A stretch of 64,000 bases of DNA. It comes from Bacillota bacterium (GTDB lineage: Bacteria > Bacillota_I > Bacilli_A > RF39 > UBA660). Under the pieces are notes generated by a model. That model was not told where the DNA came from. It saw nothing but the letters and a program-made list of their open reading frames with translations, and did no database searches. The stretch is from positions 31,304-95,303 of the forward strand of contig SVAW01000002.1 of assembly GCA_015059195.1 (NCBI GenBank), given 5' to 3'. The translations under genes and the position numbers were made by a program. Shown one piece after another: positions 1 to 64,000 of this stretch. How positions within the stretch are numbered: position 1 is the first letter of the stretch; each line of letters starts with the position of its first letter.

Positions 1-369
1 ATTATTAGCATATTCTTCCTTCCACGCCCATGCATGATTTAACCACTCTTCGCGATCCAGCTCTCTTGGTTTAATCCCCATCTCTTTTAGTTTTTTATCT
101 ACTTTAGCTTGAGTTGCAATTCCTGCATGATCCATCCCAGGAAGCCATAAAGTATCATAACCATCCATCCTTTTATAACGGATAATTATATCTTGAATAG
201 TAGTATCCCATGCATGCCCTAAATGAAGTTTACCAGTTACATTGGGTGGAGGAATCACAATCGCAAATGGTTTCTTGCTTAAATCTCCACTTTCAAAATA
301 TCCCTTTTCTAACCAATTTTTATATTTATCTGTTTCTACACTAATATGATCATATTTTTTATCTAACAT
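1..369 (-). CDS. valS: Valyl-tRNA synthetase, N-terminal fragment (continues past window start)
   Basis: Manual minus-strand translation from ATG at 369: [87 protein letters not shown]... It has the class I HIGH motif (LHLGHA) in the PPPNVTG context typical of ValRS. The ORF track omits it because it is truncated. Its start overlaps the upstream stop (TAATG). Confidence 0.9.
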
Positions 370-1106
370 TATTTACCCACCCTTTCATGTATATAATCAT
401 CTATATATTCAAAATATTCTTGAAACCTCTCTTTATCATTTATATTTTCATATATTCTCCAAATTAAATTTCTCTCAATTAAATATTCAAAACAATATTT
501 AAAATTTAAATCAAATACTAGCGCAAGTCCTAAGACAATATTATCATTGTCGTTTTGTACATCCCTACGGTCTATACACATTGATTTAAAAAAATCGTCT
601 CTTATCTTTTCAGAAATAGGATTGTTATCTTCAGGCATAACATTCTTGTTTATACTAAATAAATAAAATAAATCCAATTTATCTGCATCCCTAATAATTT
701 TACACAATAAATTATTGTGTTCAGTAAGTCCTTCAGGAATACTAAATTTATTATGGTATTTAATCGCATCATATATCTCATCATAATTTTCATGCTTGTC
801 AGTATATTTAATAATTTCATTATTATCAAACAACATCGAAACCGCCAAATCCCCATGATCAATAGATTTTAAATCACCATATGTTTTATATTTAGTCCAT
901 TGCTCAAATCTGGCATAATCATGTAAAAGTCCCACGATAGCAGCAATTTCTGCATCATTGTCATTAAATCCAACATGTTTAGCAATGATTCTAGATATAT
1001 CCATCACTCTTATAGAGTGATAATACTTAGCAATAATCATAGTATCACTAACATCATATCTTTTATAGTGAATTTTAAACGTTTCTTTGATTCTACCTAC
1101 ATCCAT
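369..1106 (-). CDS. HD-domain phosphohydrolase family protein
   Basis: HD motif region [16 protein letters not shown]...[14 protein letters not shown] and a later RDADKLD. The likely true start is the ATG at 1106, preceded by GGAGGA. The longer track ORF begins at a TTG inside the T-box terminator. Confidence 0.7.
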
Positions 1107-1331
1107 AAATCCTCCAAAAAAAATCACATCCAATAAGGACGTGATTTACGTGGTACCACCTTAATTCGTGTATTTATACACCTTGTTTTTGTAACGCAAT
1201 TATGCGGAATATCTTAACTATTCAGATATTCAACTCCCAAGCTACCTTCGATTAGTTATTTTATCTATTTTCACCAACCATAGACTCTCTTAAAAAATTC
1301 CCAATCTACTCCTCTTGTTCTTTGTTTTTCT
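1107..1331 (-). promoter_or_regulatory. T-box leader (tRNA-sensing riboswitch) upstream of the HD-protein/valS operon
   Basis: The minus strand carries the conserved T-box sequence AATTAAGGTGGTACCACG (1149-1166). A terminator hairpin AAATCACGTCC/GGATGTGATTT plus a U-run follows (about 1116-1147). Stem I-like elements AGAGAGTC and GGTTGGTGAAA are present. A candidate specifier region CGAAGGTAGC contains GUA (Val). Confidence 0.85.
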
Positions 1332-1337
1332 TTGACT

Positions 1338-1366
1338 ATTATAAATCTTTTTTTTTAATTTGACAA
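1338..1366 (-). promoter_or_regulatory. Sigma-A type promoter for the T-box/valS operon
   Basis: Minus strand reads TTGTCA, a 17-nt spacer, then TATAAT, immediately upstream of the T-box leader. Confidence 0.65.
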
Positions 1367-1372
1367 GTAATT

Positions 1373-2107
1373 TTATTCACCTAATTCATCTAATGAAATA
1401 TTAACGACCGGGCGAACACCATATTCGTATCCATCAACTGCCCCATCATAATACAATGATCCATAAGAATCAACATACCAAGCCCAGGAAGAATCTTCAA
1501 CTGAAGGTGTAGACGTCCAATAGCCCCAAGGTGATTCTTCGTGCCATGAACTATTTCCTGGATAACTATATAACCATTCACTACTTAAATCTGGACCACG
1601 CCAATATTCATCTTCACTTAATCCATCTGCCTCTCCCAACTGACTTACACTTGGCAGTCCTATTTGATTTCTATCTAATTCACTCCATGCAAATGCTATT
1701 GCATCTAATTTTGCCTTTAATCCATCTCCATTACATACATTATTGTGCGGATTATCACCTTCTTGATCACACCAACTTTGAGTTGACATATCATAATTTC
1801 TGTCCATTATTAGAAAAACATTTGCCGTATCCTCATTTATTCCCAAAATATAAAAAGTCTGATAACCCCTGCCAAAATCACAGCTATATTTATCGCCAAT
1901 TGTAACCGAATCGCTTAGATCATTATCTCCTACCAACTCACATAAAGTAGAACCATTTAATTTATCTAATATTTCATTTTTTTCTTTATCAAATAAAACT
2001 TTTCTACTAGCGAGATTGCTTGTTATTAATAATAATAATGCGAGAAATAAAACTAACATCGAATATATTATACTTGTTACTGCAAATCCTCTGTTATTTA
2101 GTTTCAT
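1373..2107 (-). CDS. Secreted/surface protein with a prepilin-like (class III) N-terminal signal
   Basis: The N-terminus MKLNNRG/FAVTSIIYSMLVLFLALLLLI has a basic leader, then Gly-Phe, then about 20 hydrophobic residues. This is the type IV pilin/pseudopilin pattern, although Glu+5 is missing. The C-terminal W/Y-rich domain ends in ...YGVRPVVNISL, as in many Firmicutes surface proteins. Confidence 0.5.
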   Translation of the reverse strand: MKLNNRGFAVTSIIYSMLVLFLALLLLITSNLASRKVLFDKEKNEILDKLNGSTLCELVGDNDLSDSVTIGDKYSCDFGRGYQTFYILGINEDTANVFLIMDRNYDMSTQSWCDQEGDNPHNNVCNGDGLKAKLDAIAFAWSELDRNQIGLPSVSQLGEADGLSEDEYWRGPDLSSEWLYSYPGNSSWHEESPWGYWTSTPSVEDSSWAWYVDSYGSLYYDGAVDGYEYGVRPVVNISLDELGE

Positions 2108-2471
2108 ATGAACACCCTCTTATTATCTTAATTATATAATAATTACTTTTAAAAAACAACAGATTAATTTGATAGAAAAAATTCACATAAAATTTATGCG
2201 AATTTTTGTTTTTATCAAATTGAAAATATTATAACTAGTTAATATCAATGCCAATGTCATAATAACAATTCAAGTATTGCATCCAAGCATTTTTTTATTA
2301 ATAACATAAAATATTATAGGTGATTTTATGTGCAACAATAATTGGTTTAATAAGCGAGGCAGATGGTGTGGGTGCTGTATTGTTTGTCTAATTATACTAA
2401 TTTATCAGCTGTTCCTGACATTTTTCATTTTAACTAGATTTAATATTTTTTTAATTTTTGTGTTCCTATTA

Positions 2472-3365
2472 CTATTGTGTTTCACTTTCTTTCGTATAAT
2501 ATGGTGAAATTAACATTTCTGTCTTATAAACAAATTCAATCATTCTGCCTATCCGTTTACAACTATCATACTCATCATTACTAAATTCAACTTTATCCGG
2601 TAATGCCATAAGAATAAAAAGTAACTTCCTTTCTTCTGGTAACAACGGATAATTTTTTTCGTATCTATTAAGCGCTTCAGAAAACTCAAATTCTAACCCA
2701 TTACGTTTATATAATTTATATAAATCAAAAATGGGTATATCTATCTTAGATTTTTCCCAACTAATTAAATATGATTGAGTATTTCTTAAAAAATGTGATA
2801 CTTCTAGATTATTATGTAATACGACTAACCTTTTTTTACGACTTTTCTTTACGATATCATACCAAGCTTCAAGTTCATCTTTAGCAAAATTGAGCGCTGC
2901 AAATATTTTAGAAATGTTTCTAGCTAGTAAATACTCAGATGGGCTCATATACACTTTAGTATCTATAATATTAATTAAATCGTTATAGTAAGTATTCAAA
3001 TAAATTACATTATTATTAATATCTTCGTAAATCTGTTTATAATCATCCTCGTCCGTTTCTTGATAATGAGTTGTTTTACTGTGCAACAGTGAAACTAAAT
3101 CAATTAAATCCATAAATTTCTGCTCTATCGGCACCTCAAAATCATCTATAAATTCCATTACATCGTATTCATCACTATCACTAATAATTTTAGGATAATA
3201 ATCGAAACTGCGAGAATTTAAATAATCAAAAACTTTATTATTTTTATTTTTTTCCTTAATTACATATTTACCTTGATCAGTATCTACTATGACTATATTT
3301 CCCTCTTTAATATATCTATGAGGTTTGATTTCGGATTGCCGCAACAATTGATTAATTTTTCGCAT
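2472..3365 (-). CDS. YsxE/CotS-like spore coat protein (kinase-like fold)
   Basis: The size (297 aa) and its position directly downstream of, and overlapping, a SpoVID-like gene near lon and valS mirror the B. subtilis spoVID-ysxE arrangement. I confirmed no catalytic motif by eye. Confidence 0.45.
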   Translation of the reverse strand: MRKINQLLRQSEIKPHRYIKEGNIVIVDTDQGKYVIKEKNKNNKVFDYLNSRSFDYYPKIISDSDEYDVMEFIDDFEVPIEQKFMDLIDLVSLLHSKTTHYQETDEDDYKQIYEDINNNVIYLNTYYNDLINIIDTKVYMSPSEYLLARNISKIFAALNFAKDELEAWYDIVKKSRKKRLVVLHNNLEVSHFLRNTQSYLISWEKSKIDIPIFDLYKLYKRNGLEFEFSEALNRYEKNYPLLPEERKLLFILMALPDKVEFSNDEYDSCKRIGRMIEFVYKTEMLISPYYTKESETQ

Positions 3366-4041
3366 CTATAAAATCAGGAACAATTATTTTATCCCCCAAA
3401 CATATTTCGCTTAAGTCATTATACATTTCTAATTCTTCTCTACTAACACTATACTTTTGCATAATCATATCCAGCGTATCACCTTCTCTAACTATGTATA
3501 CTTTATACGTTTTATATGTTTCTAAATTTTCATTAAAACTATCAAAAATAGATGTTACCGGATCCATATCTTCCTCTTCGACACATCTTGACTCCGATTC
3601 AACTTTATTTTCTAACTGTAAATCTATTCTATTCATATTGTCATTTTCTTCCTCTAATATAGGCATTTCTGCGCTAGGCATCTTTATTTCATTTAAAATC
3701 ATTTGTTTAGGTGCTTTTTCATCTAGCTTATCTATCAATACATCTATATTAACTTGTAAAATATTCGAATTGACAACTTCATAATAGAAATCATCTATGT
3801 CTAGTTGTACATAATCTAATACATACCGCTCGTCTAAATTAATATTACAAGGAAGTTCAAAATTAAAACTATCTGTACTGGTGCTACTATCAGACATCCT
3901 GTATTCACCACTTATAATAAAATTCCCGCTTATAATATTATTTTCCTGTACTTTTAATGTATGTTCTAAAGAAATACTTGTTATTTCTGCAATATTGCTC
4001 TCCAATAATATATCCTTTTTAAAAGGCACTATCTTTTTCAT
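3352..4041 (-). CDS. SpoVID-like sporulation protein with C-terminal LysM domain
   Basis: The C-terminus YKVYIVREGDTLDMIMQKYSVSREELEMYNDLSEICLGDKIIVP is a LysM motif. The middle of the protein is acidic, and the N-terminal domain ...ITSISLEHTLKV... resembles SpoVID. The ATG at 4041 follows AAGGAGG, whereas the track start at 4059 is a GTG inside that RBS. Confidence 0.6.
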   Translation of the reverse strand: MKKIVPFKKDILLESNIAEITSISLEHTLKVQENNIISGNFIISGEYRMSDSSTSTDSFNFELPCNINLDERYVLDYVQLDIDDFYYEVVNSNILQVNIDVLIDKLDEKAPKQMILNEIKMPSAEMPILEEENDNMNRIDLQLENKVESESRCVEEEDMDPVTSIFDSFNENLETYKTYKVYIVREGDTLDMIMQKYSVSREELEMYNDLSEICLGDKIIVPDFIDAKN

Positions 4042-4105
4042 ATTTTCCTCCTTATCCACTAAAATATATGAAAAAAAAAGATGTTTATGAATAGTTTACA
4101 TCTTT

Positions 4106-6430
4106 TTAAATACTTTTTAATTTATGAAACAATTCTTTGTAATTATCTACACAAATAAATTGAATATGTTCTTTTACTTCATTTGGAATATCTTTCAAAT
4201 CTTTTTGATTATCCATAGGAATGAATATTGTTTTTATGCCTGCGCGAAGTGCACCTATGCATTTTTCCTTTAATCCACCTATGGCTAAGATATTACCTCT
4301 TAGAGTAATTTCTCCTGTCATTGCGATTGTACGATCAACTTTTTGATTTGTAAAAGCACTTATTAAAGCAGTGGTTAAGGCAATTCCAGCACTTGGTCCA
4401 TCTTTAGGAACAGCTCCTTCCGGAACATGAATATGTATATCATTTTTTGATAATTGTTCCTCATTAATACCTAAAAATTTGTTATTAGATCTAATATAAC
4501 TAAGAGCAATCTGAGCGCTTTCTCTCATAACCTCTCCCAAAGAACCAGTTAATATTAAATTGCCGGTCCCAGGATAATAATTTACTTCTATCTTTATTGT
4601 GTCTCCACCAGCATATGTATATGCGAGTCCATTTACTACCCCTACTTCATCATTACCTACTACTCCAAAATGGAATAGTTTATTACCAAGATATCTTTCA
4701 ACTGATGTTACATTTGTTTTTTTACCATGTTTATTTTTCATTACATTGTCAGTTATAATTTTACGAACAACTTGGGTAATTTTTCGTTCCAACTCACGAA
4801 CACCCGCTTCTTTAGTATAATATCTAATAATTTCAAAAATAGAATCGTTACTAAATTTAATCATATCATCACTTAATCCATGATTTTCAATTATTTTAGG
4901 AATTAAATGACGCTTAGCAATATCTAACTTTTCTAATTCAGTATATCCACTTAACTCAATAATTTCTAATCTGTCTCGTAATGGGCCAGGAATAGTTTCT
5001 AACGAATTAGCTGTTACAATAAACATAACTTGCGACAGGTCATATTCTTCTTCTATAAAATTATCGCTAAAATATTTGTTTTGTTCTGGATCTAAAATTT
5101 CTAACAAAGCACTAGCCGGATCCCCTTTAATGTCTTTAGTCATTTTATCTATTTCATCTATTAAAAATACAGGATTGTTACTTTTAGCTTTTTTCATATT
5201 TTGAATAATTCTTCCAGGCATTGCTCCTAAATATGTTCTCCTATGTCCTACTATTTCAGCCTCATCATTAACTCCTCCAACGCTAACCTTAACAAAGTTA
5301 CGATTAATACTTTGTGCGATTGCAGAAGCAAAGGTTGTCTTTCCAACTCCTGGAGGTCCAACTAAACAAATTATTGGACTTTTTACATCTTTCGAAATAT
5401 TCTTAACCGCTAAATATTCAATTACTCTATTCTTAACCTCTTCTAACCCATAGTGGCTATTATTAAGAGTCATTAAAATATCATTTAAATCTTTATTATC
5501 TTCAGTATATGTATTCCAAGGAAGACTTAACATAGTATCAAGATAATTTCTAATAATACTTATTTCTGGTGAAACCGAATTTAAACTTTCATACCTTTTT
5601 AACTCGTTTTCTAGTCTTGATTTAATTTTCTCTGAAGCATTTAACCCTTTTATTTTATCTCGTAATTCTTCTATTTCATTTTCCTTTAAAGTAGTATCCC
5701 CTAACTCTTCTTTAATGTACTTAATTTTTTCTCTTAATAAATATTCTTTTTGATTATCGTCAATATTCTTCTTAACCTTTAAATCAATGTCCTTTTCCAC
5801 ATCGAACATTTCTTCATCTTTATAAATGTCTTCTAAAATCATTTCTGCTCTCTTTGAAGACTTAACTTCATTCAAGTAACTAATTAAACGATTACTATCT
5901 ACAGGCAAATTAGATGCGACTATATCAGTAAACTTATCAAGCTCGGGCATATTTACAACCAACGATAAAACACTATTACTTAAATATGGAACTTTCTTAA
6001 TATATGCTTCAAGTTCCCTATATAGTTTACGTATTAATATTTTTTCCTTAATATCATCTATTTGTTCTTTATCTATATTAGTAACAATCGACTCTAACAC
6101 TTCAGAAGCTCTATTTAAATTTAATAATTCATTAATCTCAGCACGATTAACCCCTTTTATAATAACTCGTGTTTTTCCATTTGGTAATTCTATTTTATGT
6201 GTGATTTTAGATACAACACCTATCTCCGGAATATCGTTTTCTGACGGAACTTCTTCCAATGGATTTAATGAATTAACCACTAACAGCATATTATCATGGA
6301 AAAGTTCAGCCACATCTATAATATTTTTACTTAAATCATTATCAAATTCTAAGCGAAGTTCATTGTTTGGAAGCAAAATAATTCCCCTCAATAAAATAAC
6401 TGGCAAGTTAGTTTTTATCAAAAGAATCAC
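4106..6430 (-). CDS. lon: ATP-dependent Lon protease
   Basis: Walker A GPPGVGKTT, the catalytic Ser context PKDGPSAG and a LonA N-domain are present. The start may instead be the TTG at 6421, 7 nt after AGGAGG. Confidence 0.95.
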   Translation of the reverse strand: MILLIKTNLPVILLRGIILLPNNELRLEFDNDLSKNIIDVAELFHDNMLLVVNSLNPLEEVPSENDIPEIGVVSKITHKIELPNGKTRVIIKGVNRAEINELLNLNRASEVLESIVTNIDKEQIDDIKEKILIRKLYRELEAYIKKVPYLSNSVLSLVVNMPELDKFTDIVASNLPVDSNRLISYLNEVKSSKRAEMILEDIYKDEEMFDVEKDIDLKVKKNIDDNQKEYLLREKIKYIKEELGDTTLKENEIEELRDKIKGLNASEKIKSRLENELKRYESLNSVSPEISIIRNYLDTMLSLPWNTYTEDNKDLNDILMTLNNSHYGLEEVKNRVIEYLAVKNISKDVKSPIICLVGPPGVGKTTFASAIAQSINRNFVKVSVGGVNDEAEIVGHRRTYLGAMPGRIIQNMKKAKSNNPVFLIDEIDKMTKDIKGDPASALLEILDPEQNKYFSDNFIEEEYDLSQVMFIVTANSLETIPGPLRDRLEIIELSGYTELEKLDIAKRHLIPKIIENHGLSDDMIKFSNDSIFEIIRYYTKEAGVRELERKITQVVRKIITDNVMKNKHGKKTNVTSVERYLGNKLFHFGVVGNDEVGVVNGLAYTYAGGDTIKIEVNYYPGTGNLILTGSLGEVMRESAQIALSYIRSNNKFLGINEEQLSKNDIHIHVPEGAVPKDGPSAGIALTTALISAFTNQKVDRTIAMTGEITLRGNILAIGGLKEKCIGALRAGIKTIFIPMDNQKDLKDIPNEVKEHIQFICVDNYKELFHKLKSI

Positions 6431-6502
6431 CTCCTAAAAAGTGATTTTTATTATATAATAAAAAGAATGAAAAGTCCACTACTTTTACATTCTTTCTTAA
6501 CA

Positions 6503-7351
6503 TTACATATCTTCACTTAAAAGCTCATCTAGACTAACTATTTTATAGCCTTTACTTTTAATATAACTAATCATTAGAGGTAATTCTTTTAAGGTTGTTT
6601 GGGTAATTTCTAGGGAAATTATATCGCCAGATTTTAATTTTTCCTTTAATGTGATTAATGGATATTCCCCTATAATAATTGAAGGAAATAATGTATAACT
6701 TTTATGAAGTGCGCACATATCTAAAAATTCATCATTTTTTTGTTCTAGATAACAATAACTATTATTTTGATTACTATATTTATTAATGATGGTTTTTAAC
6801 CATACAAAACTACTATCTAGGTAGTTTCCACCATAACTTAAATTACCTATATTATAATTGTTGCTAGTTAATATTTTGAATTCTTCTTCATTCTTTTCCA
6901 TCCATTTTCCATCTATAAAAAAGTTTAAAGGGATATTCTTATCTACAACACTTAGAATTTGTTTAACATTATCTTCTATAGAAACTTTAACTATAATACT
7001 AACACTATTCTTTCTAGGATTACCACTGACCACATATTTGTTATATGTGTTTTTAATTGACATTTCAGGTAGTATCACATCATATATCAACATATTCTCA
7101 TTAAAAGCCCCAAAGCGTTTCATATTATCATAACTTCTATTATTATTAACAATCTTACCATTAATCCCAGGAATAATTGTGTCGTTATCCAGTCTAGCAT
7201 TTTCACTTTCTACCTTATATAAATTAGACTCTTCTTTAATTACTTTCATTAAGTTGTCATTATCTCTTAAAGTATTTGCGGTTTTTTCAGTAAAAATAAA
7301 ACTAAAGCAAGCCAAAGAAGTAATCCCAATAATTTGAAAAAACTTTTTCAC
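6503..7351 (-). CDS. Polysaccharide deacetylase-like (NodB-homology) secreted protein
   Basis: It has an N-terminal signal/anchor. The C-terminal ...GDIISLEI...LPLMISYIKSKGYKIVSLDELLSE is typical of deacetylase family C-termini. The catalytic motifs are divergent. Confidence 0.45.
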   Translation of the reverse strand: MKKFFQIIGITSLACFSFIFTEKTANTLRDNDNLMKVIKEESNLYKVESENARLDNDTIIPGINGKIVNNNRSYDNMKRFGAFNENMLIYDVILPEMSIKNTYNKYVVSGNPRKNSVSIIVKVSIEDNVKQILSVVDKNIPLNFFIDGKWMEKNEEEFKILTSNNYNIGNLSYGGNYLDSSFVWLKTIINKYSNQNNSYCYLEQKNDEFLDMCALHKSYTLFPSIIIGEYPLITLKEKLKSGDIISLEITQTTLKELPLMISYIKSKGYKIVSLDELLSEDM

Positions 7352-7399
7352 TATATCACCTTAATTAAATATATGAACTAAGTTGACTCTTTTTACTAA

Positions 7400-8500
7400 T
7401 TATAATAAATTTAATTGTTTAAGTTCTTCAAGAACAAAGATTCCATCTTTTCTAACTAAAATATCATCAAAGTAAATCTCTCCACCACCATAATCACCAC
7501 GTTGAATTAATACTAAATCCCAATGTATGCGAGATCTATTACCATTATCCGCTTCATGATATGCCTGACCAGGTGTAAAATGAATGCTGCCTATAATTTT
7601 TTCATCATATAAAATATCACCCATCGGGTGCAAGATGTTAGGGTTTAGACCAATTGAAAACTCACCTATATATCTGCTACCATCATCTGTATCAAGAATT
7701 TCTTGTAATCTTTTTTGATTATTAGAACAACTTGCATCTATAATTTTTCCATTTTTAAAAGTAAGGGATACATCTGAAAATACTTCACCTTGATAAGGAG
7801 AAGATACATTATATGTAATAATTCCATTAACACTATCCTTAACTGGCGCAGTAAAAATTTCTCCATCCGGTAAATTTGATTCTCCACAGCAAGGAACTAC
7901 CGGAATTTCTTTGATTGAAAATGTTATATCTGTATTAGGGCCCACAATTCTAACCTTATCTGTATTTTCCATCATTTTCTTAAGTGGTTCTAACTTTTCT
8001 TTTAATTCATCATAATCTGTAGTCATGGCATCTAATGCAAAATTCTTAAATTGTTCTGAATTCATTTTCGATTTGTGGGCATCTAATATACTAGGATAAT
8101 TAAGTAATACCCATTTCCTATTATTGATTCTAATTTCATCGTATTCTCGAGTTTCACTTGTTGCTAAATTTCTAAGTTCGCTAGAAACCTTATTATCTTC
8201 ATAATCATTCGTTGAATATCTAATCGAAATAAATGCCGTAAACTGTTCTATTTCAAATTTACTATAATTACCTAACAATTTTGCCCTTTCCTCATTGGTA
8301 TTTAATAACAATTCTTTATTTACTATTGGATCAATCAACTTAACATAACTAACAGCGCCTTTTTCCGCTATGTCATTAATTAGACTCAACACCAAATCAT
8401 GACATTCGATACTTTGATATGTAATTAATACTTTATCGCTAGAATCAATCTTTAAAGAATGCTCTACTATCTTTTTACTTAACATATTTATTTTATTCAT
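7400..8500 (-). CDS. M29 family aminopeptidase (AmpS/PepS-like)
   Basis: Contains the motifs EFSIGLNPNI, DEKIIGSIHFTPGQAY and GNRSRIHWDLV. The start ATG at 8500 follows AGGGTGA. Confidence 0.75.
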   Translation of the reverse strand: MNKINMLSKKIVEHSLKIDSSDKVLITYQSIECHDLVLSLINDIAEKGAVSYVKLIDPIVNKELLLNTNEERAKLLGNYSKFEIEQFTAFISIRYSTNDYEDNKVSSELRNLATSETREYDEIRINNRKWVLLNYPSILDAHKSKMNSEQFKNFALDAMTTDYDELKEKLEPLKKMMENTDKVRIVGPNTDITFSIKEIPVVPCCGESNLPDGEIFTAPVKDSVNGIITYNVSSPYQGEVFSDVSLTFKNGKIIDASCSNNQKRLQEILDTDDGSRYIGEFSIGLNPNILHPMGDILYDEKIIGSIHFTPGQAYHEADNGNRSRIHWDLVLIQRGDYGGGEIYFDDILVRKDGIFVLEELKQLNLL

Positions 8501-8552
8501 CTCTTCACCCTTTTTCATTATAATCATACTATATTATGAAAGGATGATATTT

Positions 8553-8807
8553 ATGTATTCACAAAACACTAATTTTCCACCAAACAATTTTCGACCAAAC
8601 TTTAATCATAACCAAGGTGTCCCATACAGTTTTGAAAATCAAACAGATGACCGTTTAGTCGGTGGGTTTGCATTTCCATTTTTACTAGGAGGTGTTACAG
8701 GAGCTGCCCTTGCTCCAGCATTTTGGAGGCCAAATTATCCAAATTATTACTATCCTCCACGACCACCATATTATGGACCATACTATAGACCTTATAGACC
8801 ATACTAA
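8553..8807 (+). CDS. Small Pro/Tyr-rich protein with a central Gly/Ala hydrophobic segment
   Basis: The sequence ends ...NYPNYYYPPRPPYYGPYYRPYRPY. AAAGGA lies upstream of the ATG at 8553. A strong hairpin terminator follows. Confidence 0.5.
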   Translation: MYSQNTNFPPNNFRPNFNHNQGVPYSFENQTDDRLVGGFAFPFLLGGVTGAALAPAFWRPNYPNYYYPPRPPYYGPYYRPYRPY

Positions 8808-8832
8808 AAAAAACGAATTTCTTCGTTTTTTT
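8806..8832. terminator. Bidirectional intrinsic terminator
   Basis: AAAAAAAACGAA-TTTC-TTCGTTTTTTT forms a hairpin flanked by A- and T-runs, between the convergent genes at 8553-8807 (+) and rny (-). Confidence 0.8.
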
Positions 8833-10384
8833 ATTTTGCTTCTTCAATCGCTCTAGTTTCACGGATTACCGTTACTTTAATAGTGCCTGGATATTGTAGA
8901 TTTGCTTCAATTTTCTCTTTTATGTCACGAGCAATTTTAAAACTTGTTAGATCATCAATCTTAGCTGGTTCCACCATTACACGAAGTTCTCGACCTGCCT
9001 GAACTGCGAAAGTTTTTTCTACCCCATCAATTCCACTTGCAATTGCTTCTAAATCTTGAAGACGTTTAACATAATTCTCTAAAGAATCATTACGCGCTCC
9101 TGGACGTGACGCTGATAATGCATCAGCAATAGCAACTAATTCCGCAATAATGCTAGTTGGCGCAGAGTCGCCATGATGAGATTCTATAGCGTTTACTACA
9201 ATTTCATTTTCATTAAATCTACGAGCTAATTCAGCACCTAATGACACGTGACTTCCTTCTACCTCATGGTCAATAGATTTTCCAATGTCATGAAGTAATC
9301 CGGCACGACGAGCTAAATTAACATTTTCTCCTAGTTCAGCTGCCAAAAGTCCAGTTAAATGCGCGACCTCTATTGAATGCCTTAAGGCATTTTGTCCAAA
9401 GCTTGTTCTAAAATGTAATTTACCTAAAATTTCAACTAGCTCCGGATCCATTTTAGTAATACCTAATTCAAATAAAGCGCTATCCCCATATTCTAAAATT
9501 TTAGTTTTCATATCTTGGCTAGTTTTATCATATAGTTCTTCAATTCTAGTTGGATGAATGCGACCATCTTTAATTAAACTTTCAATCGTTACTCTGGCAA
9601 TTTCTCTTCTTAATGGATCAAAGCTAGATAAAACAATGGCCTCTGGAGTATCATCAATTATTAAATCTACTCCTGTCACCGCTTCTATTGTTCTAATATT
9701 ACGACCTTCCCGCCCGATAATACGCCCTTTCATTTCATCATTTGGTAAATTTACAACTGTTACCGTTTGTTCTCCAGCAACATCACCAGCATATTTTTGC
9801 ATAGATGAAACTAACATGCTTTTTGCTTTTTTATCTACTTCTAATTTAGCTTCTGCTTCTCTATCCTTGATATAAGCCGCAATTTCTAAATTCATCATTT
9901 CCTCTACTTTTTTCAAGACCATTTCACGAGCTTGATTCTTTGAATAACCCGCAATTTTATCTAATAAGTCAATTTGTTGTTTTTTAATTTCTTCCACTTC
10001 TACTTGTTCTTTTTGAAGTTCTTTTTGTTTATTAATTATATTATTTTCTTTTTCTTCTAGCATCTGTTCACGATTTTGTAACGTTTGATCCCTACGATCC
10101 ATATTACTTTCTCTAGTTAATAATCGCTCTTCAGATTCTTTTATTTCTTCTTTTTTCTCTTTTACTTCTTTGTCTGTTTCAATTTTTATTTTATGGGCTT
10201 CTTCTTTAGCCTCTAATAAATAATCTCTCTTTATTTTATCAGCTTCTTTTTTTGCTTTTTCAAGCATAAGTTCGGCTTTTTTTGATAAAAGATTTCCTCT
10301 AATATAATTAATTATAAGCATTGATATAACGCCTACAAAGAGTCCAATTAAAACTAGCAAAATGGAGAATGAAATATTGTTCAT
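8831..10384 (-). CDS. rny: Ribonuclease Y
   Basis: It has an N-terminal TM segment, a long coiled coil, a KH domain ([12 protein letters not shown]) and an HD domain (LLHDIGK). Confidence 0.95.
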
Positions 10385-10498
10385 AGTATCCCTCCATTTT
10401 CCACAAGCAAATTATCTATTCACTTTAATTCCATTGTAATGTTTATTTTAGAATCTGTCAAGGAAAATATTTTTACAAAAAAAGCAACAAAAGTTGCT

Positions 10499-11743
10499 TT
10501 AATTTGGCAAACAGGTTGAATCTGCACCATATATGTCTATTAAATTTAATACTAAATCCACTATCAATGGAAGCAAGAATAATATTATTACTGCAATTAT
10601 TCTCTTTAGGAAAGACGTTCCTGCTTTTTTCATAGCTTCTGCTTCCCCACTTCCTGCAGCTTGTAAGAAATCCACTACCCCTAATACTATCACTACAACT
10701 AGTACAATATACTTAACAAAATTTAATGCTCCACTTATCCACTCTCTAATTGACTCAGGTATTACTTCACAACCAGTCACTGGGTCACCTACATTTGGGG
10801 TATCAGGTTGATCATCAGGAGTTGGGTTAGTCCCTTGGTACTCAAAAATATTGTTATGATCACCTAACGATTCTCTATCATATGCAACGTGTAATACCAT
10901 ATCATCATCAACATATGCGTATACAGAATTTTCTGGTGGACAAACCCAATCCTTAAAATATTGACTGCGTCTTATAGCCGAAACATTTACTTCGTTCATC
11001 CATCCACTAACCACAATTCCTGTATATGTAGCGCTAACATTGTTTCTATCATGATAAGTAATCTCTATAGTCCTTTGATCATTTCCCACCGCTTTAGTAT
11101 AAGAACACTTTATAGGTGTTAAAACTTCTACCTCTGGAAGTTCTACACCAGGTTTTTCCTTAAGCATCATCATACCATTATAACTATCATATTTTAAAAG
11201 ATTAAAAACATCAGAAGCCCCTTCAGGATTAGTGGAAAACGCCCTATACCAAACGTTTACATTATCTTCAAATTTGCTCTCTGTAGCACTGGATGAATAA
11301 TACAGCTTTTCAGGGCAAGTGTAATAAGATAATCCTGAAGCTTCCTCTACAACTATAGGTGATTGCACCCCATTTACAACTACCTTATGTCCAGCATTTA
11401 AATTATCATCAGTAATATATGAGCCACTGTAAAAACCATTTGGTCCAAAATATGCAGTTACCATCGCAGTCATATAGTTAAAATCTGCAAAATAGTAGCA
11501 TGTGTATGACGATAGATTCTTATTTATTCCACAGTCTTTTTCTTCGATCCAAAGGCAATAATCATATCTGCGGCATTCACTTCTAGTAAAGACACAGCCA
11601 TCATCAGTATATCTTTTTTCAAACGCTAAAGGATCGTCTGAAGAATCGTCTGTTGAGCCACCAGCACTAACGTTTAAGGGTAACGCAACCATCAAAAGAA
11701 ATAACCATAATATACCAATCAATTTATTTTTCATTTTTACCAC
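10499..11743 (-). CDS. Secreted Cys-rich protein with a C-terminal VirB2-like two-helix membrane module
   Basis: Signal peptide MVKMKNKLIGILWLFLLMVALPLNVSA. A Cys-rich ectodomain of about 300 aa is followed by a Pro-rich linker. The last 93 aa (about 10499-10780) align with the module in the ORFs at 48798-49552 and 36424-37578. Confidence 0.6.
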   Translation of the reverse strand: MVKMKNKLIGILWLFLLMVALPLNVSAGGSTDDSSDDPLAFEKRYTDDGCVFTRSECRRYDYCLWIEEKDCGINKNLSSYTCYYFADFNYMTAMVTAYFGPNGFYSGSYITDDNLNAGHKVVVNGVQSPIVVEEASGLSYYTCPEKLYYSSSATESKFEDNVNVWYRAFSTNPEGASDVFNLLKYDSYNGMMMLKEKPGVELPEVEVLTPIKCSYTKAVGNDQRTIEITYHDRNNVSATYTGIVVSGWMNEVNVSAIRRSQYFKDWVCPPENSVYAYVDDDMVLHVAYDRESLGDHNNIFEYQGTNPTPDDQPDTPNVGDPVTGCEVIPESIREWISGALNFVKYIVLVVVIVLGVVDFLQAAGSGEAEAMKKAGTSFLKRIIAVIILFLLPLIVDLVLNLIDIYGADSTCLPN

Positions 11744-12479
11744 CTCTTAATTTTATTTGTTTTAAAATATATCTTCCAACATTTATTAATCCAGTTTCTA
11801 GACACAATAATATAAGACTACCTATTGTCAAATTTTTAGTCGCATATGATATTAACTCATGTTGTTTTATAGAATTAGATATCAACTGCCCCAACTCATT
11901 ATAATGTGTTCCAAAAATAAAGTTAAATAAATATGTGGATAAAATATAGCAAATCATATATACATAACTAATTACCATGTCTTCTTTATTATATTCTTTT
12001 TTTTCAAATATAGCAAACACTATATTTATTAAAAACACAACGTGGTGTAACATTAAAAAATTAACAAAAGAATAATTATTAATTCCTATATTGATTACAG
12101 GAAATATTATGGAAAGTAATGGGCCACAAAAAGCACAATAATAACACAGATTATATATTTTTTTGTTACCACTAAAACAATAAATAATAAAAAGCCAACT
12201 TGTCATATTACAGAAACCTAATGACAAATGATATCTCCAATTATATACACCATAATACAAAAATGAACCACGTCTAACAATATAAAACAAAAGCAAGATA
12301 ATTCCAAATGCTATTCTTATTTGTTTTTTACGTTTACTACTTATATTAGTAATGTTTGGTCGATTATATATTATGAATATGAATATAGCGAATGTAATAA
12401 CCAAAGATATTAAATGAAAGACGTTAAATATTTTAAATTGAAATGTACTCAAATTCTTGTTTAAGAAAAACTCCCTCAT
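11724..12479 (-). CDS. Polytopic integral membrane protein (possibly YwaF/TIGR02206-like)
   Basis: About 7 hydrophobic helices. It overlaps the start of the downstream 414-aa gene by 20 nt, which suggests translational coupling. Confidence 0.4.
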   Translation of the reverse strand: MREFFLNKNLSTFQFKIFNVFHLISLVITFAIFIFIIYNRPNITNISSKRKKQIRIAFGIILLLFYIVRRGSFLYYGVYNWRYHLSLGFCNMTSWLFIIYCFSGNKKIYNLCYYCAFCGPLLSIIFPVINIGINNYSFVNFLMLHHVVFLINIVFAIFEKKEYNKEDMVISYVYMICYILSTYLFNFIFGTHYNELGQLISNSIKQHELISYATKNLTIGSLILLCLETGLINVGRYILKQIKLRGGKNEK

Positions 12480-12530
12480 ATATCCTCCACTATTATCTTA
12501 ATTTTACAACAAAAAAAATAAGTATACAAC

Positions 12531-13559
12531 TTATTTTTGTTTATTTATAATTTCTTCTTGTTTCTTTTTGTCCAAAATATCATAATATTCACGAACTTTT
12601 TGTTCTAACTCCGCATAAAGTTTAGTGTTCGTTTTTAACAGTTCTTTAACTGTCTCCCTACCTTGCCCTAGCTTTTCACCATTATATGCATACCACGCCC
12701 CACTTTTCTCAACAATATTTGCGTCAACTGCCATATCAACAACTTCACCAGTTTTAGAAATTCCTTCACCATAAGCTATTTCTAAGCTACATGCTTTAAA
12801 TGGCGGAGCCATTTTGTTTTTAACAACCTTAATATTAGTCTTATTTCCTACAATATCATTGCCGAGTTTAATTTGTTCACCTTTTCTAATTTCTAATCTT
12901 ATTGACGAATAAAATTTTAAAGCTCGTCCACCAGGAGTAACTTCTGGGTTCCCAAAGATAACCCCTACCTTTTCACGCAATTGATTTAGAAAAATACATA
13001 CTGTATTAGTTTTATTAATAATTCCTGAAAGCTTACGTAAAGCCTGGCTCATAAGTCTTGCTTGAAGTCCTACATGTGAATCTCCCATTTCGCCCTCGAT
13101 TTCTGCCTGTGGAACAAGTGCAGCAACAGAATCAATTACAATAATTCCAATCGCACCACTACGTACTAATGCTTCACATATTTCTAATGCTTGTTCACCA
13201 TTATCTGGTTGTGATAATAATAATTCATTAATATTAACGCCAATTTTTGAAGCATATTGTGGATCTAAAGCATGTTCTGCATCAATAAATGCAGCTCGCC
13301 CACCTTTTTTTTGAATTTCTGCAATAGCATGTAATGCAAAGGTTGTTTTACCACTTGACTCTGGCCCAAAAATTTCAATAATCCTCCCCTTAGGATATCC
13401 ACCAATTCCTAAAGCTACATCTAAACTAATTGAACCACTTGAAACCACATCTATTTCTCTATGTTCATTGTCTCCAAGTTTCATAACAGCGCCCTTACCA
13501 AATTGTTTTTCTATATCTAATAATACTTGATCTAACGTTTTGTCACCTGATGTTTTCAT
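12531..13559 (-). CDS. recA: Recombinase RecA
   Basis: Walker [10 protein letters not shown] and canonical RecA sequence throughout. Confidence 0.98.
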
Positions 13560-13587
13560 TATTCATCCTCCTAACATCTACAATATA

Positions 13588-13639
13588 ATTGTATAATAGC
13601 AATATTTTTTTGTCAATAGTTAATTCGAACATTTGTTTG
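13588..13639 (-). promoter_or_regulatory. recA promoter with a candidate LexA (Cheo/SOS) box
   Basis: The minus strand has TTGACA (13611-13616), a 17-nt spacer, then TACAAT (13588-13593). Nine nt upstream of the -35 lies CAAACAAATGTTCG (13626-13639), one mismatch from the CGAAC-N4-GTTCG palindrome. Confidence 0.45.
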
Positions 13640-13714
13640 TTTTCTCCGGAATTTGTAATTTTTTAACTGGAATATTTAAAATTAGCTAAACAAAAAAAAA
13701 GGAATTAACCTTTT

Positions 13715-14308
13715 TTATTCGCTCAAAATTAATTTTTTATTTAAGCTATAATACTCTACTGCAGATACAATTGAAAGTACACATGCTATAATCAATAATA
13801 TATCTGAAATTCTAATATTCCATAATTCAAATGGCATATTATAAAATAACGTTAGAGAAATGCCAACCATCATAAAAATTGTTTTTACTTTCCCAGTTTT
13901 AATTGCCCCTACGACTTTTCCTTTATTTCCCGCAATCATTTTTATTATATCTACAATAGTATCACGCGATACTATTATTACAGGAATTATTGGATGAATA
14001 AATCCGCTGGTTGCCAAAATAATTAAAATCGAATTTACTAATACTTTGTCTGCAATTGCATCTAACATTTTTCCCAGGTCCGTTACCATTTGATACTTGC
14101 GAGCAATATATCCATCAACAAAATCTGTTAATGACGCTATAACAAATAAAACCCCTGCAATTAAATATTTAATGTCAATTACTAATGATTCGTTTACAAA
14201 CAGCTGTGGAATAGTAATTCCTGCCGAATCAAACGGAAATATTAAAAAAGCTATAATTATTATTGACAATATAATTCTACACAAAGTAATTCTATTAGGC
14301 AAATTCAT
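13715..14308 (-). CDS. pgsA: CDP-diacylglycerol--glycerol-3-phosphate 3-phosphatidyltransferase
   Basis: CDP-alcohol phosphatidyltransferase motif DFVDGYIARKYQMVTDLGKMLDAIADK. The ATG at 14308 follows AGGAGG. Confidence 0.9.
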   Translation of the reverse strand: MNLPNRITLCRIILSIIIIAFLIFPFDSAGITIPQLFVNESLVIDIKYLIAGVLFVIASLTDFVDGYIARKYQMVTDLGKMLDAIADKVLVNSILIILATSGFIHPIIPVIIVSRDTIVDIIKMIAGNKGKVVGAIKTGKVKTIFMMVGISLTLFYNMPFELWNIRISDILLIIACVLSIVSAVEYYSLNKKLILSE

Positions 14309-14318
14309 ATTATTCCTC

Positions 14319-14798
14319 CTATTTAGTGACATAGCTCATAACTATAGCTTCATTGTCATCATTATCTTGTTTTGTAAATTCAACAATAACAAAGATTAAA
14401 ATTAGTACTAAAATAACCACTAAAGCTATATATGCAGCATAGGTAAAGATTGAAATTTTACTTTTTCTCTCAATTGTGTATGGCGATTTAACCACATTTT
14501 CTTCTGGCTTAACTAATTCTTTCGCCTGTTTGATATCTTCTAATGATATCTTAGAGGTATAATCAAATAAATACTCATTAAACTCACTTACTAAATCTTC
14601 TTTATTTAATCCTAGATATTTAGAATAATCTCTAATAAGATATTTTAAATAATAAATATCTTTGAAATTTTCCATATCTCCATTCTCTAAATTTTCAATT
14701 TGGCTAACTTCTAATTTTAAGTCTTCGGCAGCTTCACTGGTACTAATGCCCATAGCTTCTCGAGCTTCTTTTAGCTTTTCACCAATCTCTTTCATCAT
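14319..14798 (-). CDS. rodZ: RodZ-like cytoskeleton protein (XRE-type HTH plus TM segment)
   Basis: HTH MKEIGEKLKEAREAMGISTSEAAEDLKLEVSQIENLENG followed by a single TM segment. It sits upstream of pgsA-recA, as B. subtilis ymfM does. The longer ORF in the track (to 14873) would run into the RNase P RNA. Confidence 0.65.
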   Translation of the reverse strand: MMKEIGEKLKEAREAMGISTSEAAEDLKLEVSQIENLENGDMENFKDIYYLKYLIRDYSKYLGLNKEDLVSEFNEYLFDYTSKISLEDIKQAKELVKPEENVVKSPYTIERKSKISIFTYAAYIALVVILVLILIFVIVEFTKQDNDDNEAIVMSYVTK

Positions 14799-14826
14799 GA
14801 TCCTACTTTCTAAATAAATAAAAAAA

Positions 14827-15172
14827 TAAATCTTATAAGCCATGTTCTGTACTTCCTTAGAAGCGACAAACATTTATCTATCGAATACTCGATCCCATAG
14901 AAAATTCGTTTCTTCTCTATTAGGTTCCCCTACCATAATTTGGGTTTCTCGCTCGTGGGGTTTACCGCGTTCCACTTCTTTTATTTCTAAAAGAATTCGT
15001 CTCTTTGGCACTTTATGTCTAATATAACCATATCTATAGACTTAGGTTAATTCAACGCCGTTAGTTAAACTACCATCGGTTATTTTTTCCCGATGCACGA
15101 ACACTACTATCATCACAGATAGTGCGAGCATGGACTTTCCTCTACTTTAAAAGCAGCGTTTGTCAAGATTTA
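14827..15172 (-). ncRNA. rnpB: RNase P RNA, type B
   Basis: The minus strand contains GTAGAGGAAAGTCCATGCTCGCAC, GTAGTGTTCGTGC, AAAGTGCCAAAGAGACGAA, GTGGAACGCGGTAAACCCCACGAGCGAGAAACCCAAATTATGGTAGGGGAACC and ACAGAACATGGCTTA. These nearly match B. subtilis rnpB blocks. P1 pairing joins AAATCTT (5') to AAGATTT (3'). Ends are accurate to about 10 nt. Confidence 0.92.
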
Positions 15173-15502
15173 TTCTCTACCATAAATAATTTTTTCTAAA
15201 TTAGATAGTCTCCTTAATACATCAGCAGTATTAGTTCCATTAGACTCGGTATTATCACCTGTTCTAATTACGTCTAATTTAGTAGATAATGTGCGTAATT
15301 CCTGTTTTAAGCGAATATTATCATCCACCAAAGCTTTTTTTTCACTTTCTAGTTCTTTTATAACCGCAGACATTTCTTCGTAATCGCGAATAATTACATC
15401 TAAAAACTTATCTACTTCTTGAGGACGATATCCCCTAGTATCAATCTTAAATTCTTTATCTAAAATATCCTGAACTGTAAGCAAAATTCTTTCCTGATAC
15501 AT
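15170..15502 (-). CDS. gpsB: Cell-cycle protein GpsB (DivIVA-domain)
   Basis: ILDKEFKIDTRGYRPQEVDKFLDVIIRDYE is the DivIVA/GpsB N-domain. The gene is adjacent to rnpB and recU-ponA, as in Bacillus. Confidence 0.85.
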   Translation of the reverse strand: MYQERILLTVQDILDKEFKIDTRGYRPQEVDKFLDVIIRDYEEMSAVIKELESEKKALVDDNIRLKQELRTLSTKLDVIRTGDNTESNGTNTADVLRRLSNLEKIIYGRE

Positions 15503-15577
15503 AAATTACACCTCTCTTTTTATCCGAGATAATTATCTCAAAAAAAACGTTACTTGTCAATGAGTAACGTTCTTTTA

Positions 15578-16678
15578 CTATTTTATAATATATGGGTTTC
15601 CTTTTGTTCCTTCTCCACTTTCAAATAGCACATTATTACTTAAATATACTGTTGGTCTTAATGCCTTATCAGCTGACGCATCAGATATAGAATATCCAGC
15701 TCTGCTAACAGAGAACACTCTATAACTTTTTTCTTTTTGACCATTTAATGTCCAACTTGAAAGGCTTGAATTCATTAAATAATTGTAATTTTCACAAGAA
15801 CGATCATCCAAATCATTACAATTAGCATCTGTGCTTGCCACAACATAATCTATAGCATACGGTAATCCGAACAATTGATTTGAAATCACAATTTCGCATT
15901 CTTCATCAATGTTAAATTCTAAATTGGAACCGCTTCTTTTTCCAACACAAATATTTCTATAAGCCATCTTCGCCTTTGCATCTTCAGAAAGATATACATT
16001 ACCTTGTTCTAGCATTAATAAAGATTGTTTAATTCGACTTAAATCGTAATTATTTATTCCAATGTTTCCATCCTTATCTACATTATAACGATCATCCCAT
16101 ACATAAGTTTCTTCCATGTCTTCTGTTGCTTTATCTACATATATTAATCTCAAATATCCTTCACTATCAATATCTAAAATTCTCCATAAAAATTCATCAA
16201 TTTTTACGTAATTATTGATATATTCACCCTTAAATTTATTTACATTGCCAATTAAATATAACCCGTCACCTTCAGTAACTATTGGATTATTAGCAGTAAT
16301 AACATCAACGAATTTTTTTGTTTGATAATCATCTCCGCAGCTTAACATAGGTGAATATAAATATCTTGTTCCATTTTTAGTTACTATTACTTTACCAGTA
16401 CAATCTACTCCCTCAGGCACCATGTCTGATACTTGACTTAAATATTTACCATTAACTAAGGTACTAGTATCAACTGTAACACTCGATCCTTCTAATTGTG
16501 GTAATAAATTTTCATTACTAGAATAATAAGATTGAGCTGCAGTAATCATTTTATCCTCTACCTGAGAATAAGATAATTTCTTACCTCCTAGCCAATTTAC
16601 AATAGCAACTACTATAATAATAGCGACCATAACTCCCATAAAACCAGTCAAAATATAAATCAATTTCTTTTTATCCAT
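15578..16678 (-). CDS. N-terminally anchored surface protein (paralog family with 32159-33691)
   Basis: TM anchor, then the module ...AAQSYYSSNENLLPQLEGSSVTVDTSTLVNGKYLS...LYSPMLSCGD, which is shared with the 510-aa ORF. The C-terminus ...ALRPTVYLSNN... resembles that of the ORF at 1373-2107. Confidence 0.5.
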   Translation of the reverse strand: MDKKKLIYILTGFMGVMVAIIIVVAIVNWLGGKKLSYSQVEDKMITAAQSYYSSNENLLPQLEGSSVTVDTSTLVNGKYLSQVSDMVPEGVDCTGKVIVTKNGTRYLYSPMLSCGDDYQTKKFVDVITANNPIVTEGDGLYLIGNVNKFKGEYINNYVKIDEFLWRILDIDSEGYLRLIYVDKATEDMEETYVWDDRYNVDKDGNIGINNYDLSRIKQSLLMLEQGNVYLSEDAKAKMAYRNICVGKRSGSNLEFNIDEECEIVISNQLFGLPYAIDYVVASTDANCNDLDDRSCENYNYLMNSSLSSWTLNGQKEKSYRVFSVSRAGYSISDASADKALRPTVYLSNNVLFESGEGTKGNPYIIK

Positions 16679-16990
16679 ACAAAAACCTCCATATTGATAA
16701 TTTCAGTATAGCAAAAAAAGAATCTTTTAGCAAGTTTATTCACCATTTTTAAAGATATTTCTTGTATAAACTTTTGAATATATATCAACATAGCGTACAT
16801 CTTCAATCATCTCGTTAAAAATACTATCTATATGATGTGTTTTCATCTATTCACCTCAAATATAATCTAGCATTTTTAAAAGTATTCGTGTTGTGATTCG
16901 ACAAAACTAGTGAATAATAGACTAAAGCAAGCAGAAATAAATATAGATATATTTACAAAAATATAGTATAATTATTTAAGGTGATAAAAT

Positions 16991-17551
16991 ATGAATTACC
17001 CATCAGGAATTAACAGAGCTTTTAAAGGACAAACAAAATACAGCAATAGAGGGATGAGTTTAGAAGACGATATAAACTACACCAACGAATATTATTTGCA
17101 AAATGATATTGCGGTAATCTATAAAAAGCCCACCCCAATCACTATAGTAAATGTTGATTATCATTCTAGAAAAGACGCAGTAATTACAAAAGCATATTTT
17201 AAAACACCTTCTACAACCGACTATAATGGAATATATAAGAGTAGATATATTGATTTTGAGGCTAAAGAAACCAAAAGTTTAACTAGCTTTCCTATTGCAA
17301 ATATCCACAGACACCAAATCAAACATTTAAATAAGGTGTATAACCACGGTGGAATTGCATTCTTAATTATTAGGTTTAGTAAGCTAGAGGAAACCTTTTT
17401 AATAACTTACGATACTTTGCAAAAATACTTAGACAGTTATAACAAAAAATCGATTTCATTAGCTTATATAAAAGAAAATGGTTATCCACTATCTACCAAA
17501 TATAATCCTAGACTTGATTATTTAAGCATAATTGATAAAATATATTTTTAA
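16991..17551 (+). CDS. recU: Holliday junction resolvase RecU
   Basis: Contains DYNGIYKSRYIDFEAKET...HQIKHL, and the recU-ponA gene pair is conserved. Confidence 0.9.
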   Translation: MNYPSGINRAFKGQTKYSNRGMSLEDDINYTNEYYLQNDIAVIYKKPTPITIVNVDYHSRKDAVITKAYFKTPSTTDYNGIYKSRYIDFEAKETKSLTSFPIANIHRHQIKHLNKVYNHGGIAFLIIRFSKLEETFLITYDTLQKYLDSYNKKSISLAYIKENGYPLSTKYNPRLDYLSIIDKIYF

Positions 17552-17562
17552 GGAGACATATT

Positions 17563-20445
17563 ATGAGAAAGAAATTTAATTTTAAAAAGTTTATAATTAA
17601 TTTGTTCAAAAACAAATTTAATATTTTTATAATTTTAATTAGTATTATAGGAATCATCTTAGGAAGCAAGTTTTTGGGATTATTACCTGCATCCATTTTA
17701 TTTATCGTTTTTGATATCGTGATGTTTTTATTAAATGCATTCCTCACGACAGGAACAAAAAAACAAAAACAAAAGAAACGCAAAATATTTTTAATAGCCA
17801 TACTATCTATGTTCATCTTGGCTTTAATAGCTATTGGAGTATTTATAATAATTATCATTAAAGAGGCACCAGAATTTAATGCAGAAAACTTATTCACAAA
17901 AGAAGCTACCATACTTTACGACAAAGACGGTGAAATTATAACTAAATTAGGTAGTGAAAAACGTGTTAAAATCACTTATGAAGATTTACCTCAAGTATTA
18001 ATTGACGCAATAATCGCTACAGAAGATTCTAGATTTTATGAACACAATGGTTTTGATGCTTTAAGATTTTTAAAAGCTTCTGCGACTCAACTTGCTGGGC
18101 AAGGTGGTGGCGGCGCTTCCACAATTACAATGCAAGTTGCTAAAAATGCTTATACCTCACCAGTTAGTAATGGTTGGGAAGGAATCAAAAGAAAATTTAC
18201 AGATATATACTTATCAATTTTTAAAATAGAAAAAACTTATACTAAAGAAGAGATTTTAGAATTTTATGTAAACTCTTATTATATGGGTGGCGGTGCTTAC
18301 GGAGTTGAGCAGGCATGCCAAAACTACTTTGGAAAAAGTGTATCAGAAATTAACCTTTCTGAAGCTGCTATGATTGCTGGTTTATTTAAAGGGGGAAATG
18401 CATACGATCCTTACCTTTACCCAGACAATACCGAAGCTAGACGTAAAACAGTGCTAGCCCTAATGTTAAGACACGGATATATTTCTGAAGAAGAAAAACA
18501 AATAGCTGAAGAATTAACTGTCGATGATATTGTAATTAAGAAAAATTCTAGTGAAAATAGTGCCTTCTACGCATATCAAAGTTACATTGATACTGTTGTA
18601 GAGGAAGTAAAAAAATTAACAAAAGAATTAACCGGAGAAGAGCAAAATCCATATTCAGTTCCGATGATTATCTATACTAATATGGATAGAGAAAAACAAG
18701 AATATTTAGATGACATTATGAATGGTGTCACTTATAAATGGGAAAATGACGTTGTTCAAGCAGGAGTTGTTGTTACTGATACTAACACAGGTGCTATTGT
18801 AGCAATTGGTGGAGGACGAAATAAAAATACTATTGGTTCTTTAAACTATGCTACAATGATTAAAAACCAAATTGGTTCTACCGCAAAACCTTTATATGAT
18901 TATGCCCCTGCATTTGAATATTTAAATTGGTCTCCCGCAGAAATAATAGTTGATGAAAAACATTCTTACTCTGCTGGTGGAAATCTAAACAACTGGGATG
19001 GAGAGTATGAGGGATATATGACTTTGCGTCAAGCGTTAAAAGTATCTAGAAATACCCCTGCATTAAAAACCTTCCAAAAATTATCATCTAATCAAATAAA
19101 ACAATTCGTTTTAAACTTAAATTTAAGTCCAGAAATATCTGGGAATGGAATTCATGAAGCACATTCCGTAGGCGGATATAATGGTGAATCTCCATTAAGT
19201 ATGGCTGCAGCTTACGCCGCGTTTGCCAACGGTGGAACTTATATCGAGCCACACAGTGTTTCTAAAATTGCATATCCGGAAACAGATCAGGAAATCATTG
19301 TTACTTCAAAGACGCAAAAAGCAATGTCTGATGCAACTGCATATATGATTACCGATATTCTAATGGATACAGCAATATATACAACTGGAGCTAACAAGGT
19401 TAACGGGGTTTCATATGCAAATAAGACTGGAACTACAAACTTTAGCTCAGCAGACAAAAAAAAATATAACTTACCAGCCAATGCCGTTAATGATTTATGG
19501 GTGGCAGGCTATTCTAGAGATTATGCTGTAGCACTATGGTATGGATACGATAAAATTTATAGCGAATATAATAATAAGTTATCATCTGGACAAAACACAA
19601 GATTATTTAAAGCAGTGATTAAAGGAGTTTTAGATGGTAGAGAAACATTTACAATGCCAAATAGTGTGGTAGAAGTAAATGTTGAAATCGGAACAGCAAC
19701 TCCTCTGCTAGCAATTGATGGTTTAACACCACAAGATTTAATTACTACTGAGGTATTTAAACAAGGTACCGAGCCTACCGAAACATCAACTAGATTTGCA
19801 CAATTAAAAAACGTTAAAAATTTAAAAGCTATTACAGTAGATAATCAAGTAACATTATCATGGGATGCAATAACTTCTGCAACAATCGATGAGGCAGCAA
19901 TCAGGCAAGAATTTGCCCCTATCTTCTATACAGAAGAAGCTTTAAATGAATTTATCGCACAAAGATTAGAATATAATAATACTAACATCGGTACTATAAG
20001 TTATGACATTTATAAAAGGGAAGCTGATGGAAACTTAACTTTAATTGCTAATACTAGTGATACTTCATATACGACTACAGTTACAGAAGAATCAACCACA
20101 TTTATAGTTAAAACTAGCTATACTATTTATAAAGCAAATGCAAGTTCAGGTTCTGAAACAACAGTATCTGCAACACTTAATCAATCTATTATCACAGCAC
20201 AAATAAACGGTGAAGATAATATTCAATTGTTTATTAATACGCCATATACAGAACCTAATAATCCTGTAGTTGTTTTAGAAAATATGATTGATGTAACAGA
20301 CCAAGCCGTAATAACTACTACAATAGAAGGACCGTCATCTACTATTGATACTTCTATTGAAGGAACATACACCATTAAATATCATATTTCTTACAATGGA
20401 TATACAGATGAATTAATAAAAACCATCCAAGTAAAAAATAGTTAG
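17563..20445 (+). CDS. ponA: Bifunctional class A penicillin-binding protein (PBP1A) with a long C-terminal extension
   Basis: Glycosyltransferase motifs EDSRFYEHNG and GASTITMQ. Transpeptidase motifs STAKP, SRN and KTGT. About 270 extra C-terminal residues. Confidence 0.93.
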   Translation: MRKKFNFKKFIINLFKNKFNIFIILISIIGIILGSKFLGLLPASILFIVFDIVMFLLNAFLTTGTKKQKQKKRKIFLIAILSMFILALIAIGVFIIIIIKEAPEFNAENLFTKEATILYDKDGEIITKLGSEKRVKITYEDLPQVLIDAIIATEDSRFYEHNGFDALRFLKASATQLAGQGGGGASTITMQVAKNAYTSPVSNGWEGIKRKFTDIYLSIFKIEKTYTKEEILEFYVNSYYMGGGAYGVEQACQNYFGKSVSEINLSEAAMIAGLFKGGNAYDPYLYPDNTEARRKTVLALMLRHGYISEEEKQIAEELTVDDIVIKKNSSENSAFYAYQSYIDTVVEEVKKLTKELTGEEQNPYSVPMIIYTNMDREKQEYLDDIMNGVTYKWENDVVQAGVVVTDTNTGAIVAIGGGRNKNTIGSLNYATMIKNQIGSTAKPLYDYAPAFEYLNWSPAEIIVDEKHSYSAGGNLNNWDGEYEGYMTLRQALKVSRNTPALKTFQKLSSNQIKQFVLNLNLSPEISGNGIHEAHSVGGYNGESPLSMAAAYAAFANGGTYIEPHSVSKIAYPETDQEIIVTSKTQKAMSDATAYMITDILMDTAIYTTGANKVNGVSYANKTGTTNFSSADKKKYNLPANAVNDLWVAGYSRDYAVALWYGYDKIYSEYNNKLSSGQNTRLFKAVIKGVLDGRETFTMPNSVVEVNVEIGTATPLLAIDGLTPQDLITTEVFKQGTEPTETSTRFAQLKNVKNLKAITVDNQVTLSWDAITSATIDEAAIRQEFAPIFYTEEALNEFIAQRLEYNNTNIGTISYDIYKREADGNLTLIANTSDTSYTTTVTEESTTFIVKTSYTIYKANASSGSETTVSATLNQSIITAQINGEDNIQLFINTPYTEPNNPVVVLENMIDVTDQAVITTTIEGPSSTIDTSIEGTYTIKYHISYNGYTDELIKTIQVKNS

Positions 20446-20449
20446 AATT

Positions 20450-21070
20450 CTAACTATTTTTTTTGCAATATTTTTTTAATTTGCATGATTCACAATTTGG
20501 TTTTATTGCTTTACAATAATATCTCCCAAATAATACTAATTGATGATGAATACGTCCTAATTGTTCTCCCGCAAAAAATTTATTTAGTTTTTTTTCAACT
20601 TTATAAACATCATCATTTTTATTAGCAATATTTAATCTCTTACTTACTCTAGAAACATGAGTATCAACTGCGATACAAGACTCATTAAATAAGTTGCTTA
20701 ATACTACGTTTGCAGTCTTCCTACCTACACCACTTAATGATTCTAAAAATAATCTATCATTTGGAACTATACCATCACTTTTTAACAATAAAGCTTCCGC
20801 AATTAATTTTATATTTTGTGCTTTTCTTCTAAAGGTGCCTACCGGTCTTATAATATTAATTAAATCATCAATAGACGCTTCCGCTAAAGACTTTAAATCA
20901 GGATACTTTTCAAACAACACCTCAGTTACCATATTCACTCGTTTATCTGTAGTTTGAGCACTTAGCATAGTTGCGATTAATAATTCATAATCCTTATTAT
21001 AGTTTAATTCACATCTCGGATTAGGAATCAGTTCATCTAAATACTGTATAATTTCTTTACTCTTCATCAT
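20450..21070 (-). CDS. nth: Endonuclease III
   Basis: HhH-GPD motif LSGVGRKTANVV and a C-terminal 4-Cys cluster (CKAIKPNCESCKLKKYC). Confidence 0.9.
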   Translation of the reverse strand: MMKSKEIIQYLDELIPNPRCELNYNKDYELLIATMLSAQTTDKRVNMVTEVLFEKYPDLKSLAEASIDDLINIIRPVGTFRRKAQNIKLIAEALLLKSDGIVPNDRLFLESLSGVGRKTANVVLSNLFNESCIAVDTHVSRVSKRLNIANKNDDVYKVEKKLNKFFAGEQLGRIHHQLVLFGRYYCKAIKPNCESCKLKKYCKKNS

Positions 21071-21707
21071 TTAGCCAATCATAATCTACTTCTTCTGGAT
21101 ACTCTTTTTTCTGAACACTAAACTGCCTTTTACTATTATCTAAATCGGCAGCTGTTTTTATGCCCTTTTTAACCCATTCACTTAATATCTTATCAATATA
21201 ACGTAAATTATTTACCCCATTATACACCGCTTCTTTTAGGGCTAAAAGTATGGTTTCCTCGTCTATATTACTATCTAACCAGGCATTAATAATTTCGTAT
21301 TCCATAGGAGATAGTGTACGTCCAAACTCCTGTTCAAAAGAGTCAAAAATCTGAGAGCTTTCTTTTTTAGGTTTTTCATCCATCAATAAATTTAGTAATT
21401 TGTTATAAAAGCCATCCGTGTTTATTACTTCAGCCCTAACATTATTAACCTTTTTTAGCTCTATCTTAACCAAGTCTAATTCTTTCAAGTGAGTTAATAT
21501 GTCCATCAATTCACCTAATGGAATAGATAATTCCTGACTAATTTTCTTTGGATTAAAAACTTCTTCTCCGCTTAATAAATACGATAGCAAAATCATTTCT
21601 TCCGCACTCATATTTAATTTTCGATAATTATAAAACAATAAGTTCGGTATAACTACATCTTTATTTTTAATAATTTGCTCTAGCTTGTTAACCATTGTTA
21701 TCACCAC
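21057..21707 (-). CDS. dnaD: DnaD-domain replication initiation/membrane attachment protein
   Basis: DnaD C-terminal domain FEQEFGRTLSPMEYEIINAWLD...ILSEWVKKGIKT, and dnaD-nth adjacency as in Bacillus. The likely start is the ATG at 21695. Confidence 0.8.
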   Translation of the reverse strand: MVITMVNKLEQIIKNKDVVIPNLLFYNYRKLNMSAEEMILLSYLLSGEEVFNPKKISQELSIPLGELMDILTHLKELDLVKIELKKVNNVRAEVINTDGFYNKLLNLLMDEKPKKESSQIFDSFEQEFGRTLSPMEYEIINAWLDSNIDEETILLALKEAVYNGVNNLRYIDKILSEWVKKGIKTAADLDNSKRQFSVQKKEYPEEVDYDWLNDEE

Positions 21708-21726
21708 ACTTTAATTATATATCATT

Positions 21727-22851
21727 TTATTTGTTTTGTACATCGCCATATTTATTCACAATATAACTCTTTAGAGACTCAAACTGGTTTTCGACTACGT
21801 GATCTAATATTGAGTTTTCTAAATCCTCTATAATTTCCTTAATATAAGGTCCTGGTTTTCGATTTAAAATCTGCGCTATATCGTTCCCTTTAATCATAAT
21901 ATCATTTGTGCTGTGGATAACTAAATCATTATATTTTTTAGTGACTATCTTTTTAGGTAATTTTAATATTTCAGCAGCAATAGAACAATTATATAAGCCA
22001 TAATGATATAAAATCTTGGAATCATATAAATCTAATTCTAATAACCTTTGAATACCCTTTATAGTTTCTTTATCATGCTTCGAAAAACCATAAATATCCT
22101 CTACTCCTAGTTGAGACCAAATGCCAATTAAACTCGGAGTAATCACTAAATTATCTATATTTGATAACTCTAAACTTTCTACCAACTCTAATTCTTTTAG
22201 TAGAGAAATTCCATAATGAGCATTAGAACTACTAAATATTTTTTCTAGTTCAGTTTGTTTGCGATAATATGATAACTTTTTCAATAAGTGCCCATATTTT
22301 TTAATATATTTTTTTAAATTGTCATCTAGTCTAAAATTTAGAATTGTAGCAAATCGAATAGCCCTTAGAATTCTTAAAGCATCCTCTTTTAATCGTTTTT
22401 TCGGATTACCCACCATCCTTATTACTTTATCATCCAAATCTCTTATAGCACCCAACAAATCAATTATTTCTCCATTCTCATCCATACACAGTGTATTAAT
22501 GGTGAAATCTCTTCTTTTCACATCATCAAGCAAGCTATCTATATATTTAATCTTAATAGGCAAACGGTTATTTTCGTATTTCAATTCTTTGCGAAATGTT
22601 GTAATTTCAAATCTTATCTTATTGTATACAATTGTTACAGACCCATAGTTTACTGAGGGCAACATGGCCCCACCAAAAATTTCTTTTAACTCCTGGGGAG
22701 TCGCATTAGTACATATATCGACATCCATACTGTGTCTATTTAAATATAAATCACGAACATATCCTCCGACAACATAAGACTTAAATCCTGCAGTATTAAT
22801 TTTTTTTAAAATTTTTAAAGTTGCCCCATACATATTATCACATCTTTCCAA
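21727..22851 (-). CDS. cca: CCA-adding tRNA nucleotidyltransferase
   Basis: PolyA polymerase-family head motifs GGYVRDLYL...DVDI and RRDFTINT. Confidence 0.85.
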   Translation of the reverse strand: MERCDNMYGATLKILKKINTAGFKSYVVGGYVRDLYLNRHSMDVDICTNATPQELKEIFGGAMLPSVNYGSVTIVYNKIRFEITTFRKELKYENNRLPIKIKYIDSLLDDVKRRDFTINTLCMDENGEIIDLLGAIRDLDDKVIRMVGNPKKRLKEDALRILRAIRFATILNFRLDDNLKKYIKKYGHLLKKLSYYRKQTELEKIFSSSNAHYGISLLKELELVESLELSNIDNLVITPSLIGIWSQLGVEDIYGFSKHDKETIKGIQRLLELDLYDSKILYHYGLYNCSIAAEILKLPKKIVTKKYNDLVIHSTNDIMIKGNDIAQILNRKPGPYIKEIIEDLENSILDHVVENQFESLKSYIVNKYGDVQNK

Positions 22852-22872
22852 GAAAAAAAGGCCGTTAGCCTT

Positions 22873-23145
22873 TTAGTTTAAAGCGTCTTTTAATTTAGAA
22901 CCAGCTTTAATTGTAGCAGCAACTCTAGCTGGGATTTTAACTGTTTCACCAGTTCTAGGGTTACGGCCTTCTTTAGCTGCTTTCTTTTTAGCAGTAAAAG
23001 TACAGAAACCTGTTAAAGTTACTTTACCTTCTGTTTTTAATCCTTTAATAACACCATTCATCATTGCTTCTAAAGCACGAGATGCATCTGCTTTTGTTAA
23101 CCCAGCTTCTTCTGCAATAAAGTTAACTAATTCTGTCTTTGACAT
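22873..23145 (-). CDS. hup: DNA-binding protein HU
   Basis: Canonical HU sequence MSKTELVNFIAEEAGLTKADA...GRNPRTGETVKIPA. Confidence 0.97.
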   Translation of the reverse strand: MSKTELVNFIAEEAGLTKADASRALEAMMNGVIKGLKTEGKVTLTGFCTFTAKKKAAKEGRNPRTGETVKIPARVAATIKAGSKLKDALN

Positions 23146-23402
23146 ATGTTCTAACCTCCTATAATTAATAAGCTATCTTGCTTACATTTACAGGATACCA
23201 TGTTTCTATAATAAAATCAATATATTTTGCTATTTTTTTACCTATAAAAGCTAAAAATAATTAACAATTTATACAGATATATTCTTAGATCAAATACCTT
23301 AAATCAAGTAACCTGTTATTATTTTCCCTGTATCGATAATCGGTAATTATCTATTAGTTAGTTTCAACTAGTTTACTTAACACTTTATTTTAATAATTAA
23401 AT

Positions 23403-24878
23403 TTATAAAACTATAGCAAATAAATTACCTGAACCACGATTAACTAATTTAGATAATGTTTGTTGTAATTTATAACGAGCGTTTTCTGGAAGCATAGATA
23501 ATTTAGCTTGAATTCCTTCTTTAACTATAACATCTAAACTGCGTCCAAATATTTCACTTTTCCAAATACTATCTGGCTCATTATCATAATCGCGCATAAT
23601 ATAGTTAATAAGTTCTTTGCTTTGAACCTCTGATCCTATGATTGGTTCAAAAGTACTTTCCACATCTACTCTAATCATATGAATAGATGGGGCTACAGCC
23701 TTTAATTTAATACCATATCTACTACCTTGTTTTAATATTTCGGGTGTATCCAATTTCATATCAGAAAGTGTTGGAGATGCCACACCATATCCAGTTGTTT
23801 TCACCATTTTTAAAGCAGTTTTTATTTGATCGTATTCCAATTTCGCCTCGTTATAATCTTGAAATAATCTAAGCAATTGTGATTTACTTGAGATATCTAT
23901 ACCTATGATATCTTTTAGTACTCTATTATAAAGATTTGATGGTGCTTGAAGAGTAACTGTCACTTCACCCGTAGAAGTATCCACATTTGATAAATATGCC
24001 TTACTTATATACTCACAATCACTAAAATGTTTTGTAATATGTTCGACGTCTCTTAATTTATCAATTTCTATAACACTTTCTTTGATTTTTTCCATATATA
24101 CTTTTTTCAGCCAATTATTTGGTGATAAACAAGCAATCCATTCTGGCATATCCACTTTGACTTCTAATACCGGAAATTCATATAATGCCTCTCTTAAAAT
24201 TGAATAAATATCCCTTTCTGACATATTTTCAACACTAATAGGAAGAACTGGTACTCCATAAGAATCCTTCAAACCTTCTGCCATACGCTCTGTTTCTGGA
24301 AGCATTGGATGTGTAGAATTTAATAGTACTATAAATGGTTTACCTATTTCCTTTAGTTCGCTGACAATTCTTTCTTCTGCCTCTATATAATTTTGTCTCT
24401 CTAGTTCACCTATTGAACCATCAGTTGTAACAACAATTCCAATACTAGAATGATCCTTAATAACTTTTTCTGTACCTATTTCAGCAGCTTCAATAAACGG
24501 AATTTCATCATCATACCATGGTGTCCTAACCATCCTAGGACCATTATCATCTTCATAACCTTTAGCCCCAGGAATTACATATCCTACGCAGTCTACCAAC
24601 CTAACATTAGCACTAAAATCATCTATTTTAATATTAGCTGCATTACTAGGAACAAATTTGGGCTCTGTAGTCATTATTGTTTTGCCTTGTGCACTTTGCG
24701 GAATCTCATCTAAGGCACGCTTTTTTTCATACTCATCTATAATATTAGGAACCACCAAGTTTTCAATAAACTTCTTAATGAATGTAGATTTACCTGTTCT
24801 TACTGCCCCCACTACACCCAAATATAAATCTCCCCCAGTTCTTTCAGTAATACTTTTTATAATTTCTTGTTTTTCCAT
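23403..24878 (-). CDS. spoIVA: Stage IV sporulation protein A (spore coat morphogenetic ATPase)
   Basis: LGVVGAVRTGKSTFIKKF Walker A, the conserved TTEPKFVP, and the expected length and C-terminus. The gene is adjacent to hup, as in Bacillus. Confidence 0.93.
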   Translation of the reverse strand: MEKQEIIKSITERTGGDLYLGVVGAVRTGKSTFIKKFIENLVVPNIIDEYEKKRALDEIPQSAQGKTIMTTEPKFVPSNAANIKIDDFSANVRLVDCVGYVIPGAKGYEDDNGPRMVRTPWYDDEIPFIEAAEIGTEKVIKDHSSIGIVVTTDGSIGELERQNYIEAEERIVSELKEIGKPFIVLLNSTHPMLPETERMAEGLKDSYGVPVLPISVENMSERDIYSILREALYEFPVLEVKVDMPEWIACLSPNNWLKKVYMEKIKESVIEIDKLRDVEHITKHFSDCEYISKAYLSNVDTSTGEVTVTLQAPSNLYNRVLKDIIGIDISSKSQLLRLFQDYNEAKLEYDQIKTALKMVKTTGYGVASPTLSDMKLDTPEILKQGSRYGIKLKAVAPSIHMIRVDVESTFEPIIGSEVQSKELINYIMRDYDNEPDSIWKSEIFGRSLDVIVKEGIQAKLSMLPENARYKLQQTLSKLVNRGSGNLFAIVL

Positions 24879-24951
24879 ATAATCCCTACTTTCCTATAAT
24901 TCATTAAACTATATGAAAATTTTCGGGTATATATGCACAAAAAAAAAGAAT

Positions 24952-25563
24952 TTAAAAAAATTCTTCTGTTTTCACTTTACTTCTCCCATTTTCAATATTT
25001 TTAAAATCTTCTTCAATAGGTAATATCCCGTTATCTAAAAAATTATCACCTAACGCTACCATTATTTTAAGAAAACTATCATTTACTAATTGATAAACAT
25101 ATTCTTGAACCTCACCAGTTCTTTTAGCAAATGATAAAGATGTATTCTTTCTAATTAACATAGCCATTATATTTTGACTACATTCGTCCACTAATCCTAA
25201 ATAACTAATATTTGTACCAGCACTGATACTAGCAAAAAGCATTTTATATTTAGCAATTTCCTCAAGAATAATCGCATCTATATCGGAATCTTGTTCTTCC
25301 ATTTTATATCTCATCATGCCTATATTACTATCCATCGATTTTTTTAAGTTATAATGTTTTTTTCTATAAATTTTTTCTATGATGCCATGAAGTTCCTCTT
25401 TGGTAAATAAGATGGTTGGATACTTAGTATGAATATACTCTATAATGTTAACCTCTAACTCATCTAAACAAGTTGAACTAACTTCAAACGCTTGTTGGAC
25501 TACATTAGAAGACATCCCTTCTAAAGCCAGAACAAATTCATTTATTTTAGTTTGTCTATCCAT
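24952..25563 (-). CDS. Hypothetical protein
   Basis: A 203-aa ORF with no motif I recognise. Coding is supported by its length and by having no competing frame. Confidence 0.4.
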   Translation of the reverse strand: MDRQTKINEFVLALEGMSSNVVQQAFEVSSTCLDELEVNIIEYIHTKYPTILFTKEELHGIIEKIYRKKHYNLKKSMDSNIGMMRYKMEEQDSDIDAIILEEIAKYKMLFASISAGTNISYLGLVDECSQNIMAMLIRKNTSLSFAKRTGEVQEYVYQLVNDSFLKIMVALGDNFLDNGILPIEEDFKNIENGRSKVKTEEFF

Positions 25564-25640
25564 ATTACCACCTATTATTATTTTATCACAAAATATCTAT
25601 CTATTAAACCAAAAATGTAAAATTATACACTACTTTGTCG

Positions 25641-25886
25641 TTAAAACATTCCCCCAATATCCTTAGGAACCTTATCATTTACCACAGCTTTTATAATTTT
25701 GTCTTCTTTATCCTTTGACACTTCCTTGCCAGTCATTTTACCTAATTCTTGAATTACTTCACGAAGTGTTGCTTCATTTTTTAAATCCGATTTTTGAAGT
25801 TTAGATGCCAAATTCAAAATAGTATCCTTTCCAACATTGGTTTTTTTCTCTACTTTGTTAAAAAAATTATCTGAAAAATTAAACAT
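25641..25886 (-). CDS. spoVIF: Stage VI sporulation protein F-like
   Basis: FFNKVEKKTNVGKDTILNLASKLQKSDLKNEATLREVIQELGKMTGKEVSKDKEDKII closely parallels B. subtilis SpoVIF (YjcC). Confidence 0.7.
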   Translation of the reverse strand: MFNFSDNFFNKVEKKTNVGKDTILNLASKLQKSDLKNEATLREVIQELGKMTGKEVSKDKEDKIIKAVVNDKVPKDIGGMF

Positions 25887-25957
25887 ATCAACCCTCCTGA
25901 TTTATTATATGTTTTTTTGATAATTGTGCTATACTATTAACATAGGAGGTATCACTA

Positions 25958-26494
25958 ATGAGAATTTTTATAGCTTGTTCATCAAGCAATAATATCCCCA
26001 AACAATATTTAACAGAAAGCAAAGATTTTCTAATTCAACTTTTTAACAAAAATCACGAATTAATTTTCGGTACTAGTCGCAATGGCATTTTAGGTTTATC
26101 TTATGAAATAGCCAAAAAATACAATTGCAAAATAACGGCTGTTTACACTCCAAAACAAATTAGCGATTTAAGGCAACTAGCATGCAACGAAGAAATAATT
26201 GCTGATAGTGTCGTACAAAGAACTCAACAATTAATCAGTAATAGTGATATTATTATCTTTTTGCCTGGTGGCATCGGAACTTTCTATGAATTAATTTCAG
26301 TAATAGAAATGAAACGTAACGGTGAGATAAATCACCCAATAATTATTTATAATTTAAATAATTATTTTGATAATTTATTTTCTTGTTTTAAAAAAATTTT
26401 CTTAAACAATTTTTCATCTGATGAAATAGAAAGCTATTGTTATATTACTAATCAAGCAAAAGATATATTAGACTATATTAATAAATTGTTATAA
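25958..26494 (+). CDS. LOG/TIGR00730 family Rossmann-fold nucleotide-binding protein
   Basis: PGGIGTFYELISVIE matches the PGGxGTxxE signature. Confidence 0.7.
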   Translation: MRIFIACSSSNNIPKQYLTESKDFLIQLFNKNHELIFGTSRNGILGLSYEIAKKYNCKITAVYTPKQISDLRQLACNEEIIADSVVQRTQQLISNSDIIIFLPGGIGTFYELISVIEMKRNGEINHPIIIYNLNNYFDNLFSCFKKIFLNNFSSDEIESYCYITNQAKDILDYINKLL

Positions 26495-26508
26495 AAAAGG
26501 AGAGAGGT

Positions 26509-27825
26509 TTATTCCTCTTCTCCTTTATTTTTAAATTGTAAAACTATAGGTGTTCCACTAAAATCAAATGCTTCCCTTAACTTGTTCTCTAAATATCTCT
26601 CATATGAAAAATGAATTAATCCCCTACTATTAACTTGTATATCAAAAGTTGGTGGACAGGTAGCAACTTGTTTACTAAAATAAATTTTTAAGCGTTTACC
26701 TTTATATGTTGGTGGTAAATTAAGCGAATAAGCATCAGTAATAACATCATTTAATGCACTGGTTGCTATTTCTTTTTTACTATTCTCAAAACACTTTAAT
26801 ATTTCTGGCATAAGCGTATGAATTCTCTTCTTAGTCAACGCCGATAAAAATACAATTGGTGCATACTGAATAAACTGAAAATTATTTCTAATCAAATTAG
26901 TAAACTCCTTAATTGCGCTATCTTTATTATCGATGGTATCCCATTTATTAACTACTATTACTATTGGTTTCCCTGCTTCTAAAGCATATCCAGCAATATG
27001 CTTATCATGTTCAATAATACCTTCTTCTGCATTCAACACTAATAAACATACATCAGATCGATCAATTGCTTTTAAAGAACGTAATAAACTATATTTTTCT
27101 ACATTTTCATAAACCTTACCACGCTTGCGCATTCCAGCGGTATCTATTACTACATACTCTTCACCATGGTAAGTAAATGGTGTATCAATCGCATCCCTAG
27201 TAGTTCCAGCTACATTAGAAACAATTGTACGTTCTTCATTTAAAATAGCATTTACTAAGCTACTCTTTCCTACATTCGGTCTTCCAATTACGGAAAATTT
27301 AATTATATCAGAATTATACTCTTCTTCAAATTTTGGAAAATCTTTAGTTGTTTTTTCTAACAAATCGTAAATTCCAATATTTTGTTCACCACTAACCTCT
27401 ATATATTCATCAAAACCTAATTCATAAAAATCATATACATTATCTTTAGCTAATCGACTATCAATTTTGTTTATAACTACAATAACAGGCTTCCCTGACT
27501 TTAATAACATATCTTTAACCACTAAGTCATTAGTTGTTATACCTTCTTTTCCATCAACTACAAACAAAATAACATCTGCCTCATCTATTGCTAGTTCAGC
27601 TTGCACTTTAATTTCATCATTAAACGAATCTTCACTTAAATCTATACCCCCGGTATCAATTAAATGAAAAGAATAATCGTCAAATTTAACATTTCCATAT
27701 ATACGGTCCCTAGTAATTCCAGGTGTATCTTCAATTATAGATACTTTTTTCCCCACCAAACGATTAAATATTGTTGATTTTCCTACGTTTGGTCTACCTA
27801 CTAGTGCAACAACTGGTTTTTTCAT
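26509..27825 (-). CDS. der: Ribosome-associated GTPase Der (EngA)
   Basis: Two tandem GTPase domains (GRPNVGKST twice, DTGG/DTAG, NKID/NKWD) and a KH-like C-terminus. Confidence 0.97.
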   Translation of the reverse strand: MKKPVVALVGRPNVGKSTIFNRLVGKKVSIIEDTPGITRDRIYGNVKFDDYSFHLIDTGGIDLSEDSFNDEIKVQAELAIDEADVILFVVDGKEGITTNDLVVKDMLLKSGKPVIVVINKIDSRLAKDNVYDFYELGFDEYIEVSGEQNIGIYDLLEKTTKDFPKFEEEYNSDIIKFSVIGRPNVGKSSLVNAILNEERTIVSNVAGTTRDAIDTPFTYHGEEYVVIDTAGMRKRGKVYENVEKYSLLRSLKAIDRSDVCLLVLNAEEGIIEHDKHIAGYALEAGKPIVIVVNKWDTIDNKDSAIKEFTNLIRNNFQFIQYAPIVFLSALTKKRIHTLMPEILKCFENSKKEIATSALNDVITDAYSLNLPPTYKGKRLKIYFSKQVATCPPTFDIQVNSRGLIHFSYERYLENKLREAFDFSGTPIVLQFKNKGEEE

Positions 27826-27871
27826 ATTACCACCTCTGTTTCGTACTTATTATAACATATCTTCAGTTTTT

Positions 27872-28381
27872 TCAGACAAAAAGTTGCTTAGTTTTAATAT
27901 CTTTACAATGTCTAATTAATCTTTCCGCTTTATTCCCATAAATAATACAACTATTTTCTATTAAATGCCCCAGGAGCTGTTGGGTGATTGTTTTCTTTGG
28001 TAACGCATAAATATCATTATTATCCCTAAATAAGTGGCAATATGATACTACCCGTTCATTTAAGACACTAACAGTACTTAACTTGAACAAAAATTTTTGA
28101 TTATTGTCAATTGATATTTTCATATCGATATGATCATCATAATAATCATAAAAATCTATTGCCTCTTTTTTTATATCTAAAACATAGCCATAAATTTTAT
28201 CATAATAAATATTAATATCGTAATATCCTGAAACATTTATATTATAAAAACTGCCAAGTCTCTTAAATAATCCTTTAAAATAAATTTCAAAATCCCTCGG
28301 CAATTCAAACTTACTATCCTTAAAATATAATTTATTTAAAAAAACTATAAAATTATCATCACTTAGTTTTTCTATTTTCAT
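27872..28381 (-). CDS. Hypothetical protein, possibly a short MecA-like adaptor
   Basis: The N-terminus MKIEKLSDDNFIVFL resembles the MecA start MEIERINEHTVKF. There is a weak C-terminal resemblance. The call is low confidence. Confidence 0.3.
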   Translation of the reverse strand: MKIEKLSDDNFIVFLNKLYFKDSKFELPRDFEIYFKGLFKRLGSFYNINVSGYYDINIYYDKIYGYVLDIKKEAIDFYDYYDDHIDMKISIDNNQKFLFKLSTVSVLNERVVSYCHLFRDNNDIYALPKKTITQQLLGHLIENSCIIYGNKAERLIRHCKDIKTKQLFV

Positions 28382-28427
28382 AAAATCACCTAAAGTATTT
28401 TATGAATTAACAGCAATAATGAGATAA

Positions 28428-29009
28428 TTAAATAGTTCTTTCTATTTTTCCATGAATTTCATCACGACCTAATTTTGTAACATTGGAAAACATTACAAAA
28501 TCATCACCAACTACTAAATCTAATTCTTCTAAAATTGTGGCACGTTGTTTTTGTTGTAATGTAATACCTATCTTATCTGTTTTAGTGGCCACTATGGTTA
28601 CTGGGATCTTATAATGCTTTAAATAATTATACATCATAAGATCATCATTGGTTGGCTTATGTCTAAAATCAATTAACATAAACACTTGCTTTAAATTTTT
28701 TCTATTAGTCAAATAATCTTCCATCATTAATCCGAATTTTTTTTGTTTTGCTTTATTTAAATTAGCATATCCATATCCTGGAGCATCTACTAAATAAAAT
28801 AAATCGTTTACCAAATAAAAATTAATTGTTTGTGTTTTCCCTGGAGTAGCAGAAGTTCTAGCATAATTCTTACGATTAATAAGGGTATTTATAAAACTAC
28901 TCTTTCCTACATTAGAACGCCCAACCAACAAAAACTCTGGTTTTTCATCAGTTGGATACTGACTACGTCTAACTGCACTAATAGCTAAATTAACACTGTT
29001 AATTTTCAT
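28428..29009 (-). CDS. engB: Ribosome biogenesis GTPase EngB/YsxC
   Basis: GRSNVGKSSFIN, DAPGYGYA and TKTDK motifs. Confidence 0.93.
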   Translation of the reverse strand: MKINSVNLAISAVRRSQYPTDEKPEFLLVGRSNVGKSSFINTLINRKNYARTSATPGKTQTINFYLVNDLFYLVDAPGYGYANLNKAKQKKFGLMMEDYLTNRKNLKQVFMLIDFRHKPTNDDLMMYNYLKHYKIPVTIVATKTDKIGITLQQKQRATILEELDLVVGDDFVMFSNVTKLGRDEIHGKIERTI

Positions 29010-29168
29010 ATTACCACCTTACTATTTTTGCGACTAATTAATTATAGCATTTAAATATATTATTGTCAAAAGGTGTAACTAATATAGTTATAATTGCTTT
29101 ACACATTTGCCTTGAATTTTTGTATTTTCACACCCGCTAAACAAATCATTTCCTAATTCTTATTGAAA

Positions 29169-29690
29169 CTATCTATTTTTTATAATACTATTTGCTACAA
29201 TACAATTTTCTTCATCAAATATTTTTCCATTCATAGCACCAGAATGATCCTCTAATAACATTTTCATTAAAGTTTCTCTATCTACAAATGATATTTTAAA
29301 ATCTTCCTTTATTTCACCCTCAGTAAGATTCATTTGTTCTGTATTAATTTCTTTATCAGTTTTCACATAATAATATGTTGTAATTGTATGTCTTGGTTTT
29401 ATTTGCTTAGTTTTATAGTCTATGGCATCATCATACATTGTTTCTAACTCTAGTATTTTATGAAATTTAGAAACTTGAAAATCGATTCCTGTTTCCTCTC
29501 TTATTTCTCTTTGAATAGCAGATAATTCATCTTCATTTTGTTCACAAGTGCCGCCCGGAAATATACATTTACCTGCTTCCATAGTAATCGCAAAACAAGC
29601 AGAATTATTTTCAATAATAGCCCTAACTTTTCTATATGCCTGCCAAGTTTCATTAGGTATTAAGTTTTTGGGATTTATTAATATTTTCAT
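29169..29690 (-). CDS. NUDIX hydrolase
   Basis: Nudix box GGTCEQNEDELSAIQREIREETGI. Confidence 0.85.
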   Translation of the reverse strand: MKILINPKNLIPNETWQAYRKVRAIIENNSACFAITMEAGKCIFPGGTCEQNEDELSAIQREIREETGIDFQVSKFHKILELETMYDDAIDYKTKQIKPRHTITTYYYVKTDKEINTEQMNLTEGEIKEDFKISFVDRETLMKMLLEDHSGAMNGKIFDEENCIVANSIIKNR

Positions 29691-29792
29691 TATATCACTC
29701 TCTCATCTGTTCTTTCGCAAAAATGATTAAACATAATCAAAGCACATTTTTTTATTTAAAAACCTTTATAAAATAAAGGTTAAAATCATCAT

Positions 29793-30134
29793 TGGTGGAG
29801 CTGAGGAGAATCGAACTCCTGTCCAAGTATTTCTTCATATAAACTTCTACAAGCTTATTTAGTTATTGAATGTCCTAATAAATACGGTAACTAACAATCC
29901 AATTTATCAGTAAGCTTATTATTTTCATTATTACTTCTAAGCTAAATAATAATATATCCTACTAAATCGAGCCTCTTATTATCTTCGTAGGAAAAAGATA
30001 AAAGAAGCAGCCTTCTATATTATTAAGCGAAAGCTAATTGATTTCTGTTTCCAGTTATTTTTTGTTTGCACGTAACGTGTGCCTCCGGCTTGCCATTTAT
30101 ACTCTAAAATACCTGTCGAAACCTGAACAGCCCC
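29793..30134 (-). ncRNA. ssrA: tmRNA (SsrA)
   Basis: On the minus strand the 5' end is GGGGCTGTTCAGGTTTCGACAGG and the 3' end is GGAGTTCGATTCTCCTCAGCTCCACCA. The tag reading frame after ATAACT reads GGA AAC AGA AAT CAA TTA GCT TTC GCT TAA TAA, giving (A)GNRNQLAFA. Confidence 0.93.
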
Positions 30135-30197
30135 ATGTGACTGTATTATATCACATTTATATTGTTTTTGCATCTTATTATAAAAAAGTGAGAATTT

Positions 30198-30455
30198 TTA
30201 CTTCTCACTTTCGTCACGATCATCCAAATATTTTAATAAAATTCCTAATGTTTTTGTATCATTAACTCTGCTGAAATACAAATGACCATCTCTTTCTTTC
30301 TCTTGTAATACAGCAAATTCATTAGTAAAATCATGTCCATCAGGAGTAATTCTAACTGTTAAATAATAACTATTTCCTTTAAATACAGCTTGTTTTAAAA
30401 TAAAATATTTTTCTTCTTCGCTAAATTTAATTGTTTTATTTGTTCTATTTTCCAT
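30198..30455 (-). CDS. Small acidic hypothetical protein
   Basis: An 85-aa ORF placed tightly downstream of the 558-aa gene. It bears a vague resemblance to DUF1292-type proteins, which I could not verify. Confidence 0.4.
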   Translation of the reverse strand: MENRTNKTIKFSEEEKYFILKQAVFKGNSYYLTVRITPDGHDFTNEFAVLQEKERDGHLYFSRVNDTKTLGILLKYLDDRDESEK

Positions 30456-30464
30456 AATATCCTC

Positions 30465-32141
30465 CTAACGTTGCTTATCTACTGAATCTTCACCCATTTC
30501 ATATGCGTTTTCTGAATCAGTAATTGATATTGGGCCTCCAAAGAATTCCTCCAATGTTTGATGAAGAGTTTTATCTTCTGTCTGTGTTCCTGATTGAGTC
30601 CCTTCTGTAACTACAGGTGCATCTTCCATAACCACACCTTCCGTAGGTGTATCCGGAGTAAGATCAACAACAGCACTTCCTTGTTCTGTATAATCTTTTA
30701 ACGCTATACCACTACCTAACGCAGTTCCAACCTCATCCCCATGTGAAATAGCTTCTCCCTGTACAATGTCAGAAATATTAGCTACGGATTCGCCAGGCGA
30801 CAATTCAACATTTTTTTCTACAGTATCTTCTCCTCCAAGAGTATCATCTACAATCGGATCTGAGTCTAAAGAATCTGAAGGACCTGATGGTACATCTGGT
30901 TTTGGAATCAACTCATCACTTTTATCTTCCCCATCAGGATCTGGAACAATATTCTGATCAGTATCTTGTTGAATATCTTCTTGATCACCTAAGGTAATGT
31001 CTTCTTCGTCATCACTATCAAATGGTTGCCCATGTATAGATACATCGTCATTACTAAACTCTATATAATCCAAAGTTGAAGTACATTGTTTTAGACCTAA
31101 TACAGCTAATAAGGCTAAAGCCGCTGCAATAAACTTTTTATAATGTTTTTGCAAAAACTCTTTAATTTTTCCAGTTTTCTTTTTTTCTATTAATTCTTCA
31201 CTAGAATCTTCAACTACAGCTTCACGTTCCTCATCCAATTCAGATGGAGTGGTAAGAGCAGCCTCATAGTCAACTTCTTCATCTTTTTTTGGTAATTCCA
31301 AAACCGGCATTGTTGTAAATGTTTCTGGTTCCTCTTCAACAACTGCTTCTGATTCTACTGCTGGCTCATCTTTTTTTCTTTCAGCATCTGCAATTAATCT
31401 ATCTAAAACTGCATAAGTATCAAAAGTAATATGTTCTTTTCTTGTTTGTAAAGCAAGTACTCCTGCTTGTAATCTTGCAAGCTCATCTTGATCTAAGCGT
31501 AATTGATGTCTGTTAATAATACTACTATTATTTTTTCTACTTTCTTTTACAGCTTTTAATCTGTCTTGTTTAGCAAGCAATATTTGTCTTTTTTTATTGT
31601 TAGCCTCAAGCAACTCACTATAATCTTGAACATCAGTAGCATATAGTTGTTGATACCCTTCAAATTCAACTTTGCGAGATTTTTTTACCTCTAATTCACT
31701 AGTTAATTCTTCCAACTCTTCAACACTTAATTGCATTCTTAAATTCTTACTAACAGCAATTTCATTTTTACGAAGTCTTCTTTCAATGGCCGCAATATCA
31801 GTATCTAATTGTGCTATATCATCAGAATAGCTATCATAAATACGTTGGCCTAAATCTTTTAGCTCTTCATATTCTTTATCTTCTCTATCTAGTGTTGCAA
31901 GTTGTTCTGCAAAAGATTCTTCTAATAATTCTTCAGTTAAATCTCTTGTTTCTTCATTAGGATTTTTGTACAAATAATTATCAAGACTAGCTATTTTTGC
32001 TTCTAATTCAGCAATTTGTTCTTCATAATCAGCTATAGTCGCATCTATTTCAGATACTTCTTGATCAATTTCAGCTCGAGGAGCTGAAGACGTTTGAGCT
32101 CTTAATTGTCTTAATAATTCAATTCTCTCTATATCTGTCAT
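30465..32141 (-). CDS. Coiled-coil membrane protein with an acidic low-complexity ectodomain
   Basis: The N-terminal 330 aa or so are heptad-rich and E/L/Q-rich. A single TM segment (KKFIAAALALLAVLGL) is followed by a D/E/T/P-rich C-terminal tail. Confidence 0.55.
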   Translation of the reverse strand: MTDIERIELLRQLRAQTSSAPRAEIDQEVSEIDATIADYEEQIAELEAKIASLDNYLYKNPNEETRDLTEELLEESFAEQLATLDREDKEYEELKDLGQRIYDSYSDDIAQLDTDIAAIERRLRKNEIAVSKNLRMQLSVEELEELTSELEVKKSRKVEFEGYQQLYATDVQDYSELLEANNKKRQILLAKQDRLKAVKESRKNNSSIINRHQLRLDQDELARLQAGVLALQTRKEHITFDTYAVLDRLIADAERKKDEPAVESEAVVEEEPETFTTMPVLELPKKDEEVDYEAALTTPSELDEEREAVVEDSSEELIEKKKTGKIKEFLQKHYKKFIAAALALLAVLGLKQCTSTLDYIEFSNDDVSIHGQPFDSDDEEDITLGDQEDIQQDTDQNIVPDPDGEDKSDELIPKPDVPSGPSDSLDSDPIVDDTLGGEDTVEKNVELSPGESVANISDIVQGEAISHGDEVGTALGSGIALKDYTEQGSAVVDLTPDTPTEGVVMEDAPVVTEGTQSGTQTEDKTLHQTLEEFFGGPISITDSENAYEMGEDSVDKQR

Positions 32142-32158
32142 ATATACCCTCCTTATTC

Positions 32159-33691
32159 TTACTTTCTATCCCTATATTGTAATTTTACTTGATATCTTAA
32201 ATTATCAGCTGTTTCAATATCCCTTAAGGTATTTACTTGATATCCTAAGGACTGATACTTAGCAATCAAATCAGCTTCACTTAAATAATCATCAACAATT
32301 GCTGTCCAATTGTTAGAATTAACATTTGTAACTCTTTTAAATACAACCTTTGTTCTTGTTTCAATTTCTCTAGTGTCAGCATAAGGTTTTGGCTGTGTTA
32401 GTTGATATTCTGTCCAACTTCCCCAGATACCTTCACCCACTTTTGTTGCTCCTTTTGAAGGTGATGTTGAATAATACTTACTTGTGGTTGTAGTTACTGT
32501 TTTATAATATCTAGATACTTCTATTTCTGTAGAACTATCTTTTACGGCACCATTAACTGGCGCTGTTAGATAGTAATTTTTTTCTCCACTCGCATTACTG
32601 CTTTTACTTGGATAATATTGTTTTGTAGTTGATTCAACTATATTTCCGCATTCAGTTTCATCATCATTTAAAAGTGTTCCCGCTGGGCATGTAATAGAAC
32701 AAACTGTACCTTCACCAACAATTTTACTTCCATCACAAGTGTATTGTCTTCCATATTCTTTCCAATCACTACCCTTTGATGAACAAGACTCTGTGAATGC
32801 TCCAAAGTTACCCTTAACACAATAATATCCTGAACCTTGTCTAAATTGTTCATATCCTGCCTCACATGGAGTAGTAGAATATTTCATTTCGCCATCATAA
32901 CAAATATACCTATATAAAGATGCTTTTGTTACTGTTGGATCTGCCTCTTTTTCCCAAACTTTATTAGAAACAGTTGTATACCATTTCCATCCAGTAGTAG
33001 TACCTTCTTTATTTGTATACTCACCACTTGGTGCACTTGCATAATACACTTTGTCATCAGAAGAATAGTATTTTTTAGTTGTAGTCTGCCACTTCCACAT
33101 TAAATCACGATAACGATAATATTGAGTGGAACTTATAGTTTGGTAATTAATGCCAGTTAGCTCATCTAACCAGGCTTCCTCTTCTTTAGTTGCATCATCT
33201 ACTGCACCTTCTTGGTGTTCTCCCTTAAATGTGAATCGAACATCTGATTTGTCAGCGACTAAATCACTTTCAAAGCCATCTTTCCATACTGTGAAATTAT
33301 CATCAGCCATAGCTTCACCACACTGTAATACTGGAACATAATGATAGTTTCCACTTTCTAATTTGCATACTTTTACATATGTCTTATCATTATTGCAAGT
33401 AACATAGTCTTCACTTGAAAGTAAATTTTTATTTACAAGAGTTCCTAAAGTAACTGTAGAACATTCTCCCTTTGCTTGTGGCAACAAATTAACACCTGAA
33501 CTATAGTATTCTTTTCCAGCTTCTAATAAACTGCGTTCTAAATCCTCATTCTTATTATTTAATACACAACCTTTTACTAATAAAAACACAATAAGCGCTA
33601 AAATTAAGCCACCTAGAATCATTAATATTAATTTGGGCCAATTCTTTTCTTCCCCTCTATCTTTATAATATCCTTCACCATTCATGTTCAT
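32159..33691 (-). CDS. N-terminally anchored Cys-rich surface protein (paralog family with 15578-16678)
   Basis: TM anchor, then LEAGKEYYSSGVNLLPQAKGECSTVTLGTLVNKNLLS...HYVPVLQCGE, followed by a Y/T/K/C-rich region. Confidence 0.55.
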   Translation of the reverse strand: MNMNGEGYYKDRGEEKNWPKLILMILGGLILALIVFLLVKGCVLNNKNEDLERSLLEAGKEYYSSGVNLLPQAKGECSTVTLGTLVNKNLLSSEDYVTCNNDKTYVKVCKLESGNYHYVPVLQCGEAMADDNFTVWKDGFESDLVADKSDVRFTFKGEHQEGAVDDATKEEEAWLDELTGINYQTISSTQYYRYRDLMWKWQTTTKKYYSSDDKVYYASAPSGEYTNKEGTTTGWKWYTTVSNKVWEKEADPTVTKASLYRYICYDGEMKYSTTPCEAGYEQFRQGSGYYCVKGNFGAFTESCSSKGSDWKEYGRQYTCDGSKIVGEGTVCSITCPAGTLLNDDETECGNIVESTTKQYYPSKSSNASGEKNYYLTAPVNGAVKDSSTEIEVSRYYKTVTTTTSKYYSTSPSKGATKVGEGIWGSWTEYQLTQPKPYADTREIETRTKVVFKRVTNVNSNNWTAIVDDYLSEADLIAKYQSLGYQVNTLRDIETADNLRYQVKLQYRDRK

Positions 33692-33746
33692 AACCTCCCT
33701 AGTATTAAAAAAATTATACCATTTATGTATAATTTTTTCAACAATA

Positions 33747-34187
33747 TTAATAATTATTTTTAAAATCTCTACTAATTTCGCGTTTTATATCGCGTTCCTT
33801 AATAGATTCTCTTTTATCATAATTTTTCTTACCCCTACAGATTCCTAAAGAAACCTTTAAAATGCCGCGATTAAAATACATTTTTAAAGGCACTAATGTA
33901 TATCCATTTAGAGTGATTTTTTCTTTTAATTTTAATATTTCTTTTTTATTTAACAATAATTTTCTAGTACGATTCTCATTATGATTAAATACACCTGCAT
34001 TTTCATAGTGACTAATATGCGCATTAAGTAAAAAAGCTTCATTATTTTTTATAATAGCATAACTATCTTTAATATTAGCACCGTTTTCCCTTATAGACTT
34101 AATCTCAGTTCCGGTTAAAACTATCCCAGCTTCAACAGTTTCTAAAACAAAATAATCATGATATGCTTTTCTGTTGTTAATTTCCAT
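33747..34187 (-). CDS. smpB: SsrA-binding protein SmpB
   Basis: NRKAYHDYFVLETVEAGIVLTGTEIKSIR and the basic C-terminal tail. The likely start is MEINNRKA at 34187. The longer track ORF overlaps rnr. Confidence 0.93.
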   Translation of the reverse strand: MEINNRKAYHDYFVLETVEAGIVLTGTEIKSIRENGANIKDSYAIIKNNEAFLLNAHISHYENAGVFNHNENRTRKLLLNKKEILKLKEKITLNGYTLVPLKMYFNRGILKVSLGICRGKKNYDKRESIKERDIKREISRDFKNNY

Positions 34188-36300
34188 TAGTTTCACCTTC
34201 ATTAGAATTTGCCAGCACAAAATCAATTGTCTTAGCCTCTTTATTTGCAGCCTTTACTCTAACTCTTAATCGATCACCTAGTCGATACCCTCTCTTATTA
34301 TTCTTTCCTCTTAAACTAAATGTTTCCTCATCGAACACATAATAGTCATCCGTCAAATCATCCAAGCGAACTAATCCTTCTACTAAATTATCTAATTCAA
34401 TAAACATTCCGAAATTAGTCACTGTGTTTACAATGCCATCATATTCTTCACCAATATGGTCCATCATATATTCAGCCATCTTCATATCATCAACTTCTCG
34501 TTCACATTCAACTGCAGCCCTCTCTGCTTCTGAAGTGTGTTGGCCAATAACAATTAATTTACCTTCTAAATAATTGATGGTATCTCGATCCATTTGATGT
34601 AAAAATAAGTATTTTCTAAGTAAACGATGTACAGTTGTATCAGGATATCTTCGTATTGGAGATGTGAAGTGAGTGTAACATTTACTTCCTAAACCAAAGT
34701 GCCCAATATTAGTTTTATCATAAACCGCTTTCTGCATGCTTCTTAATAAAAAGGCAGATAAAATATGAAATTCTTTCTTTTCTTTTAATTGGAACAAGAT
34801 ATCTTGTAATACGATTGGTGTAATTTCTTTACCTTTCATTTTAACATTATATCCAAGCACACTTACAAATTTTAAGAAATTATTAATTTTTTCTTCATTA
34901 GGTTCCCCATGAATACGATAGAGAAAAGGCAACTCCATAAAATGAACATGTGTTGCAACAGTTTCATTTGCTGCAATCATAAAATCTTCTATTAGTTTTT
35001 CCCCAACTCCACGATTTCTTTTTACAACATCAATAGCTTTTCCGTCTTCGTTAACAATTATTTTAGCTTCATCTAAATCAAAATCAATATATCCTCTCTT
35101 TTCTTTCATCTTGCGAAGAATTTTGGCAAGCTCTGCCATTAATTGCAATTTTTCTACATAAGGTTCATATTCTGTGTCAATAATATTTTCTTCCAAAATT
35201 TTATTTACTTTCTTATAAGTCATTTGGATTCTAGATTTAATTACACTTTCAAAAATATCATAGCTAACTGTATTACCATTTTCATCAATTTCCATAACAC
35301 AAGACATTGCTAATCTATCCACATTAGGATTAAGAGAACAAATACCATTAGACAACTTATGTGGTAACATAGGGATTACTCGATCTGCCAAATAAACGCT
35401 TGTTCCCCTTAAATATGCTTCTTCATCTATTTTGGAGCCTTCTTCTACATAATAGCTAACATCTGCTATATGAACGCCGAGCTTGTAATGACCGTTTTCT
35501 AGTTTTTCAATTGAAATCGCATCGTCTATATCCTTAGTATCGTCACCATCTATCGTAAATATTACTTCTTCCCTTAAGTCAACTCTTCCTTTTAGTTCTT
35601 CTTCAGATACACTATCAGGGATTTCATCTAATTCAGCTATAACTTCATCAGAAAAAGTATCTGGAATATCATACTTAGCTACTATCGATAGAATGTCTAC
35701 CCCCGGATCATTCTTATGTCCTAATATGCGCACAACTTCTCCACGATAATTATTATCTTTCATTTTATTGGTAACTTTAACCAAAACCTTATGACCAGGC
35801 ATGGCTCCTAATGTTTTTGCCTTATCAATTTGAATATTAATTTTTACCTTTTCATCATCTAAATCTACACATGGGGTTCCATATTGATCATTATATAACT
35901 CACCTACCATGTGTTTTAATTTACGACTAATAATTTTTACAATTCTTCCTTCCATCTGAAGACCTTTTTTAGTAATAATTTCTACAACTACATCATCACC
36001 ATGTATTGCGTTATTCATATTGGTAGGTGCTACAAAAACATCCTCAGGTCCTTCTATATCAACAAACCCAAATCCCTTCTTATTTGCAATCATCTTGCCT
36101 ATTTTTAAATTGCTATTATTAAATAATAAATATCTATCTTTTTTAGTACGATATACTTTTAATGACTCTTCCATAGTATTTAATGTTTTTATAAGTTCTT
36201 TTAATTCTTCTACAGAACTAAAACCTAACATATCATTTATTTCATGGATATCTAGAGCTTTATCATGGCTTTTTAATATTTCTAAAATTTTCTCTTCCAT
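34177..36300 (-). CDS. rnr: Ribonuclease R
   Basis: RNB domain (DGDDTKDIDDAISIE, HFGL...YTHFTSPIRRYPD) and a C-terminal S1 domain. Confidence 0.96.
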   Translation of the reverse strand: MEEKILEILKSHDKALDIHEINDMLGFSSVEELKELIKTLNTMEESLKVYRTKKDRYLLFNNSNLKIGKMIANKKGFGFVDIEGPEDVFVAPTNMNNAIHGDDVVVEIITKKGLQMEGRIVKIISRKLKHMVGELYNDQYGTPCVDLDDEKVKINIQIDKAKTLGAMPGHKVLVKVTNKMKDNNYRGEVVRILGHKNDPGVDILSIVAKYDIPDTFSDEVIAELDEIPDSVSEEELKGRVDLREEVIFTIDGDDTKDIDDAISIEKLENGHYKLGVHIADVSYYVEEGSKIDEEAYLRGTSVYLADRVIPMLPHKLSNGICSLNPNVDRLAMSCVMEIDENGNTVSYDIFESVIKSRIQMTYKKVNKILEENIIDTEYEPYVEKLQLMAELAKILRKMKEKRGYIDFDLDEAKIIVNEDGKAIDVVKRNRGVGEKLIEDFMIAANETVATHVHFMELPFLYRIHGEPNEEKINNFLKFVSVLGYNVKMKGKEITPIVLQDILFQLKEKKEFHILSAFLLRSMQKAVYDKTNIGHFGLGSKCYTHFTSPIRRYPDTTVHRLLRKYLFLHQMDRDTINYLEGKLIVIGQHTSEAERAAVECEREVDDMKMAEYMMDHIGEEYDGIVNTVTNFGMFIELDNLVEGLVRLDDLTDDYYVFDEETFSLRGKNNKRGYRLGDRLRVRVKAANKEAKTIDFVLANSNEGETNGN

Positions 36301-36423
36301 CCTACTCCACCTCTATTATTATTATAGATGATTTAAAAATAAAAATATAGTATTTAACGTAAATTTTACATTTTAATCTTTATTTTTTCTACATATGTGT
36401 TATAATTAAAATAGGTGATTTAA

Positions 36424-37578
36424 ATGAAAAAATTTTTATTCATGGCTTTTTTATTAATGTTTCTAGCAATACCTATTAATGTAATTGCTAAATATGATGA
36501 TGATTGGTTTGAACATGATTTTCAAGGGGTATACTGCACATATCATTCAGCAGCTGTTAATATTGATATTTGTGGTACTAACTTAATGATAGTTTATTCA
36601 GATAATAGAAAAGAGGTTGCTACTGAAGGATGTAATCCCGTTGACCTAAGAGAAGACGGTGGCTATAAGAATGCGGTAGTTTTAGATGATGATTTAGTTG
36701 ATGCTTTCAAAGACAACCCATTTGAGTGTCCTGAAACCATATACGTATATGGTATAAAACCTTCAAATCCGGGTGATACTGTAGAGAATCATTTTACTTT
36801 GCGAAGTACAAATACTTGGGGAGGTGGAATGTATGATCCAACCGAAGTTCAGTTATTAGATAAAGCAGTAGTAAAAAAAGAAGAAAATCAGTTAACATGT
36901 GTTGTTCCATATAATGGTGGATATTATATGGATCATTTGACCCAGGTTTCATTCAGTCATACATTTATATATGTTCTTAATACCCAGACTAAGTCAATTA
37001 GTGAATTTAAATCCCCTGGTTTGCTTAGTTATTCTTTTACTAATAAATTAACTTTTGATGATATTGTTGAAACTACTGGTTCAACATATAAATGCAGAAC
37101 AAACATTGAAAATTTGCAATTAGATTTTGTTGACTATAACGAGGCCTCAGGTGTAATATCTTTAGACATTACAATAGGTGGAAGAACAGATCCTCTCCCT
37201 CCAAACCCAGGAGATCACGCAACAGAAGATGATTTTATTGGTAACCTTACTTGTGGGAATACGTCTTTCAAATTCCATAAAAGTTTACCTAATTTCACAA
37301 ATGTAATTTTTGATTTATTAAAAATTGCAACACCAGTAATTGTTATTATTACGGGTATGTTAGATATGTTTAAAGCAGTAGCCGCTCAAAAAGAGGATGA
37401 AATAAAGAAAGGACAACAAAAGCTTTTAAGACGTTTATTAGCAGGTGCCATTGTATTCTTAGTATTTGTTATAGTTGAAACTGCTATCCATGCATTTGCT
37501 GAAGCCAACGATGCACAAAACGCAATGGATTGTGTAGACTGTTTCTTAGTTGATTCTAATAGCTGTACGAATAGCTAA
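36424..37578 (+). CDS. Secreted Cys-rich protein with a C-terminal VirB2-like two-helix membrane module
   Basis: Signal peptide MKKFLFMAFLLMFLAIPINVIA, a Cys-containing ectodomain of about 250 aa and a Pro-rich linker. The C-terminal part then reads LTCGNTSF...LLKIATPVIVIITGMLDMFKAVAAQKEDEIKKGQQKLLRRLLAGAIVFLVFVIVE...MDCVDCF (about 37246-37578). This part is highly similar to the ORFs at 48798-49552. An extended -10 (TGTTATAAT) and the RBS AGGTGA lie upstream. Confidence 0.65.
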   Translation: MKKFLFMAFLLMFLAIPINVIAKYDDDWFEHDFQGVYCTYHSAAVNIDICGTNLMIVYSDNRKEVATEGCNPVDLREDGGYKNAVVLDDDLVDAFKDNPFECPETIYVYGIKPSNPGDTVENHFTLRSTNTWGGGMYDPTEVQLLDKAVVKKEENQLTCVVPYNGGYYMDHLTQVSFSHTFIYVLNTQTKSISEFKSPGLLSYSFTNKLTFDDIVETTGSTYKCRTNIENLQLDFVDYNEASGVISLDITIGGRTDPLPPNPGDHATEDDFIGNLTCGNTSFKFHKSLPNFTNVIFDLLKIATPVIVIITGMLDMFKAVAAQKEDEIKKGQQKLLRRLLAGAIVFLVFVIVETAIHAFAEANDAQNAMDCVDCFLVDSNSCTNS

Positions 37579-37629
37579 AAAAACACACATAAAAAAAATG
37601 TAATCTAAACTAAAGATTACATTTTTTTA

Positions 37630-38199
37630 TTAATCATTATTTTCTGACAATTTATATATATAAGGAATTACTATTAAAATACTACCCATAAATGCACAAA
37701 TAATATCTTTCATTGTATCTCTAACACCTGTTTCCAAAGCTCTCTGTGCATTACCGCCTAATAAACTGTCTGCTGTAAATTCAAATATCTCCCATCCTGC
37801 CGCAATCATTAACGATATTGAAAACATAAATAAAATATTAAAGGCAATACTCTTCTTATTATATTTATTGAATAAGACTAATAAATATATTGCTAATAAA
37901 GCTGAAAGAATCCCAGAAATAAAATGCACAAATGAATCATACCAACTAATTATTCCATAAAAATGCATAACACTACCTAATAATTGTGCTAAAAATATAA
38001 ATATCAAAAACAGTAATTCTGCTAGATCAATTATCTTAATTTTAAATATTTTTTTAATAATTGTTGGTAAAAAAACAATTATATATAGTGACAAAGAAAC
38101 TAATATATTAGAATCAAATTTGCCTAATACAGTTAATGTTAAAAATAACGTATTTAAAATCAACATAACTAATATAATTAATCTATTCAGTTTTTTCAT
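37630..38199 (-). CDS. Integral membrane protein
   Basis: About 6 hydrophobic helices. It overlaps the rmuC stop, which suggests operon coupling. Confidence 0.45.
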   Translation of the reverse strand: MKKLNRLIILVMLILNTLFLTLTVLGKFDSNILVSLSLYIIVFLPTIIKKIFKIKIIDLAELLFLIFIFLAQLLGSVMHFYGIISWYDSFVHFISGILSALLAIYLLVLFNKYNKKSIAFNILFMFSISLMIAAGWEIFEFTADSLLGGNAQRALETGVRDTMKDIICAFMGSILIVIPYIYKLSENND

Positions 38200-39274
38200 A
38201 AGTTATCTCTTCCATTTCTACTTGATTAATACTATTAAATCTTTTGGTAATTTTATCTGTAGTAGTGTGAATATCTTTCACATCTTTTGAAACTGTTTCA
38301 ATACTACGATACAGTTTATCCCATCTATCTTTATAACGCTTAAACTCCTCATCTAATAATCTTAACTCTTGGTGAATAACTTTTGTATATTTATCACGTT
38401 CAATATTTTTAATTAATATTTGAAGTGTAGTTAATGTACTTATTAATGTGGTTGGAGAAGTTATCCATACTTTTCGTTTATATGCGTAGTCAATAAGATC
38501 TTGATGATAGGCATTAATTTCTGCAAATATTGCTTCAGCTGGCAAAAACAAAATTGCTTGATCTGTAGTCTCACCTGGAATAATATACTTATTAGCAATA
38601 GCATCCACATGCTTCTTTATATCTGCTTTAAACAATTTTTCAGCATTATTTCTAACATTTGCATCATAATTTTTATCCACCATAATTTGGTAATTTTCTA
38701 AAGGAAATTTAGAATCTATCGCAATTTTACCTAAAGGTTCTGGTGCAAATAACACACAATCTGCAATAACTCCATTATCAAAAGGATATTGTAACTGATA
38801 AATGTGTTTATTATTGTCACCAAATACACTACTTAAAATATGCTTCAAATTGATTTCTCCAAATATACCTCTAGATTTTTTATCTGTTAATACGCTTTGT
38901 AAAGATACTATGTCATTGGATAAAGTGTCAATTTTCTTTTGTGCCTCATCTATTTTACTTAATCTCTCTAAAACAGAAGTAAAAGTTCTGTTTGTCTTTT
39001 CAAAGTTCTCATCCAATCTTTCATTTACTTTATCATTAATAAATCTAAGTCTGGTGTCAATCTGATCATTAAGCTTTGTAAAATCATCACTCAAATCTCG
39101 ACTAAGTCCGTTTTTAAACTCCCCTATTTCTTTCACCATACTAGTTTCCAGTTTACTCAGTCTTTCAGAAATGTTAGATTCATTGATATTTTTCATTAAT
39201 GAGATAACACTTATTATCATAATTATTATAAGCATTACGATTATTATATATTCCATTCTATCACCTATATTCAT
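38183..39274 (-). CDS. rmuC: DNA recombination protein RmuC
   Basis: N-terminal TM segment plus coiled coil, and a conserved C-terminal region (SRGIFGEINLKHIL...DCVLF...AILFLPAEAIFAEI). Confidence 0.85.
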   Translation of the reverse strand: MNIGDRMEYIIIVMLIIIMIISVISLMKNINESNISERLSKLETSMVKEIGEFKNGLSRDLSDDFTKLNDQIDTRLRFINDKVNERLDENFEKTNRTFTSVLERLSKIDEAQKKIDTLSNDIVSLQSVLTDKKSRGIFGEINLKHILSSVFGDNNKHIYQLQYPFDNGVIADCVLFAPEPLGKIAIDSKFPLENYQIMVDKNYDANVRNNAEKLFKADIKKHVDAIANKYIIPGETTDQAILFLPAEAIFAEINAYHQDLIDYAYKRKVWITSPTTLISTLTTLQILIKNIERDKYTKVIHQELRLLDEEFKRYKDRWDKLYRSIETVSKDVKDIHTTTDKITKRFNSINQVEMEEITYEKTE

Positions 39275-39319
39275 TATAACCTTTTTATAAAAAAAAGAAA
39301 ATAAGATATTATAATTATC

Positions 39320-39607
39320 TTACTTATCTAAAATCCAAGCCTCGTACCCACCTATTATATTCTTAGTGCTATACCCTAAAGAATTTAATATTTGACATAC
39401 TTTTAAGCTTTTATGACCTTTTTGGCAATATATATAATATATATCGCTCTTGTTTAAATATTTGTCTGGTTTAGATATCAATACTTCAAATGGGATATTT
39501 TTTGAGCCCGGAATGTGATTATTATTGTAACTAGCAATACTTCTAATATCTATTATACTAGCCGTGTGAACTATCTTCTTTAAATCCCTAATAGATATAT
39601 TAAACAT
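39320..39607 (-). CDS. Rhodanese-domain protein
   Basis: Active-site loop YCQKGHKS in a 95-aa single rhodanese domain. Confidence 0.8.
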   Translation of the reverse strand: MFNISIRDLKKIVHTASIIDIRSIASYNNNHIPGSKNIPFEVLISKPDKYLNKSDIYYIYCQKGHKSLKVCQILNSLGYSTKNIIGGYEAWILDK

Positions 39608-39649
39608 ACTATCACCTAAAATATTATATGTATATCCAACAAATATGAC

Positions 39650-39680
39650 AAAAATTAAAAGGATGAATTTTATTCATCCT
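39650..39680 (-). terminator. Intrinsic terminator ending the Tad/T4SS cluster
   Basis: The minus strand has AGGATGAAT-AAA-ATTCATCCT followed by TTTTAATTTTT. The virD4-like stop codon lies in the loop. Confidence 0.7.
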
Positions 39681-41874
39681 CACTAAAGAAATCATCAAAA
39701 AATTGGTCATCAGTAATAAACTTAGTTGATTCTGTTGAAGTATTATCGGTCGTTTGGACTTCTTTAACGTCGTTAGCAGGTAATTCTTCACTTGGTACAT
39801 CAATGCTTTCTTTGTTAACCAAAGCCTTCTCTATTATTGGCTGTTGAGGAATATTTGGAATAAAGTTCGTTTGGGAAACTTCACTTTCAATATTCTTATT
39901 TTCAATTTTTTCATTAACTGTTGGTTGAACAACAACTTCTGGAGTAGATTGTGAAACAGTTTTCTTTTCTTCTTGTTCCCTCTCTAATCTTTCCTCTTCC
40001 TCTAATTCTGCGATTTTAGCATCTATTCGTTTAACTAAATCATCAACATTAAATCCGCTAGTTGATGGATTCTGTTCCTTATTCCCAAACATAGGTGGAA
40101 TGATAGGCATAGAACTATCTTGGGTAGGACTACCACCTAACATTGCATTAATCTTTTCCTCTTTTTTAGCTTCAACAAACGATTTTAAATTAAACACATT
40201 TACAGGCATCTTATCACGATTCGGATAGTCTGCTTTAGGATAATCTTTTTCCCAACAATTATTTTTCATCATCTGCCAGTTTGGAGTTAATTTGGTTTTA
40301 AATGGCATCATTCTAATACGAATCAATATCATTGTCCATTTAGGAAGTCTTTGTAAATCACTTACTGTTACAAGTGGGGTCGATGCAGTTTTATCCTTTT
40401 CTTTAGATTTAACTTCTCCACACATTTTACTAATTTCTTCCAATGCGTTTAACTCACTACTAATTAAGTAAACAATATTACCACAGTTTCCCTTAATAGT
40501 TTCACCATTTTCTTTACCATAAACCTCATATAATTGAGCAAAGTTTTGAATGATGAAACTAAATCTCATAGCACGAGAACGAGCTGCAGTTACCATTGTC
40601 GTTACATCTTTTAATGGTGGCATGTTGGCAAACTCATCCAAAATGAAATTTGTTCTATATGGAAGTTTTCCGCCAGATTCCTGTGCCACTCTAATTAACG
40701 TCTCATAACATTGCTTCAAGAAAATTGTTACCAAAGAATGATATGTTTTCTTTTCATCTTGAACAACGATAAATACTGCTGTTTTTTGACGTCCAATATT
40801 ATCCATATCAAAATCACTATGTGAAAGCATTTCACTCATATTTTCACGTGAAGCGAATAATTTAATTTTTTGTTTAAATACTGATAAAATACTGCCCTTA
40901 GTATCACTAGGAGCCATTAATGTTGATGATGCATTAACATAAGCTGGACCGGCTGGATCTTTATAGCTAAAATATTCCTTTATATAAGTAGTACCTGCTA
41001 TTTTTTCTTCACCAACAGTAGTCATTAAATTAATACTGTTTAAGTTTATTTCTTCCTCTTTAGCATCCTCAAAAAGTCCTAGAGCCAATCCGGCAAAATA
41101 ATCTGCTGAAGTTTTTTCCCAGAATGGATCCTGATTTTTAGATGCTTCATCATACAGAATATTTAATGCTAAGTCATCTAATAACTCACAAGCTTTATCC
41201 TGATTTCCATTCTTATATAAATTATATGGTAAGGATAACGGATTCCAACAATTTCCTTGCTGAGGATCTCTAAAGTTAAGTAAGACTATATTATATCCTT
41301 TTTCCTTTAACTCTACTGCATTCTTTTCATATATTTCACCTTTAGGATCGGTAATAATCATGGACTCGCCTTTTTTAGCAAGAACTTTAACCATTGGTTG
41401 AACAATCATTTCGGTTTTACCAGAACCAGTAGAACCAATTATTAAATTATGATATTCACCGTCATCAACCCAAATTTCACTACCATTATTAATTAAAGGG
41501 ATTCCTGCAACATCACTTTTTAAATCCTTTGCATGAACAAGCTTTAACTCTTTTTTCATTTCTTTTTCTGTAGCCCAACGTGAATATCCTTTATCTTTTT
41601 TAGGATCAGTAGAAATACCAAATCCTTTTTCTCTATCAAAGAATAAAGAAGAAACACTCATGATAATAGCAACCAAAGCACCAATATATCCTATAATTGT
41701 TGCAAAAAGATACTTACTACTAAAAGCAGGTAGAGGATTTAACCCGACTAACACACCTTCTTGAGCAAAACTTCCTAAATTTATTACCGCAATTGCAACA
41801 AAATATAATAAGAATATACTAAACACGATAAACATTAATATATCTTTAGCATCTGCCCTAAATTTCAATTTCAT
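39670..41874 (-). CDS. Type IV coupling protein (VirD4/TraG family ATPase)
   Basis: Two N-terminal TM helices, Walker A LIIGSTGSGKTE, Walker B NFILDEFANMP and the conserved SFIIQNFAQL...YG block. About 170 aa of low-complexity acidic/polar sequence form the C-terminal tail. Confidence 0.85.
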   Translation of the reverse strand: MKLKFRADAKDILMFIVFSIFLLYFVAIAVINLGSFAQEGVLVGLNPLPAFSSKYLFATIIGYIGALVAIIMSVSSLFFDREKGFGISTDPKKDKGYSRWATEKEMKKELKLVHAKDLKSDVAGIPLINNGSEIWVDDGEYHNLIIGSTGSGKTEMIVQPMVKVLAKKGESMIITDPKGEIYEKNAVELKEKGYNIVLLNFRDPQQGNCWNPLSLPYNLYKNGNQDKACELLDDLALNILYDEASKNQDPFWEKTSADYFAGLALGLFEDAKEEEINLNSINLMTTVGEEKIAGTTYIKEYFSYKDPAGPAYVNASSTLMAPSDTKGSILSVFKQKIKLFASRENMSEMLSHSDFDMDNIGRQKTAVFIVVQDEKKTYHSLVTIFLKQCYETLIRVAQESGGKLPYRTNFILDEFANMPPLKDVTTMVTAARSRAMRFSFIIQNFAQLYEVYGKENGETIKGNCGNIVYLISSELNALEEISKMCGEVKSKEKDKTASTPLVTVSDLQRLPKWTMILIRIRMMPFKTKLTPNWQMMKNNCWEKDYPKADYPNRDKMPVNVFNLKSFVEAKKEEKINAMLGGSPTQDSSMPIIPPMFGNKEQNPSTSGFNVDDLVKRIDAKIAELEEEERLEREQEEKKTVSQSTPEVVVQPTVNEKIENKNIESEVSQTNFIPNIPQQPIIEKALVNKESIDVPSEELPANDVKEVQTTDNTSTESTKFITDDQFFDDFFSEDE

Positions 41875-41885
41875 CTTTATTCCAC

Positions 41886-42575
41886 CTAACTATTATTTTT
41901 CTTATTTTTATATACAAATATTCCTACAGCAATCAATCCTACAATTGCAACACCTAATAAAACACCGATTACTATAAGTAGGGTCATATGTGATTGAATG
42001 AAATTTCTTATAACTACATCCCATCTTATCTTATCACTATACGAAAAATAAACTTCTTCTTTAGTGTGCGCATCAAACTCCCATATATGTTGATTCTTAT
42101 TTACATTAATCATATCAGCGTTCGATGCTAAAATTTGATATTCTGAATTCAACCTAAAAGTAATCTTATCTAACGTTAACATACAACCTTCATCAAATTC
42201 ACCACATACAAATCTTGAATTATTATATCCTTTTAGCCTAACTGTAGTTACATTTCCTTTTTTATTAACTAAAACAGTATTATAAAGTGTTTTGATTATA
42301 TCACTTTGTGATATCCACATAGCGTCATTAAATTTATGTGCAATTTCTACAGTAGAACTAGTAACATCATATTCAACATTTTCTTGTTTTAATGATGGAA
42401 TATTCTTAATATTATCTTGTATTAAAGTATCTAAATTCCCTAATCCATCACTACGTCCATATTCAAAATATAATTTTTCTTCAAAAGAATCAACATAAAT
42501 ATCTAAATTATATGTTACACTGCTACAACCAGTTAAAATGAAGGCCATCATCAATATCCCTAATATTTTTTTCAT
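41886..42575 (-). CDS. Lipoprotein with an additional C-terminal TM anchor (T4SS accessory)
   Basis: Lipobox MKKILGILMMAFILTGC, the C-terminal TM segment LLIVIGVLLGVAIVGLIAVGIFVY, then basic residues. The ATG at 42575 follows GGAGG, 1 nt after the upstream stop. Confidence 0.6.
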   Translation of the reverse strand: MKKILGILMMAFILTGCSSVTYNLDIYVDSFEEKLYFEYGRSDGLGNLDTLIQDNIKNIPSLKQENVEYDVTSSTVEIAHKFNDAMWISQSDIIKTLYNTVLVNKKGNVTTVRLKGYNNSRFVCGEFDEGCMLTLDKITFRLNSEYQILASNADMINVNKNQHIWEFDAHTKEEVYFSYSDKIRWDVVIRNFIQSHMTLLIVIGVLLGVAIVGLIAVGIFVYKNKKNNS

Positions 42576-42576
42576 A

Positions 42577-44193
42577 TTAACAACTACCTCCATTTATTGC
42601 ACAAACTTCAATAAATTCCTGATTTGCTAAAATATCAATCCCATTAGCATAGTTATTAAGTGCTACCAACGGATTTATTACCTTGCCGTCTCCATTATGC
42701 ACTTCAAAGTGTAAATGTGGTCCTGTAGAACAACTATCCTCTGCAGTTGTCCCGCCAACATATCCAATAACCTGCCCCTTAGAAACATTAGTACCTACAG
42801 GCAAAGTAGATAATAAGTTGTTAGATCTTCTATTTAAATGCACATATCTAGTATAATATACCGCACCAGAAGCTGTTGTGTGTTTTAGTTTAATTATACT
42901 GCTACCACACGTTACCGTCGTAGCAGTAGTAACAGCTTCTACCACACCATCTTCAAAAGCAAGAATTTGCGTATCATATCCGGCACCACCAATATCTACA
43001 CCTTTATGCGCTTGATACACTTTTTTTGTTGGATGGCAACGACAATTTGCAGGTTGGGAAGTCACTCTTAAATTTAAACCATCAGGAAGCATAGTAAATA
43101 GGCCATCTGTATTTTCCACTATAGTGAGTGTACCATTATTTAATATTCCACCCATTTTTAATATCTCATTAGCAATTTCAGCTTTAGTTCTAACTCCTTC
43201 GCGGGCAGCATCAGGATAATTATTTCCTATATAATTATTTATTAAATACTCACGATACTTAATAGCACTGCTAGAACATTCAGAGACTTCTACAAAGCCA
43301 CTTTCATCAACTGTGTCTTCATCTGTTATTTCTTCTCCTTTTAAGTATACTTTTATCAAACCATTAATTTTGGAAGTGGCATTACCACCTCTACCATCTA
43401 CATTCAAATAGTCAAAATAAGACTTATTTATATTATCTTCATCTGTTCCAGAATCATTATCTTCTTTTACCATCTGACCATAAAAAATGGTTGCAGTTAT
43501 CAAATCCTCATTAATCTTACAACTTCCTTGATAATTTGCAATGGCCTTGTTAAGTTCCTCATAATATCTTGACTGCTCATTCTGTTGACATTCCGAGGCC
43601 ACACACCAACCATCCCCACTAAACCAATTGCCAAGTTTTTCAAAGAAAGCACCTATACCATTTAGTAAATCACCAATCCATGCAATTGGTGCCAAAATTA
43701 AAGTTAATGTAGCTGCTATTATAAACAACGTCAACAGAGCCGACGCAACCGTTGTAATGAGTATAAATATTAGCTGAAGCTTGATTTGCTTAAATCCTTT
43801 TTCTACCAGTGCCTGCCCTGCATCACTATCCATGAATTTATCAATGATTTTATCTCTAATTCCCTTGGGAATCCATTTAGTATATGGTACTACTCCGGCA
43901 GCCTGTTTTAAAGCCTCCTTAGCTACCTCAGTACCCATACCTTGGACATTGGGTAGTCCTGTAGATGTTTTTCCTTTATTTTCCTGACCTGCGCCTTTTT
44001 TCTTCTTATTAGCTCCTTTATCAGAGCCATCACCAGACGCTCCCTTACCTTGTTGTTTTCCTTGATGTTGAGCGTTCTGGTTAGCCTTATTTTGTTTAAT
44101 TTTGTCAGAAAGTTTTTCGCCATTTGGTAATGTTGCTTTACTCGCATTACCTTTTACCTGAGGTGCTTTTTTCATTAAATCTTTGCCTTTCAA
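42577..44193 (-). CDS. Membrane-anchored M23 peptidoglycan endopeptidase (T4SS wall hydrolase, VirB1/PrgK/TcpG functional analog)
   Basis: The C-terminal M23 motifs are HKGVDIGG (HxxxD) and GPHLHFEVH (HxH). The N-terminal 125 aa or so are K/G/Q/N-rich, followed by hydrophobic helices. A TTG start at 44193 lies 6 nt after AGGTGGTGA. Confidence 0.8.
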   Translation of the reverse strand: MKGKDLMKKAPQVKGNASKATLPNGEKLSDKIKQNKANQNAQHQGKQQGKGASGDGSDKGANKKKKGAGQENKGKTSTGLPNVQGMGTEVAKEALKQAAGVVPYTKWIPKGIRDKIIDKFMDSDAGQALVEKGFKQIKLQLIFILITTVASALLTLFIIAATLTLILAPIAWIGDLLNGIGAFFEKLGNWFSGDGWCVASECQQNEQSRYYEELNKAIANYQGSCKINEDLITATIFYGQMVKEDNDSGTDEDNINKSYFDYLNVDGRGGNATSKINGLIKVYLKGEEITDEDTVDESGFVEVSECSSSAIKYREYLINNYIGNNYPDAAREGVRTKAEIANEILKMGGILNNGTLTIVENTDGLFTMLPDGLNLRVTSQPANCRCHPTKKVYQAHKGVDIGGAGYDTQILAFEDGVVEAVTTATTVTCGSSIIKLKHTTASGAVYYTRYVHLNRRSNNLLSTLPVGTNVSKGQVIGYVGGTTAEDSCSTGPHLHFEVHNGDGKVINPLVALNNYANGIDILANQEFIEVCAINGGSC

Positions 44194-44218
44194 ACAACAT
44201 CACCACCTAATTACTTAA

Positions 44219-46003
44219 CTACAATCCTCCACCACTACCGAAGGAATCTAATTCTTGCTCAGTCGCAATTATATTAATTTGCATTCTACGACTACCGCAC
44301 ACAAATAGTGCTTCTCCTTGATTAAATTTCTTAATCGCTTCTTTTTCATTATCATTTAAATCAATTAACTTAGCTAAATCTTCAACAGCTTGTTTTTTTA
44401 GCCCCATTGCTAAATAATATGAAGCATTGTCAAAAATAGCTTTACCTTGAGTGATAACCCCTGGATCACTAAAGTCGCTTGGTTGTTGAGTAATAATAAT
44501 TGTACCTGTATTATACTTACGAGCACGTCTTTGTACTTGTGCTAAAAAGTCTGCTCCTAAAGTATTATTTCCACTCAATAACACGTGTGCTTCATCAACC
44601 ATTAAAATAGTATTAATTTCTCTATTTAAAGTTAACCCCCATGCATACTTCAAAACGTTAAAGAATAAAGCATTTCTAATATTAGTATCTGCATTCATAA
44701 GCTCACGGATATTAAATACTATAAAATCACTTTTTGGAGATATTGTAGTATGACCGTCAAAATAATATTTTAACTCTTTAATAATCGGTCTAACTTTTAG
44801 TTCTAACATTTCTAGCACATCACGTTCATGTGTTTTTTCTGTCATCGATAATAACTTACCTCTGATAGTCGCATAAACATCTTTAAATGTTGGATAATCT
44901 TCTGATTTAAACTGTGTAAAATCAGAAGTAAAATCAATCCCAAAACGTTTATAAGTGTCTTGTAAAATTTCACTAAACATGTTAATAACATCTTCTGTCA
45001 CACTAGGATCATAATACTTTAAGAACGCTTTAACAGTTTGAATAGTACGTGTTAAAACAGTATATCCTAGTCCTTGCGCCATTTCTTCTTCATCTGCATC
45101 TACAACTACCTCAAGTGGATTTATCATACCAAATTCTCCACCTTTACCTAGGTCAATGAAATCTCCACCATACATTCTGGTCATATCTTCAAACTCACCC
45201 TCTGGGTCAATGATAACAATTTGATTATCATTACGAATATGAGTTCTAACCATTAATTTTGCAGCAGTAGATTTTCCACTTCCAGAAGTACCCAATATAA
45301 TTAGGTTCGCATTGTTTCTGTTATGTTCTTTTTTAATTTGATACAAAAACTGGTTAAATAAGATTACTCCCCCAGAGAAATCTACCCCTAAAAGTGTTGA
45401 TAACCCTGGGTCCTTTATGCTATCAAAAATGAATGGATACATAGCAGCGATAGTTGGAGCAGGGATTGGAGTTCCAATCCTATTTTCTATATCTTGTTTA
45501 CCATAAATTGGTAAAATTGATTTTAATACTTGTTCTTGTTCAAATCTTAATGGGAATGCGCGCATTTCCATTGCTTCCAAATAATTTTTAACCTGTAATT
45601 TTTTGTTAACCAATTCTTCTTCAGAATCTGCAGTCACCATTATGTGCATTTGGAAATCATATATTTTAGACTGAGTCGCTGCCAACTGAGAAATAAAATA
45701 TTCTAAAGACTCGTAGTCTTGACGAATTCTTTCTTGAATTGTCTTATCATTTTCTTGTTGATACCTTGATTTTAAATCAGCAATTTCTTTGTTTAACATT
45801 TTAGTAATTACACTAAAAGGCAGAGGTATATGTTTAATAACTACCTTAACCCCTGACATACTTGTTAGTGAAGACAAATATCCTGGACCAATAAATTTTG
45901 GATATGATACAACTGTTAATATCGTTGCATACTTATCGCTAATAACAAAATCACTTGCTCTAAATTGTAAGCCCTTAGGCGCCACTTGAGCTCTAACATC
46001 CAT
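44219..46003 (-). CDS. VirB4-family T4SS ATPase, C-terminal (motor) part
   Basis: Walker A ILGTSGSGKST, Walker B ILMVDEAH and IIITQQPSDF. The ORF starts with the mid-VirB4 segment ...KYATILTVVSYPKFIGPGYLSSL. Confidence 0.88.
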   Translation of the reverse strand: MDVRAQVAPKGLQFRASDFVISDKYATILTVVSYPKFIGPGYLSSLTSMSGVKVVIKHIPLPFSVITKMLNKEIADLKSRYQQENDKTIQERIRQDYESLEYFISQLAATQSKIYDFQMHIMVTADSEEELVNKKLQVKNYLEAMEMRAFPLRFEQEQVLKSILPIYGKQDIENRIGTPIPAPTIAAMYPFIFDSIKDPGLSTLLGVDFSGGVILFNQFLYQIKKEHNRNNANLIILGTSGSGKSTAAKLMVRTHIRNDNQIVIIDPEGEFEDMTRMYGGDFIDLGKGGEFGMINPLEVVVDADEEEMAQGLGYTVLTRTIQTVKAFLKYYDPSVTEDVINMFSEILQDTYKRFGIDFTSDFTQFKSEDYPTFKDVYATIRGKLLSMTEKTHERDVLEMLELKVRPIIKELKYYFDGHTTISPKSDFIVFNIRELMNADTNIRNALFFNVLKYAWGLTLNREINTILMVDEAHVLLSGNNTLGADFLAQVQRRARKYNTGTIIITQQPSDFSDPGVITQGKAIFDNASYYLAMGLKKQAVEDLAKLIDLNDNEKEAIKKFNQGEALFVCGSRRMQINIIATEQELDSFGSGGGL

Positions 46004-46554
46004 TAACTCATCACCGTCCCAAAATTAGTAGTTTGTCCACCATTTAAGAAATTATCTAGTATAATCCTTAAATCGTCATTAGTAGTTTGCCTGCAAGTTA
46101 GTCCTGCACTTGCAAAAGCATTTATTAAAGCGCGAATTCTTTTTTGAATTAATTCAGAATCCTTTTCTTTAAATAATAGATAATACTCTGTATCAACTAC
46201 GTTATTACTCATAAACATATTTGCCTTATTAATATCGTCAACTATTAATTTACGACGTGCATTATCTTGAACATTGTTATACAAAAGTTGAAGTTGAGAT
46301 AAATAAACATTGATGTCCACTGGTCTATCTGCTGCAATCACCCAAAATTCGTAATCTATAGTATTATAAACATTCTTCAAATTATTTATAATGCTATCTT
46401 GCATATCCTGTTCAAGGATGAAAATATTTCGAGGCATTATCTTTACCCCAGTAACTTTTACATTATCATTAAGAATTATTACTCCATTAGTAATACTTTT
46501 AATCGGAACATTATCAACAGTATATCTACTAGTTGCCGTCTTTTTCTTCGCCAT
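46003..46554 (-). CDS. VirB4-family N-terminal domain encoded as a separate ORF
   Basis: TSRYTVDNVPIKSITNGVIILNDNVKVTGVKIMPRNIFILEQDMQDSIINNL follows the pattern of the N-terminus of Gram-positive VirB4 proteins (Tn916 Orf16/ConE/TcpF type). Its stop overlaps the next start (TAATG). Confidence 0.6.
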   Translation of the reverse strand: MAKKKTATSRYTVDNVPIKSITNGVIILNDNVKVTGVKIMPRNIFILEQDMQDSIINNLKNVYNTIDYEFWVIAADRPVDINVYLSQLQLLYNNVQDNARRKLIVDDINKANMFMSNNVVDTEYYLLFKEKDSELIQKRIRALINAFASAGLTCRQTTNDDLRIILDNFLNGGQTTNFGTVMS

Positions 46555-46849
46555 TACTAAAACACCAACCTTTCCAATAATAAATTCTTCTTTCTGTATA
46601 AAATCTCCACACCGACATTATTACAGTTCTTACATTATGATAATTAGGAATCGGGAATACAAGAAATCCCGCAATTAGTGCTGGTATTAGCGCGATTACC
46701 GCATACAGCAATTGCTCAATCGGAAGAAGAGGAAGCAACAATAACGTTAATCCCACTCCTGCTCCGAACAAGCCCAAATCAAATGGCCTGAACAGCCCAA
46801 AAATCAACATTGACTTTTTTGAATTTGCCGGTATTAAAAATTGATTCAT
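46529..46849 (-). CDS. VirB3/PrgI/TcpE-like small membrane protein
   Basis: 106 aa with two TM helices and the N-terminal segment FLIPANSKKSMLIFGLF. It lies immediately upstream of VirB4, as VirB3 analogs do. Confidence 0.6.
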   Translation of the reverse strand: MNQFLIPANSKKSMLIFGLFRPFDLGLFGAGVGLTLLLLPLLPIEQLLYAVIALIPALIAGFLVFPIPNYHNVRTVIMSVWRFYTERRIYYWKGWCFSNGEEKDGN

Positions 46850-46868
46850 CTAGTATCACACCCTTTTA

Positions 46869-48689
46869 TTATTTTTTATTCTTGCTTTGTTCATTACTCA
46901 ATGTTGTAATTTGTTTTTGAATGCTGTGAATTTGTTTTCCTACGCTATTACGTTGATCAACCATATCAATATACTGTTGTTGATCACTAGTTAATGTAGT
47001 AGCTTGAACTCCAGCAGAATCATAGTACGTTTTAACCCCAGTAGTTTTATCTGTTTGTACAGTATATGAAGAAAATTTCATTTCATCAGATGGCGCTATA
47101 CCATGGTTCGTTGCAAAACTATGCATTTGCTCGCCCAAAGACGTTTCCATCAATTGTAAGTTCTTAGATTGATTTTGTAAGGCTATTATTCTTGGCTTGG
47201 TGCTTTGATCTACTCCAGCCCATGCTCTAACTCTATCTAAAGTTCGATCGCCAAGTCCATAACCAACATCTTGTCTTTCGTCACGTACATCACGTTTATC
47301 TACAGCGCCTTTAATTCCAGAACCTGCAGCTTTAAACATATTTTTGTCCTTAGACATTGCACCCCTACCGGCAGCGCTCATTCCTCCAGCTAAACCTGAA
47401 AAAAGATTTCCGGTAGCTCGTGTAAATCCTTTAAATCCTTTTTGCCCATCCGTTAAAGACTTGAATGCTCCTGGTCCTCCGGCTCCCTTTCTGCCTTTCC
47501 ACATTTTATTTCCTAAAGCCCATGTGTTAGCAGCCATACCACCAGCAAAACCTAATGCTCCAGCCCCGGCAGCTTTAGCAAGTCCCATGCCAGGCATAGA
47601 ACCTAGTCTTTTCTTCAGACTAAATCCATCGCCAGATAATTTAACCCCAAGTATATTTTCAATAAACTGTGGTAATTGTTTTGCAAACATTAATGAACCA
47701 ATTATAATAAATAATTGTACAAAGAAGCCCGCTCTAGTTGTTGATATTGTTCCATCAGAGCTATAATAAGTCAGCATATGAAATTCATTGTTTGGATCTA
47801 ATATCAACCTAATAACTTCTGTGGCAAAAAAAACCCCAGCTAAACGTATAAATAACCCGGCAAATTCCTTGCCGCAATTAGTTGCCCATTTTTTTAACTT
47901 TTCATTTCCTGTTGTAGGATCAATCATGGATAAAATAGGAATAGGAGCAATGATTTGTAACACCCCTAACTTGATTGCACGAGTCGCCGCGTCTAAACAG
48001 AAAACTAAAAAGAAATAAGCAACCACTCCACCACATATAGTAGACAATAAAAATTTATACTCATTTTCAAATCCATGTGTTCCACTACCATCTCTAGTAA
48101 CAGTACTTACGGCCACATAACATTCTGCTGTTGTACACTCCCCCTCATCGCCTATAGGCGGTGACACACTCGTAGTACTTGCGCCGACTGCTCCAGCATC
48201 TTTATATATAAACGATTGGAAGACTCCTTTAGCAATTTCATCCGCTAAATATTTAGCATTATCTTCTAATGCTAATGCTCCTGAACCTCCAGAGCTTGTC
48301 ACCGTGTTGCCAGTTATAATTTGATATATTGCGTTTTCATTTAATATCATATACTGCAATCTAAACGCTTCCCTAAAAATTGAAGGTACAGTAACTATCA
48401 AAATTAATGAAATAACTACGTTAGTGATAAGTTTGCCAAATCCTTTACTTTTATCTGTCATAGCATCAGGATTTATGATATACGTAATCATAGACATAGA
48501 CAGTTTAAATATCATAAAAATACCAAGGAAAACATAAATTCTTCCAAGTATCGCATATATAAGATCCCCAAAAACATTGGTATTAGCTATTTGGATTAAT
48601 AAAACATATAAGTTTTTTATAAGCCAAACCACTATACTATCTATCAGAGCAAACAAAGCTCTAATTATCGTTAAAAACAAATTAATCAT
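46869..48689 (-). CDS. VirB6/TrbL-like polytopic channel protein with Gly-rich and Gln-rich C-terminal region
   Basis: About 7-8 TM helices, a Cys-pair loop (ECTTAEC), Gly-rich GSMPGMGLAKAAGAGALGFAGGMAA and a soluble tail of about 170 aa. Its position between the VirB2-like and VirB3/VirB4-like genes fits the call. Confidence 0.6.
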   Translation of the reverse strand: MINLFLTIIRALFALIDSIVVWLIKNLYVLLIQIANTNVFGDLIYAILGRIYVFLGIFMIFKLSMSMITYIINPDAMTDKSKGFGKLITNVVISLILIVTVPSIFREAFRLQYMILNENAIYQIITGNTVTSSGGSGALALEDNAKYLADEIAKGVFQSFIYKDAGAVGASTTSVSPPIGDEGECTTAECYVAVSTVTRDGSGTHGFENEYKFLLSTICGGVVAYFFLVFCLDAATRAIKLGVLQIIAPIPILSMIDPTTGNEKLKKWATNCGKEFAGLFIRLAGVFFATEVIRLILDPNNEFHMLTYYSSDGTISTTRAGFFVQLFIIIGSLMFAKQLPQFIENILGVKLSGDGFSLKKRLGSMPGMGLAKAAGAGALGFAGGMAANTWALGNKMWKGRKGAGGPGAFKSLTDGQKGFKGFTRATGNLFSGLAGGMSAAGRGAMSKDKNMFKAAGSGIKGAVDKRDVRDERQDVGYGLGDRTLDRVRAWAGVDQSTKPRIIALQNQSKNLQLMETSLGEQMHSFATNHGIAPSDEMKFSSYTVQTDKTTGVKTYYDSAGVQATTLTSDQQQYIDMVDQRNSVGKQIHSIQKQITTLSNEQSKNKK

Positions 48690-48797
48690 TATTACAGCAC
48701 CCTTTCAAAATGTATTCATTACTTTCCTATATACAGTATATCACAATAAAAAAAAATAATAAATACAAATATTTACTATTTTTTATTTTATATCTTT

Positions 48798-49151
48798 TTA
48801 TGATATATAAGGTGTACAAGAAGAAGTACCATTTATAAAACAGTTTACACAATTCCATATTGTTGTATCTTCATCAGGAGCAACAACATTAAATAATACT
48901 TCTACAATAATGAACACAAAGAACACAATTGCAGCCGATAACAATCTTTTTATAAAAAGTGTTTGTGACTTTTTAATTTCATCTTCTTTTTGTGCTATAA
49001 CAGCCTTCCCAAAATCTAACATACCAAATATAATCAATAATACTGGTACACCAATTTTTAATAAATCTACAATAGTACTTGTTAATTGTGGTATAATTCC
49101 AGCCATTTTAGGAATAATACTTCCACATTTATAATACGTTGTTAATAACAT
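48798..49151 (-). CDS. VirB2/TrbC-like two-helix pilin-like protein, copy B
   Basis: 117 aa reading ...KCGSIIP...LLKIGVPVLLIIFGMLDFGKAVIAQKEDEIKKSQTLFIKRLLSAAIVFFVFIIVE...WNCVNCFINGTSSC. The layout is two TM helices, a charged loop and a Cys tail. The RBS is AAGGAG. Confidence 0.6.
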   Translation of the reverse strand: MLLTTYYKCGSIIPKMAGIIPQLTSTIVDLLKIGVPVLLIIFGMLDFGKAVIAQKEDEIKKSQTLFIKRLLSAAIVFFVFIIVEVLFNVVAPDEDTTIWNCVNCFINGTSSCTPYIS

Positions 49152-49165
49152 AACCTCACTCCTTC

Positions 49166-49552
49166 TTAAGCTCTACAATCTAAAACTTCATTTCCTTCTG
49201 CATCATATGCATCTGCAGTCTCAGAAGAAACACCATTAATTAAACAGCTAATACAGTTCCATACTTTTGTTTCCTTACTAGCAACTAAATTGAACACTAC
49301 TTGAACAATCATTACTACAAAGAACACTAAAGCAGCAGACAATAATCTTTTTAAGAATGTTTGTTGTGACTTTTTAATTTCATCTTCTTTTTGGGCCATT
49401 ACAGCCTTCCCTAAATCTAACATACCAAATATAATTAATAATACTGGTACTCCGATTTTAATTAGTGTAACTATCAAACTAACGATATTAGGAATCATTA
49501 TGTCCATAGTTAAAATACCATTACCACATTGAATACTGTCTAAAATATACAT
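49166..49552 (-). CDS. VirB2/TrbC-like two-helix pilin-like protein, copy A
   Basis: 128 aa and a tandem paralog of copy B. A core of about 110 nt is nearly identical at the DNA level. The RBS is AAGGAGGA. Confidence 0.6.
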   Translation of the reverse strand: MYILDSIQCGNGILTMDIMIPNIVSLIVTLIKIGVPVLLIIFGMLDLGKAVMAQKEDEIKKSQQTFLKRLLSAALVFFVVMIVQVVFNLVASKETKVWNCISCLINGVSSETADAYDAEGNEVLDCRA

Positions 49553-49575
49553 GTTACATCCTCCTTACTAATTAA

Positions 49576-49604
49576 ATCATACTTTATTTAACAATATTTG
49601 TCAA
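49576..49604 (-). promoter_or_regulatory. Internal sigma-A type promoter upstream of the VirB2-like genes
   Basis: Minus strand reads TTGACA, a 17-nt spacer, then TATGAT, within the 63-nt gap after the TadZ-like gene. Confidence 0.55.
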
Positions 49605-49615
49605 TAATATTTAAC

Positions 49616-50581
49616 CTATTGTTTAGAAAAACCAAGTTTTCTTAACAACTCATCTAAAACCCCGTTCTTCTTATGATCGTCAACCGGTGGCATATTAAAG
49701 AAAACATTAATCCTTGATTCATACTCAAAATCTTTTACATCTTTTTCATCTAACATACTAATATTTAGCACAACCGTCTTATTTCTCAATTCGGCTAAAA
49801 TATTTGGTCTAGTCATAATAAGTTTATTTAATTTAACAATAGAAGGTTCAACTAAACAAATTACCTTATGACACATTGCTTCAGCTTGAACGCTATTGTT
49901 TATATCAATCAATATAACATCTTTTTCTTGATGTTTGTTAATAGTATTGCTAACTTGATCTGAATCAACAGATATCATTTGTTTATCATTATAATAAACA
50001 AAGTCGCGTCTATCAACTTCCATCGGCAAAACAACATAGTTTTTCTTTAATTGTTTATACATCATATAAGTTAAAGTAGTCGCCCCAGAATGATTGGTTA
50101 TGTTTTTAATTCCCAATATCATTGGGCCTGTTCTAGGGGCCTCTACAGTCTCATAACGAGTAATTACTCTTTCTTTAATTTCTTGACCTTCAGGAACTTC
50201 ACCAAATTGTTGATATTGAGCTACATCCCTATAACTATTCGGATTGTTGTACAAATACATTATTCCTTCTTCATTAGTTGTAAAATTATAAATTCCCATC
50301 GAAATCAATTTAGATAAGTATTGAGGAGATGTAGTTTCTGGCGAATTATCTAATAAGAGGATAACTTTACTCATATCTAGTGAAATTGATAGTTTTTGAA
50401 TGTTTTTTACGTCTCGATAATCTTGAATAGAAGTTATATCAAGAATCATTTTATTAAAGAAAAAGGTTTCAAAATTCTTTATTATTTCTTCAACAGGAAA
50501 AATACCGTCTATTCTTCTTATTACCTCAATATCTAAATTAGATAGTAGGTCTTTATATTTATTAGCAACTATTACATTCAT
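49616..50581 (-). CDS. TadZ/CpaE-like protein (receiver-like N-domain plus ParA/MinD-like domain with degenerate P-loop)
   Basis: The N-terminal 120 aa or so show an alternating beta/alpha receiver-like pattern (VIVAN...MILDITS...VILLLDN). The C-terminal part ILGIKNITNHSGATTLTYMM occupies the position of the KGGxGKT P-loop but lacks the Lys and Gly residues. The gene sits inside a tad locus. Confidence 0.4.
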   Translation of the reverse strand: MNVIVANKYKDLLSNLDIEVIRRIDGIFPVEEIIKNFETFFFNKMILDITSIQDYRDVKNIQKLSISLDMSKVILLLDNSPETTSPQYLSKLISMGIYNFTTNEEGIMYLYNNPNSYRDVAQYQQFGEVPEGQEIKERVITRYETVEAPRTGPMILGIKNITNHSGATTLTYMMYKQLKKNYVVLPMEVDRRDFVYYNDKQMISVDSDQVSNTINKHQEKDVILIDINNSVQAEAMCHKVICLVEPSIVKLNKLIMTRPNILAELRNKTVVLNISMLDEKDVKDFEYESRINVFFNMPPVDDHKKNGVLDELLRKLGFSKQ

Positions 50582-50595
50582 AAGTTCCTCCTTTA

Positions 50596-51012
50596 TTAAC
50601 CAAAAACTTTTGTCTCTCCATATACGGGGATATTAATATAGCCTCCAATTATTGGAAAATCAAAATACATATATGCAATTACTTTATAATATTTTCCTCT
50701 GTGCGAATTATAAGTATAAATGCAATATAAATAATCTGTTCCGTGATATGTTTCACTTGTAGAACCCTCCATAGTTGGACAAGTCCTACCATTATTATAT
50801 CGGTAGCCAATATCGCTCAAGGTATTATTAATATCAGCATTAATAATACCGCCGGAAAAATCTCCATCATGATGCTCAATAACATCTATAATTCGATTCT
50901 TTACCCTAAAGGCTTTTGTATAACTTATTGATGTAACCAATAAAGCCATTACAACAACAAGAAATATTATCATTATATTCATTAACATAGCATTACCTGT
51001 TGCTGCTTTCAT
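50596..51012 (-). CDS. Minor pilin-like protein (TadE/TadF position), paralog 2
   Basis: N-terminus MKAATGNAMLMNIMIIFLVVVMALLV. It shares YTKAFRVKNRIIDVIE, YCIY and MYFDFPIIGGYINIPVYGET with the neighbouring 138-aa ORF. Confidence 0.5.
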   Translation of the reverse strand: MKAATGNAMLMNIMIIFLVVVMALLVTSISYTKAFRVKNRIIDVIEHHDGDFSGGIINADINNTLSDIGYRYNNGRTCPTMEGSTSETYHGTDYLYCIYTYNSHRGKYYKVIAYMYFDFPIIGGYINIPVYGETKVFG

Positions 51013-51023
51013 TTTACACCCCT

Positions 51024-51440
51024 TTATCCTAATTTTCTTATAGTGGCAGTCTTAGTATACACAGGTATTCTAAAAAGCCTACCTACTATTGGAAAATCAA
51101 AAGTCATATAAGTTGTAACACCATAAGAGTATACATTCCCCTCGTCAAAACGGTAAACACAATACCCCTCAGCGCCAGCTGCTCCACTTATTGCAGCCTG
51201 TCCATCCTTATTGGGACAATTAATACTATATTTTTGATATCCATAACTAGTTATAATATCGCGTATACTTTGTATAGAATAAGCATTGTATCCCTCATTT
51301 GTTTCTATCGTGTTAACAATTTTGCTGTTAACGCGATAAGCTTTCGAATAACCAATAATTCCCATAATAGCAAAAAAAGATATAGCTATAAAAACTATAA
51401 TTATATTTAACAAAAATGTATAACTAATACTTTCTTTCAT
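51024..51440 (-). CDS. Minor pilin-like protein (TadE/TadF position), paralog 1
   Basis: It has an N-terminal hydrophobic helix and shares YSKAYRVNSKIVNTIE, YCVY and MTFDFPIVGRLFRIPVYTKT with paralog 2. Confidence 0.5.
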   Translation of the reverse strand: MKESISYTFLLNIIIVFIAISFFAIMGIIGYSKAYRVNSKIVNTIETNEGYNAYSIQSIRDIITSYGYQKYSINCPNKDGQAAISGAAGAEGYCVYRFDEGNVYSYGVTTYMTFDFPIVGRLFRIPVYTKTATIRKLG

Positions 51441-51463
51441 AGCTTATCTCCCTGTTTTTGTAA

Positions 51464-51682
51464 TTATGGACATAGTGTATCTACAGTCGCCATATCATTA
51501 GCCCATCCTGCAACACCTGTACAGCTTCCATTTTCCCAGACTCCACCTAATGATTGACAACAAGCAGAACGTTTTGTAGAATTTACTACACTAGTAATAA
51601 TTGGTGTTGCAATAGCAGCAACTACACCGATTAATACTAATGTAATTACAGTCATATTTGCTTCTCCAGCAGCTTCTTTCAT
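51464..51682 (-). CDS. Flp-like major pilin candidate, Cys-rich C-terminus
   Basis: 72 aa reading MKEAAG/EANMTVITLVLIGVVAAIATPIITSVV followed by a 4-Cys tail. It lies directly after tadC and has its own strong promoter. Confidence 0.5.
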   Translation of the reverse strand: MKEAAGEANMTVITLVLIGVVAAIATPIITSVVNSTKRSACCQSLGGVWENGSCTGVAGWANDMATVDTLCP

Positions 51683-51716
51683 TTATTTCACCACCGTTCT
51701 TATTTTAATTAACTAA

Positions 51717-51745
51717 ATTATATCATATTTTTTTATTTTTGTGAA
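51717..51745 (-). promoter_or_regulatory. Internal promoter upstream of the Flp-like pilin gene
   Basis: Minus strand reads TTCACA, a 17-nt spacer, then TATAAT, with an extended -10 (TGATATAAT). Confidence 0.55.
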
Positions 51746-52528
51746 CTAAATATTAAGCATTGACATCATTGAGACTAAAAGAAGAACTACAATGCCTCCA
51801 CCCGTAACCATTAACATAGTCATCGTTTTCTTTTCCATTGTCTCTAGTCTATCCTTATATTTTTGCTCTCTCGCCTTGTTTTGCAAAGACGAAATAGTCT
51901 TAGAAAACATAATTAACTGTTCCTGTTTTTCTTCTTGAGAACCTAATCCAAGTCGGTATAGTAACCTCATCATTCGCATTGAATCTCGAACTGGATATCT
52001 ATGCGCAAATTCCATATAAGGATCTACGGATGAATCCCCAGCCTCGATTTTATCAACCAATTTAATTAAGCCCTCTTTAAAAATATCTGGCGCAGTTGAA
52101 ACCGAGCGACGAAGCGCTACTGGCACAGTATAATGTTGAATCAATATTTCTAAACTCTTTAAATAATAAGGCAACATTAAATCAATATTATATAAATTTC
52201 TTTTATAATAAGTTTTAAGCTGCATATATGGCATCTTAAATACGAAATACGCAACAATTAAACACACCAATAAATATACAAAACTCATTTGACTTAACAA
52301 TAATATAAAAATAGCAAAGAATGCGATCAATGCATTTCTAACTCTATCACCAAACAATTTCTTTGTATCTAAATCTTTACCATACTTTACAGTAAGTAAA
52401 AACTCATAATCTTCTTCCTTTAAAAAAGCAAAATATGGTTGCGTTTCTGTAATAAATTTTTTAGAATCCAATCGTTTGTTTACAATAAGCATCAAAATAA
52501 TAATAGCACCAATTATAATAAAAACCAT
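51746..52528 (-). CDS. tadC: TadC-like platform protein (T2SS-F family)
   Basis: Membrane topology, the T2SSF-like soluble domain (...APDIFKEGLIKLVDKIEAGDSSVDPYMEFAHRYP...) and position all fit TadC. Its start overlaps the tadB stop (TAATG). Confidence 0.7.
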   Translation of the reverse strand: MVFIIIGAIIILMLIVNKRLDSKKFITETQPYFAFLKEEDYEFLLTVKYGKDLDTKKLFGDRVRNALIAFFAIFILLLSQMSFVYLLVCLIVAYFVFKMPYMQLKTYYKRNLYNIDLMLPYYLKSLEILIQHYTVPVALRRSVSTAPDIFKEGLIKLVDKIEAGDSSVDPYMEFAHRYPVRDSMRMMRLLYRLGLGSQEEKQEQLIMFSKTISSLQNKAREQKYKDRLETMEKKTMTMLMVTGGGIVVLLLVSMMSMLNI

Positions 52529-53430
52529 TATTCAGCACCTACATTCTCATTATAATATTTTTCACCACTAAGTAAAAAATAAGTATTCACAATTAAGATT
52601 CCATGCAATAAAAGTTGAATTCCAATATCATCAAGCAGTCCTATATAAGTTGAAACTCCTAGCAAAAACTGGACTAACATAACCATCAAATATAAGACAA
52701 CTCCAAATTGAACAAATTTTTTGTGAAACGCTGCACGATCAATTCGATCTCGATACACATTTTCTACTAGCATATCTATATCTAATGACATATTTTCCAA
52801 AGCCTCACTCGAATCTTTCGCACCTTCATTAGTAATTTGCAAAAACAATTGATGCATATTTCTAACTACATAATAATTATACTTTGTATTCATAAACTGT
52901 ATTGACTGATCAATAGTTCCGTTTTGATAGGCCATATCTATCATAATTTTCACATCTGTCTTAAAAGGATCTTCTAAAACATCTGACTCGTATACTCCCT
53001 CTAAAGCCTTAACAAAACTTTGAGTTGTAGCAAATTCCATAATTGTATTTGTAGTATATACCTGAACCTGTTCAAAAATAAATTCGCTATATATTCTCTT
53101 ACATCTCAAATAAGCTAAATAAGGAACAACCAGTACTGCAGCTGCAGAATAAATTATAGAAATAATTATATTGTAAAAATACAAATACGATACACCAAAA
53201 GCTGCTGCGGCAAAAATTAAAGCCTGAGTTGCATATTGTTTAGGTGTATACTCTTGTCCTAACTCTTTTACCTTGGCCCTTACTTCTTTAAAAGAATATG
53301 GGGCATATTTGTTATAAACATTGCCAACGCCTGTAATTATATATTTATATACATTTTTACCAGCATTCTTTCGATAAACTATTACAAATATCATTACCAA
53401 TGCTATAACAATAAATATAACTTTATCCAT
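52528..53430 (-). CDS. tadB: TadB-like platform protein (T2SS-F family)
   Basis: 300 aa with an N-terminal TM segment, a central soluble domain and C-terminal TM helices. It lies directly downstream of the TadA ATPase. Confidence 0.65.
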   Translation of the reverse strand: MDKVIFIVIALVMIFVIVYRKNAGKNVYKYIITGVGNVYNKYAPYSFKEVRAKVKELGQEYTPKQYATQALIFAAAAFGVSYLYFYNIIISIIYSAAAVLVVPYLAYLRCKRIYSEFIFEQVQVYTTNTIMEFATTQSFVKALEGVYESDVLEDPFKTDVKIMIDMAYQNGTIDQSIQFMNTKYNYYVVRNMHQLFLQITNEGAKDSSEALENMSLDIDMLVENVYRDRIDRAAFHKKFVQFGVVLYLMVMLVQFLLGVSTYIGLLDDIGIQLLLHGILIVNTYFLLSGEKYYNENVGAE

Positions 53431-53441
53431 AATATACCCTC

Positions 53442-54569
53442 CTATTCAAATATAATATCTATATCATCACTTATATGTATTATAGAATCATCCTCATCTT
53501 CTAAAATATTATTTCGAACAATCGCGTCTGGTGCAATATTAACCCCTTGTGCAGATAAATACTCTAACAAATATTTACTAGGATTATTTCTATATACTTT
53601 TCCATCTATGCCTTTTTTATAAATAGTGTTATGCTTTGCTTCATTTGTTTTATCATCAACATAAAACTCAGTTACTTCACCTATTTCACGTACAAACCTA
53701 CCGGTTTGTTTGCTTTGATAACCCCTAATCATAACGCCTAATTGTACATATCTATGAATAGTTTTTAAAAACTGTTCAACATCTTGGTTAGTTTCAAGCA
53801 AACTATACATACGCATAGGTATTGATGAAGCCTTATCAGCGTGTATAGTAGATAAAATGTTGTGCCCTGAAGAAATTGAATTTCTTACAGCCATAACCGC
53901 TTCAGCACTACGCACCTCAGAAAGCAATATCCATTTTGGATTTTGTCTCATACAGGTTACAAGTACATCAGAATATGAAGCAATATTATTTGTTTTCATT
54001 GCTACTATATCCCGATGTGGAAATATCCTATCTAAGTGAAGTTCCAATGTATCTTCAATAGTAATAATTTTTTCATTTTCTCTAATATGTGAGCCCAAAT
54101 ATTTAACAAACTCTGTTTTTCCAGAACCAGTCTCCCCACATACTAAAATATTGCAGTGCCCCTCTACGCACTTTATTAAAAAGTCATGAATTTCTAACGT
54201 AATGTAGTTTTCAGCCAAAATTTTTTCTTTTTGCAATCTTATTTTAGCAGGAGTTTTACGCAAAACCACTGCTATTCCATTTTTAGCGATAGATTCATGA
54301 ACAAAATTTAGACGCAACTCTGCGCTTTCCGCATCCAAAAAAGGATGTGCCATGTTAAAGGTTGTTCCCATAACATTGGAACATTGAAAAGCCAATTTTT
54401 CCATAAAGCTATCATTTATATTCGGATTTTCGATTCTAAAAATACCGTGGGATAGTGTTTTTAACCAAATTTGTCCCCCATTACTATAAGAAATATCCGT
54501 TACGTCATCATTTTCTAAATACTGTTTTAATGGCCCGAAATCTATCTGGGAAAAAAATGTATCTTCCAT
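53442..54569 (-). CDS. tadA: TadA/CpaF-family secretion ATPase
   Basis: Walker A VCGETGSGKTEF, Asp box ITIEDTLEL, Walker B ILLSEVRSAEA and His box GHNILSTIHA. Confidence 0.88.
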   Translation of the reverse strand: MEDTFFSQIDFGPLKQYLENDDVTDISYSNGGQIWLKTLSHGIFRIENPNINDSFMEKLAFQCSNVMGTTFNMAHPFLDAESAELRLNFVHESIAKNGIAVVLRKTPAKIRLQKEKILAENYITLEIHDFLIKCVEGHCNILVCGETGSGKTEFVKYLGSHIRENEKIITIEDTLELHLDRIFPHRDIVAMKTNNIASYSDVLVTCMRQNPKWILLSEVRSAEAVMAVRNSISSGHNILSTIHADKASSIPMRMYSLLETNQDVEQFLKTIHRYVQLGVMIRGYQSKQTGRFVREIGEVTEFYVDDKTNEAKHNTIYKKGIDGKVYRNNPSKYLLEYLSAQGVNIAPDAIVRNNILEDEDDSIIHISDDIDIIFE

Positions 54570-54570
54570 A

Positions 54571-55374
54571 CTATGCTCCCGGCGTAATATTATTATCTAT
54601 TTCATTAGGCAAATTAACAGTATTAGCATTTATAAAATCTTTTAGATACTGAGTGCTTACTTTAGTTTCTCCAACCGCCTCAACAGTTCCACCATGAGGT
54701 ACAGGGAATAATTCCACAGCATAAGAATATAAATATTCTGCTTTTCTTAATAATAAATGAATCTCATTGTTAACTCCAAATATAAAATATGCCGGTGTTC
54801 TATTTTCTGTAGTATTTTCAAACACATGTCGCCCATTAGCATCTTTAACAGATAAAACTTCTACATTTTCTAATAGTTTCCCAACCATTACTTTTCCACT
54901 GTCATCAATCGCCTTCATATAAATATCAACTTTATTTCCCGGAACAATTGAATTTCCGTAAGTAGTTTCCATATTTACTGAAAATTGATAAGGGATATCT
55001 CCTTCCTTGATATCAACAAATGCAGAATCTGGCATTTCATCAGCAGTTACTAACACATTGCTAAAAAACATACTTCCTTCTGGAATTACAGTGTTATAGT
55101 TCGCATACTTACCAACAATTAAACGTGATGCAGTAACAACCTTTTTAGTTACTGCAGCAGCAGGCATCTCCACATATTCAATCATATTTTCTGTAATCAA
55201 CGTTCTTGGTTGGATTTCTTGTGCTGCCACCGGAACTCTAACCGGTTTTACTTGGGTATTAATCTGACTAGTATAGCCAAAATATAGTAACCCAACAATC
55301 ACAATGACTCCTAAAATTGTAATTGTATTCTTATTCATAAAAAATCTTTTTAAAGCATTTCCAAATCCTCTCAT
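54571..55374 (-). CDS. cpaB: CpaB/RcpC-like Flp pilus assembly protein
   Basis: N-terminal TM segment, SAF-like segment VRVPVAAQEIQPRTLITENMIEYVEMP and RcpC-like segment IVPGNKVDIYMKA...LLENVEVLSVKD. Confidence 0.75.
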   Translation of the reverse strand: MRGFGNALKRFFMNKNTITILGVIVIVGLLYFGYTSQINTQVKPVRVPVAAQEIQPRTLITENMIEYVEMPAAAVTKKVVTASRLIVGKYANYNTVIPEGSMFFSNVLVTADEMPDSAFVDIKEGDIPYQFSVNMETTYGNSIVPGNKVDIYMKAIDDSGKVMVGKLLENVEVLSVKDANGRHVFENTTENRTPAYFIFGVNNEIHLLLRKAEYLYSYAVELFPVPHGGTVEAVGETKVSTQYLKDFINANTVNLPNEIDNNITPGA

Positions 55375-55402
55375 TATATTCCACCCTTTCTATTCTAAAC
55401 AC

Positions 55403-55431
55403 ATTATAAATTATTTTTATTTTCTCGTCAA
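55403..55431 (-). promoter_or_regulatory. Strong sigma-A type promoter upstream of cpaB
   Basis: Minus strand reads TTGACG, a 17-nt spacer, then TATAAT, followed by the RBS AAAGGGTGG. Confidence 0.65.
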
Positions 55432-55465
55432 CTCTTTATATCTTTTATTTCCCAACTTGACACAG

Positions 55466-56122
55466 TTAAAAATCAAATCTATCTTTCCTATCTTTAATAA
55501 TTATTATAGAGATACAGATAATGATGATCGCAGTAGAAATATATATATAATTATTTGCCCAAAAGTTACCTATAATATATATCCAATTATCTTCCGGATC
55601 TTTTTCTGTAATAATCTCTTCATCAGGTTTCTTTTTATGATTTTTTACCAATTCCACCAATTCATCGTAACTAATATTACCTGTCTCTGCCCATTTTTGA
55701 CAATATAAATAATCACTTGCATCACTGCAAATAGGTTCTTTGTAATATTTGTTATATTTAGGTAATGTAACATACAAAGTATTATATACTCGATAAGGAC
55801 AACTGCTGTTATTAGCATATACATCAAATTTGTAACTAACACCATCTTTTAGATTAGTAATAGTGAAATTATTTAATTTGTTTAGTTTGCTTGTATAACG
55901 TTTCCCGGTATTATTATCTACTACAATTAAGTCAGAATGCACATTATGAATAGTAACACTAAATGTTACACCACTATCTTTTTCAACATAATCATAACTG
56001 GTTACAATACTTGAAGCTAAAGAAGAGTATCTAAGTTTCTCTTCAGTAGTACAATATCCTTTAATTTGTATAGGGAAAAATATTACTAAAAGAAAAATTA
56101 TTATTTTAATTGCTTTTTTCAT
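55466..56122 (-). CDS. Secreted protein with C-terminal TM anchor
   Basis: Signal peptide MKKAIKIIIFLLVIFFPIQIKG, a domain of about 150 aa with 4 Cys, an acidic linker, then a C-terminal hydrophobic anchor and KDRKDRFDF. Confidence 0.5.
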   Translation of the reverse strand: MKKAIKIIIFLLVIFFPIQIKGYCTTEEKLRYSSLASSIVTSYDYVEKDSGVTFSVTIHNVHSDLIVVDNNTGKRYTSKLNKLNNFTITNLKDGVSYKFDVYANNSSCPYRVYNTLYVTLPKYNKYYKEPICSDASDYLYCQKWAETGNISYDELVELVKNHKKKPDEEIITEKDPEDNWIYIIGNFWANNYIYISTAIIIICISIIIIKDRKDRFDF

Positions 56123-56130
56123 AAATCCTC

Positions 56131-57720
56131 CTATTTTAATTTAAATCTATACACATTATTTCTAACCCTAAATACTAAATTAACTGATTCAGATAATAAT
56201 ACTTCACTTTTGATTTCAAAGTAATAATTTTTATCTGTATGTGTTGTATTTATGGCATTGTGAATTAATTGTTTTTTAATTAACCCATCTACCTCATATT
56301 CAAGACTACCAAATAAAGTAACAAGTTGTTTTAAATTAAACAGTGCGTTATCTGGCGTATTTAAACTCATGTTTAACTTTAAAACCGCTTTATCTTCAAT
56401 TCCAGACAAAGCCGGTTGCACCACATCGTAAAAGGTGTAACACTCCGTTAATGTAATACATTTTTCATAATATAATTTTGCCTTTTTTGCAATTTCAAAT
56501 TCATTTAATCTTAATTCATAATTAGCAAGTATCCCTGTTCCTACCATATAATTCTGATTTAAATTAATTACATCTTCAATTCCTGCTTTTTCTAACACCA
56601 CTGGATTTATTCTAACGATAATAGCATCGCTTTTATCTTTAAATACTCCCTCTACAACTTGTTCAGTATAAACAAGTTTCATTTCATTTTCTATTAATAC
56701 TTTTGGAACTTCATACACTAGTAAATATTCTTGAAATTCCTCAGTTAAATTTTGATTTATATATGTTATTCCTAAATCCTTAAGTTTGTCTGAATATGTA
56801 TTTATATGATAATACTTATATTCCCCAATTTGCAAAGACAATTTGCCAAAAATAAATTTAGGTGTTTTATTCAGAGACTTTATTTTGAATTTTACCACCA
56901 CTAAAGATTTATCATCAGTAGTTACTTTATTTAAACGATAATCTTTGTCAGTTATATAACTTTCTATAACTGTAATATTATAATTTAGTGGGGAAAACAT
57001 TTGACCCGTATTATACACAACATCTCTTTCAAATAATCCAATTACTAAAACCAAACCAAATAATGAAGTACCCACACAACTTAAAATAATAATTGTTAAC
57101 TTATTTTCTATAAAATAGTACTTCAAATTTCGATAAAATCTTCGAAATTTTGTTTTTAATGTGTTAGAATCAAAATCAATATTTACTTCAAACTCTTCAT
57201 TATCTAAATCAGAAATGTTTAGCTCTTGCATATCTTGATTAAAGTCAAACTTCTTCACATCCAAGCCGATAGAACGCACTAAAGATATTAACAAAGAATA
57301 TACTTGAAATACAAAAATAATATTTAAGAAATCTCTAATAGCTCGAGTAATTCTCTCATCTACTAATCCTTCTTGCATATCGCCTATGGTAGAAACCGCA
57401 TAAATATAAAGCACAATCAACAATGTATAACCTAATATATTTAACATATAATAAAATTTAGGTTTATTTTTGAAAATCATCAATATTAAAATAACTAAAG
57501 ACACAAAAATAATTATTGCTGATAAAAGGTAAGTATAATTATTAAACAAATTATTTACGGTCGCAGTTCCAATGATAGCTTGACCAGAACTGATAAAATC
57601 TTTAAAAAATTCTAATAGTGTATTTGTTTGATAAATAAGAATTCCCATACAAAATGTCATGATTAAATGAATTAACTTAAAATGTTTGATTAAAAATGCA
57701 TATGGTTTTCTTAATATCAT
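56131..57720 (-). CDS. Polytopic membrane protein with a large extracytoplasmic C-terminal domain
   Basis: About 5 N-terminal TM helices, an acidic loop, one more TM segment (IIILSCVGTSLFGLVLVIGLF), then a soluble domain of about 300 aa. I recognised no family. Confidence 0.5.
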   Translation of the reverse strand: MILRKPYAFLIKHFKLIHLIMTFCMGILIYQTNTLLEFFKDFISSGQAIIGTATVNNLFNNYTYLLSAIIIFVSLVILILMIFKNKPKFYYMLNILGYTLLIVLYIYAVSTIGDMQEGLVDERITRAIRDFLNIIFVFQVYSLLISLVRSIGLDVKKFDFNQDMQELNISDLDNEEFEVNIDFDSNTLKTKFRRFYRNLKYYFIENKLTIIILSCVGTSLFGLVLVIGLFERDVVYNTGQMFSPLNYNITVIESYITDKDYRLNKVTTDDKSLVVVKFKIKSLNKTPKFIFGKLSLQIGEYKYYHINTYSDKLKDLGITYINQNLTEEFQEYLLVYEVPKVLIENEMKLVYTEQVVEGVFKDKSDAIIVRINPVVLEKAGIEDVINLNQNYMVGTGILANYELRLNEFEIAKKAKLYYEKCITLTECYTFYDVVQPALSGIEDKAVLKLNMSLNTPDNALFNLKQLVTLFGSLEYEVDGLIKKQLIHNAINTTHTDKNYYFEIKSEVLLSESVNLVFRVRNNVYRFKLK

Positions 57721-57883
57721 AACGACACCTCTCTATTCTAATAATAGTATACCTTATTTTTTCTAAAAAAAAAAGAACTAATAGAATTTCGAAAGCTTAG
57801 CACTTATAGTATTAACAAAAAAACGCACCTTTATCAGATGCATTCTATACTTTTACTCGAATATTATCGAGGAAATATCAATT

Positions 57884-57968
57884 TGGTACCGGTAGTCGGA
57901 CTCGAACCGACACGGGATAACCCACTTGATTTTGAGTCAAGCATGACTACCAATTCCATCATACCGGC
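57884..57968 (-). tRNA. tRNA-Leu (anticodon CAA)
   Basis: Minus strand reads GCCGGTATGATGGAATTGGTAGTCATGCTTGACTCAAAATCAAGTGGGTTATCCCGTGTCGGTTCGAGTCCGACTACCGGTACCA. It folds as a cloverleaf with anticodon loop CTCAAAA, a long variable arm, T-loop GGTTCGAGTCC and an encoded CCA. Confidence 0.93.
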
Positions 57969-57978
57969 AGATTAGAGG

Positions 57979-58542
57979 TTATTCCTCTTCTTTGTACTTA
58001 GATTCAAAAAGGTTTTGTTCATCATCAATAACTTCTTCATCAAAATCTATTTTAGGCAGCTCTTCTAAAGAAGATAATCCAAAATAGTCTAAAAATTTCG
58101 AAGTTGTAGAATATAGAATCGGTCTACCAGGAAGCTCTGATCTGCCAGATTCTATAACAAGTTCTTTTAACACTAACCTTCTTAAAGCATAGCTGCTATT
58201 AACTCCTCGTATTTCATCTATTTGAATTCGAGTTATAGGTTCATTATACGCGATAATTGCCAAAGTTTCAAGTGCTGATTGACTTAAAACTGCACTTTCT
58301 TCTGTTTCTACTAAACGTTCTATATATTCTTTACACTCTTTTTTTGTTACAAATTTATAGTGTCCACCTAAAAATTCTAATGATATACCGTGTTTTTCAC
58401 CATTATATTCGTTTTTTAAAACATTAATGAGATTTAAAGCATTTTCTTCCGCTATATCCAACACATCTGTAATTTGCTTTAAATCCAACCCTTCATCGCC
58501 TGAAACAAATATAATACTTTCTAATGCACTAACTAAATTCAT
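57979..58542 (-). CDS. scpB: Segregation and condensation protein B
   Basis: ALESIIFVSGDEGL...LSQSALETLAIIAYNEPITRIQIDEIRGV. The ATG at 58542 lies 1 nt after the scpA stop. Confidence 0.92.
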   Translation of the reverse strand: MNLVSALESIIFVSGDEGLDLKQITDVLDIAEENALNLINVLKNEYNGEKHGISLEFLGGHYKFVTKKECKEYIERLVETEESAVLSQSALETLAIIAYNEPITRIQIDEIRGVNSSYALRRLVLKELVIESGRSELPGRPILYSTTSKFLDYFGLSSLEELPKIDFDEEVIDDEQNLFESKYKEEE

Positions 58543-58543
58543 A

Positions 58544-59284
58544 TTATTCACAACCTTTTGATAGTAAATATATTTTTTCAAAATTATTTTCTTGTTCTAT
58601 TGTCAATTCTTGTTTTTTTGCTAGATTCAATATTGACAAAAATGTAACAACAATATAATTCTTACTGAACTCTTCAAACAATTCATCAAAATAAATTCTT
58701 TTTTTATTTCTTAAAATATTTCTGATTTCACTACTTCTTGCACTAACAGAATATTCTTTAGTAGTAATTTTAGTATTTAATGGTTTCTCTAATTCTTTTC
58801 TTTCCAAGAATTTTTTAAACGCCAATAATAAATCATCTACATTTCCTGATTCAAAATCATTATTATTTTGTCGAAACTCACTTAAATTGCTCGGTTCTTT
58901 TGTATAAAAGGCTTTCCTTGCAGATTCTAACACCTTAAATTCCTCAGTAACTTCTTTATAACGCTGATATTCTAATAACCTTTTAATCAACTTTTCTCTA
59001 GGATCTTCCTCATAATTATCGTCTTCTTGTTTAGGTTTTGGTAACAACATATTAGACTTCATCTCTAACAATTCCGCAGCCATTATCAAATATTCACTAG
59101 CAATATTCAAATTCATCTCTTCCATTTTATTGATATAATCCATGTATTGCTTTGTAATATCTAAAATACTAATATCGCAAATATCAATATCTGATTGTTT
59201 GATTAAATGTAGCAGCAAATCTAATGGTCCTTCAAAATTATCAATAGTTACTGTATACTCCATATTATCTCTCCTAGATACCAA
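58544..59284 (-). CDS. scpA: Segregation and condensation protein A
   Basis: FEGPLDLLLHLIKQSDIDICDISILDITKQY. The start could instead be the ATG at 59263. Confidence 0.92.
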   Translation of the reverse strand: MVSRRDNMEYTVTIDNFEGPLDLLLHLIKQSDIDICDISILDITKQYMDYINKMEEMNLNIASEYLIMAAELLEMKSNMLLPKPKQEDDNYEEDPREKLIKRLLEYQRYKEVTEEFKVLESARKAFYTKEPSNLSEFRQNNNDFESGNVDDLLLAFKKFLERKELEKPLNTKITTKEYSVSARSSEIRNILRNKKRIYFDELFEEFSKNYIVVTFLSILNLAKKQELTIEQENNFEKIYLLSKGCE

Positions 59285-59334
59285 GTATTATAACATTTCT
59301 ACAAAAAAAAAGAAAGTTTTACCTTTCAATTAAA

Positions 59335-59964
59335 CTACTTTTGAGAGCTAAGTTTAAAAAAATTATAAATTTTTTCATAAATAAACTCCCAATCATTATC
59401 TAACGCTTCTTTAATTTCTCTAATTATTTTATCATAATCGTTTTCGTGCTGATCAAAACATTCGAAATATAGATACTTTAGTTTTTCATAATTATCTTTT
59501 TTCAACTGTTTTAATATATAATCGTAAATTCTTAACTCTTTCCTAGTTTTAAAATTTTCCTTTTCTTTATATTTAATAATGTTATATAAAATTGGGCTAT
59601 CACCAATATGTTCACAAACTTCTAAAACATCAACTTCTTCATCTACCAACAGTTTGCTAATACGACTCTTTACCCCATTTTTATCAAATTCAATAGCTAT
59701 AACATCCTTATCATCTGCAAATAAACATACATACTTTAGAATTCTTACACTGTGCCCCGTAAATATTTCTGTCTTATTTAATATTTGCTTTAACGCATCT
59801 TCACCAAGTCTAATTTTGTGTTTTTTTATATCTACAAGTGCATCACTACTAACCTTTAATAATGGCACCTTTCTGATGTGAGTAATTGTGTCACCTAGTT
59901 CCCACTCATAAAAATCATAAATCTCTTTCTGTAAATTAATCAAAATATCATAAATGTAGTTCAT
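59335..59964 (-). CDS. Hypothetical protein
   Basis: A 209-aa ORF with no motif I recognise. It is conserved-looking and cytoplasmic. Confidence 0.4.
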   Translation of the reverse strand: MNYIYDILINLQKEIYDFYEWELGDTITHIRKVPLLKVSSDALVDIKKHKIRLGEDALKQILNKTEIFTGHSVRILKYVCLFADDKDVIAIEFDKNGVKSRISKLLVDEEVDVLEVCEHIGDSPILYNIIKYKEKENFKTRKELRIYDYILKQLKKDNYEKLKYLYFECFDQHENDYDKIIREIKEALDNDWEFIYEKIYNFFKLSSQK

Positions 59965-60172
59965 TATAGTTCCCTCCAGGTATCATTACTACTAAAAACA
60001 TAATCAAAAATCCGAAAAATGCACATAAACATTCAAACTTCCTAATTATAAAGTTTACATATTCTAAAAAATTATACCCTATAGAAAATAAATTTAAATA
60101 GCTTATTATATATACACTACCTATTACAGTTAAACCAAATCCTATTAAAAAAAAGAATACGCGAGCCAACAT
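59948..60172 (-). CDS. Small membrane protein
   Basis: 74 aa with two hydrophobic helices. It overlaps the downstream ORF start. Confidence 0.35.
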   Translation of the reverse strand: MLARVFFFLIGFGLTVIGSVYIISYLNLFSIGYNFLEYVNFIIRKFECLCAFFGFLIMFLVVMIPGGNYNELHL

Positions 60173-60266
60173 TTAACCACCTAATAAATTTTATTCAGTT
60201 TTAAATTGTTTATTTCTCTAATGCATAATAATACTGTGTATGGTTAAGAATAAAAATGGTGATAAT

Positions 60267-60779
60267 ATGCTTTTAAGTCTATGTTTAAAAATATTTTTTG
60301 TAAGAATTTTAGACGTTTCTTTAGGAACTATTCGTACAATTATTTCAGTTAAAGGTCAAAATTTATTAGCTAGCATTATTGGATTTATAGAAATTACTAT
60401 TTGGTTTTTAGTTGTTAAAGAGGCAATCAATACTGACAATAACAGTTTATGGATTGTATTTTCATATGCTTCAGGATTTTCTGTTGGCACATATATTGGT
60501 GGACTACTATCTAGTCACTTTATTGAAGGTAATCTGGGAGTCCAAATTATTACAGGGGAACATAATTATGAATTAATTAATATATTAAGAAGTGCGGGTT
60601 ATGGCGTATCAGTAATTGATGTTAAAGGACAAAATAATACAAGCAAGTATATGCTGTTTACTGAAATAAACAACAAACGTTTTAACCATTTAAAAGAATT
60701 AGTTAAAAATAATGACCCTAGGGCCTTCGTTGTAGTCAATGAAACCAAATATGTACAAAATGGTTATATTAAAAAATAA
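60267..60779 (+). CDS. UPF0316/DUF2179 family membrane protein
   Basis: MLLSLCLKIFFVRILDVSLGTIRTIISVKGQ is the typical N-terminus of the family. The ATG at 60267 follows GGTGA. Confidence 0.7.
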   Translation: MLLSLCLKIFFVRILDVSLGTIRTIISVKGQNLLASIIGFIEITIWFLVVKEAINTDNNSLWIVFSYASGFSVGTYIGGLLSSHFIEGNLGVQIITGEHNYELINILRSAGYGVSVIDVKGQNNTSKYMLFTEINNKRFNHLKELVKNNDPRAFVVVNETKYVQNGYIKK

Positions 60780-60822
60780 TGACAAAAAAAAACTAATTTG
60801 ATATAATCATTTTGGTGATTAC

Positions 60823-61125
60823 ATGAAAAATTTTACAATGAAAGATGAAAACTTTATTTGTGAATACTGTGGTAAATCAGTTGAAAAATTAAACTATACT
60901 GCAAGAGACCATTGCCCATATTGTTTATACTCTAAACACGTTGATATTATGCCAGGAGATAGGGAAAATAAGTGTAAGGGTCTTCTAAAACCAATAAAAT
61001 TAGAAAAATTCAAAAACACATATAAAATCATATATCAATGTGAAACATGTAAAACTCTTCACAAAAATATCATCGCCAATGACGATGATATGAATCTAAT
61101 TATAGAATTATCAAAAAATCCCTAA
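60823..61125 (+). CDS. RNHCP-domain zinc-ribbon protein
   Basis: FICEYCGK...ARDHCPYCLYSKHVD...CETCK gives the Cys pairs and an RDHCP variant of the RNHCP motif. Confidence 0.7.
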   Translation: MKNFTMKDENFICEYCGKSVEKLNYTARDHCPYCLYSKHVDIMPGDRENKCKGLLKPIKLEKFKNTYKIIYQCETCKTLHKNIIANDDDMNLIIELSKNP

Positions 61126-61135
61126 TGGGATTTTT

Positions 61136-61519
61136 TTAAAATAACTTTGAAATATATGGCAGTACAATGATAAATGTTGCAAGCAAAATAAATAAAACAA
61201 TAATAAATCCTAACCCAGATTTTGCTTCTTCATCTGGTTCTTCTACTTCTACTTTAGATTCTACTTTTTCAGGTTTGATTGGAGCATATTCTACATTATC
61301 TAAGTTGTGCATCATAACACGCTCAGTCTGATTATTATCTATATTATCTGGTGCGCTTATATCTAAACCCGTAGTTGTTGTGTCTGTAAGAACAGCATTA
61401 TTTGAAGTCTCTGGTTCATTTCGTAACCCAATACTAACATTTTTGATTGGCGATATTTTAATCGTATTATCTTCTACTTCATCTAATATTTCAATAACTT
61501 CTTCATCACTCATACCCAT
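61136..61519 (-). CDS. Acidic tail-anchored membrane protein
   Basis: 127 aa. The N-terminal region is acidic and low-complexity, and the C-terminal TM segment is GLGFIIVLFILLATFIIVLPYI. Confidence 0.4.
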   Translation of the reverse strand: MGMSDEEVIEILDEVEDNTIKISPIKNVSIGLRNEPETSNNAVLTDTTTTGLDISAPDNIDNNQTERVMMHNLDNVEYAPIKPEKVESKVEVEEPDEEAKSGLGFIIVLFILLATFIIVLPYISKLF

Positions 61520-61571
61520 TCTCTCCTCTTATATTAAATTATAACAAAAATTCTATAAAAATGGAATTTTT

Positions 61572-63608
<2,037 letters not shown>

Positions 63609-63628
63609 TCAAAAAGAAAAAGTTATGG

Positions 63629-64000
63629 TTAATTCCATAACTTATCAGGGTAAATTCCTTCTTCTATTAATTTATTTATCCCTTCTACCAATTCAACTTT
63701 ATCCTCTTTATATGTAATTCCTTGCCATATTGCTGTGGTTGGTAAAACCTTTACTGTTGCCATCCCCTTAGAAACTAAATCGCATACAACATCTGGCATT
63801 AAAAACTCACCCTTTTGCAAATCTACATTTTCATTTTTAAAAAATTCTTGAAAACCATTTTCTAAATACTCCATCATTTTAGTTGTAAACACAAACATAT
63901 TCATTGATACTAAAGAATCTACTGAAACATAAAATTCTGAACTGCCATTAAGAGGAGTGGCCTTTATTTTATTACCTTCTCTTTCAACAGAACTTTCTAC
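63629..64000 (-). CDS. Nucleotidyltransferase-like protein, C-terminal part (ORF open to window end)
   Basis: The frame stays open upstream of the track's Met, through position 64000. The C-terminus ...VKVLPTTAIWQGITYKEDKVELVEGINKLIEEGIYPDKLW resembles sugar-phosphate nucleotidyltransferase family C-termini. Confidence 0.4.
   Translation of the reverse strand, partial: VESSVEREGNKIKATPLNGSSEFYVSVDSLVSMNMFVFTTKMMEYLENGFQEFFKNENVDLQKGEFLMPDVVCDLVSKGMATVKVLPTTAIWQGITYKEDKVELVEGINKLIEEGIYPDKLWN

Follow-up and report, generated by a model that had tools for sequence, protein, structure and literature searches.

The window analysed here is a 64,000-nucleotide stretch of DNA, which carries on its plus strand an ORF of 384 amino acids (W384; 36424..37578, coordinates exact). 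The protein encoded by this ORF has been deposited as the hypothetical protein MBE6138428.1. The parts that the original prediction had listed for it, namely a signal peptide, an ectodomain, a Pro-rich linker and a C-terminal pilin-like module, are all found in the ORF, and the gene with its flanking signals is laid out as follows:

36396..36418 (+), putative expression signals of W384, seen in the sequence itself: TGTTATAAT as an extended -10 and, 6 nt upstream of the ATG, GGTGA as a ribosome-binding site
36424..36489 (+), predicted Sec-type signal peptide, residues 1-22 (MKKFLFMAFLLMFLAIPINVIA, followed by KY), with MKK, a hydrophobic core and then VIA ahead of KY
36490..37188 (+), orphan passenger ectodomain, residues 23-255 (~235-240 residues), with no homolog but itself
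37189..37215 (+), Pro-rich linker DPLPPNPGD, residues 256-264, the right-hand end of a variable cassette
37216..37578 (+), VirB2-like (T4SS_pilin-type) module, residues 265-384, assigned from paralogs, PF18895, HHalign, an AF2 hairpin, Cys covariation and the loop
37592..37628 (no strand assigned), perfect 15-bp inverted repeat with a 7-nt loop and with A and T runs on either side, between the convergent W384 and DUF2238 genes

Residues 1-24 of W384 form a hydrophobic segment in the hydropathy profile, and cleavage of the signal peptide is predicted between VIA and KY. Removal of the signal peptide would leave ~362 aa, which is above the ~50-150 aa mature size of VirB2-like pilins. The ectodomain contains six Cys residues (38, 50, 70, 102, 159 and 224) and both of the motifs found across the family, C-x-Y (C38-T-Y40) and CP (C102-P103). 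Its earlier description as Cys-rich stands as far as the presence of these six residues is concerned, but six in ~240 residues make the label only moderately apt. The module has an N-flank strand, FIGNLTCG (C277), helix 1 (~287-321), helix 2 (~324-358) and a C-flank carrying C370-x-x-C373 plus C381, and its loop (residues 311-339, GMLD..AQKEDEIKKGQQ..RRLL) is of invariant length. No LPXTG is present in the W384 sequence, and its C-terminal two-helix hairpin and Cys-rich tail differ from the LPXTG motif, single hydrophobic segment and basic tail that end PrgB-type sortase-anchored adhesins. Neither a class III signal peptide nor a single N-terminal helix is found in W384; the leader is of the Sec type and the two helices are C-terminal.

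The promoter and ribosome-binding signals of W384 were read by eye and the inverted repeat was obtained from a repeat finder. A consensus scan was uninformative for promoters in this AT-rich DNA (13 promoter-like sites against ~9 expected) and found no terminators. By its form, the inverted repeat at 37592..37628 is probably a bidirectional terminator. The presence of its own -10 and ribosome-binding site upstream and of the 15-bp hairpin downstream suggests that W384 is a monocistronic unit.

The gene had been placed about 2 kb outside a cluster of secretion genes and on the opposite strand, and our measurement agrees with this: W384 is separated by 2.09 kb from the VirD4 gene, whose 3' end is at 39670, with the DUF2238, RmuC and rhodanese genes in between. 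The VirB4 and VirB6 genes, also on the strand opposite to W384, are 7-10 kb away (9.9 kb for VirB6). The cluster consists of a T4SS half and a Tad-like half, with two small paralogs of the W384 module, W117 and W128, between them:

39670..48689 (-), T4SS half of the cluster, with synteny also in the relative locus L001
39670-41874 (-), VirD4 coupling protein, T4SS half
within 39670..48689 (-), lipoprotein-like ORF of 235 aa, T4SS half
42577-44193 (-), M23 hydrolase, T4SS half
44219-46003 (-), VirB4, with a separate TraC-like N-terminal ORF at 46003-46554
46529-46849 (-), VirB3-like small 2-TM ORF, T4SS half
46869-48689 (-), VirB6-like gene, T4SS half
48798..49151 (-), W117, leaderless minimal pilin-like paralog of 117 aa, directly upstream of the VirB6-like gene
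49166..49552 (-), W128, second leaderless minimal pilin-like paralog, 128 aa, 63-66% identical to W117 (tblastn)
49616..55374 (-), Tad-like half of the cluster, including a 321-aa ORF, two TadE-like and two TadB/C-like ORFs
51464-51682 (-), Cys-rich Tad-type pilin candidate of 72 aa, Tad-like half
53442-54569 (-), TadA-type ATPase, Tad-like half
54571-55374 (-), RcpC/CpaB, Tad-like half

The VirB6-like ORF and the N-terminal VirB4 ORF of the window match Mycoplasma ICE models. The rest of the window is core chromosome, encoding RecA, RNase Y, Lon, RNase R, SmpB and SpoIVA as well as Der, DnaD, LigA, ScpA/B and a class A PBP, and the presence of SpoIVA and the class A PBP places the host lineage in the Bacillota. 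Neither a relaxase nor an integrase was found among the window ORFs scanned. A fourth module, which had been counted in the original prediction, does exist in the window as the C-terminus of a further ORF:

10499..11743 (-), W414, second passenger-bearing fusion, 414 aa, with a signal peptide, a Cys-rich ectodomain, a Pro-rich linker and a divergent module

Most related clusters have a large gene next to VirB6 to which W414 is orthologous; in the relative locus L004 this ortholog adjoins VirD4.

Composition-adjusted BLASTP bears out the proposed homology between the W384 module and the two small VirB2-like proteins, with 50% identity to W117 over 106 aa (residues 277-382, E=4e-31) and 43% identity to W128 (E=1e-26). 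W117 and W128 are located 285-670 bp from the VirB6 gene (285 bp for W117). Transmembrane helices are prone to spurious matches, and noise of this kind (rhodopsin, Frizzled, MscL) was seen in our searches as well. The likeness could on this ground be one of chance, or one of composition as had been feared at the outset, or W384 could be a decaying, non-functional duplicate; the probability of such an explanation is vanishingly small. An alignment of 383 modules reveals that the polar loop (GMLD..AQKEDEIKKGQQ..KRL), with a net charge of ~+2, is the best-conserved segment, the mean top-residue frequency being 0.75 in the loop versus 0.51 and 0.57 in the helices, and that all 383 modules have a loop of exactly 29 residues. 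Because the polar loop is conserved above the hydrophobic helices, the similarity is neither compositional nor that of generic transmembrane helices. A purely compositional origin is refuted by the composition-adjusted E-value, by the conserved loop and Cys positions and by the extent of the family, since a module profile search of 1.84 billion cluster representatives matched 4,882 of them at E<=1e-10 (9,465 at E<=1e-3). Decay is contradicted by an intact ORF whose identical protein is present on 17 contigs.

When a set of 14 modules was compared with Pfam, PF18895 (T4SS_pilin) was the most frequent match (10 of 14 members, best E=6.7e-7) and the other matches were scattered transmembrane noise. 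The W384 module itself scores 13.1 bits against PF18895 (E=0.11; curated cutoff 26.6). The W414 module reaches 26.0 bits against the same cutoff over profile positions 3-71 of 71, and the database homologs of W414 bear a precomputed PF18895 annotation. The W384-type and W414-type profiles align with an HHalign probability of 99.5% (E=1.4e-22). In the AF2 model (pLDDT 78) the module forms a hairpin of two helices, which span module residues 18-52 and 55-89, and both flanks contribute short strands. A Foldseek search of the module against the PDB returned generic helical hairpins, all with E>1, two-helix hairpins being too simple for this test, and a PDB sequence-profile search returned only transmembrane noise such as rhodopsin. 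The module scores 17 bits against NF045849 (Mbov_0395; E=0.0035, cutoff 40), and seven of the 14 modules match this model weakly. Comparison of full-length W384 with Pfam and NCBIfam gave no VirB5/TraC-type match. On the basis of the PF18895, HHalign and AF2 results, and because the small paralogs are encoded immediately upstream of VirB6-VirB3-VirB4, the W384 module is accepted here as a divergent VirB2-like unit at the level of Pfam-family homology and synteny. The view of W384 as a VirB2-like module fused to a large exported passenger is thus supported by the PF18895-type unit and by its HHalign link to the Pfam-recognised subfamily.

The signal peptide and the positive-inside rule suggest a topology of W384 in which both termini lie outside and the loop is cytoplasmic. 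The CG dipeptide at the junction of passenger and module had been suggested as a processing site. Its Cys is present without exception in the large members of the family (135 of 135), and conservation of its Gly reaches at least 90%. Counting the flank Cys of the 383 modules (N-flank plus C-flank) gives one plus three in 283 and one plus one in 30. Every N-flank Cys is accompanied by a C-flank partner, 338 modules (88%) have an even total, and modules that lack the second Cys of the CxxC also lack the third. This distribution fits a bond between the N-flank Cys (C277) and the first C-flank Cys, with the second pair being local, which would close the hairpin on the outside. Such covariation is what a disulfide partner would show, so a cleavage site is not the best reading of CG, and the case for processing at this point is weakened. 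Leaderless members of the family start only 6-10 residues ahead of CG. Cleavage elsewhere in the linker is possible.

A related reading treats the signal peptide and the passenger as a pro-region that is cut in the linker near FIGNL-CG, which would free a soluble protein and leave a minimal pilin behind. Classical VirB2, TraA and TrbC pilins are synthesised with long leaders that are later cleaved, and in the fusion proteins the onset of the conserved unit (DFIGNL.CG) coincides exactly with that of the leaderless pilins (MFILD..CG). We regard this reading as improbable, however. Besides the disulfide-like covariation of the CG Cys, the linkers are wholly unlike between members (Pro-rich, poly-Asn or Ser/Thr-rich) and share no cleavage motif other than CG, no dedicated protease is evident in the cluster, and some members carry their passenger at the C-terminus, to which a leader model is inapplicable.

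A genome scan for the module yielded 76 loci, almost all of them in uncultured gut 'Bacilli' or 'Tenericutes' MAGs, in which arrays of 2-7 module genes are located between the Tad genes and the VirB6 gene. The host organisms of the family are uncultured. The module genes of these loci fall into leaderless minimal proteins of ~110-130 aa that start MFILD..CG (85), proteins in which a signal peptide is directly followed by the unit (79) and proteins with a signal peptide, a passenger and the unit (47). Passengers in the loci are terminal only (47 N-terminal and eight C-terminal), and ~93% of the members with an N-terminal extension start with a hydrophobic leader. Fusion to a passenger is a trait of the family, with thousands of members, and this had been missed when W384 was first described, as had the hypervariable locus of the gene and the orphan character of its passenger. 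The suggested tie between the fusion protein and the neighbouring machine is strengthened by the finding that, in related genomes, proteins of the same architecture hold pilin slots inside the cluster, between the Tad genes and VirB6 (P0023 in L001 and the large VirB6-adjacent genes). In a literature coverage that is incomplete, we found no account of VirB2-like pilins that bear a passenger, in line with the original remark that no pilin-like anchor with a large passenger was known. Similarly, the literature on T4SSs in RF39/RFN20-type gut Bacilli, also incompletely covered, yielded no earlier account of the Tad+T4SS cluster.

It is possible that the module is a plain two-helix membrane anchor for a variable surface protein (for example an adhesin, a receptor or an exclusion factor) that works independently of the T4SS. 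W384 has promoter-like and terminator-like signals of its own and is encoded on the opposite strand, outside the cluster, both W384 and W414 are dispersed in the genome, and Foldseek gave no significant match to solved pilins, all of which would suit an anchor. However, the loop, for which an anchor has no need, is the most conserved part of the module and is fixed in length, and the pilin slots inside the clusters of related genomes are occupied by fusion proteins. In addition, the family is almost exclusive to genomes with the Tad+T4SS cluster, and the module was found in none of 72,556 plasmids and none of 50,697 phages. We therefore consider a plain anchor rather unlikely, though it deserves serious attention.

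In contrast to the module, the ectodomain of W384 has no homolog but itself in 5.8 billion proteins, as searched with the full-length protein and with the ectodomain only. It gave no match to 209 family passengers by phmmer and jackhmmer, and iterated searches seeded from other passenger groups provided no link to it. In an AF2 prediction of the full-length protein, with alignment rows for the module only, the pLDDT is below 50 over residues 14-267 and no fold is assignable to the ectodomain. The 209 family passengers fall into 88 unrelated groups, 68 of which are singletons. A C-x-[YFW] motif near the mature N-terminus is present in 80% of the passengers versus 10% in shuffles and 'CP' in 73% versus 16%, and the W384 passenger has both. 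A shared 'C-x-Y ... CP' domain was considered and rejected, as no homology is demonstrable; the pattern stands only as a statistically enriched motif. Pfam recognised almost none of the passengers, with one match each to a dockerin, to DUF7343 and to a choline-binding repeat, and the same scan gave no toxin or enzyme domain.

Variability is also seen when five orthologous loci are compared with that of the window. The order RNase R, module gene, DUF2238 and RmuC is conserved, and a module gene is present in all five relatives. The flanking proteins are 82-97% identical and the modules 54-86%, while the passenger has no match. At the DNA level, homology to the relatives is interrupted from the start codon (36424) to 37217 (codon 265), where it sets in again. 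At this place the relatives carry unrelated N-terminal domains of ~150-350 aa; in the L004 version the N-extension is near-absent and a low-complexity C-tail is present, and in the P0007 version a choline-binding-like repeat is located at the C-terminus. As the W384 passenger has no match in the relatives and yet is identical on 17 contigs, it is stable within the species and replaced between species. Judging from these aligned loci, the passenger is a hypervariable cassette swapped between species at a conserved locus.

With moderate confidence, we regard W384 as a modular VirB2-like pilin that would be built into the neighbouring machine and would display a species-specific ectodomain. In this model homology, topology, synteny and variability are derived from the sequence, while assembly and function are inferred. 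The Sec signal peptide would export the ~240-residue ectodomain, which a flexible Pro-rich linker would connect to a two-helix hairpin paralogous to the small pilin-like subunits. The ends of the hairpin would lie outside the cell and its positively charged 29-residue loop in the cytoplasm, and on the outer face the disulfide from C277 to the C-flank Cys cluster, as the Cys covariation suggests, would close the hairpin. Homology, synteny and pilus geometry suggest that the VirB6/VirB4 machine might recruit the module along with the minimal pilins (48798..49552), so that W384 would be incorporated into, or cap, a short pilus or stalk through the cell wall. The passenger would then be shown on the outside, as the termini face outward and the loop faces the lumen in solved pili. 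It might act as a target-recognition or adhesion domain, setting the partner or surface specificity of the chromosomal, relaxase-less Tad+T4SS apparatus, and it might take over the function of a VirB5 tip or adhesin, which Gram-positive systems seem not to have.

A role of the passenger in target recognition or adhesion is suggested because the cassette is replaced between species at a conserved locus. Those few passengers that can be recognised are binding modules, with no toxin among them, which is counted for a binding role over a toxic one. Display on a filament would fit the observation that passengers are terminal only and that the loop is never altered. Because a 240-residue domain on every subunit is hard to pack helically, W384 would at best be a minor or tip subunit. 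Findings that count against the pilin model are the lack of a significant Foldseek match to solved pilins (all E>1), the PF18895 score of the W384 module (13 bits, below 26.6) and the monocistronic position of the gene on the opposite strand, 7-10 kb from VirB4/VirB6.

A bolder version of the pilin model is possible, and we offer it only tentatively. Here the fusion proteins would be true modular conjugative-type pilins that co-polymerise with the leaderless minimal pilins on the VirB6 platform in a walled monoderm, with species-specific ectodomains at the tip or along the fibre serving partner or host recognition in a VirB5-like function. The Tad+T4SS would then be a core lifestyle organelle of one lineage of uncultured gut Bacilli, in parallel to the essential T4SS of Patescibacteria.

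The proximity of the VirD4/VirB4 cluster had also raised the idea that W384 might be translocated, as cargo or effector, by the neighbouring T4SS. With its Sec signal peptide and two membrane helices, W384 is predicted to reside in the membrane rather than to be a T4SS substrate in the cytoplasm, and it would be without the cytoplasmic location that substrates of coupling proteins need; moreover, no passenger of the family contains a toxin or enzyme domain. The cargo reading is very unlikely on these grounds and was rejected.

The pilin reading of W384 can be compared with several known systems. PrgF of pCF10 is a VirB2-like protein that assembles on VirB6 in AlphaFold models, with support from mutagenesis and labelling, and in conjugative pili the subunit termini are outside with the loop lining the lumen (10.64898/2025.12.18.695078). 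In the same study, a systematic screen for Gram-positive VirB2-like proteins was limited to proteins of 50-150 aa, and no VirB5-like tip was found. The W384 module resembles the PrgF type in its two-helix hairpin and short charged loop and, through its paralogs W117 and W128, in being encoded beside virB6. However, PrgF-type proteins are 50-150 aa long, plasmid-borne and single-copy, whereas W384 is a chromosomal protein of 384 aa from a multi-gene paralog family, with a large N-terminal passenger and a Cys staple. No sequence similarity was detectable between the W384 module and plasmid proteins.

For Patescibacteria (Southlakia ML1 and TM7x), a chromosomal MPF_FATA-like T4SS with no relaxase nearby is described, and the T4SSs of this group contain tandem arrays of 2-11 divergent PF18895/VirB2-like genes (PMC12102498, PMC12857230). 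Patescibacteria and the W384 host have in common a monoderm, reduced-genome lineage with a chromosomal relaxase-less T4SS and VirB2-like arrays. Unlike the Patescibacteria, the W384 lineage belongs to the Bacillota and its T4SS cluster is fused to a Tad-like system, and no mention of passenger-bearing pilins was found in the searched portions of the two reports (PMC12102498, PMC12857230). A review of December 2025 gives VirB2 as absent from Gram-positive T4SSs with the exception of Patescibacteria.

Grafting of a domain onto a pilin is known from Streptococcus sanguinis, where PilB and PilC are modular type IV pilins carrying a bulky adhesive domain (PMC8179133). The concept of a pilin module with a grafted domain on a monoderm filament is shared with W384, but by analogy only. 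The S. sanguinis pilins belong to an unrelated filament superfamily; they have a class III signal peptide and only one helix, which is N-terminal, and they carry the graft at the C-terminus. W384, in contrast, is led by a Sec signal peptide, carries its graft at the N-terminus and has its two-helix hairpin at the C-terminus. Pilus subunits of T4SSs that are exposed at the surface have also diversified in Bartonella Trw and Anaplasma, whose variant VirB2/VirB5 paralog arrays are thought to widen target binding or evade immunity (as cited in PMC12102498). Subunits have been multiplied and diversified in those systems as in the W384 family; however, the Bartonella and Anaplasma variants are small pilins with point divergence, while in the W384 family the module is constant and the passengers are wholly replaced. 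The Mbov_0395 family of the Mycoplasma ICE (NF045849) is also similar in being a small 2-TM protein beside Mbov_0396 (VirB6-like) and VirB4. No passenger is described for the Mbov_0395 family, and the W384 module stays at 17 bits against its cutoff of 40.

Gram-positive T4SSs were described as pilin-less until 2025, which was changed by the essential pilin arrays of Patescibacteria and by PrgF of pCF10. Both advances concern small subunits, and a tip or adhesin subunit was not found there. What is new at this locus is a very large, lineage-wide family in which a pilin unit bears hypervariable passengers at those termini which, in known pili, are on the outside. The combination of a constant pilin tail and a species-unique outer domain suggests an undescribed way of decorating T4SS machines with variable recognition domains. 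If assembled by the machine, these proteins would be a concrete candidate for target recognition by monoderm T4SS filaments and a natural display scaffold, and their hosts would be a second bacterial group, besides Patescibacteria, with a chromosomal T4SS pilin array. Head-to-tail cyclisation is reported for some Gram-negative pilins, such as TrhA of the H-pilus (PMC12037004). The Cys staple of the module family resembles this cyclisation in effect and might be an alternative to it.

The Tad-like and T4SS genes of the window form one composite supercluster, whose members discussed here are listed below.
39670..57720, minus strand: whole supercluster (VirB4/VirB6/VirD4/M23)
44219..46554, minus strand: VirB4 as two ORFs, a TraC-like N-terminal ORF of 183 aa and an ATPase ORF of 594 aa
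51464..51682, minus strand: previously unlisted 72-aa ORF, between a TadC-like and a TadE-like gene
55466..57720, minus strand: far end of the Tad half, with two uncharacterised ORFs of 218 and 529 aa (membrane or exported)

The supercluster is located in the core chromosome, with scpB on one side and rmuC/rnr on the other, and its gene order is kept across dozens of uncultured gut Bacilli species. Neither a relaxase nor an integrase was found among the ORFs scanned, a situation paralleled by the T4SS of Patescibacteria, which is likewise chromosomal and relaxase-less. VirB4 of L001, a locus in a related genome, is split in the same way (180 and 594 aa); a frameshift as the cause of the two ORFs is therefore rejected and the split is a conserved arrangement. 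The 72-aa ORF, with a hydrophobic N-terminal helix and a tail containing five Cys, is a likely pilin of Tad/Flp type for the Tad half, separate from the T4SS_pilin modules. Because ORFs of similar size (216 and 532 aa) occupy the same position in L001, the 218- and 529-aa ORFs may also belong to the apparatus.

W414, the second passenger-bearing fusion, is paired with a membrane protein gene in the window and in the related locus L004.
Window 10499..12479, minus strand: W414 gene and TMEM164-family membrane protein gene
L004 12597..14595: W414-type gene and TMEM164-family gene
This pair adjoins recA in the window and VirD4 in L004, which indicates that a rearrangement has shifted one component of the cluster by 28 kb.

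In 80% of the passengers of module proteins (10% in shuffles), C-x-[YFW] stands just past the signal peptide, and 73% contain the dipeptide CP (16% in shuffles); in W384, the 384-aa fusion, these are C38-T-Y40 and C102-P103. Enrichment of both motifs among otherwise unrelated passengers hints at a common disulfide-bonded fold that would have diverged past sequence recognition.

Two further genes bear on the host.
17563..20445, plus strand: class A PBP
23403..24878, minus strand: SpoIVA (E=1e-109)
Their presence means that the source lineage is a walled, probably spore-forming member of Bacillota, although 'Tenericutes' or 'Acholeplasma' appears as the label of some related records.

Two further pairs of ORFs in the window are listed below.
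1373..2107, minus strand, and 15578..16678, minus strand: ORFs with an N-terminal hydrophobic segment like a pseudopilin/prepilin leader (example, MKLNNRGFAVTSIIYSMLVLFLALLLL)
30465..33691, minus strand: pair of large ORFs, of 558 and 510 aa, lying upstream of smpB
The C-terminal domains of the leader-bearing ORFs are rich in Cys or aromatics and gave no confident Pfam match. No Pfam match was obtained for the 558- and 510-aa ORFs; the related locus L083, and possibly L004, has ORFs of comparable size in their place.

Follow-up and report, generated by a model that had tools for sequence, protein, structure and literature searches.

A 64-kb window of chromosome from the uncultured gut order RF39, the whole stretch of DNA analysed here, carries 19 co-directional, close-packed ORFs on the minus strand (57720 to 39670) that combine a Tad-like module with a monoderm type IV secretion system (T4SS). 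The locus raises the question of whether such a hybrid is a mobile conjugative element or a resident machine, and of how far each half is what it resembles.

Cluster layout and surroundings

The original prediction of this cluster stood, its gene inventory proving essentially correct by ORF layout, family models and fold. Neighbouring ORFs are separated by -26 to +108 nt, and a recognisable ribosome-binding site precedes 18 of the 19 ORFs, the exception being the lipoprotein gene. By sequence reading, the Walker motifs of the cluster NTPases are all intact, the 218-aa secreted protein has a signal peptide and a C-terminal TM anchor, and the lipoprotein has a lipobox (LTGC) and a C-terminal TM helix. 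The expected setting among core genes was borne out, with tRNA-Leu on one side and rhodanese-rmuC on the other, as was the lack of compositional change (GC 0.29-0.36 in the cluster versus 0.27-0.34 in the flanks, with skew alike). A terminator-like hairpin (57846-57820) comes next after the tRNA, and a promoter-like site (39651-39623) lies beyond the distal hairpin, upstream of the rhodanese gene.

57884..57968, minus: tRNA-Leu(CAA), flanking the proximal cluster end
39659..39681, minus: terminator-like hairpin at the VirD4 stop codon, distal cluster end
56131..57720, minus: polytopic membrane protein, 529 aa, first gene; 4-5 N-terminal TM helices and a large extracytoplasmic domain
55466..56122, minus: secreted protein, 218 aa

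The first gene has no Pfam or NCBIfam match; a full-length ortholog occupies the equivalent position in another locus, L095 (34% identity, E 1e-85). Its candidacy as a prepilin peptidase was rejected, as the 'IGD' motif is not conserved. The sole family match of the 218-aa protein is a weak one to fn3 (E 0.0026), and equivalently placed orthologs occur in L093 (33%) and L095 (28%).

The Tad-like module

54571..55374, minus: CpaB/RcpC-like SAF-domain pilus assembly protein, from profile matches
53442..54569, minus: secretion ATPase, CpaF/TadA-VirB11-FlaI group; Walker A GETGSGKT intact
52528..53430, minus: TadB-like platform candidate, 300 aa, membrane; 1-nt overlap with next gene
51746..52528, minus: TadC-like platform candidate, 260 aa, membrane; from hhalign and weak Foldseek
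51464..51682, minus: Flp-like major pilin candidate, 72 aa, conserved N-terminus
51024..51440, minus: minor pilin/TadE-like candidate 1, 138 aa; conserved leader, paralog of candidate 2
50596..51012, minus: minor pilin/TadE-like candidate 2, 138 aa; evidence shared with candidate 1
49616..50581, minus: TadZ-like protein; N-terminal receiver-like and MinD/ParA-fold domains, degenerate Walker A

CpaB matches TIGR03177 (E 5.2e-12, under the family cut-off), RcpC (E 2.9e-6) and SAF (E 1.1e-3), and aligns with the SAF-domain protein of plasmid pBMB68 (hhalign 99.6%). The ATPase matches T2SSE (PF00437, E 2.7e-27) as well as VirB11 (3.4e-33), TadA-conjugal (2e-28), TrbB (2e-27) and FlaI (1e-26), the last four all under cut-offs; against the PDB it matches FlaI (5e-18), CpaF (1e-17) and VirB11 (2e-16). 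The TadZ-like protein matched no sequence model. Its AF2 model (pLDDT 83) resembles MinD 4v03, ParA 3cwq, HypB and BcsQ by Foldseek (E about 1e-4, prob 1.0), and both of its domains are covered by the two-domain Eubacterium rectale structure 3fkq (E 4e-4), which we take to be TadZ. The predicted fold thus confirms the TadZ-like identity.

Assignment of the platform and pilin genes draws on cluster position, a shared MKEAxG leader, homology to plasmid genes and a weak match of TadC to EpsF. Searches of Pfam, NCBIfam and PDB sequences returned nothing for the TadB-like candidate, whose family is narrow (234 matches among 1.84e9 representatives) and which aligns with the first post-ATPase gene of pBMB68 (hhalign 77%, E 2e-5, 247 columns). 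The TadC-like candidate aligns with the second such gene (hhalign 95%, E 2e-8) and with an annotated T2SSF protein of Alkaliphilus (57%, E 1e-4); the best PDB match of its AF2 model (pLDDT 66.9) is weak, the EpsF cytoplasmic domain 2vmb_B (prob 0.89, E 0.66). The T2SSF model matches neither candidate. Across about 40 species the Flp-like candidate has a nearly invariant N-terminus, MKEAAG followed by EANMTVITIVLIG, and a variable Cys-rich C-terminus; it matches no Flp model and lacks the canonical Flp G/xxxxEY motif. Both minor pilin candidates, which are paralogs (repeat D3), have a conserved leader M(K/R)E..G and then a hydrophobic helix in which an Asn is invariant, and match neither TadE nor DUF4320. 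A prepilin peptidase was found neither in the 64-kb window nor within 10 kb of the locus in six other lineages.

The 'complete Tad module' originally predicted is therefore overstated: CpaB, the ATPase and the TadZ fold stand, whereas a prepilin peptidase, a Flp motif and a T2SSF match are lacking. Family and structure searches support the T4SS, ATPase, CpaB and TadZ, and no family model confirms TadB, TadC, the Flp-like protein or either minor pilin. Because these components are unmatched by curated models and no prepilin peptidase was found near the locus in any lineage, pilus assembly by the module is putative.

The T4SS module and its VirB2-domain proteins

49166..49552, minus: VirB2-like (T4SS_pilin) protein a, 128 aa, two-helix hairpin; PF18895 in orthologs
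48798..49151, minus: VirB2-like (T4SS_pilin) protein b, 117 aa; PF18895 E 0.095, paralogy to a
46869..48689, minus: VirB6/TrbL-like polytopic channel protein, variable C-terminal extension
46529..46849, minus: VirB3/PrgI-like small membrane protein, between VirB6 and VirB4
46003..46554, minus: VirB4 N-terminal fragment, separate gene, TrsD/TraC-like; NF045975 positions 96-276, E 1.4e-15
44219..46003, minus: VirB4 ATPase, C-terminal part; Walker A GTSGSGKS
42577..44193, minus: cell-wall hydrolase (VirB1 analogue); C-terminal M23 peptidase domain, PF01551 E 3.8e-17
41886..42593, minus: lipoprotein
39670..41874, minus: VirD4 coupling protein (T4CP), CD1115 family; variable acidic C-terminal tail
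36424..37578, plus: secreted 384-aa VirB2 paralog outside the operon; VirB2-like domain in the C-terminal 110 aa
10499..11743, minus: secreted 414-aa VirB2 paralog, 28 kb away; C-terminal T4SS_pilin domain

The C-terminal part of VirB4 matches NF045975 (E 1.6e-108), the CD1110 family (2.3e-53), AAA_10, P-loop_TraG and PDB 4AG5 (E 8e-57). Its N-terminal counterpart carries a precomputed PF26593 (TraC-like) match and aligns with the product (227 aa) of the pBMB68 gene upstream of VirB4 (hhalign 97.5%); the split is kept in all 82 of 82 loci examined. VirD4 exceeds the 250-bit cut-off of NF045973 (286.6 bits) and matches PF02534 (E 1.5e-53). VirB6 matches NF045889 (Mbov_0396 ICE TM protein, E 5.3e-8), and PF19597 (TrbL_4) matches 7 of 10 orthologs (best E 3.4e-9). 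For VirB3, the PrgI model matches 3 of 20 orthologs, and hhalign gives 65% (E 6e-5) to PrgI of pBMB68 and 39% to DUF5592 of pZB18. Family searches with the lipoprotein were without match. In three loci (L007-L009) a SpoIID+CHAP hydrolase replaces the M23 enzyme at an unchanged position.

The two small VirB2-like proteins are 63% identical, PF18895 matches 11 of 25 of their orthologs, and the loop GMLDLGKAVMAQKEDEIKKGQQ of protein a is conserved. The C-terminus of the 384-aa paralog is 42-50% identical to them (E 1e-25 to 1e-30). The 414-aa paralog, about 30% identical (E 1e-10), scores just under the 26.6-bit cut-off of PF18895 (26.0 bits, E 9.6e-6), and similar fusions are present in L002, L005 and L095.

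Conservation across RF39

VirB4 relatives occur in at least 548 species-representative genomes, with 80-95% identity in the best 80 of these, and the carriers examined that have a published GTDB placement belong to order RF39. Comparison across genomes showed rhodanese-rmuC downstream of the cluster in 53 of 62 loci and colinearity in 77 of 78; of 65 informative loci, 64 place the Tad module immediately upstream of the T4SS. In loci L007-L009 no Tad module adjoins the T4SS, and in L093 and L094 no T4SS adjoins the Tad module. Linkage is not obligatory, the modules being unlinked in at least two lineages, which counts against reading them as a joint machine.

Four ATPase/platform genes have dN/dS of 0.02-0.10, versus 0.04-0.06 for rmuC; by gene, values are 0.02-0.05 for the C-terminal part of VirB4, 0.03-0.05 for the CpaF/VirB11-type ATPase (median identity across species 78%), 0.04-0.06 for the TadB-like candidate and 0.08-0.10 for VirD4 (median identity 69%). 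Surface components evolve much faster (0.15-0.36), and the Flp-like gene reached about 1 in one comparison. VirB6 (median identity 33%, dN/dS about 0.33) and the lipoprotein (27%) are also fast-evolving.

Mobility, inheritance and function

The predicted lack of mobility and DNA-processing genes was upheld. Pfam scans of window ORFs detected no relaxase, integrase, Rep or Par (ORFs outside the scan were judged housekeeping by eye), and repeat searches of the 64-kb window yielded neither a second copy of the tRNA-Leu 3' end nor flanking direct or att-like repeats. The analysis covered 64 kb, and the rest of the genome could hold a relaxase or oriT; Mycoplasma ICEs, for their part, are not known to use a canonical relaxase for transfer. 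Three comparative results strongly support the label 'domesticated': dozens of species have the same locus, purifying selection is at the level of housekeeping genes, and the cluster genes diverge in step with rmuC (r = 0.65-0.80; 0 of 999 permutations as high). Since rmuC neighbours the cluster on the chromosome, co-divergence alone is also compatible with transfer of a larger segment that includes it. In our view the cluster probably derives from a Gram-positive conjugation apparatus with an integral Tad-like partner, has been passed down vertically, is fixed in the chromosome and is kept as an RF39 core trait. In keeping with such a descent, VirB4 and VirB6 are nearest to Mycoplasma-ICE families. 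The ancestor would have been a sub-type in which the Tad-like pilus module was already integral to the T4SS, and its RF39 descendant would have lost linkage to a relaxase and to further mobility functions.

From these genes we infer contact-dependent transfer. The Tad-like ATPase and platform would polymerise small MKEAxG-leader pilins into a filament touching another cell, and the M23 hydrolase would open the peptidoglycan. The membrane channel would consist of VirB4, VirB3 and VirB6 and would be decorated with VirB2-domain proteins, some of which bear variable surface domains. VirD4 would load this channel with a macromolecule, either DNA or protein. Two uses appear about equally likely: RF39 cells may exchange chromosomal DNA with one another, or, as in Patescibacteria, engage with a partner cell in an exchange of proteins or one related to nutrients. 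The modules may instead be expressed, and act, separately, because CpaB, the Flp-like gene (site at 51745-51717, in a 63-nt gap) and VirB2a (TTGACA-17-TATGAT, 49604-49576, in the gap upstream) each have a promoter-like site ahead of them.

Comparison with known systems

Contiguity of Tad and Gram-positive T4SS genes, at first thought unusual, is shared by pBMB68, pZB18 and pLS20-family plasmids; the pairing is already known from Gram-positive conjugative plasmids. In pBMB68 of Bacillus thuringiensis, as in RF39, a CpaF/VirB11-type ATPase and neighbouring membrane proteins adjoin the T4SS (identity 30% for VirB4, 31% for VirD4, 27% for the ATPase and 29% for CpaB). By annotation, pZB18 of Enterococcus faecium is comparable, with a CpaF/VirB11 ATPase, two unnamed neighbours, VirB2 and a CD1115 VirD4. 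Unlike the RF39 window, pBMB68 has a MobP3 relaxase and pZB18 is typed MOBP. Presence of the pairing on relaxase-bearing plasmids suggests that the hybrid was inherited from a conjugative ancestor and is not a new fusion. Plasmids of the pLS20 family have the same gene set, in which membrane and small proteins come after 'VirB11' (PMC8557374).

Patescibacteria possess chromosomal, mostly relaxase-less T4SS derived from MPF_FATA, with TrsD, PrgI, VirB6, VirB2 arrays and M23 hydrolases, that are essential for epibiotic growth (PMC12102498, PMC12857230). Chromosomal and relaxase-less, these are the closest functional analogue of the RF39 system. We found no earlier report of the RF39 system in the literature. 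What sets it apart is that an uncultured gut order has it fixed in the chromosome, strongly conserved and with no relaxase.

Organization and boundaries of the cluster

Nineteen ORFs, all on the minus strand, occupy positions 39670–57720 of the window with intergenic gaps of −26 to +108 nt, and each is preceded by a recognisable ribosome-binding site except the lipoprotein gene (18 of 19). Terminator-like hairpins mark both ends:

57846-57820, terminator-like hairpin after tRNA-Leu(CAA), upstream of the first cluster gene
39681-39659, terminator-like hairpin overlapping the stop codon of the last cluster gene

The cluster adjoins the 3′ side of the tRNA-Leu gene, and its GC content (0.29–0.36) and strand skews are the same as those of the flanks. 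The cluster is thus accurately described in the original prediction, whose observation is confirmed and whose interpretation is partly supported by what follows. Promoter-like sites were detected in the gaps before the genes for CpaB, the Flp-like protein and VirB2a, and no terminator-like site was found at the TadZ/VirB2a junction. The first two genes, encoding a 529-aa membrane protein and a 218-aa anchored secreted protein, belong to the cluster, since orthologs occupy the same position in distant relatives.

A T4SS of the MPF_FATA type

The core set of an MPF_FATA-type system, comprising VirB4, VirD4, VirB6, VirB3/PrgI and a cell-wall hydrolase, was found together in the one cluster. Family and structure matches of these proteins, and of the three Tad-like proteins with matches of their own, are listed below.

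Family and structure matches of cluster proteins
VirD4: PF02534, E 1.5e-53; NCBIfam CD1115 family, 286.6 bits against a cut-off of 250 bits (passes)
VirB4, split into 183 aa and 594 aa: NF045975 (Mycoplasma-ICE VirB4) covered jointly, E 1.4e-15 and 1.6e-108
VirB4, C-terminal part: solved VirB4 domain 4AG5, E 8e-57
VirB6: Mycoplasma-ICE Mbov_0396 family, E 5e-8; Pfam TrbL_4 in 7 of 10 orthologs
VirB3: PrgI in 3 of 20 orthologs; hhalign 65% against an annotated PrgI protein
Two small hairpin proteins (VirB2-like): mutual identity 63%; Pfam T4SS_pilin in 11 of 25 orthologs
Cell-wall hydrolase: M23 domain, E 3.8e-17
TadA-like ATPase: PF00437 (T2SSE fold), E 2.7e-27; CpaF structures, E 1e-17, with FlaI, CpaF and VirB11 scoring equally in family models and structures
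CpaB: TIGR03177, E 5e-12, significant and under the curated cut-off
TadZ-like protein: AF2 model (pLDDT 83) with a receiver-like domain and a MinD/ParA-fold domain; degenerate Walker A motif

An ortholog-alignment profile of the VirB2-like proteins had no match among PDB sequences. Two further VirB2-like proteins are encoded elsewhere in the window:

36424-37578, plus strand, secreted N-terminal domain fused to a C-terminal VirB2-like domain
10499-11743, minus strand, secreted N-terminal domain fused to a C-terminal VirB2-like domain

Such fusions, along with arrays of small VirB2-like genes, also occur in other lineages and recall the VirB2 arrays of Patescibacteria; VirB2-like proteins reach beyond diderms and Patescibacteria.

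A Tad-like module

Sequence models gave no match for the TadZ-like protein, nor did a profile of its orthologs against PDB sequences. In structure searches its model matched MinD, ParA, HypB and BcsQ at E ~1e-4 and the two-domain Eubacterium rectale protein 3FKQ, a TadZ, at E 4e-4.

The two candidate platform proteins, TadB and TadC, occupy the expected position after the ATPase gene. Neither the window copies nor 30 orthologs matched a curated model (PF00482, 0/30); profiles built from their ortholog alignments had no match among PDB sequences, and tblastn against plasmids returned nothing at E <= 1e-3. In hhalign comparisons with the pair of genes next after the ATPase gene of the Bacillus thuringiensis plasmid pBMB68, probabilities reached 77% (TadB) and 95% (TadC); against an annotated T2SSF protein they were 57% for TadC and 6% for the other. 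A low-confidence AF2 model of TadC (pLDDT 67) gave as its first Foldseek match the cytoplasmic domain of EpsF, a T2SS platform protein (prob 0.89, E 0.66). Distant relatives of TadB, drawn from a representative search of 1.84 billion proteins, carried no Pfam domain and hence supplied no transitive link to T2SSF.

Three small proteins, one of 72 aa and two 138-aa paralogs, share a near-invariant leader (MKEAAG in the former, M[KR]E..G in the latter) followed by a hydrophobic helix, a hallmark of what we predict to be a common prepilin-type processing signal. In the 72-aa protein the leader reads MKEAAG|EANMTV... and runs directly into the helix; the canonical Flp motif G/xxxxEY is missing and Flp models gave no match, and we regard this protein as pilin-like in form only. 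Alignment of the pilin candidates by hhalign with an annotated Flp, a TadE/TadG protein, DUF4320 and the VirB2 of pZB18 gave no signal, the queries being short and hydrophobic.

No prepilin peptidase (Peptidase_A24/TadV) was present among the scanned ORFs of the window, and precomputed Pfam lists showed no Peptidase_A24 within 10 kb of the cluster in related loci of six other lineages (L001–L009 and L093–L096). The product of the 529-aa first gene was considered as a hidden prepilin peptidase and rejected, its sole GD-type motif not being kept in the ortholog of locus L095. One ORF outside the cluster suggests that the genome may elsewhere encode a prepilin peptidase and a further system of the pilin type:

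1373-2107, minus strand, 244-aa protein with a type IV prepilin-like N-terminus (MKLNNRG|FAVTSIIY...)

With no curated match for TadB or TadC, no Flp motif and no peptidase nearby, the claim of a complete Tad module goes too far, and "Tad-like module" is the description that the data justify. In loci L093–L096 of other RF39 lineages (about 6100-7050) and on pBMB68 (26280-26708) a gene for a DUF5411 protein directly precedes that for CpaB. The window has neither this gene nor that for the 696–943-aa protein found upstream of DUF5411 in other lineages, and thus holds a trimmed version of the module.

Mobility functions

The original prediction that the window lacks genes for mobility and DNA processing was upheld by Pfam scans and repeat searches alike. 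The scans, run on the cluster ORFs plus the 30 ORFs of the window that were not recognisable by eye, detected no relaxase, integrase/recombinase, Rep or Par domain; what they did identify were housekeeping genes, recU, dnaD and spoIVA among them. No MOB/relaxase domain occurred in the scanned ORFs of the 64 kb window or in the 10-kb flanks of related loci. Within the window we found neither a second copy of the tRNA-Leu 3′ end nor direct repeats flanking the cluster. Remaining ORFs, among them lon, rny, recA, ligA and a class A PBP gene, were identified from their translations, and scpAB from the original call together with a reading of the translation; rnr, smpB, rmuC and the rhodanese gene were confirmed by precomputed Pfam lists, and tmRNA and RNase P RNA by Rfam.

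Distribution and conservation in RF39

Relatives of VirB4 in the database number more than 7000; the 120 best were 84–100% identical, and their source MAGs bore the labels Firmicutes, Bacilli, Mollicutes or Tenericutes. In a collection with one genome per species, at least 548 genomes carried a VirB4 relative, with identities of 80–95% among the best 80. Order RF39 has no cultured member (PMC9606305), and its genomes are reduced and auxotrophic (PMC12306168); the named members among the carriers, Ca. Faecisoma (GTDB CAG-878) and Ca. Fimihabitans (UMGS1648), are placed in this order and in family CAG-822 (PMC8035907).

Gene order was strongly conserved. Tad genes lay directly upstream of the T4SS in 64 of the 65 loci with enough upstream sequence, colinearity extended to 77 of 78 species-level loci, and a rhodanese gene followed VirD4 within 1.5 kb in 53 of 62, placing the cluster at the same site in 53–64 of about 62–65 species loci. 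The downstream junction, rhodanese-rmuC-DUF2238-rnr, was constant across dozens of species-level genomes.

Median amino acid identity to the window
Cluster proteins: VirB4, 83%; TadA, 78%; TadB, 73%; VirD4, 69%
Housekeeping neighbours: RmuC, 75%; RNase R, 69%
Surface parts (pilins, VirB6, lipoprotein): 27–56%

Pairwise divergence of VirB4, VirD4, TadB and TadZ correlated with that of RmuC (r = 0.65–0.80), and none of 999 permutations was as high. Measured against the three closest species, dN/dS was 0.02–0.05 for VirB4, 0.03–0.05 for TadA, 0.04–0.06 for TadB and 0.08–0.10 for VirD4, next to 0.04–0.06 for RmuC, all of these values being rough owing to saturated dS. Conservation of this kind points to a core trait that is inherited vertically and kept by strong purifying selection, and not to a mobile element.

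Two groups of loci depart from the common arrangement. In the Ca. Faecisoma-type loci L007–L009 the T4SS stands at the same rmuC locus with nusA-infB upstream and no adjacent Tad module; where M23 stands elsewhere these loci encode a SpoIID+CHAP hydrolase (11806-14112) between T4SS genes that remain 68–85% identical, the cell-wall-cutting module having been swapped. In L093/L094, which represent a highly prevalent lineage, gpsB-rodZ-pgsA-recA-rny comes after the Tad module and no T4SS is adjacent. The two modules are therefore separable by rearrangement. Two insertions were also seen in these last loci:

L093/L094, 10958-11617, minus strand, Hydrolase_3 (HAD) gene on the opposite strand between the TadC and Flp-like genes
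L094, 17384-18250, Abi_2 abortive-infection gene between recA and rny

Additional features of the window

Several features outside the cluster were recorded in the course of annotation:

23403-24878, minus strand, full-length SpoIVA (three Pfam domains, E 1e-109)
3352-4059, minus strand, SpoVID-N/LysM protein
1132-1331, minus strand, T-box leader (134.8 bits)
14831-15171, minus strand, RNase P RNA class B (302 bits)
15578-16678, minus strand, N-terminally anchored protein, no Pfam match
32159-33691, minus strand, N-terminally anchored protein, no Pfam match

The presence of SpoIVA and the SpoVID-N/LysM protein indicates that spore-coat morphogenesis genes are retained in this genome-reduced RF39-type organism; a 2024 paper reportedly deals with sporulation loss in these orders. 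Immediately downstream of the T-box leader is an ORF for an HD-domain protein (369-1133), an unusual T-box target. RNase P RNA overlaps the first ~15 codons of ORF 14319-14873 (HTH_25/RodZ-like), the true start of which is probably downstream (orthologs have 163 aa, against 184 aa here). The two anchored proteins have in common, by eye, a motif after the transmembrane segment (YYSS..NLLPQ..G....V....L.N) and may form a paralogous surface-protein family.

Proposed mechanism and alternative explanations

In the mechanism that we infer from these components, a Tad-like filament of MKEAxG-leader subunits would make contact with another cell and the M23 hydrolase would open the cell wall. VirB4, VirB3 and VirB6 would form a channel with VirB2-domain proteins, some of them bearing variable surface domains, through which VirD4 would deliver its substrate, DNA or protein. 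Rapid evolution of the surface parts, namely the pilins, the VirB6 tail, the lipoprotein and the swapped hydrolase, fits interaction with variable partners.

An ordinary ICE or integrated plasmid, with its relaxase, integrase and att sites outside the region examined, would account for a cluster that abuts the 3′ side of a tRNA-Leu gene, a classic integration site, and for component families that are all associated with conjugation and have their nearest annotated relatives on conjugative plasmids and Mycoplasma ICEs. However, the 3′ end of the tRNA gene has no duplicate, flanking repeats are missing, recombinase and relaxase genes are absent from the 64 kb, and GC content and skew match the flanks. 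Moreover, the same rhodanese-rmuC-DUF2238-rnr junction recurs in dozens of species-level genomes, dN/dS and identity are at housekeeping level and divergence tracks rmuC. We consider this explanation very unlikely and already largely refuted.

The modules might instead be two independent neighbouring machines, a Tad-like adhesion pilus and a separate T4SS, as would suit the promoter-like sites before CpaB, the Flp-like gene and VirB2a, the T4SS at rmuC in L007–L009 without adjacent Tad, and the Tad module by gpsB-recA in L093/L094 without adjacent T4SS. Same-order adjacency in 64/65 species loci and a TadZ-VirB2a gap free of terminator-like sites make this unlikely, as does recurrence of the pairing on unrelated conjugative plasmids in different gene orders, which argues for a functional partnership older than RF39. 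Import of DNA for recombination or nucleotides, by a competence system resembling Helicobacter pylori ComB or archaeal Ced, would be in keeping with a chromosomal, relaxase-less cluster. It is nevertheless improbable: the operon includes a conserved VirD4 coupling protein under purifying selection, and similarity to CedB/CedD is marginal only. To our knowledge, ComB has no VirD4 coupling protein. Reduced, auxotrophic genomes would again favour uptake (PMC12306168), whereas the analogous T4SS of Saccharibacteria has an essential role that is independent of ComEC (PMC12857230).

Implications for RF39 biology

RF39 is an uncultured, genome-reduced and highly prevalent gut order, and a large surface machine that at least 548 species-level genomes maintain, under selection as strong as that on housekeeping genes, provides a concrete lead on its cell-cell interactions. 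We suggest, tentatively and as a possibility somewhat on the unlikely side, that RF39 may depend on the Tad-plus-T4SS machine for an obligate cell-to-cell lifestyle, whether attachment to a partner bacterium or host cell with exchange of macromolecules, or obligate chromosomal mating. If true, monoderm conjugation systems would have been domesticated into core physiological organelles twice independently, in RF39 as in Patescibacteria, with RF39 the first in which a type-IV-filament pilus is physically part of the machine. The cluster gives the study of this major uncultured gut lineage a testable starting point.

Relationship to known systems

No description of a T4SS or pili in RF39 was found in the openly accessible literature searched, and a comparative paper on Tenericutes/RF39 makes no mention of type IV secretion or pilus systems. 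The nearest plasmid relatives of VirB4 (~30% identity) are on B. thuringiensis plasmids. One of these, pBMB68 (NZ_CP010581.1), has the same two-module composition as the RF39 cluster. Its T4SS part encodes VirD4 (CD1115), TrbL/VirB6, PrgI/VirB3, a separate N-terminal VirB4-like protein, VirB4 and a hydrolase, and its Tad-like part DUF5411, SAF/CpaB, a ParA-like ATPase, a T2SS/T4P-type ATPase, two ~300-aa membrane proteins and small proteins, DUF4320 among them. For eight proteins of the window pBMB68 encodes homologs, with identities of 30% (VirB4), 31% (VirD4), 27% (ATPase) and 29% (CpaB); in hhalign the two platform proteins reached 95% and 77%, and the VirB4 N-terminal fragment 97.5%. On pBMB68 the T4SS comes first and the Tad-like module lies ~9 kb downstream, the hydrolase is NlpC/P60 instead of M23, and the plasmid carries a MobP3 relaxase, a primase and replication functions, whereas the RF39 version is fixed in the chromosome with no relaxase at the locus.

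A similar set recurs on pZB18 of Enterococcus faecium, in one block, with a CpaF/VirB11 ATPase, two unnamed proteins, small proteins, TrbC/VirB2, VirD4 (CD1115) and a pLS20_p028-family TM protein. In the pLS20 family, "VirB11" (gene 37) is followed by membrane and small TM proteins (PMC8557374), and in both the operon goes on to encode a protein of the TrbC/VirB2 family, a VirD4 of the CD1115 family, a TM protein resembling VirB6 and another resembling VirB3. Similarity between the window ATPase and those of the pLS20 family and pZB18 is about 31–33%. Unlike the RF39 cluster, these systems are mobile, relaxase-bearing and experimentally conjugative, and no CpaB-like gene is annotated in them. 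The pLS20 authors named the ATPase VirB11, remarked on this unusual third ATPase and stated that pilus homologues were lacking (PMC8557374); it is likely that the "VirB11" genes of pLS20, pBMB68 and pZB18 belong to a module for a Tad-like pilus that has platform and pilin-like genes of its own. The hybrid of Tad and Gram-positive T4SS, proposed originally as new, is thus already present on pBMB68, pZB18 and the pLS20 family, and the pairing is ancestral to a class of Gram-positive conjugation systems, of which the RF39 cluster is probably the domesticated descendant.

Among curated families, the best scores for VirB4 and VirB6 were those of Mycoplasma ICE Mbov_0397 (363.6 bits, E 1.6e-108) and Mbov_0396 (E 5e-8), both below the equivalog cut-offs (363.6 versus 590 bits and 32.7 versus 70 bits). 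Mycoplasma ICEs are mobile and have a DDE recombinase; we know of none with a Tad-like module. RF39 and Mycoplasmatales both belong to class Bacilli, but RF39 VirB4 is split, unlike that of the ICEs, and the window has no recombinase. The thin pilus of IncI R64 and PAPI-1 provide a functional precedent for a type-IV-filament pilus that acts beside a T4SS in mating-pair formation, and the PAPI-1 pilus is essential for transfer (PMC12857230). However, these are diderm, relaxase-bearing mobile elements with type IVb pili and have no specific sequence relationship to the RF39 cluster.

The closest functional analogue is the chromosomal T4SS of Patescibacteria, which is mostly relaxase-less, nests in MPF_FATA and comprises TrsD (the split N-terminal VirB4 gene), PrgI, VirB6, arrays of VirB2-like pilins and M23-type hydrolases (PMC12102498). 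In Saccharibacteria this system is essential for epibiotic growth (PMC12857230), a finding made in CPR; the RF39 machine parallels it in composition. With CPR systems, for example that of Ca. Southlakia epibionticum, the RF39 cluster shares a monoderm host with a reduced genome, derivation from MPF_FATA, a chromosomal and lineage-wide occurrence and the usual absence of a relaxase (PMC12102498, PMC12857230), as well as a TrsD-like gene, VirB4, VirB3, VirB6, multiple VirB2-like genes and a hydrolase, M23 or lysozyme-type, by virB4. The CPR system belongs to a different phylum, its T4CP is usually away from virB4 and not essential, and its type IV pili are unlinked partners. What RF39 has beyond the Patescibacteria set is a Tad-like module contiguous with the T4SS and a VirD4 encoded in the operon.

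Follow-up and report, generated by a model that had tools for sequence, protein, structure and literature searches.

Two adjacent genes in the 64,000-nucleotide stretch of Bacillota DNA analysed here (the window) encode small two-helix proteins, the a and b types. These are, on balance, probably the conserved core pair in an extensive branch of the T4SS-pilin superfamily that has no name, and probably serve a type IV secretion system (T4SS) of the MPF-FATA kind that lacks a relaxase. The hosts of this pair would be uncultured, small-genome gut Bacilli resembling RF39. The features of the window that bear on this assignment are collected in Table 1.

Table 1. Features of the pair, its locus and its further family members in the window.
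Feature	Position	Strand	Evidence or remark
Fourth family member, c-type	10499..11743	-	414 aa; family HMM E 2.8e-12
Third family member	36424..37578	+	384 aa; family HMM E 3.5e-35
VirD4-type coupling protein, 734 aa	39670..41874	-	CD1115 family, 286.6 bits, over cut-off
235-aa protein at position of VirB8/PrgL analogue	41886..42593	-	Position only; no family match
Cell-wall hydrolase, peptidase M23 domain (VirB1 analogue)	42577..44193	-	Pfam
VirB4 ATPase, 594 aa	44219..46003	-	VirB4_plasma 1.6e-108
TrsD/TraC-like protein, 183 aa	46003..46554	-	NCBIfam VirB4_plasma positions 96-276; PF26593 in orthologues
PrgI/VirB3-like small membrane protein, 106 aa	46529..46849	-	Directly 5' of VirB4; orthologue weak PF26592 PrgI_like
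VirB6-like polytopic membrane protein, 606 aa	46869..48689	-	NCBIfam Mbov_0396 ICE transmembrane protein 5e-08; position conserved
b-type ORF	48798..49151	-	117 aa, leaderless pilin-like; family HMM 178 bits
a-type ORF	49166..49552	-	128 aa, leaderless pilin-like; family HMM 194 bits
Putative sigma-70-like promoter motif TTGACA-17-TATGAT	49576..49604	-	11/12 consensus positions; consensus match only
Conserved 321-aa protein between Tad-like and pilin-like genes	49616..50581	-	No family; 76/83 loci
Three prepilin-like genes, 138 + 138 + 72 aa	50596..51682	-	Read from sequences; conserved in relatives; no family match
Tad-like machine core	51746..55374	-	Four proteins, 260-375 aa
Two membrane or secreted proteins, 218 + 529 aa	55466..57720	-	Locus head, just after tRNA-Leu

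Sequence, age and fold of the tandem pair

The two ORFs, of 128 and 117 residues, share the layout that a first-pass annotation had described, and all of the motifs listed there were found: QCG/KCG, GMLD(L/F)GKAV(M/I)AQKEDEIKKSQ, F(L/I)KRLL, and WNC(I/V)(S/N)C(L/F)ING. In the a-type protein, an N-terminal tail with Cys9-Gly is followed by helix 1, a conserved charged loop, helix 2, a CxxC motif, and a long acidic tail ending in Cys-Arg-Ala; the b-type protein has the same layout, but with Glu in place of Gln in the middle of helix 2 and a short tail. Both start 8 residues ahead of the conserved Cys-Gly, and neither has a leader. When the copies were aligned, the proteins were 63% identical over 114 residues (E 7e-49) and the DNA was 72% identical overall, rising to 92.7% in a 96-nt core (49364-49459 against 48963-49058), close to the near-identical stretch of about 110 nt first noted. 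An AAGGAGG-type ribosome-binding site precedes each ORF, and the putative promoter, as previously pointed out, lies ahead of the pair, in the 63-nt gap 5' of the a-type gene.

The likeness of the two cores had been ascribed to recent duplication or gene conversion. Recent duplication is ruled out, because (i) the a and b copies form separate orthologous groups that are kept across species, and (ii) a and b cores taken from different species are still 85-87% identical. The duplication is thus old, and the identity of the cores is mostly due to amino-acid conservation. As for gene conversion, identical synonymous codons stood at 0.77 within genomes against 0.61, a modest excess that leaves room for some conversion of the core, mild at most.

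The a-type protein was modelled by AlphaFold2 as a hairpin of two 35-residue helices (residues 18-52 and 55-89), and the pLDDT, 74.7 over the full protein, was 85.9 in the core. The loop carries six Lys or Arg residues and both tails are acidic or neutral, a charge distribution consistent with a loop in the cytoplasm and tails on the outside. Among 374 sequences, position 32 in helix 1 covaries with position 84 in helix 2 (Q/K in 160, K/Q in 135, K/E in 34). The number of cysteines was even in 331 of 371 family sequences, four being commonest, and conservation was high at Cys9 (350/374), Cys100 (369/374), and Cys103 (350/374); the four conserved cysteines are predicted to be extracellular. The hairpin and its basic loop agree with the VirB2/TrbC-like helix/charged-loop/helix topology that had been proposed for the pair, while this likeness found no counterpart in a PF04956 match or in structural searches. 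Foldseek comparisons, run with both the full model and a hairpin-only model, returned nothing below E 0.6, only non-significant, generic hairpins and no pilin among the matches listed; the fold is too simple for Foldseek to discriminate a pilin from other hairpins.

Relationship to the Pfam T4SS_pilin family

The similarity between the two ORFs exceeds chance, because one search yielded 1537 homologues and a second yielded 7815 cluster representatives at 50% identity. The family has no Pfam or NCBIfam name, and comprises at least 7800 clusters at 50% identity. Taken singly, a and b fall short of the T4SS_pilin family PF18895, whose gathering threshold is 26.6 bits: the b-type ORF scored 13.2 bits (E 0.095), and PF18895 was absent among the Pfam matches of the a-type ORF with E up to 0.1. 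A route to PF18895 is provided by the c-type proteins. The window's c-type member has a signal peptide, a large N-terminal domain, and a C-terminal module that reaches PF18895, scoring 26.0 bits as a whole protein and 29.6 bits as the module alone. Alignment of the a/b profile with the c-type profile by hhalign gave a probability of 99.4% (E 1.1e-21, 73 columns); PF18895 was in turn matched by 16 of 22 c-type modules with E no greater than 0.01 (best 2.5e-08), the precomputed annotations of near relatives of the c-type protein include PF18895, and an array member adjoining a VirB6-like gene in locus L084 scored 30.1 bits.

Of 150 family representatives, 33 also matched PF18895. As comparable scores arise with membrane families that are unrelated (DUF621 and MamI each matched 44/150), single-sequence matches to PF18895 constitute weak evidence, and the case for kinship is therefore carried by the chain of profiles. 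Likewise, family consensus sequences scored 19 bits against PF18895, level with the spurious DUF621. Judged by profile comparison, a and b are homologous to proteins that reach PF18895, and to this extent the similarity to VirB2-type HMMs that had been anticipated is present; for TrbC/VirB2 (PF04956) it is not, as neither a nor b matched at E up to 0.1, and a list of the 25 families matched most often by 150 relatives did not include PF04956. When the family profile was searched against PDB sequences with E up to 10, no solved pilin was returned, and the only match was a spurious one to an olfactory receptor. The Mbov_0395 pilin-like family (NCBIfam NF045849) was matched by neither a nor b, and by 2 of 150 relatives at levels far under equivalog (best 1.8e-05).

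In about two thirds of the representatives, a Sec-type leader extends to within a few residues of the conserved Cys-Gly; compared in sequence with these leader-bearing relatives, a and b look like ready-made mature forms. The window's third member consists of a signal peptide, a 270-aa, Cys-containing domain predicted to be extracellular, and a C-terminal pilin-like module. Relatives' loci hold arrays of up to about six full-length genes each, with hypervariable N-domains that are predicted to be exposed.

A T4SS locus joined to a Tad-like operon

The locus is chromosomal and encodes a relaxase-less T4SS of the Gram-positive kind (MPF-FATA), joined to a Tad-like pilus operon. The a and b genes lie directly upstream of the VirB6-like, VirB3-like (PrgI-like), and VirB4 genes, and the order downstream of the pair is VirB6-like, PrgI-like, TrsD-like, VirB4, hydrolase, VirD4. 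This order recurred in 83 loci that were retrieved, of which 79 belong to species-representative genomes of uncultured gut Bacilli. In relatives, CHAP or SpoIID enzymes are swapped in for the M23 hydrolase. The VirB4 and VirB6-like proteins have their best matches in Mycoplasma ICE families. The TrsD/TraC-like protein, found in 70 loci, resembles the N-terminal part of VirB4 and has its own gene in all relatives; a split VirB4 pseudogene was rejected, as the 183-aa plus 594-aa arrangement is kept in those 70 loci and corresponds to TrsD. The Tad-like core comprises two polytopic membrane proteins, of 260 and 300 aa, together with a 375-aa ATPase of the VirB11/TadA family and a CpaB-like protein of 267 aa.

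The locus is not mobile and is vertically inherited. Megablast with 8 kb of the locus found no match among plasmids and phages, tblastn with a leader-bearing family member found none among plasmids, and a scan of viral contigs revealed no relative of the family. GC content is even over the window, and housekeeping genes flank the locus. A mobile element between tmRNA and tRNA-Leu was considered and rejected: SmpB, RNase R, RmuC, and rhodanese genes intervene, and the flanks are conserved.

Proposed role, alternatives and known systems

If a and b act as pilin-type subunits, they would be made in quantity from their own promoter and would insert in the membrane as helical hairpins, with the short N-tail and the C-tail outside and the conserved basic loop, KAVxAQKEDEIKKxQQxFxKR, in the cytoplasm. 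The four external cysteines (Cys9, CxxC, and the tail Cys) may join the tails by disulfides or metal, a stapling that would take the role of the head-to-tail cyclisation of T-pilin and TrbC. The VirB4/TrsD ATPase and the VirB6-like platform would next draw the hairpins out and assemble them as a tube or short stalk across the wall, signal-peptide paralogues with variable, Cys-rich N-domains would decorate or tip the structure, and the Tad-like pilus encoded upstream would make first contact with a partner cell. In its fullest form this scheme is a tentative one, and its probability is low: RF39-like gut Bacilli would build a true conjugative-type pilus or stalk of leaderless, cysteine-stapled hairpins, through a domesticated, relaxase-less T4SS fused with a Tad-like pilus, for attachment to and DNA or nutrient exchange with other bacteria. 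Three further points count against a pilus: the extreme conservation of the loop is atypical of fast-evolving pilins; we know of no filament seen for this family and of no PF18895 protein for which a pilus has been demonstrated; and a filament would have little room for subunits that each bore a large N-terminal domain.

Such hairpins may instead be parts of the channel that stay in the cytoplasmic membrane around the VirB6-like protein, like PrgF of pCF10 or ConC of ICEBs1, and form no fibre, a reading to which we assign a minor but appreciable probability. PrgF, an MPF-FATA core protein, is a 75-aa two-helix hairpin whose gene occupies a matching position, just upstream of the VirB6-like prgH gene with prgG between, and with PrgI and VirB4 next; small hairpins encoded here are thus nothing unusual for Gram-positive T4SSs thought to be pilus-less (PMC4027160). 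A highly conserved loop, predicted to be cytoplasmic, would suit a fixed ATPase contact, and a buried Lys-Gln/Glu pair would suit a stable membrane hairpin. The likeness to PrgF is, however, one of position and layout only: PrgF is single copy and free of cysteines, and it was dismissed as a homologue since the family HMMs scored it at about 0 bits, with no sequence similarity. The link to PF18895, by contrast, is significant; arrays with hypervariable N-domains are hard to explain for a channel part, and conserved external cysteines suggest an exposed, stabilised structure.

It is considerably less probable that the two-helix module is a general C-terminal anchor displaying adhesins or enzymes, with the short copies as scaffolds or regulators and a T4SS link that is genomic only. 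In favor of an anchor, 67 of 150 representatives combine an N-terminal domain of at least 60 aa with a module at the extreme C-terminus, a few carry dockerin, Listeria-Bacteroides repeat, or lipase-type domains, and the third and fourth members of the window lie outside the T4SS locus. Nevertheless, T4SS or Tad-like genes were present at all 83 module loci wherever the flank sufficed, the short a and b forms are cargo-free and yet the most conserved members, and an anchor would need neither a conserved cytoplasmic loop nor a CxxC tail. That a and b are subunits or substrates of the upstream Tad-like machine rather than of the T4SS seems very improbable: the pair does sit between the Tad-like and T4SS genes in one co-oriented block, but three prepilin-like genes already belong to the Tad-like set, each for a product with one hydrophobic helix behind a short charged N-terminus, and the homology of a and b leads to T4SS_pilin. 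Type IV and Tad (Flp) pilins, moreover, have a single N-terminal helix and a prepilin leader, whereas a and b have two helices and no such leader. Hardly credible is a holin/antiholin or small toxin-immunity pair from a prophage remnant, which small, two-helix, tandem paralogues with a peptidase M23 gene four genes downstream might suggest, given that phage genes are absent, that neither phages nor viral contigs yielded relatives, that about 79 species have inherited the locus vertically and in synteny, and that M23 is a usual T4SS wall hydrolase, replaced by CHAP/SpoIID in relatives.

Considered as members of the T4SS-pilin superfamily, a and b can be compared with several known systems. Gram-positive T4SSs are described as lacking VirB2 homologues, with Patescibacteria the one exception (PMC4027160, PMC12857230), in agreement with the initial remark that VirB2-type pilins are not expected there. 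Patescibacteria have VirB2-like arrays of 2-11 genes, and a chromosomal T4SS with TrsD, PrgI, and VirB6 and without a relaxase; the source of these pilins was left open, such pilins being "absent in MPF-FATA" (PMC12102498). Those arrays (PF18895/PF04956; PMC12102498, PMC12857230) and the window's system have in common a relaxase-less chromosomal T4SS related to MPF-FATA, its TrsD, VirB4, PrgI, and VirB6 parts, small-genome hosts, an additional type IV pilus system, and divergent two-helix pilin-like genes in tandem arrays. They differ in that the window's host belongs to a Bacillota lineage, a and b are leaderless, under the PF18895 threshold, and marked by a loop motif that hardly varies and by a signature of four cysteines, and the Tad-like and T4SS genes of the window form one block.

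With VirB2 (the Agrobacterium T-pilin), TrbC (RP4), and TraA (F), the pair shares a small size, a hairpin in which a basic loop joins two hydrophobic helices, and a gene position just ahead of VirB3/VirB4-type genes; relatives of a and b have long Sec-type leaders, and the termini of a and b may be tied together as those of the cyclised T-pilin and TrbC are, with cysteines in place of cyclisation. Unlike these pilins, a and b have no detectable sequence match to them, a host without an outer membrane, longer helices, and no N-terminal leader for signal peptidase I. Archaeal CedA1 is a solved, unprocessed two-helix pilin that had earlier passed for an ordinary membrane protein (PMC9905601). The Ced/Ted DNA-import systems (PMC9905601) resemble the window's in being domesticated chromosomal T4SSs of single-membrane cells, in having both unprocessed (CedA1) and leader-bearing (TedC) forms, and in working with a type IV pilus (Ups). 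The PDB search, in contrast, found no sequence similarity of CedA1/TedC to a and b, and Ced lacks the VirD4 that the window's locus has.

Small membrane proteins of Mycoplasma ICEs offer a further comparison. Mbov_0395 presumably lies just 5' of a VirB6-like gene, if the locus tags Mbov_0395-0396-0397 follow gene order. These proteins, which include the "pilin-like conjugal transfer protein" Mbov_0395 and MMCAP2_0566, and CDS13/CDS15 (PMC12857230), are termed VirB3-like in the published literature. They gave weak matches only, to 2/150 and 13/150 relatives, and Mycoplasma ICEs are mobile, with a DDE transposase, in contrast to the window's locus. A literature search revealed nothing relevant on RF39 with T4SS or pili, nor on pCP13 with VirB2.

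PF18895 has until now been reported as VirB2-like pilin arrays in Patescibacteria only. A Bacillota lineage with a family homologous to PF18895 contradicts reviews that deny VirB2-type pilins to Gram-positive T4SSs (PMC4027160, PMC12857230); this family accompanies a conserved chromosomal T4SS whose list of parts is as in Patescibacteria. Two questions become testable: (i) whether the T4SS pilins of monoderms predate the acquisition of theirs by Patescibacteria, and (ii) whether contact between cells is a requirement for RF39-like gut bacteria, which are uncultured and common in humans. Experiments could start from the invariant loop, the four cysteines, and the Lys/Gln pair. If the RF39-like pilus is real, it would be the first conjugative-type pilus in a bona fide Firmicute and would imply a partner-dependent lifestyle like that of Patescibacteria, and monoderm T4SSs like the window's would point to the source of the Patescibacteria pilins.

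Relationship of genes a and b to VirB2-like pilins

The proteins encoded by the tandem genes a and b are 63% identical across 114 aligned residues (E 7e-49), and their DNA is 72% identical overall; each gene is preceded by a strong ribosome-binding site. Every motif listed by the first-pass annotation was found in both genes, and its TTGACA-17-TATGAT element was located as a predicted promoter, agreeing at 11/12 consensus positions. The AlphaFold2 model has two helices of 35 residues each with a two-residue turn between them (mean pLDDT 74.7 at full length, 85.9 for the hairpin by itself). By charge count, the loop carries six Lys/Arg and the tails are acidic or neutral, which fits a topology in which the loop would be cytoplasmic and both tails external.

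The same annotation had called the pair VirB2-like. Neither a nor b matched Pfam TrbC/VirB2 (PF04956), a PDB sequence search returned no solved pilin, and Foldseek found only insignificant generic hairpins with either the full or the hairpin-only model. Against Pfam T4SS_pilin (PF18895; cut-off 26.6 bits), b scored 13 bits. Although 33/150 relatives matched PF18895 at E up to 0.01, the unrelated membrane families DUF621 and MamI matched them about as well, so these direct matches alone prove little. The link is instead made by the c-type proteins, a subgroup whose 300-530 aa comprise a signal peptide, a large N-terminal domain, and, at the C-terminus, a two-helix module; in most relatives the c-type gene separates the a/b-type array from the VirB6-like gene. 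Of 22 c-type modules, 16 matched PF18895 (best 2.5e-08) without serious competitor, and relatives of the c-type protein carry precomputed PF18895 annotation; an array member from one related locus (L084) reached 30.1 bits. The a/b profile aligned with the c-type profile across helix 1, loop, and helix 2 (probability 99.4%, E 1.1e-21). Because a/b aligns with c-type and c-type matches PF18895, which published work treats as VirB2-like (PMC12102498), we assign a and b on sequence grounds to the T4SS_pilin superfamily, as a divergent, so far unnamed branch.

Family features and age of the pair

The window holds four family members, not two. The third, located outside the T4SS block among housekeeping genes, starts with a signal peptide, continues with 270 aa of extracellular domain that contains Cys, and ends in a pilin-like module; Pfam gives only a weak DUF898 match. 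The fourth, between RNase Y and a TMEM164-family gene adjoining recA, scored 26.0 bits against PF18895 at full length and 29.6 bits when its module was compared by itself. One search returned 1537 matches, and an exhaustive search 7815 representatives of 50%-identity clusters (3273 below E 1e-10). Among the ~230 best-scoring matches listed in two annotated searches, none had an informative name, and only three had a precomputed Pfam domain, all unrelated to pilins.

In relatives, a single locus can hold an array of as many as about six full-length genes. Of 150 representatives, 67 have an N-terminal domain that is variable, often Cys-rich, and 60-450 aa long, and about two thirds of representatives have a Sec-type leader. 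Because these leaders stop a few residues before a conserved Cys-Gly, a and b, which lack one, look like mature forms. The loop, KAVxAQKEDEIKKxQQxFxKR, is near-invariant throughout the family. Cys9, Cys100, and Cys103 are each conserved in 350-369 of 374 sequences, with a fourth Cys following; the cysteine count is even in 331/371 sequences, four being commonest. As all four lie within the predicted external tails, these cysteines suggest disulfides or a metal site that would tie the N- and C-tails together. Positions 32 (helix 1) and 84 (helix 2), numbered as in a, covary as Q/K (160), K/Q (135), or K/E (34), together 329/374 sequences, and this swapped polar pair supports the hairpin. The Lys falls in helix 2 in leader-bearing forms and in helix 1 in leaderless forms.

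Close relatives keep this order without exception: the features of a (Gln in the middle of helix 2 and a long, acidic tail with Cys-Arg at its end) mark the first gene, and those of b (Glu at the same position and a short tail) the second. Such consistency dates the pair before the divergence of these species, and the recent duplication first proposed was wrong. The core described as near-identical is 92.7% identical in DNA, over 96 nt rather than about 110 nt; even this genome's a is 85-87% identical there to the b copies of other genomes, and protein conservation with AT-biased codons explains most of the core identity. Identical codons at identical residues are somewhat commoner within genomes than between them (118/154 vs 79/129; pooled Fisher p 0.006, the comparisons not being independent), and one database protein, P0018, is a-type in its N-terminal half but b-type in its C-terminal half, which suggests recombination between the paralogues or an assembly chimera. 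On these two grounds gene conversion, also proposed earlier, is plausible in the core, as a secondary contribution.

The surrounding gene block

The window comes from the chromosome of a low-GC member of the Bacillota, and its GC content is even at ~30%. It carries RNase P class B, tmRNA, a T-box, a tRNA, and housekeeping genes (RecA, RNase Y, Lon, SmpB, RNase R, ScpA/B, and LigA). Genes a and b belong to a single co-oriented run in which a Tad-like filament set is joined head-to-tail to T4SS genes, and the two sets are conserved together in relatives. No prepilin peptidase was seen within the block; its proteins matched no relaxase or integrase family, and seven had no family match. Rhodanese, RmuC, RNase R, and SmpB genes lie downstream.

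Features of the window, with the block in transcription order
Feature	Coordinates	Strand	Remarks
Block	tRNA-Leu (57884-57968) to 39670	minus	co-oriented
Two envelope proteins			genes 1-2; no assigned function
Tad-like type IV filament set	50596-57720	minus	CpaB-like; VirB11/TadA-family ATPase; two polytopic membrane proteins; three prepilin-like (72, 138, 138 aa)
72-aa prepilin-like ORF	51464-51682		four cysteines
321-aa protein			no assigned function
Promoter-like motif	49604..49576	minus	
a	49166-49552	minus	128 aa
Core of a	49364-49459		
b	48798-49151	minus	117 aa; adjacent to a
Core of b	48963-49058		
VirB6-like			top family Mycoplasma ICE Mbov_0396
PrgI/VirB3-like			106 aa
TrsD-like	46003-46554	minus	183 aa
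VirB4	44219-46003	minus	594 aa; top family Mycoplasma ICE VirB4, E 1.6e-108
M23 wall hydrolase			
235-aa protein			no assigned function
VirD4 coupling protein			end of block
Third member	36424-37578	plus	384 aa; leader-bearing; family HMM E 3.5e-35
Two large ORFs	30465-32141; 32159-33691	minus	558 and 510 aa; between tmRNA and smpB; no Pfam match
Fourth member, c-type	10499-11743	minus	414 aa; divergent

The stop and start of the TrsD-like and VirB4 genes overlap, giving the look of a split VirB4. A pseudogene was rejected, since the TrsD-like gene is separate in relatives too (an arrangement kept in 70 loci); the two correspond to the TrsD plus VirB4 pair of pGO1-type and Patescibacteria systems. 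The entire block, separate TrsD-like gene included, is syntenic across 83 fetched loci, the ScpA/ScpB flank is common to the window and its closest relatives, and our search found no relatives on plasmids, phages, or viral contigs; we conclude that the T4SS block is a fixed part of the chromosome, inherited vertically, rather than a mobile element.

Among species-representative genomes, a relative is encoded in 233 stretches. The best 80 come from human and animal gut MAGs that bear the labels uncultured Bacilli, Tenericutes, or Mycoplasmatota, one circular 1.26-Mb genome among them, from which we infer an RF39-type host lineage; this lineage has reduced genomes (PMC12306168). The records of several MAGs with this Bacilli-type locus read 'uncultured Muribaculaceae', which is probably a mistake in labelling or binning.

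Proposed role in the T4SS

We found no published description of this locus in the open-access literature. The closest known system is the chromosomal, relaxase-less T4SS of Patescibacteria, with TrsD, PrgI, VirB6, VirB4, and arrays of 2-11 VirB2-like genes, essential in one species; the origin of its pilins was left open (PMC12102498, PMC12857230). The Bacillota locus has the identical part list, and is distinguished by a core pair that lacks leaders, by its four cysteines and invariant loop, and by fusion to a Tad-like operon. That pilins are not expected in Gram-positive T4SSs, as first noted, is indeed stated for MPF-FATA systems (PMC12102498, PMC12857230), whereas T4SS_pilin-superfamily relatives are found here in Bacillota.

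The main rival explanation keeps a and b in the membrane as parts of the channel, comparable to PrgF of pCF10 (L086, 14546-14773). This 75-aa, glycine-rich two-helix hairpin is encoded at the equivalent position, just upstream of PrgH (VirB6-like; prgG between), PrgI, and PrgJ, but shares no sequence similarity with a/b.

Best supported is that a and b are core subunits of a T4SS-associated polymer. They would insert in the membrane as hairpins; beyond that step, we infer that the invariant cytoplasmic loop would be recognised by the VirB4/TrsD ATPase and the VirB6-like platform, such recognition being established for VirB2 extraction in Gram-negative systems (PMC12857230). Subunits might then stack as a tube or short wall-spanning stalk, with a cysteine staple in place of pilin cyclisation, and leader-bearing paralogues could contribute variable surfaces. 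The upstream Tad-like pilus may make contact, by analogy with the Ups pili that serve the Ced system and with the type IV pili of Patescibacteria (PMC9905601, PMC12102498). VirD4, being present, argues for export of some substrate; candidates are proteins, nutrients, or DNA that has no cognate relaxase.
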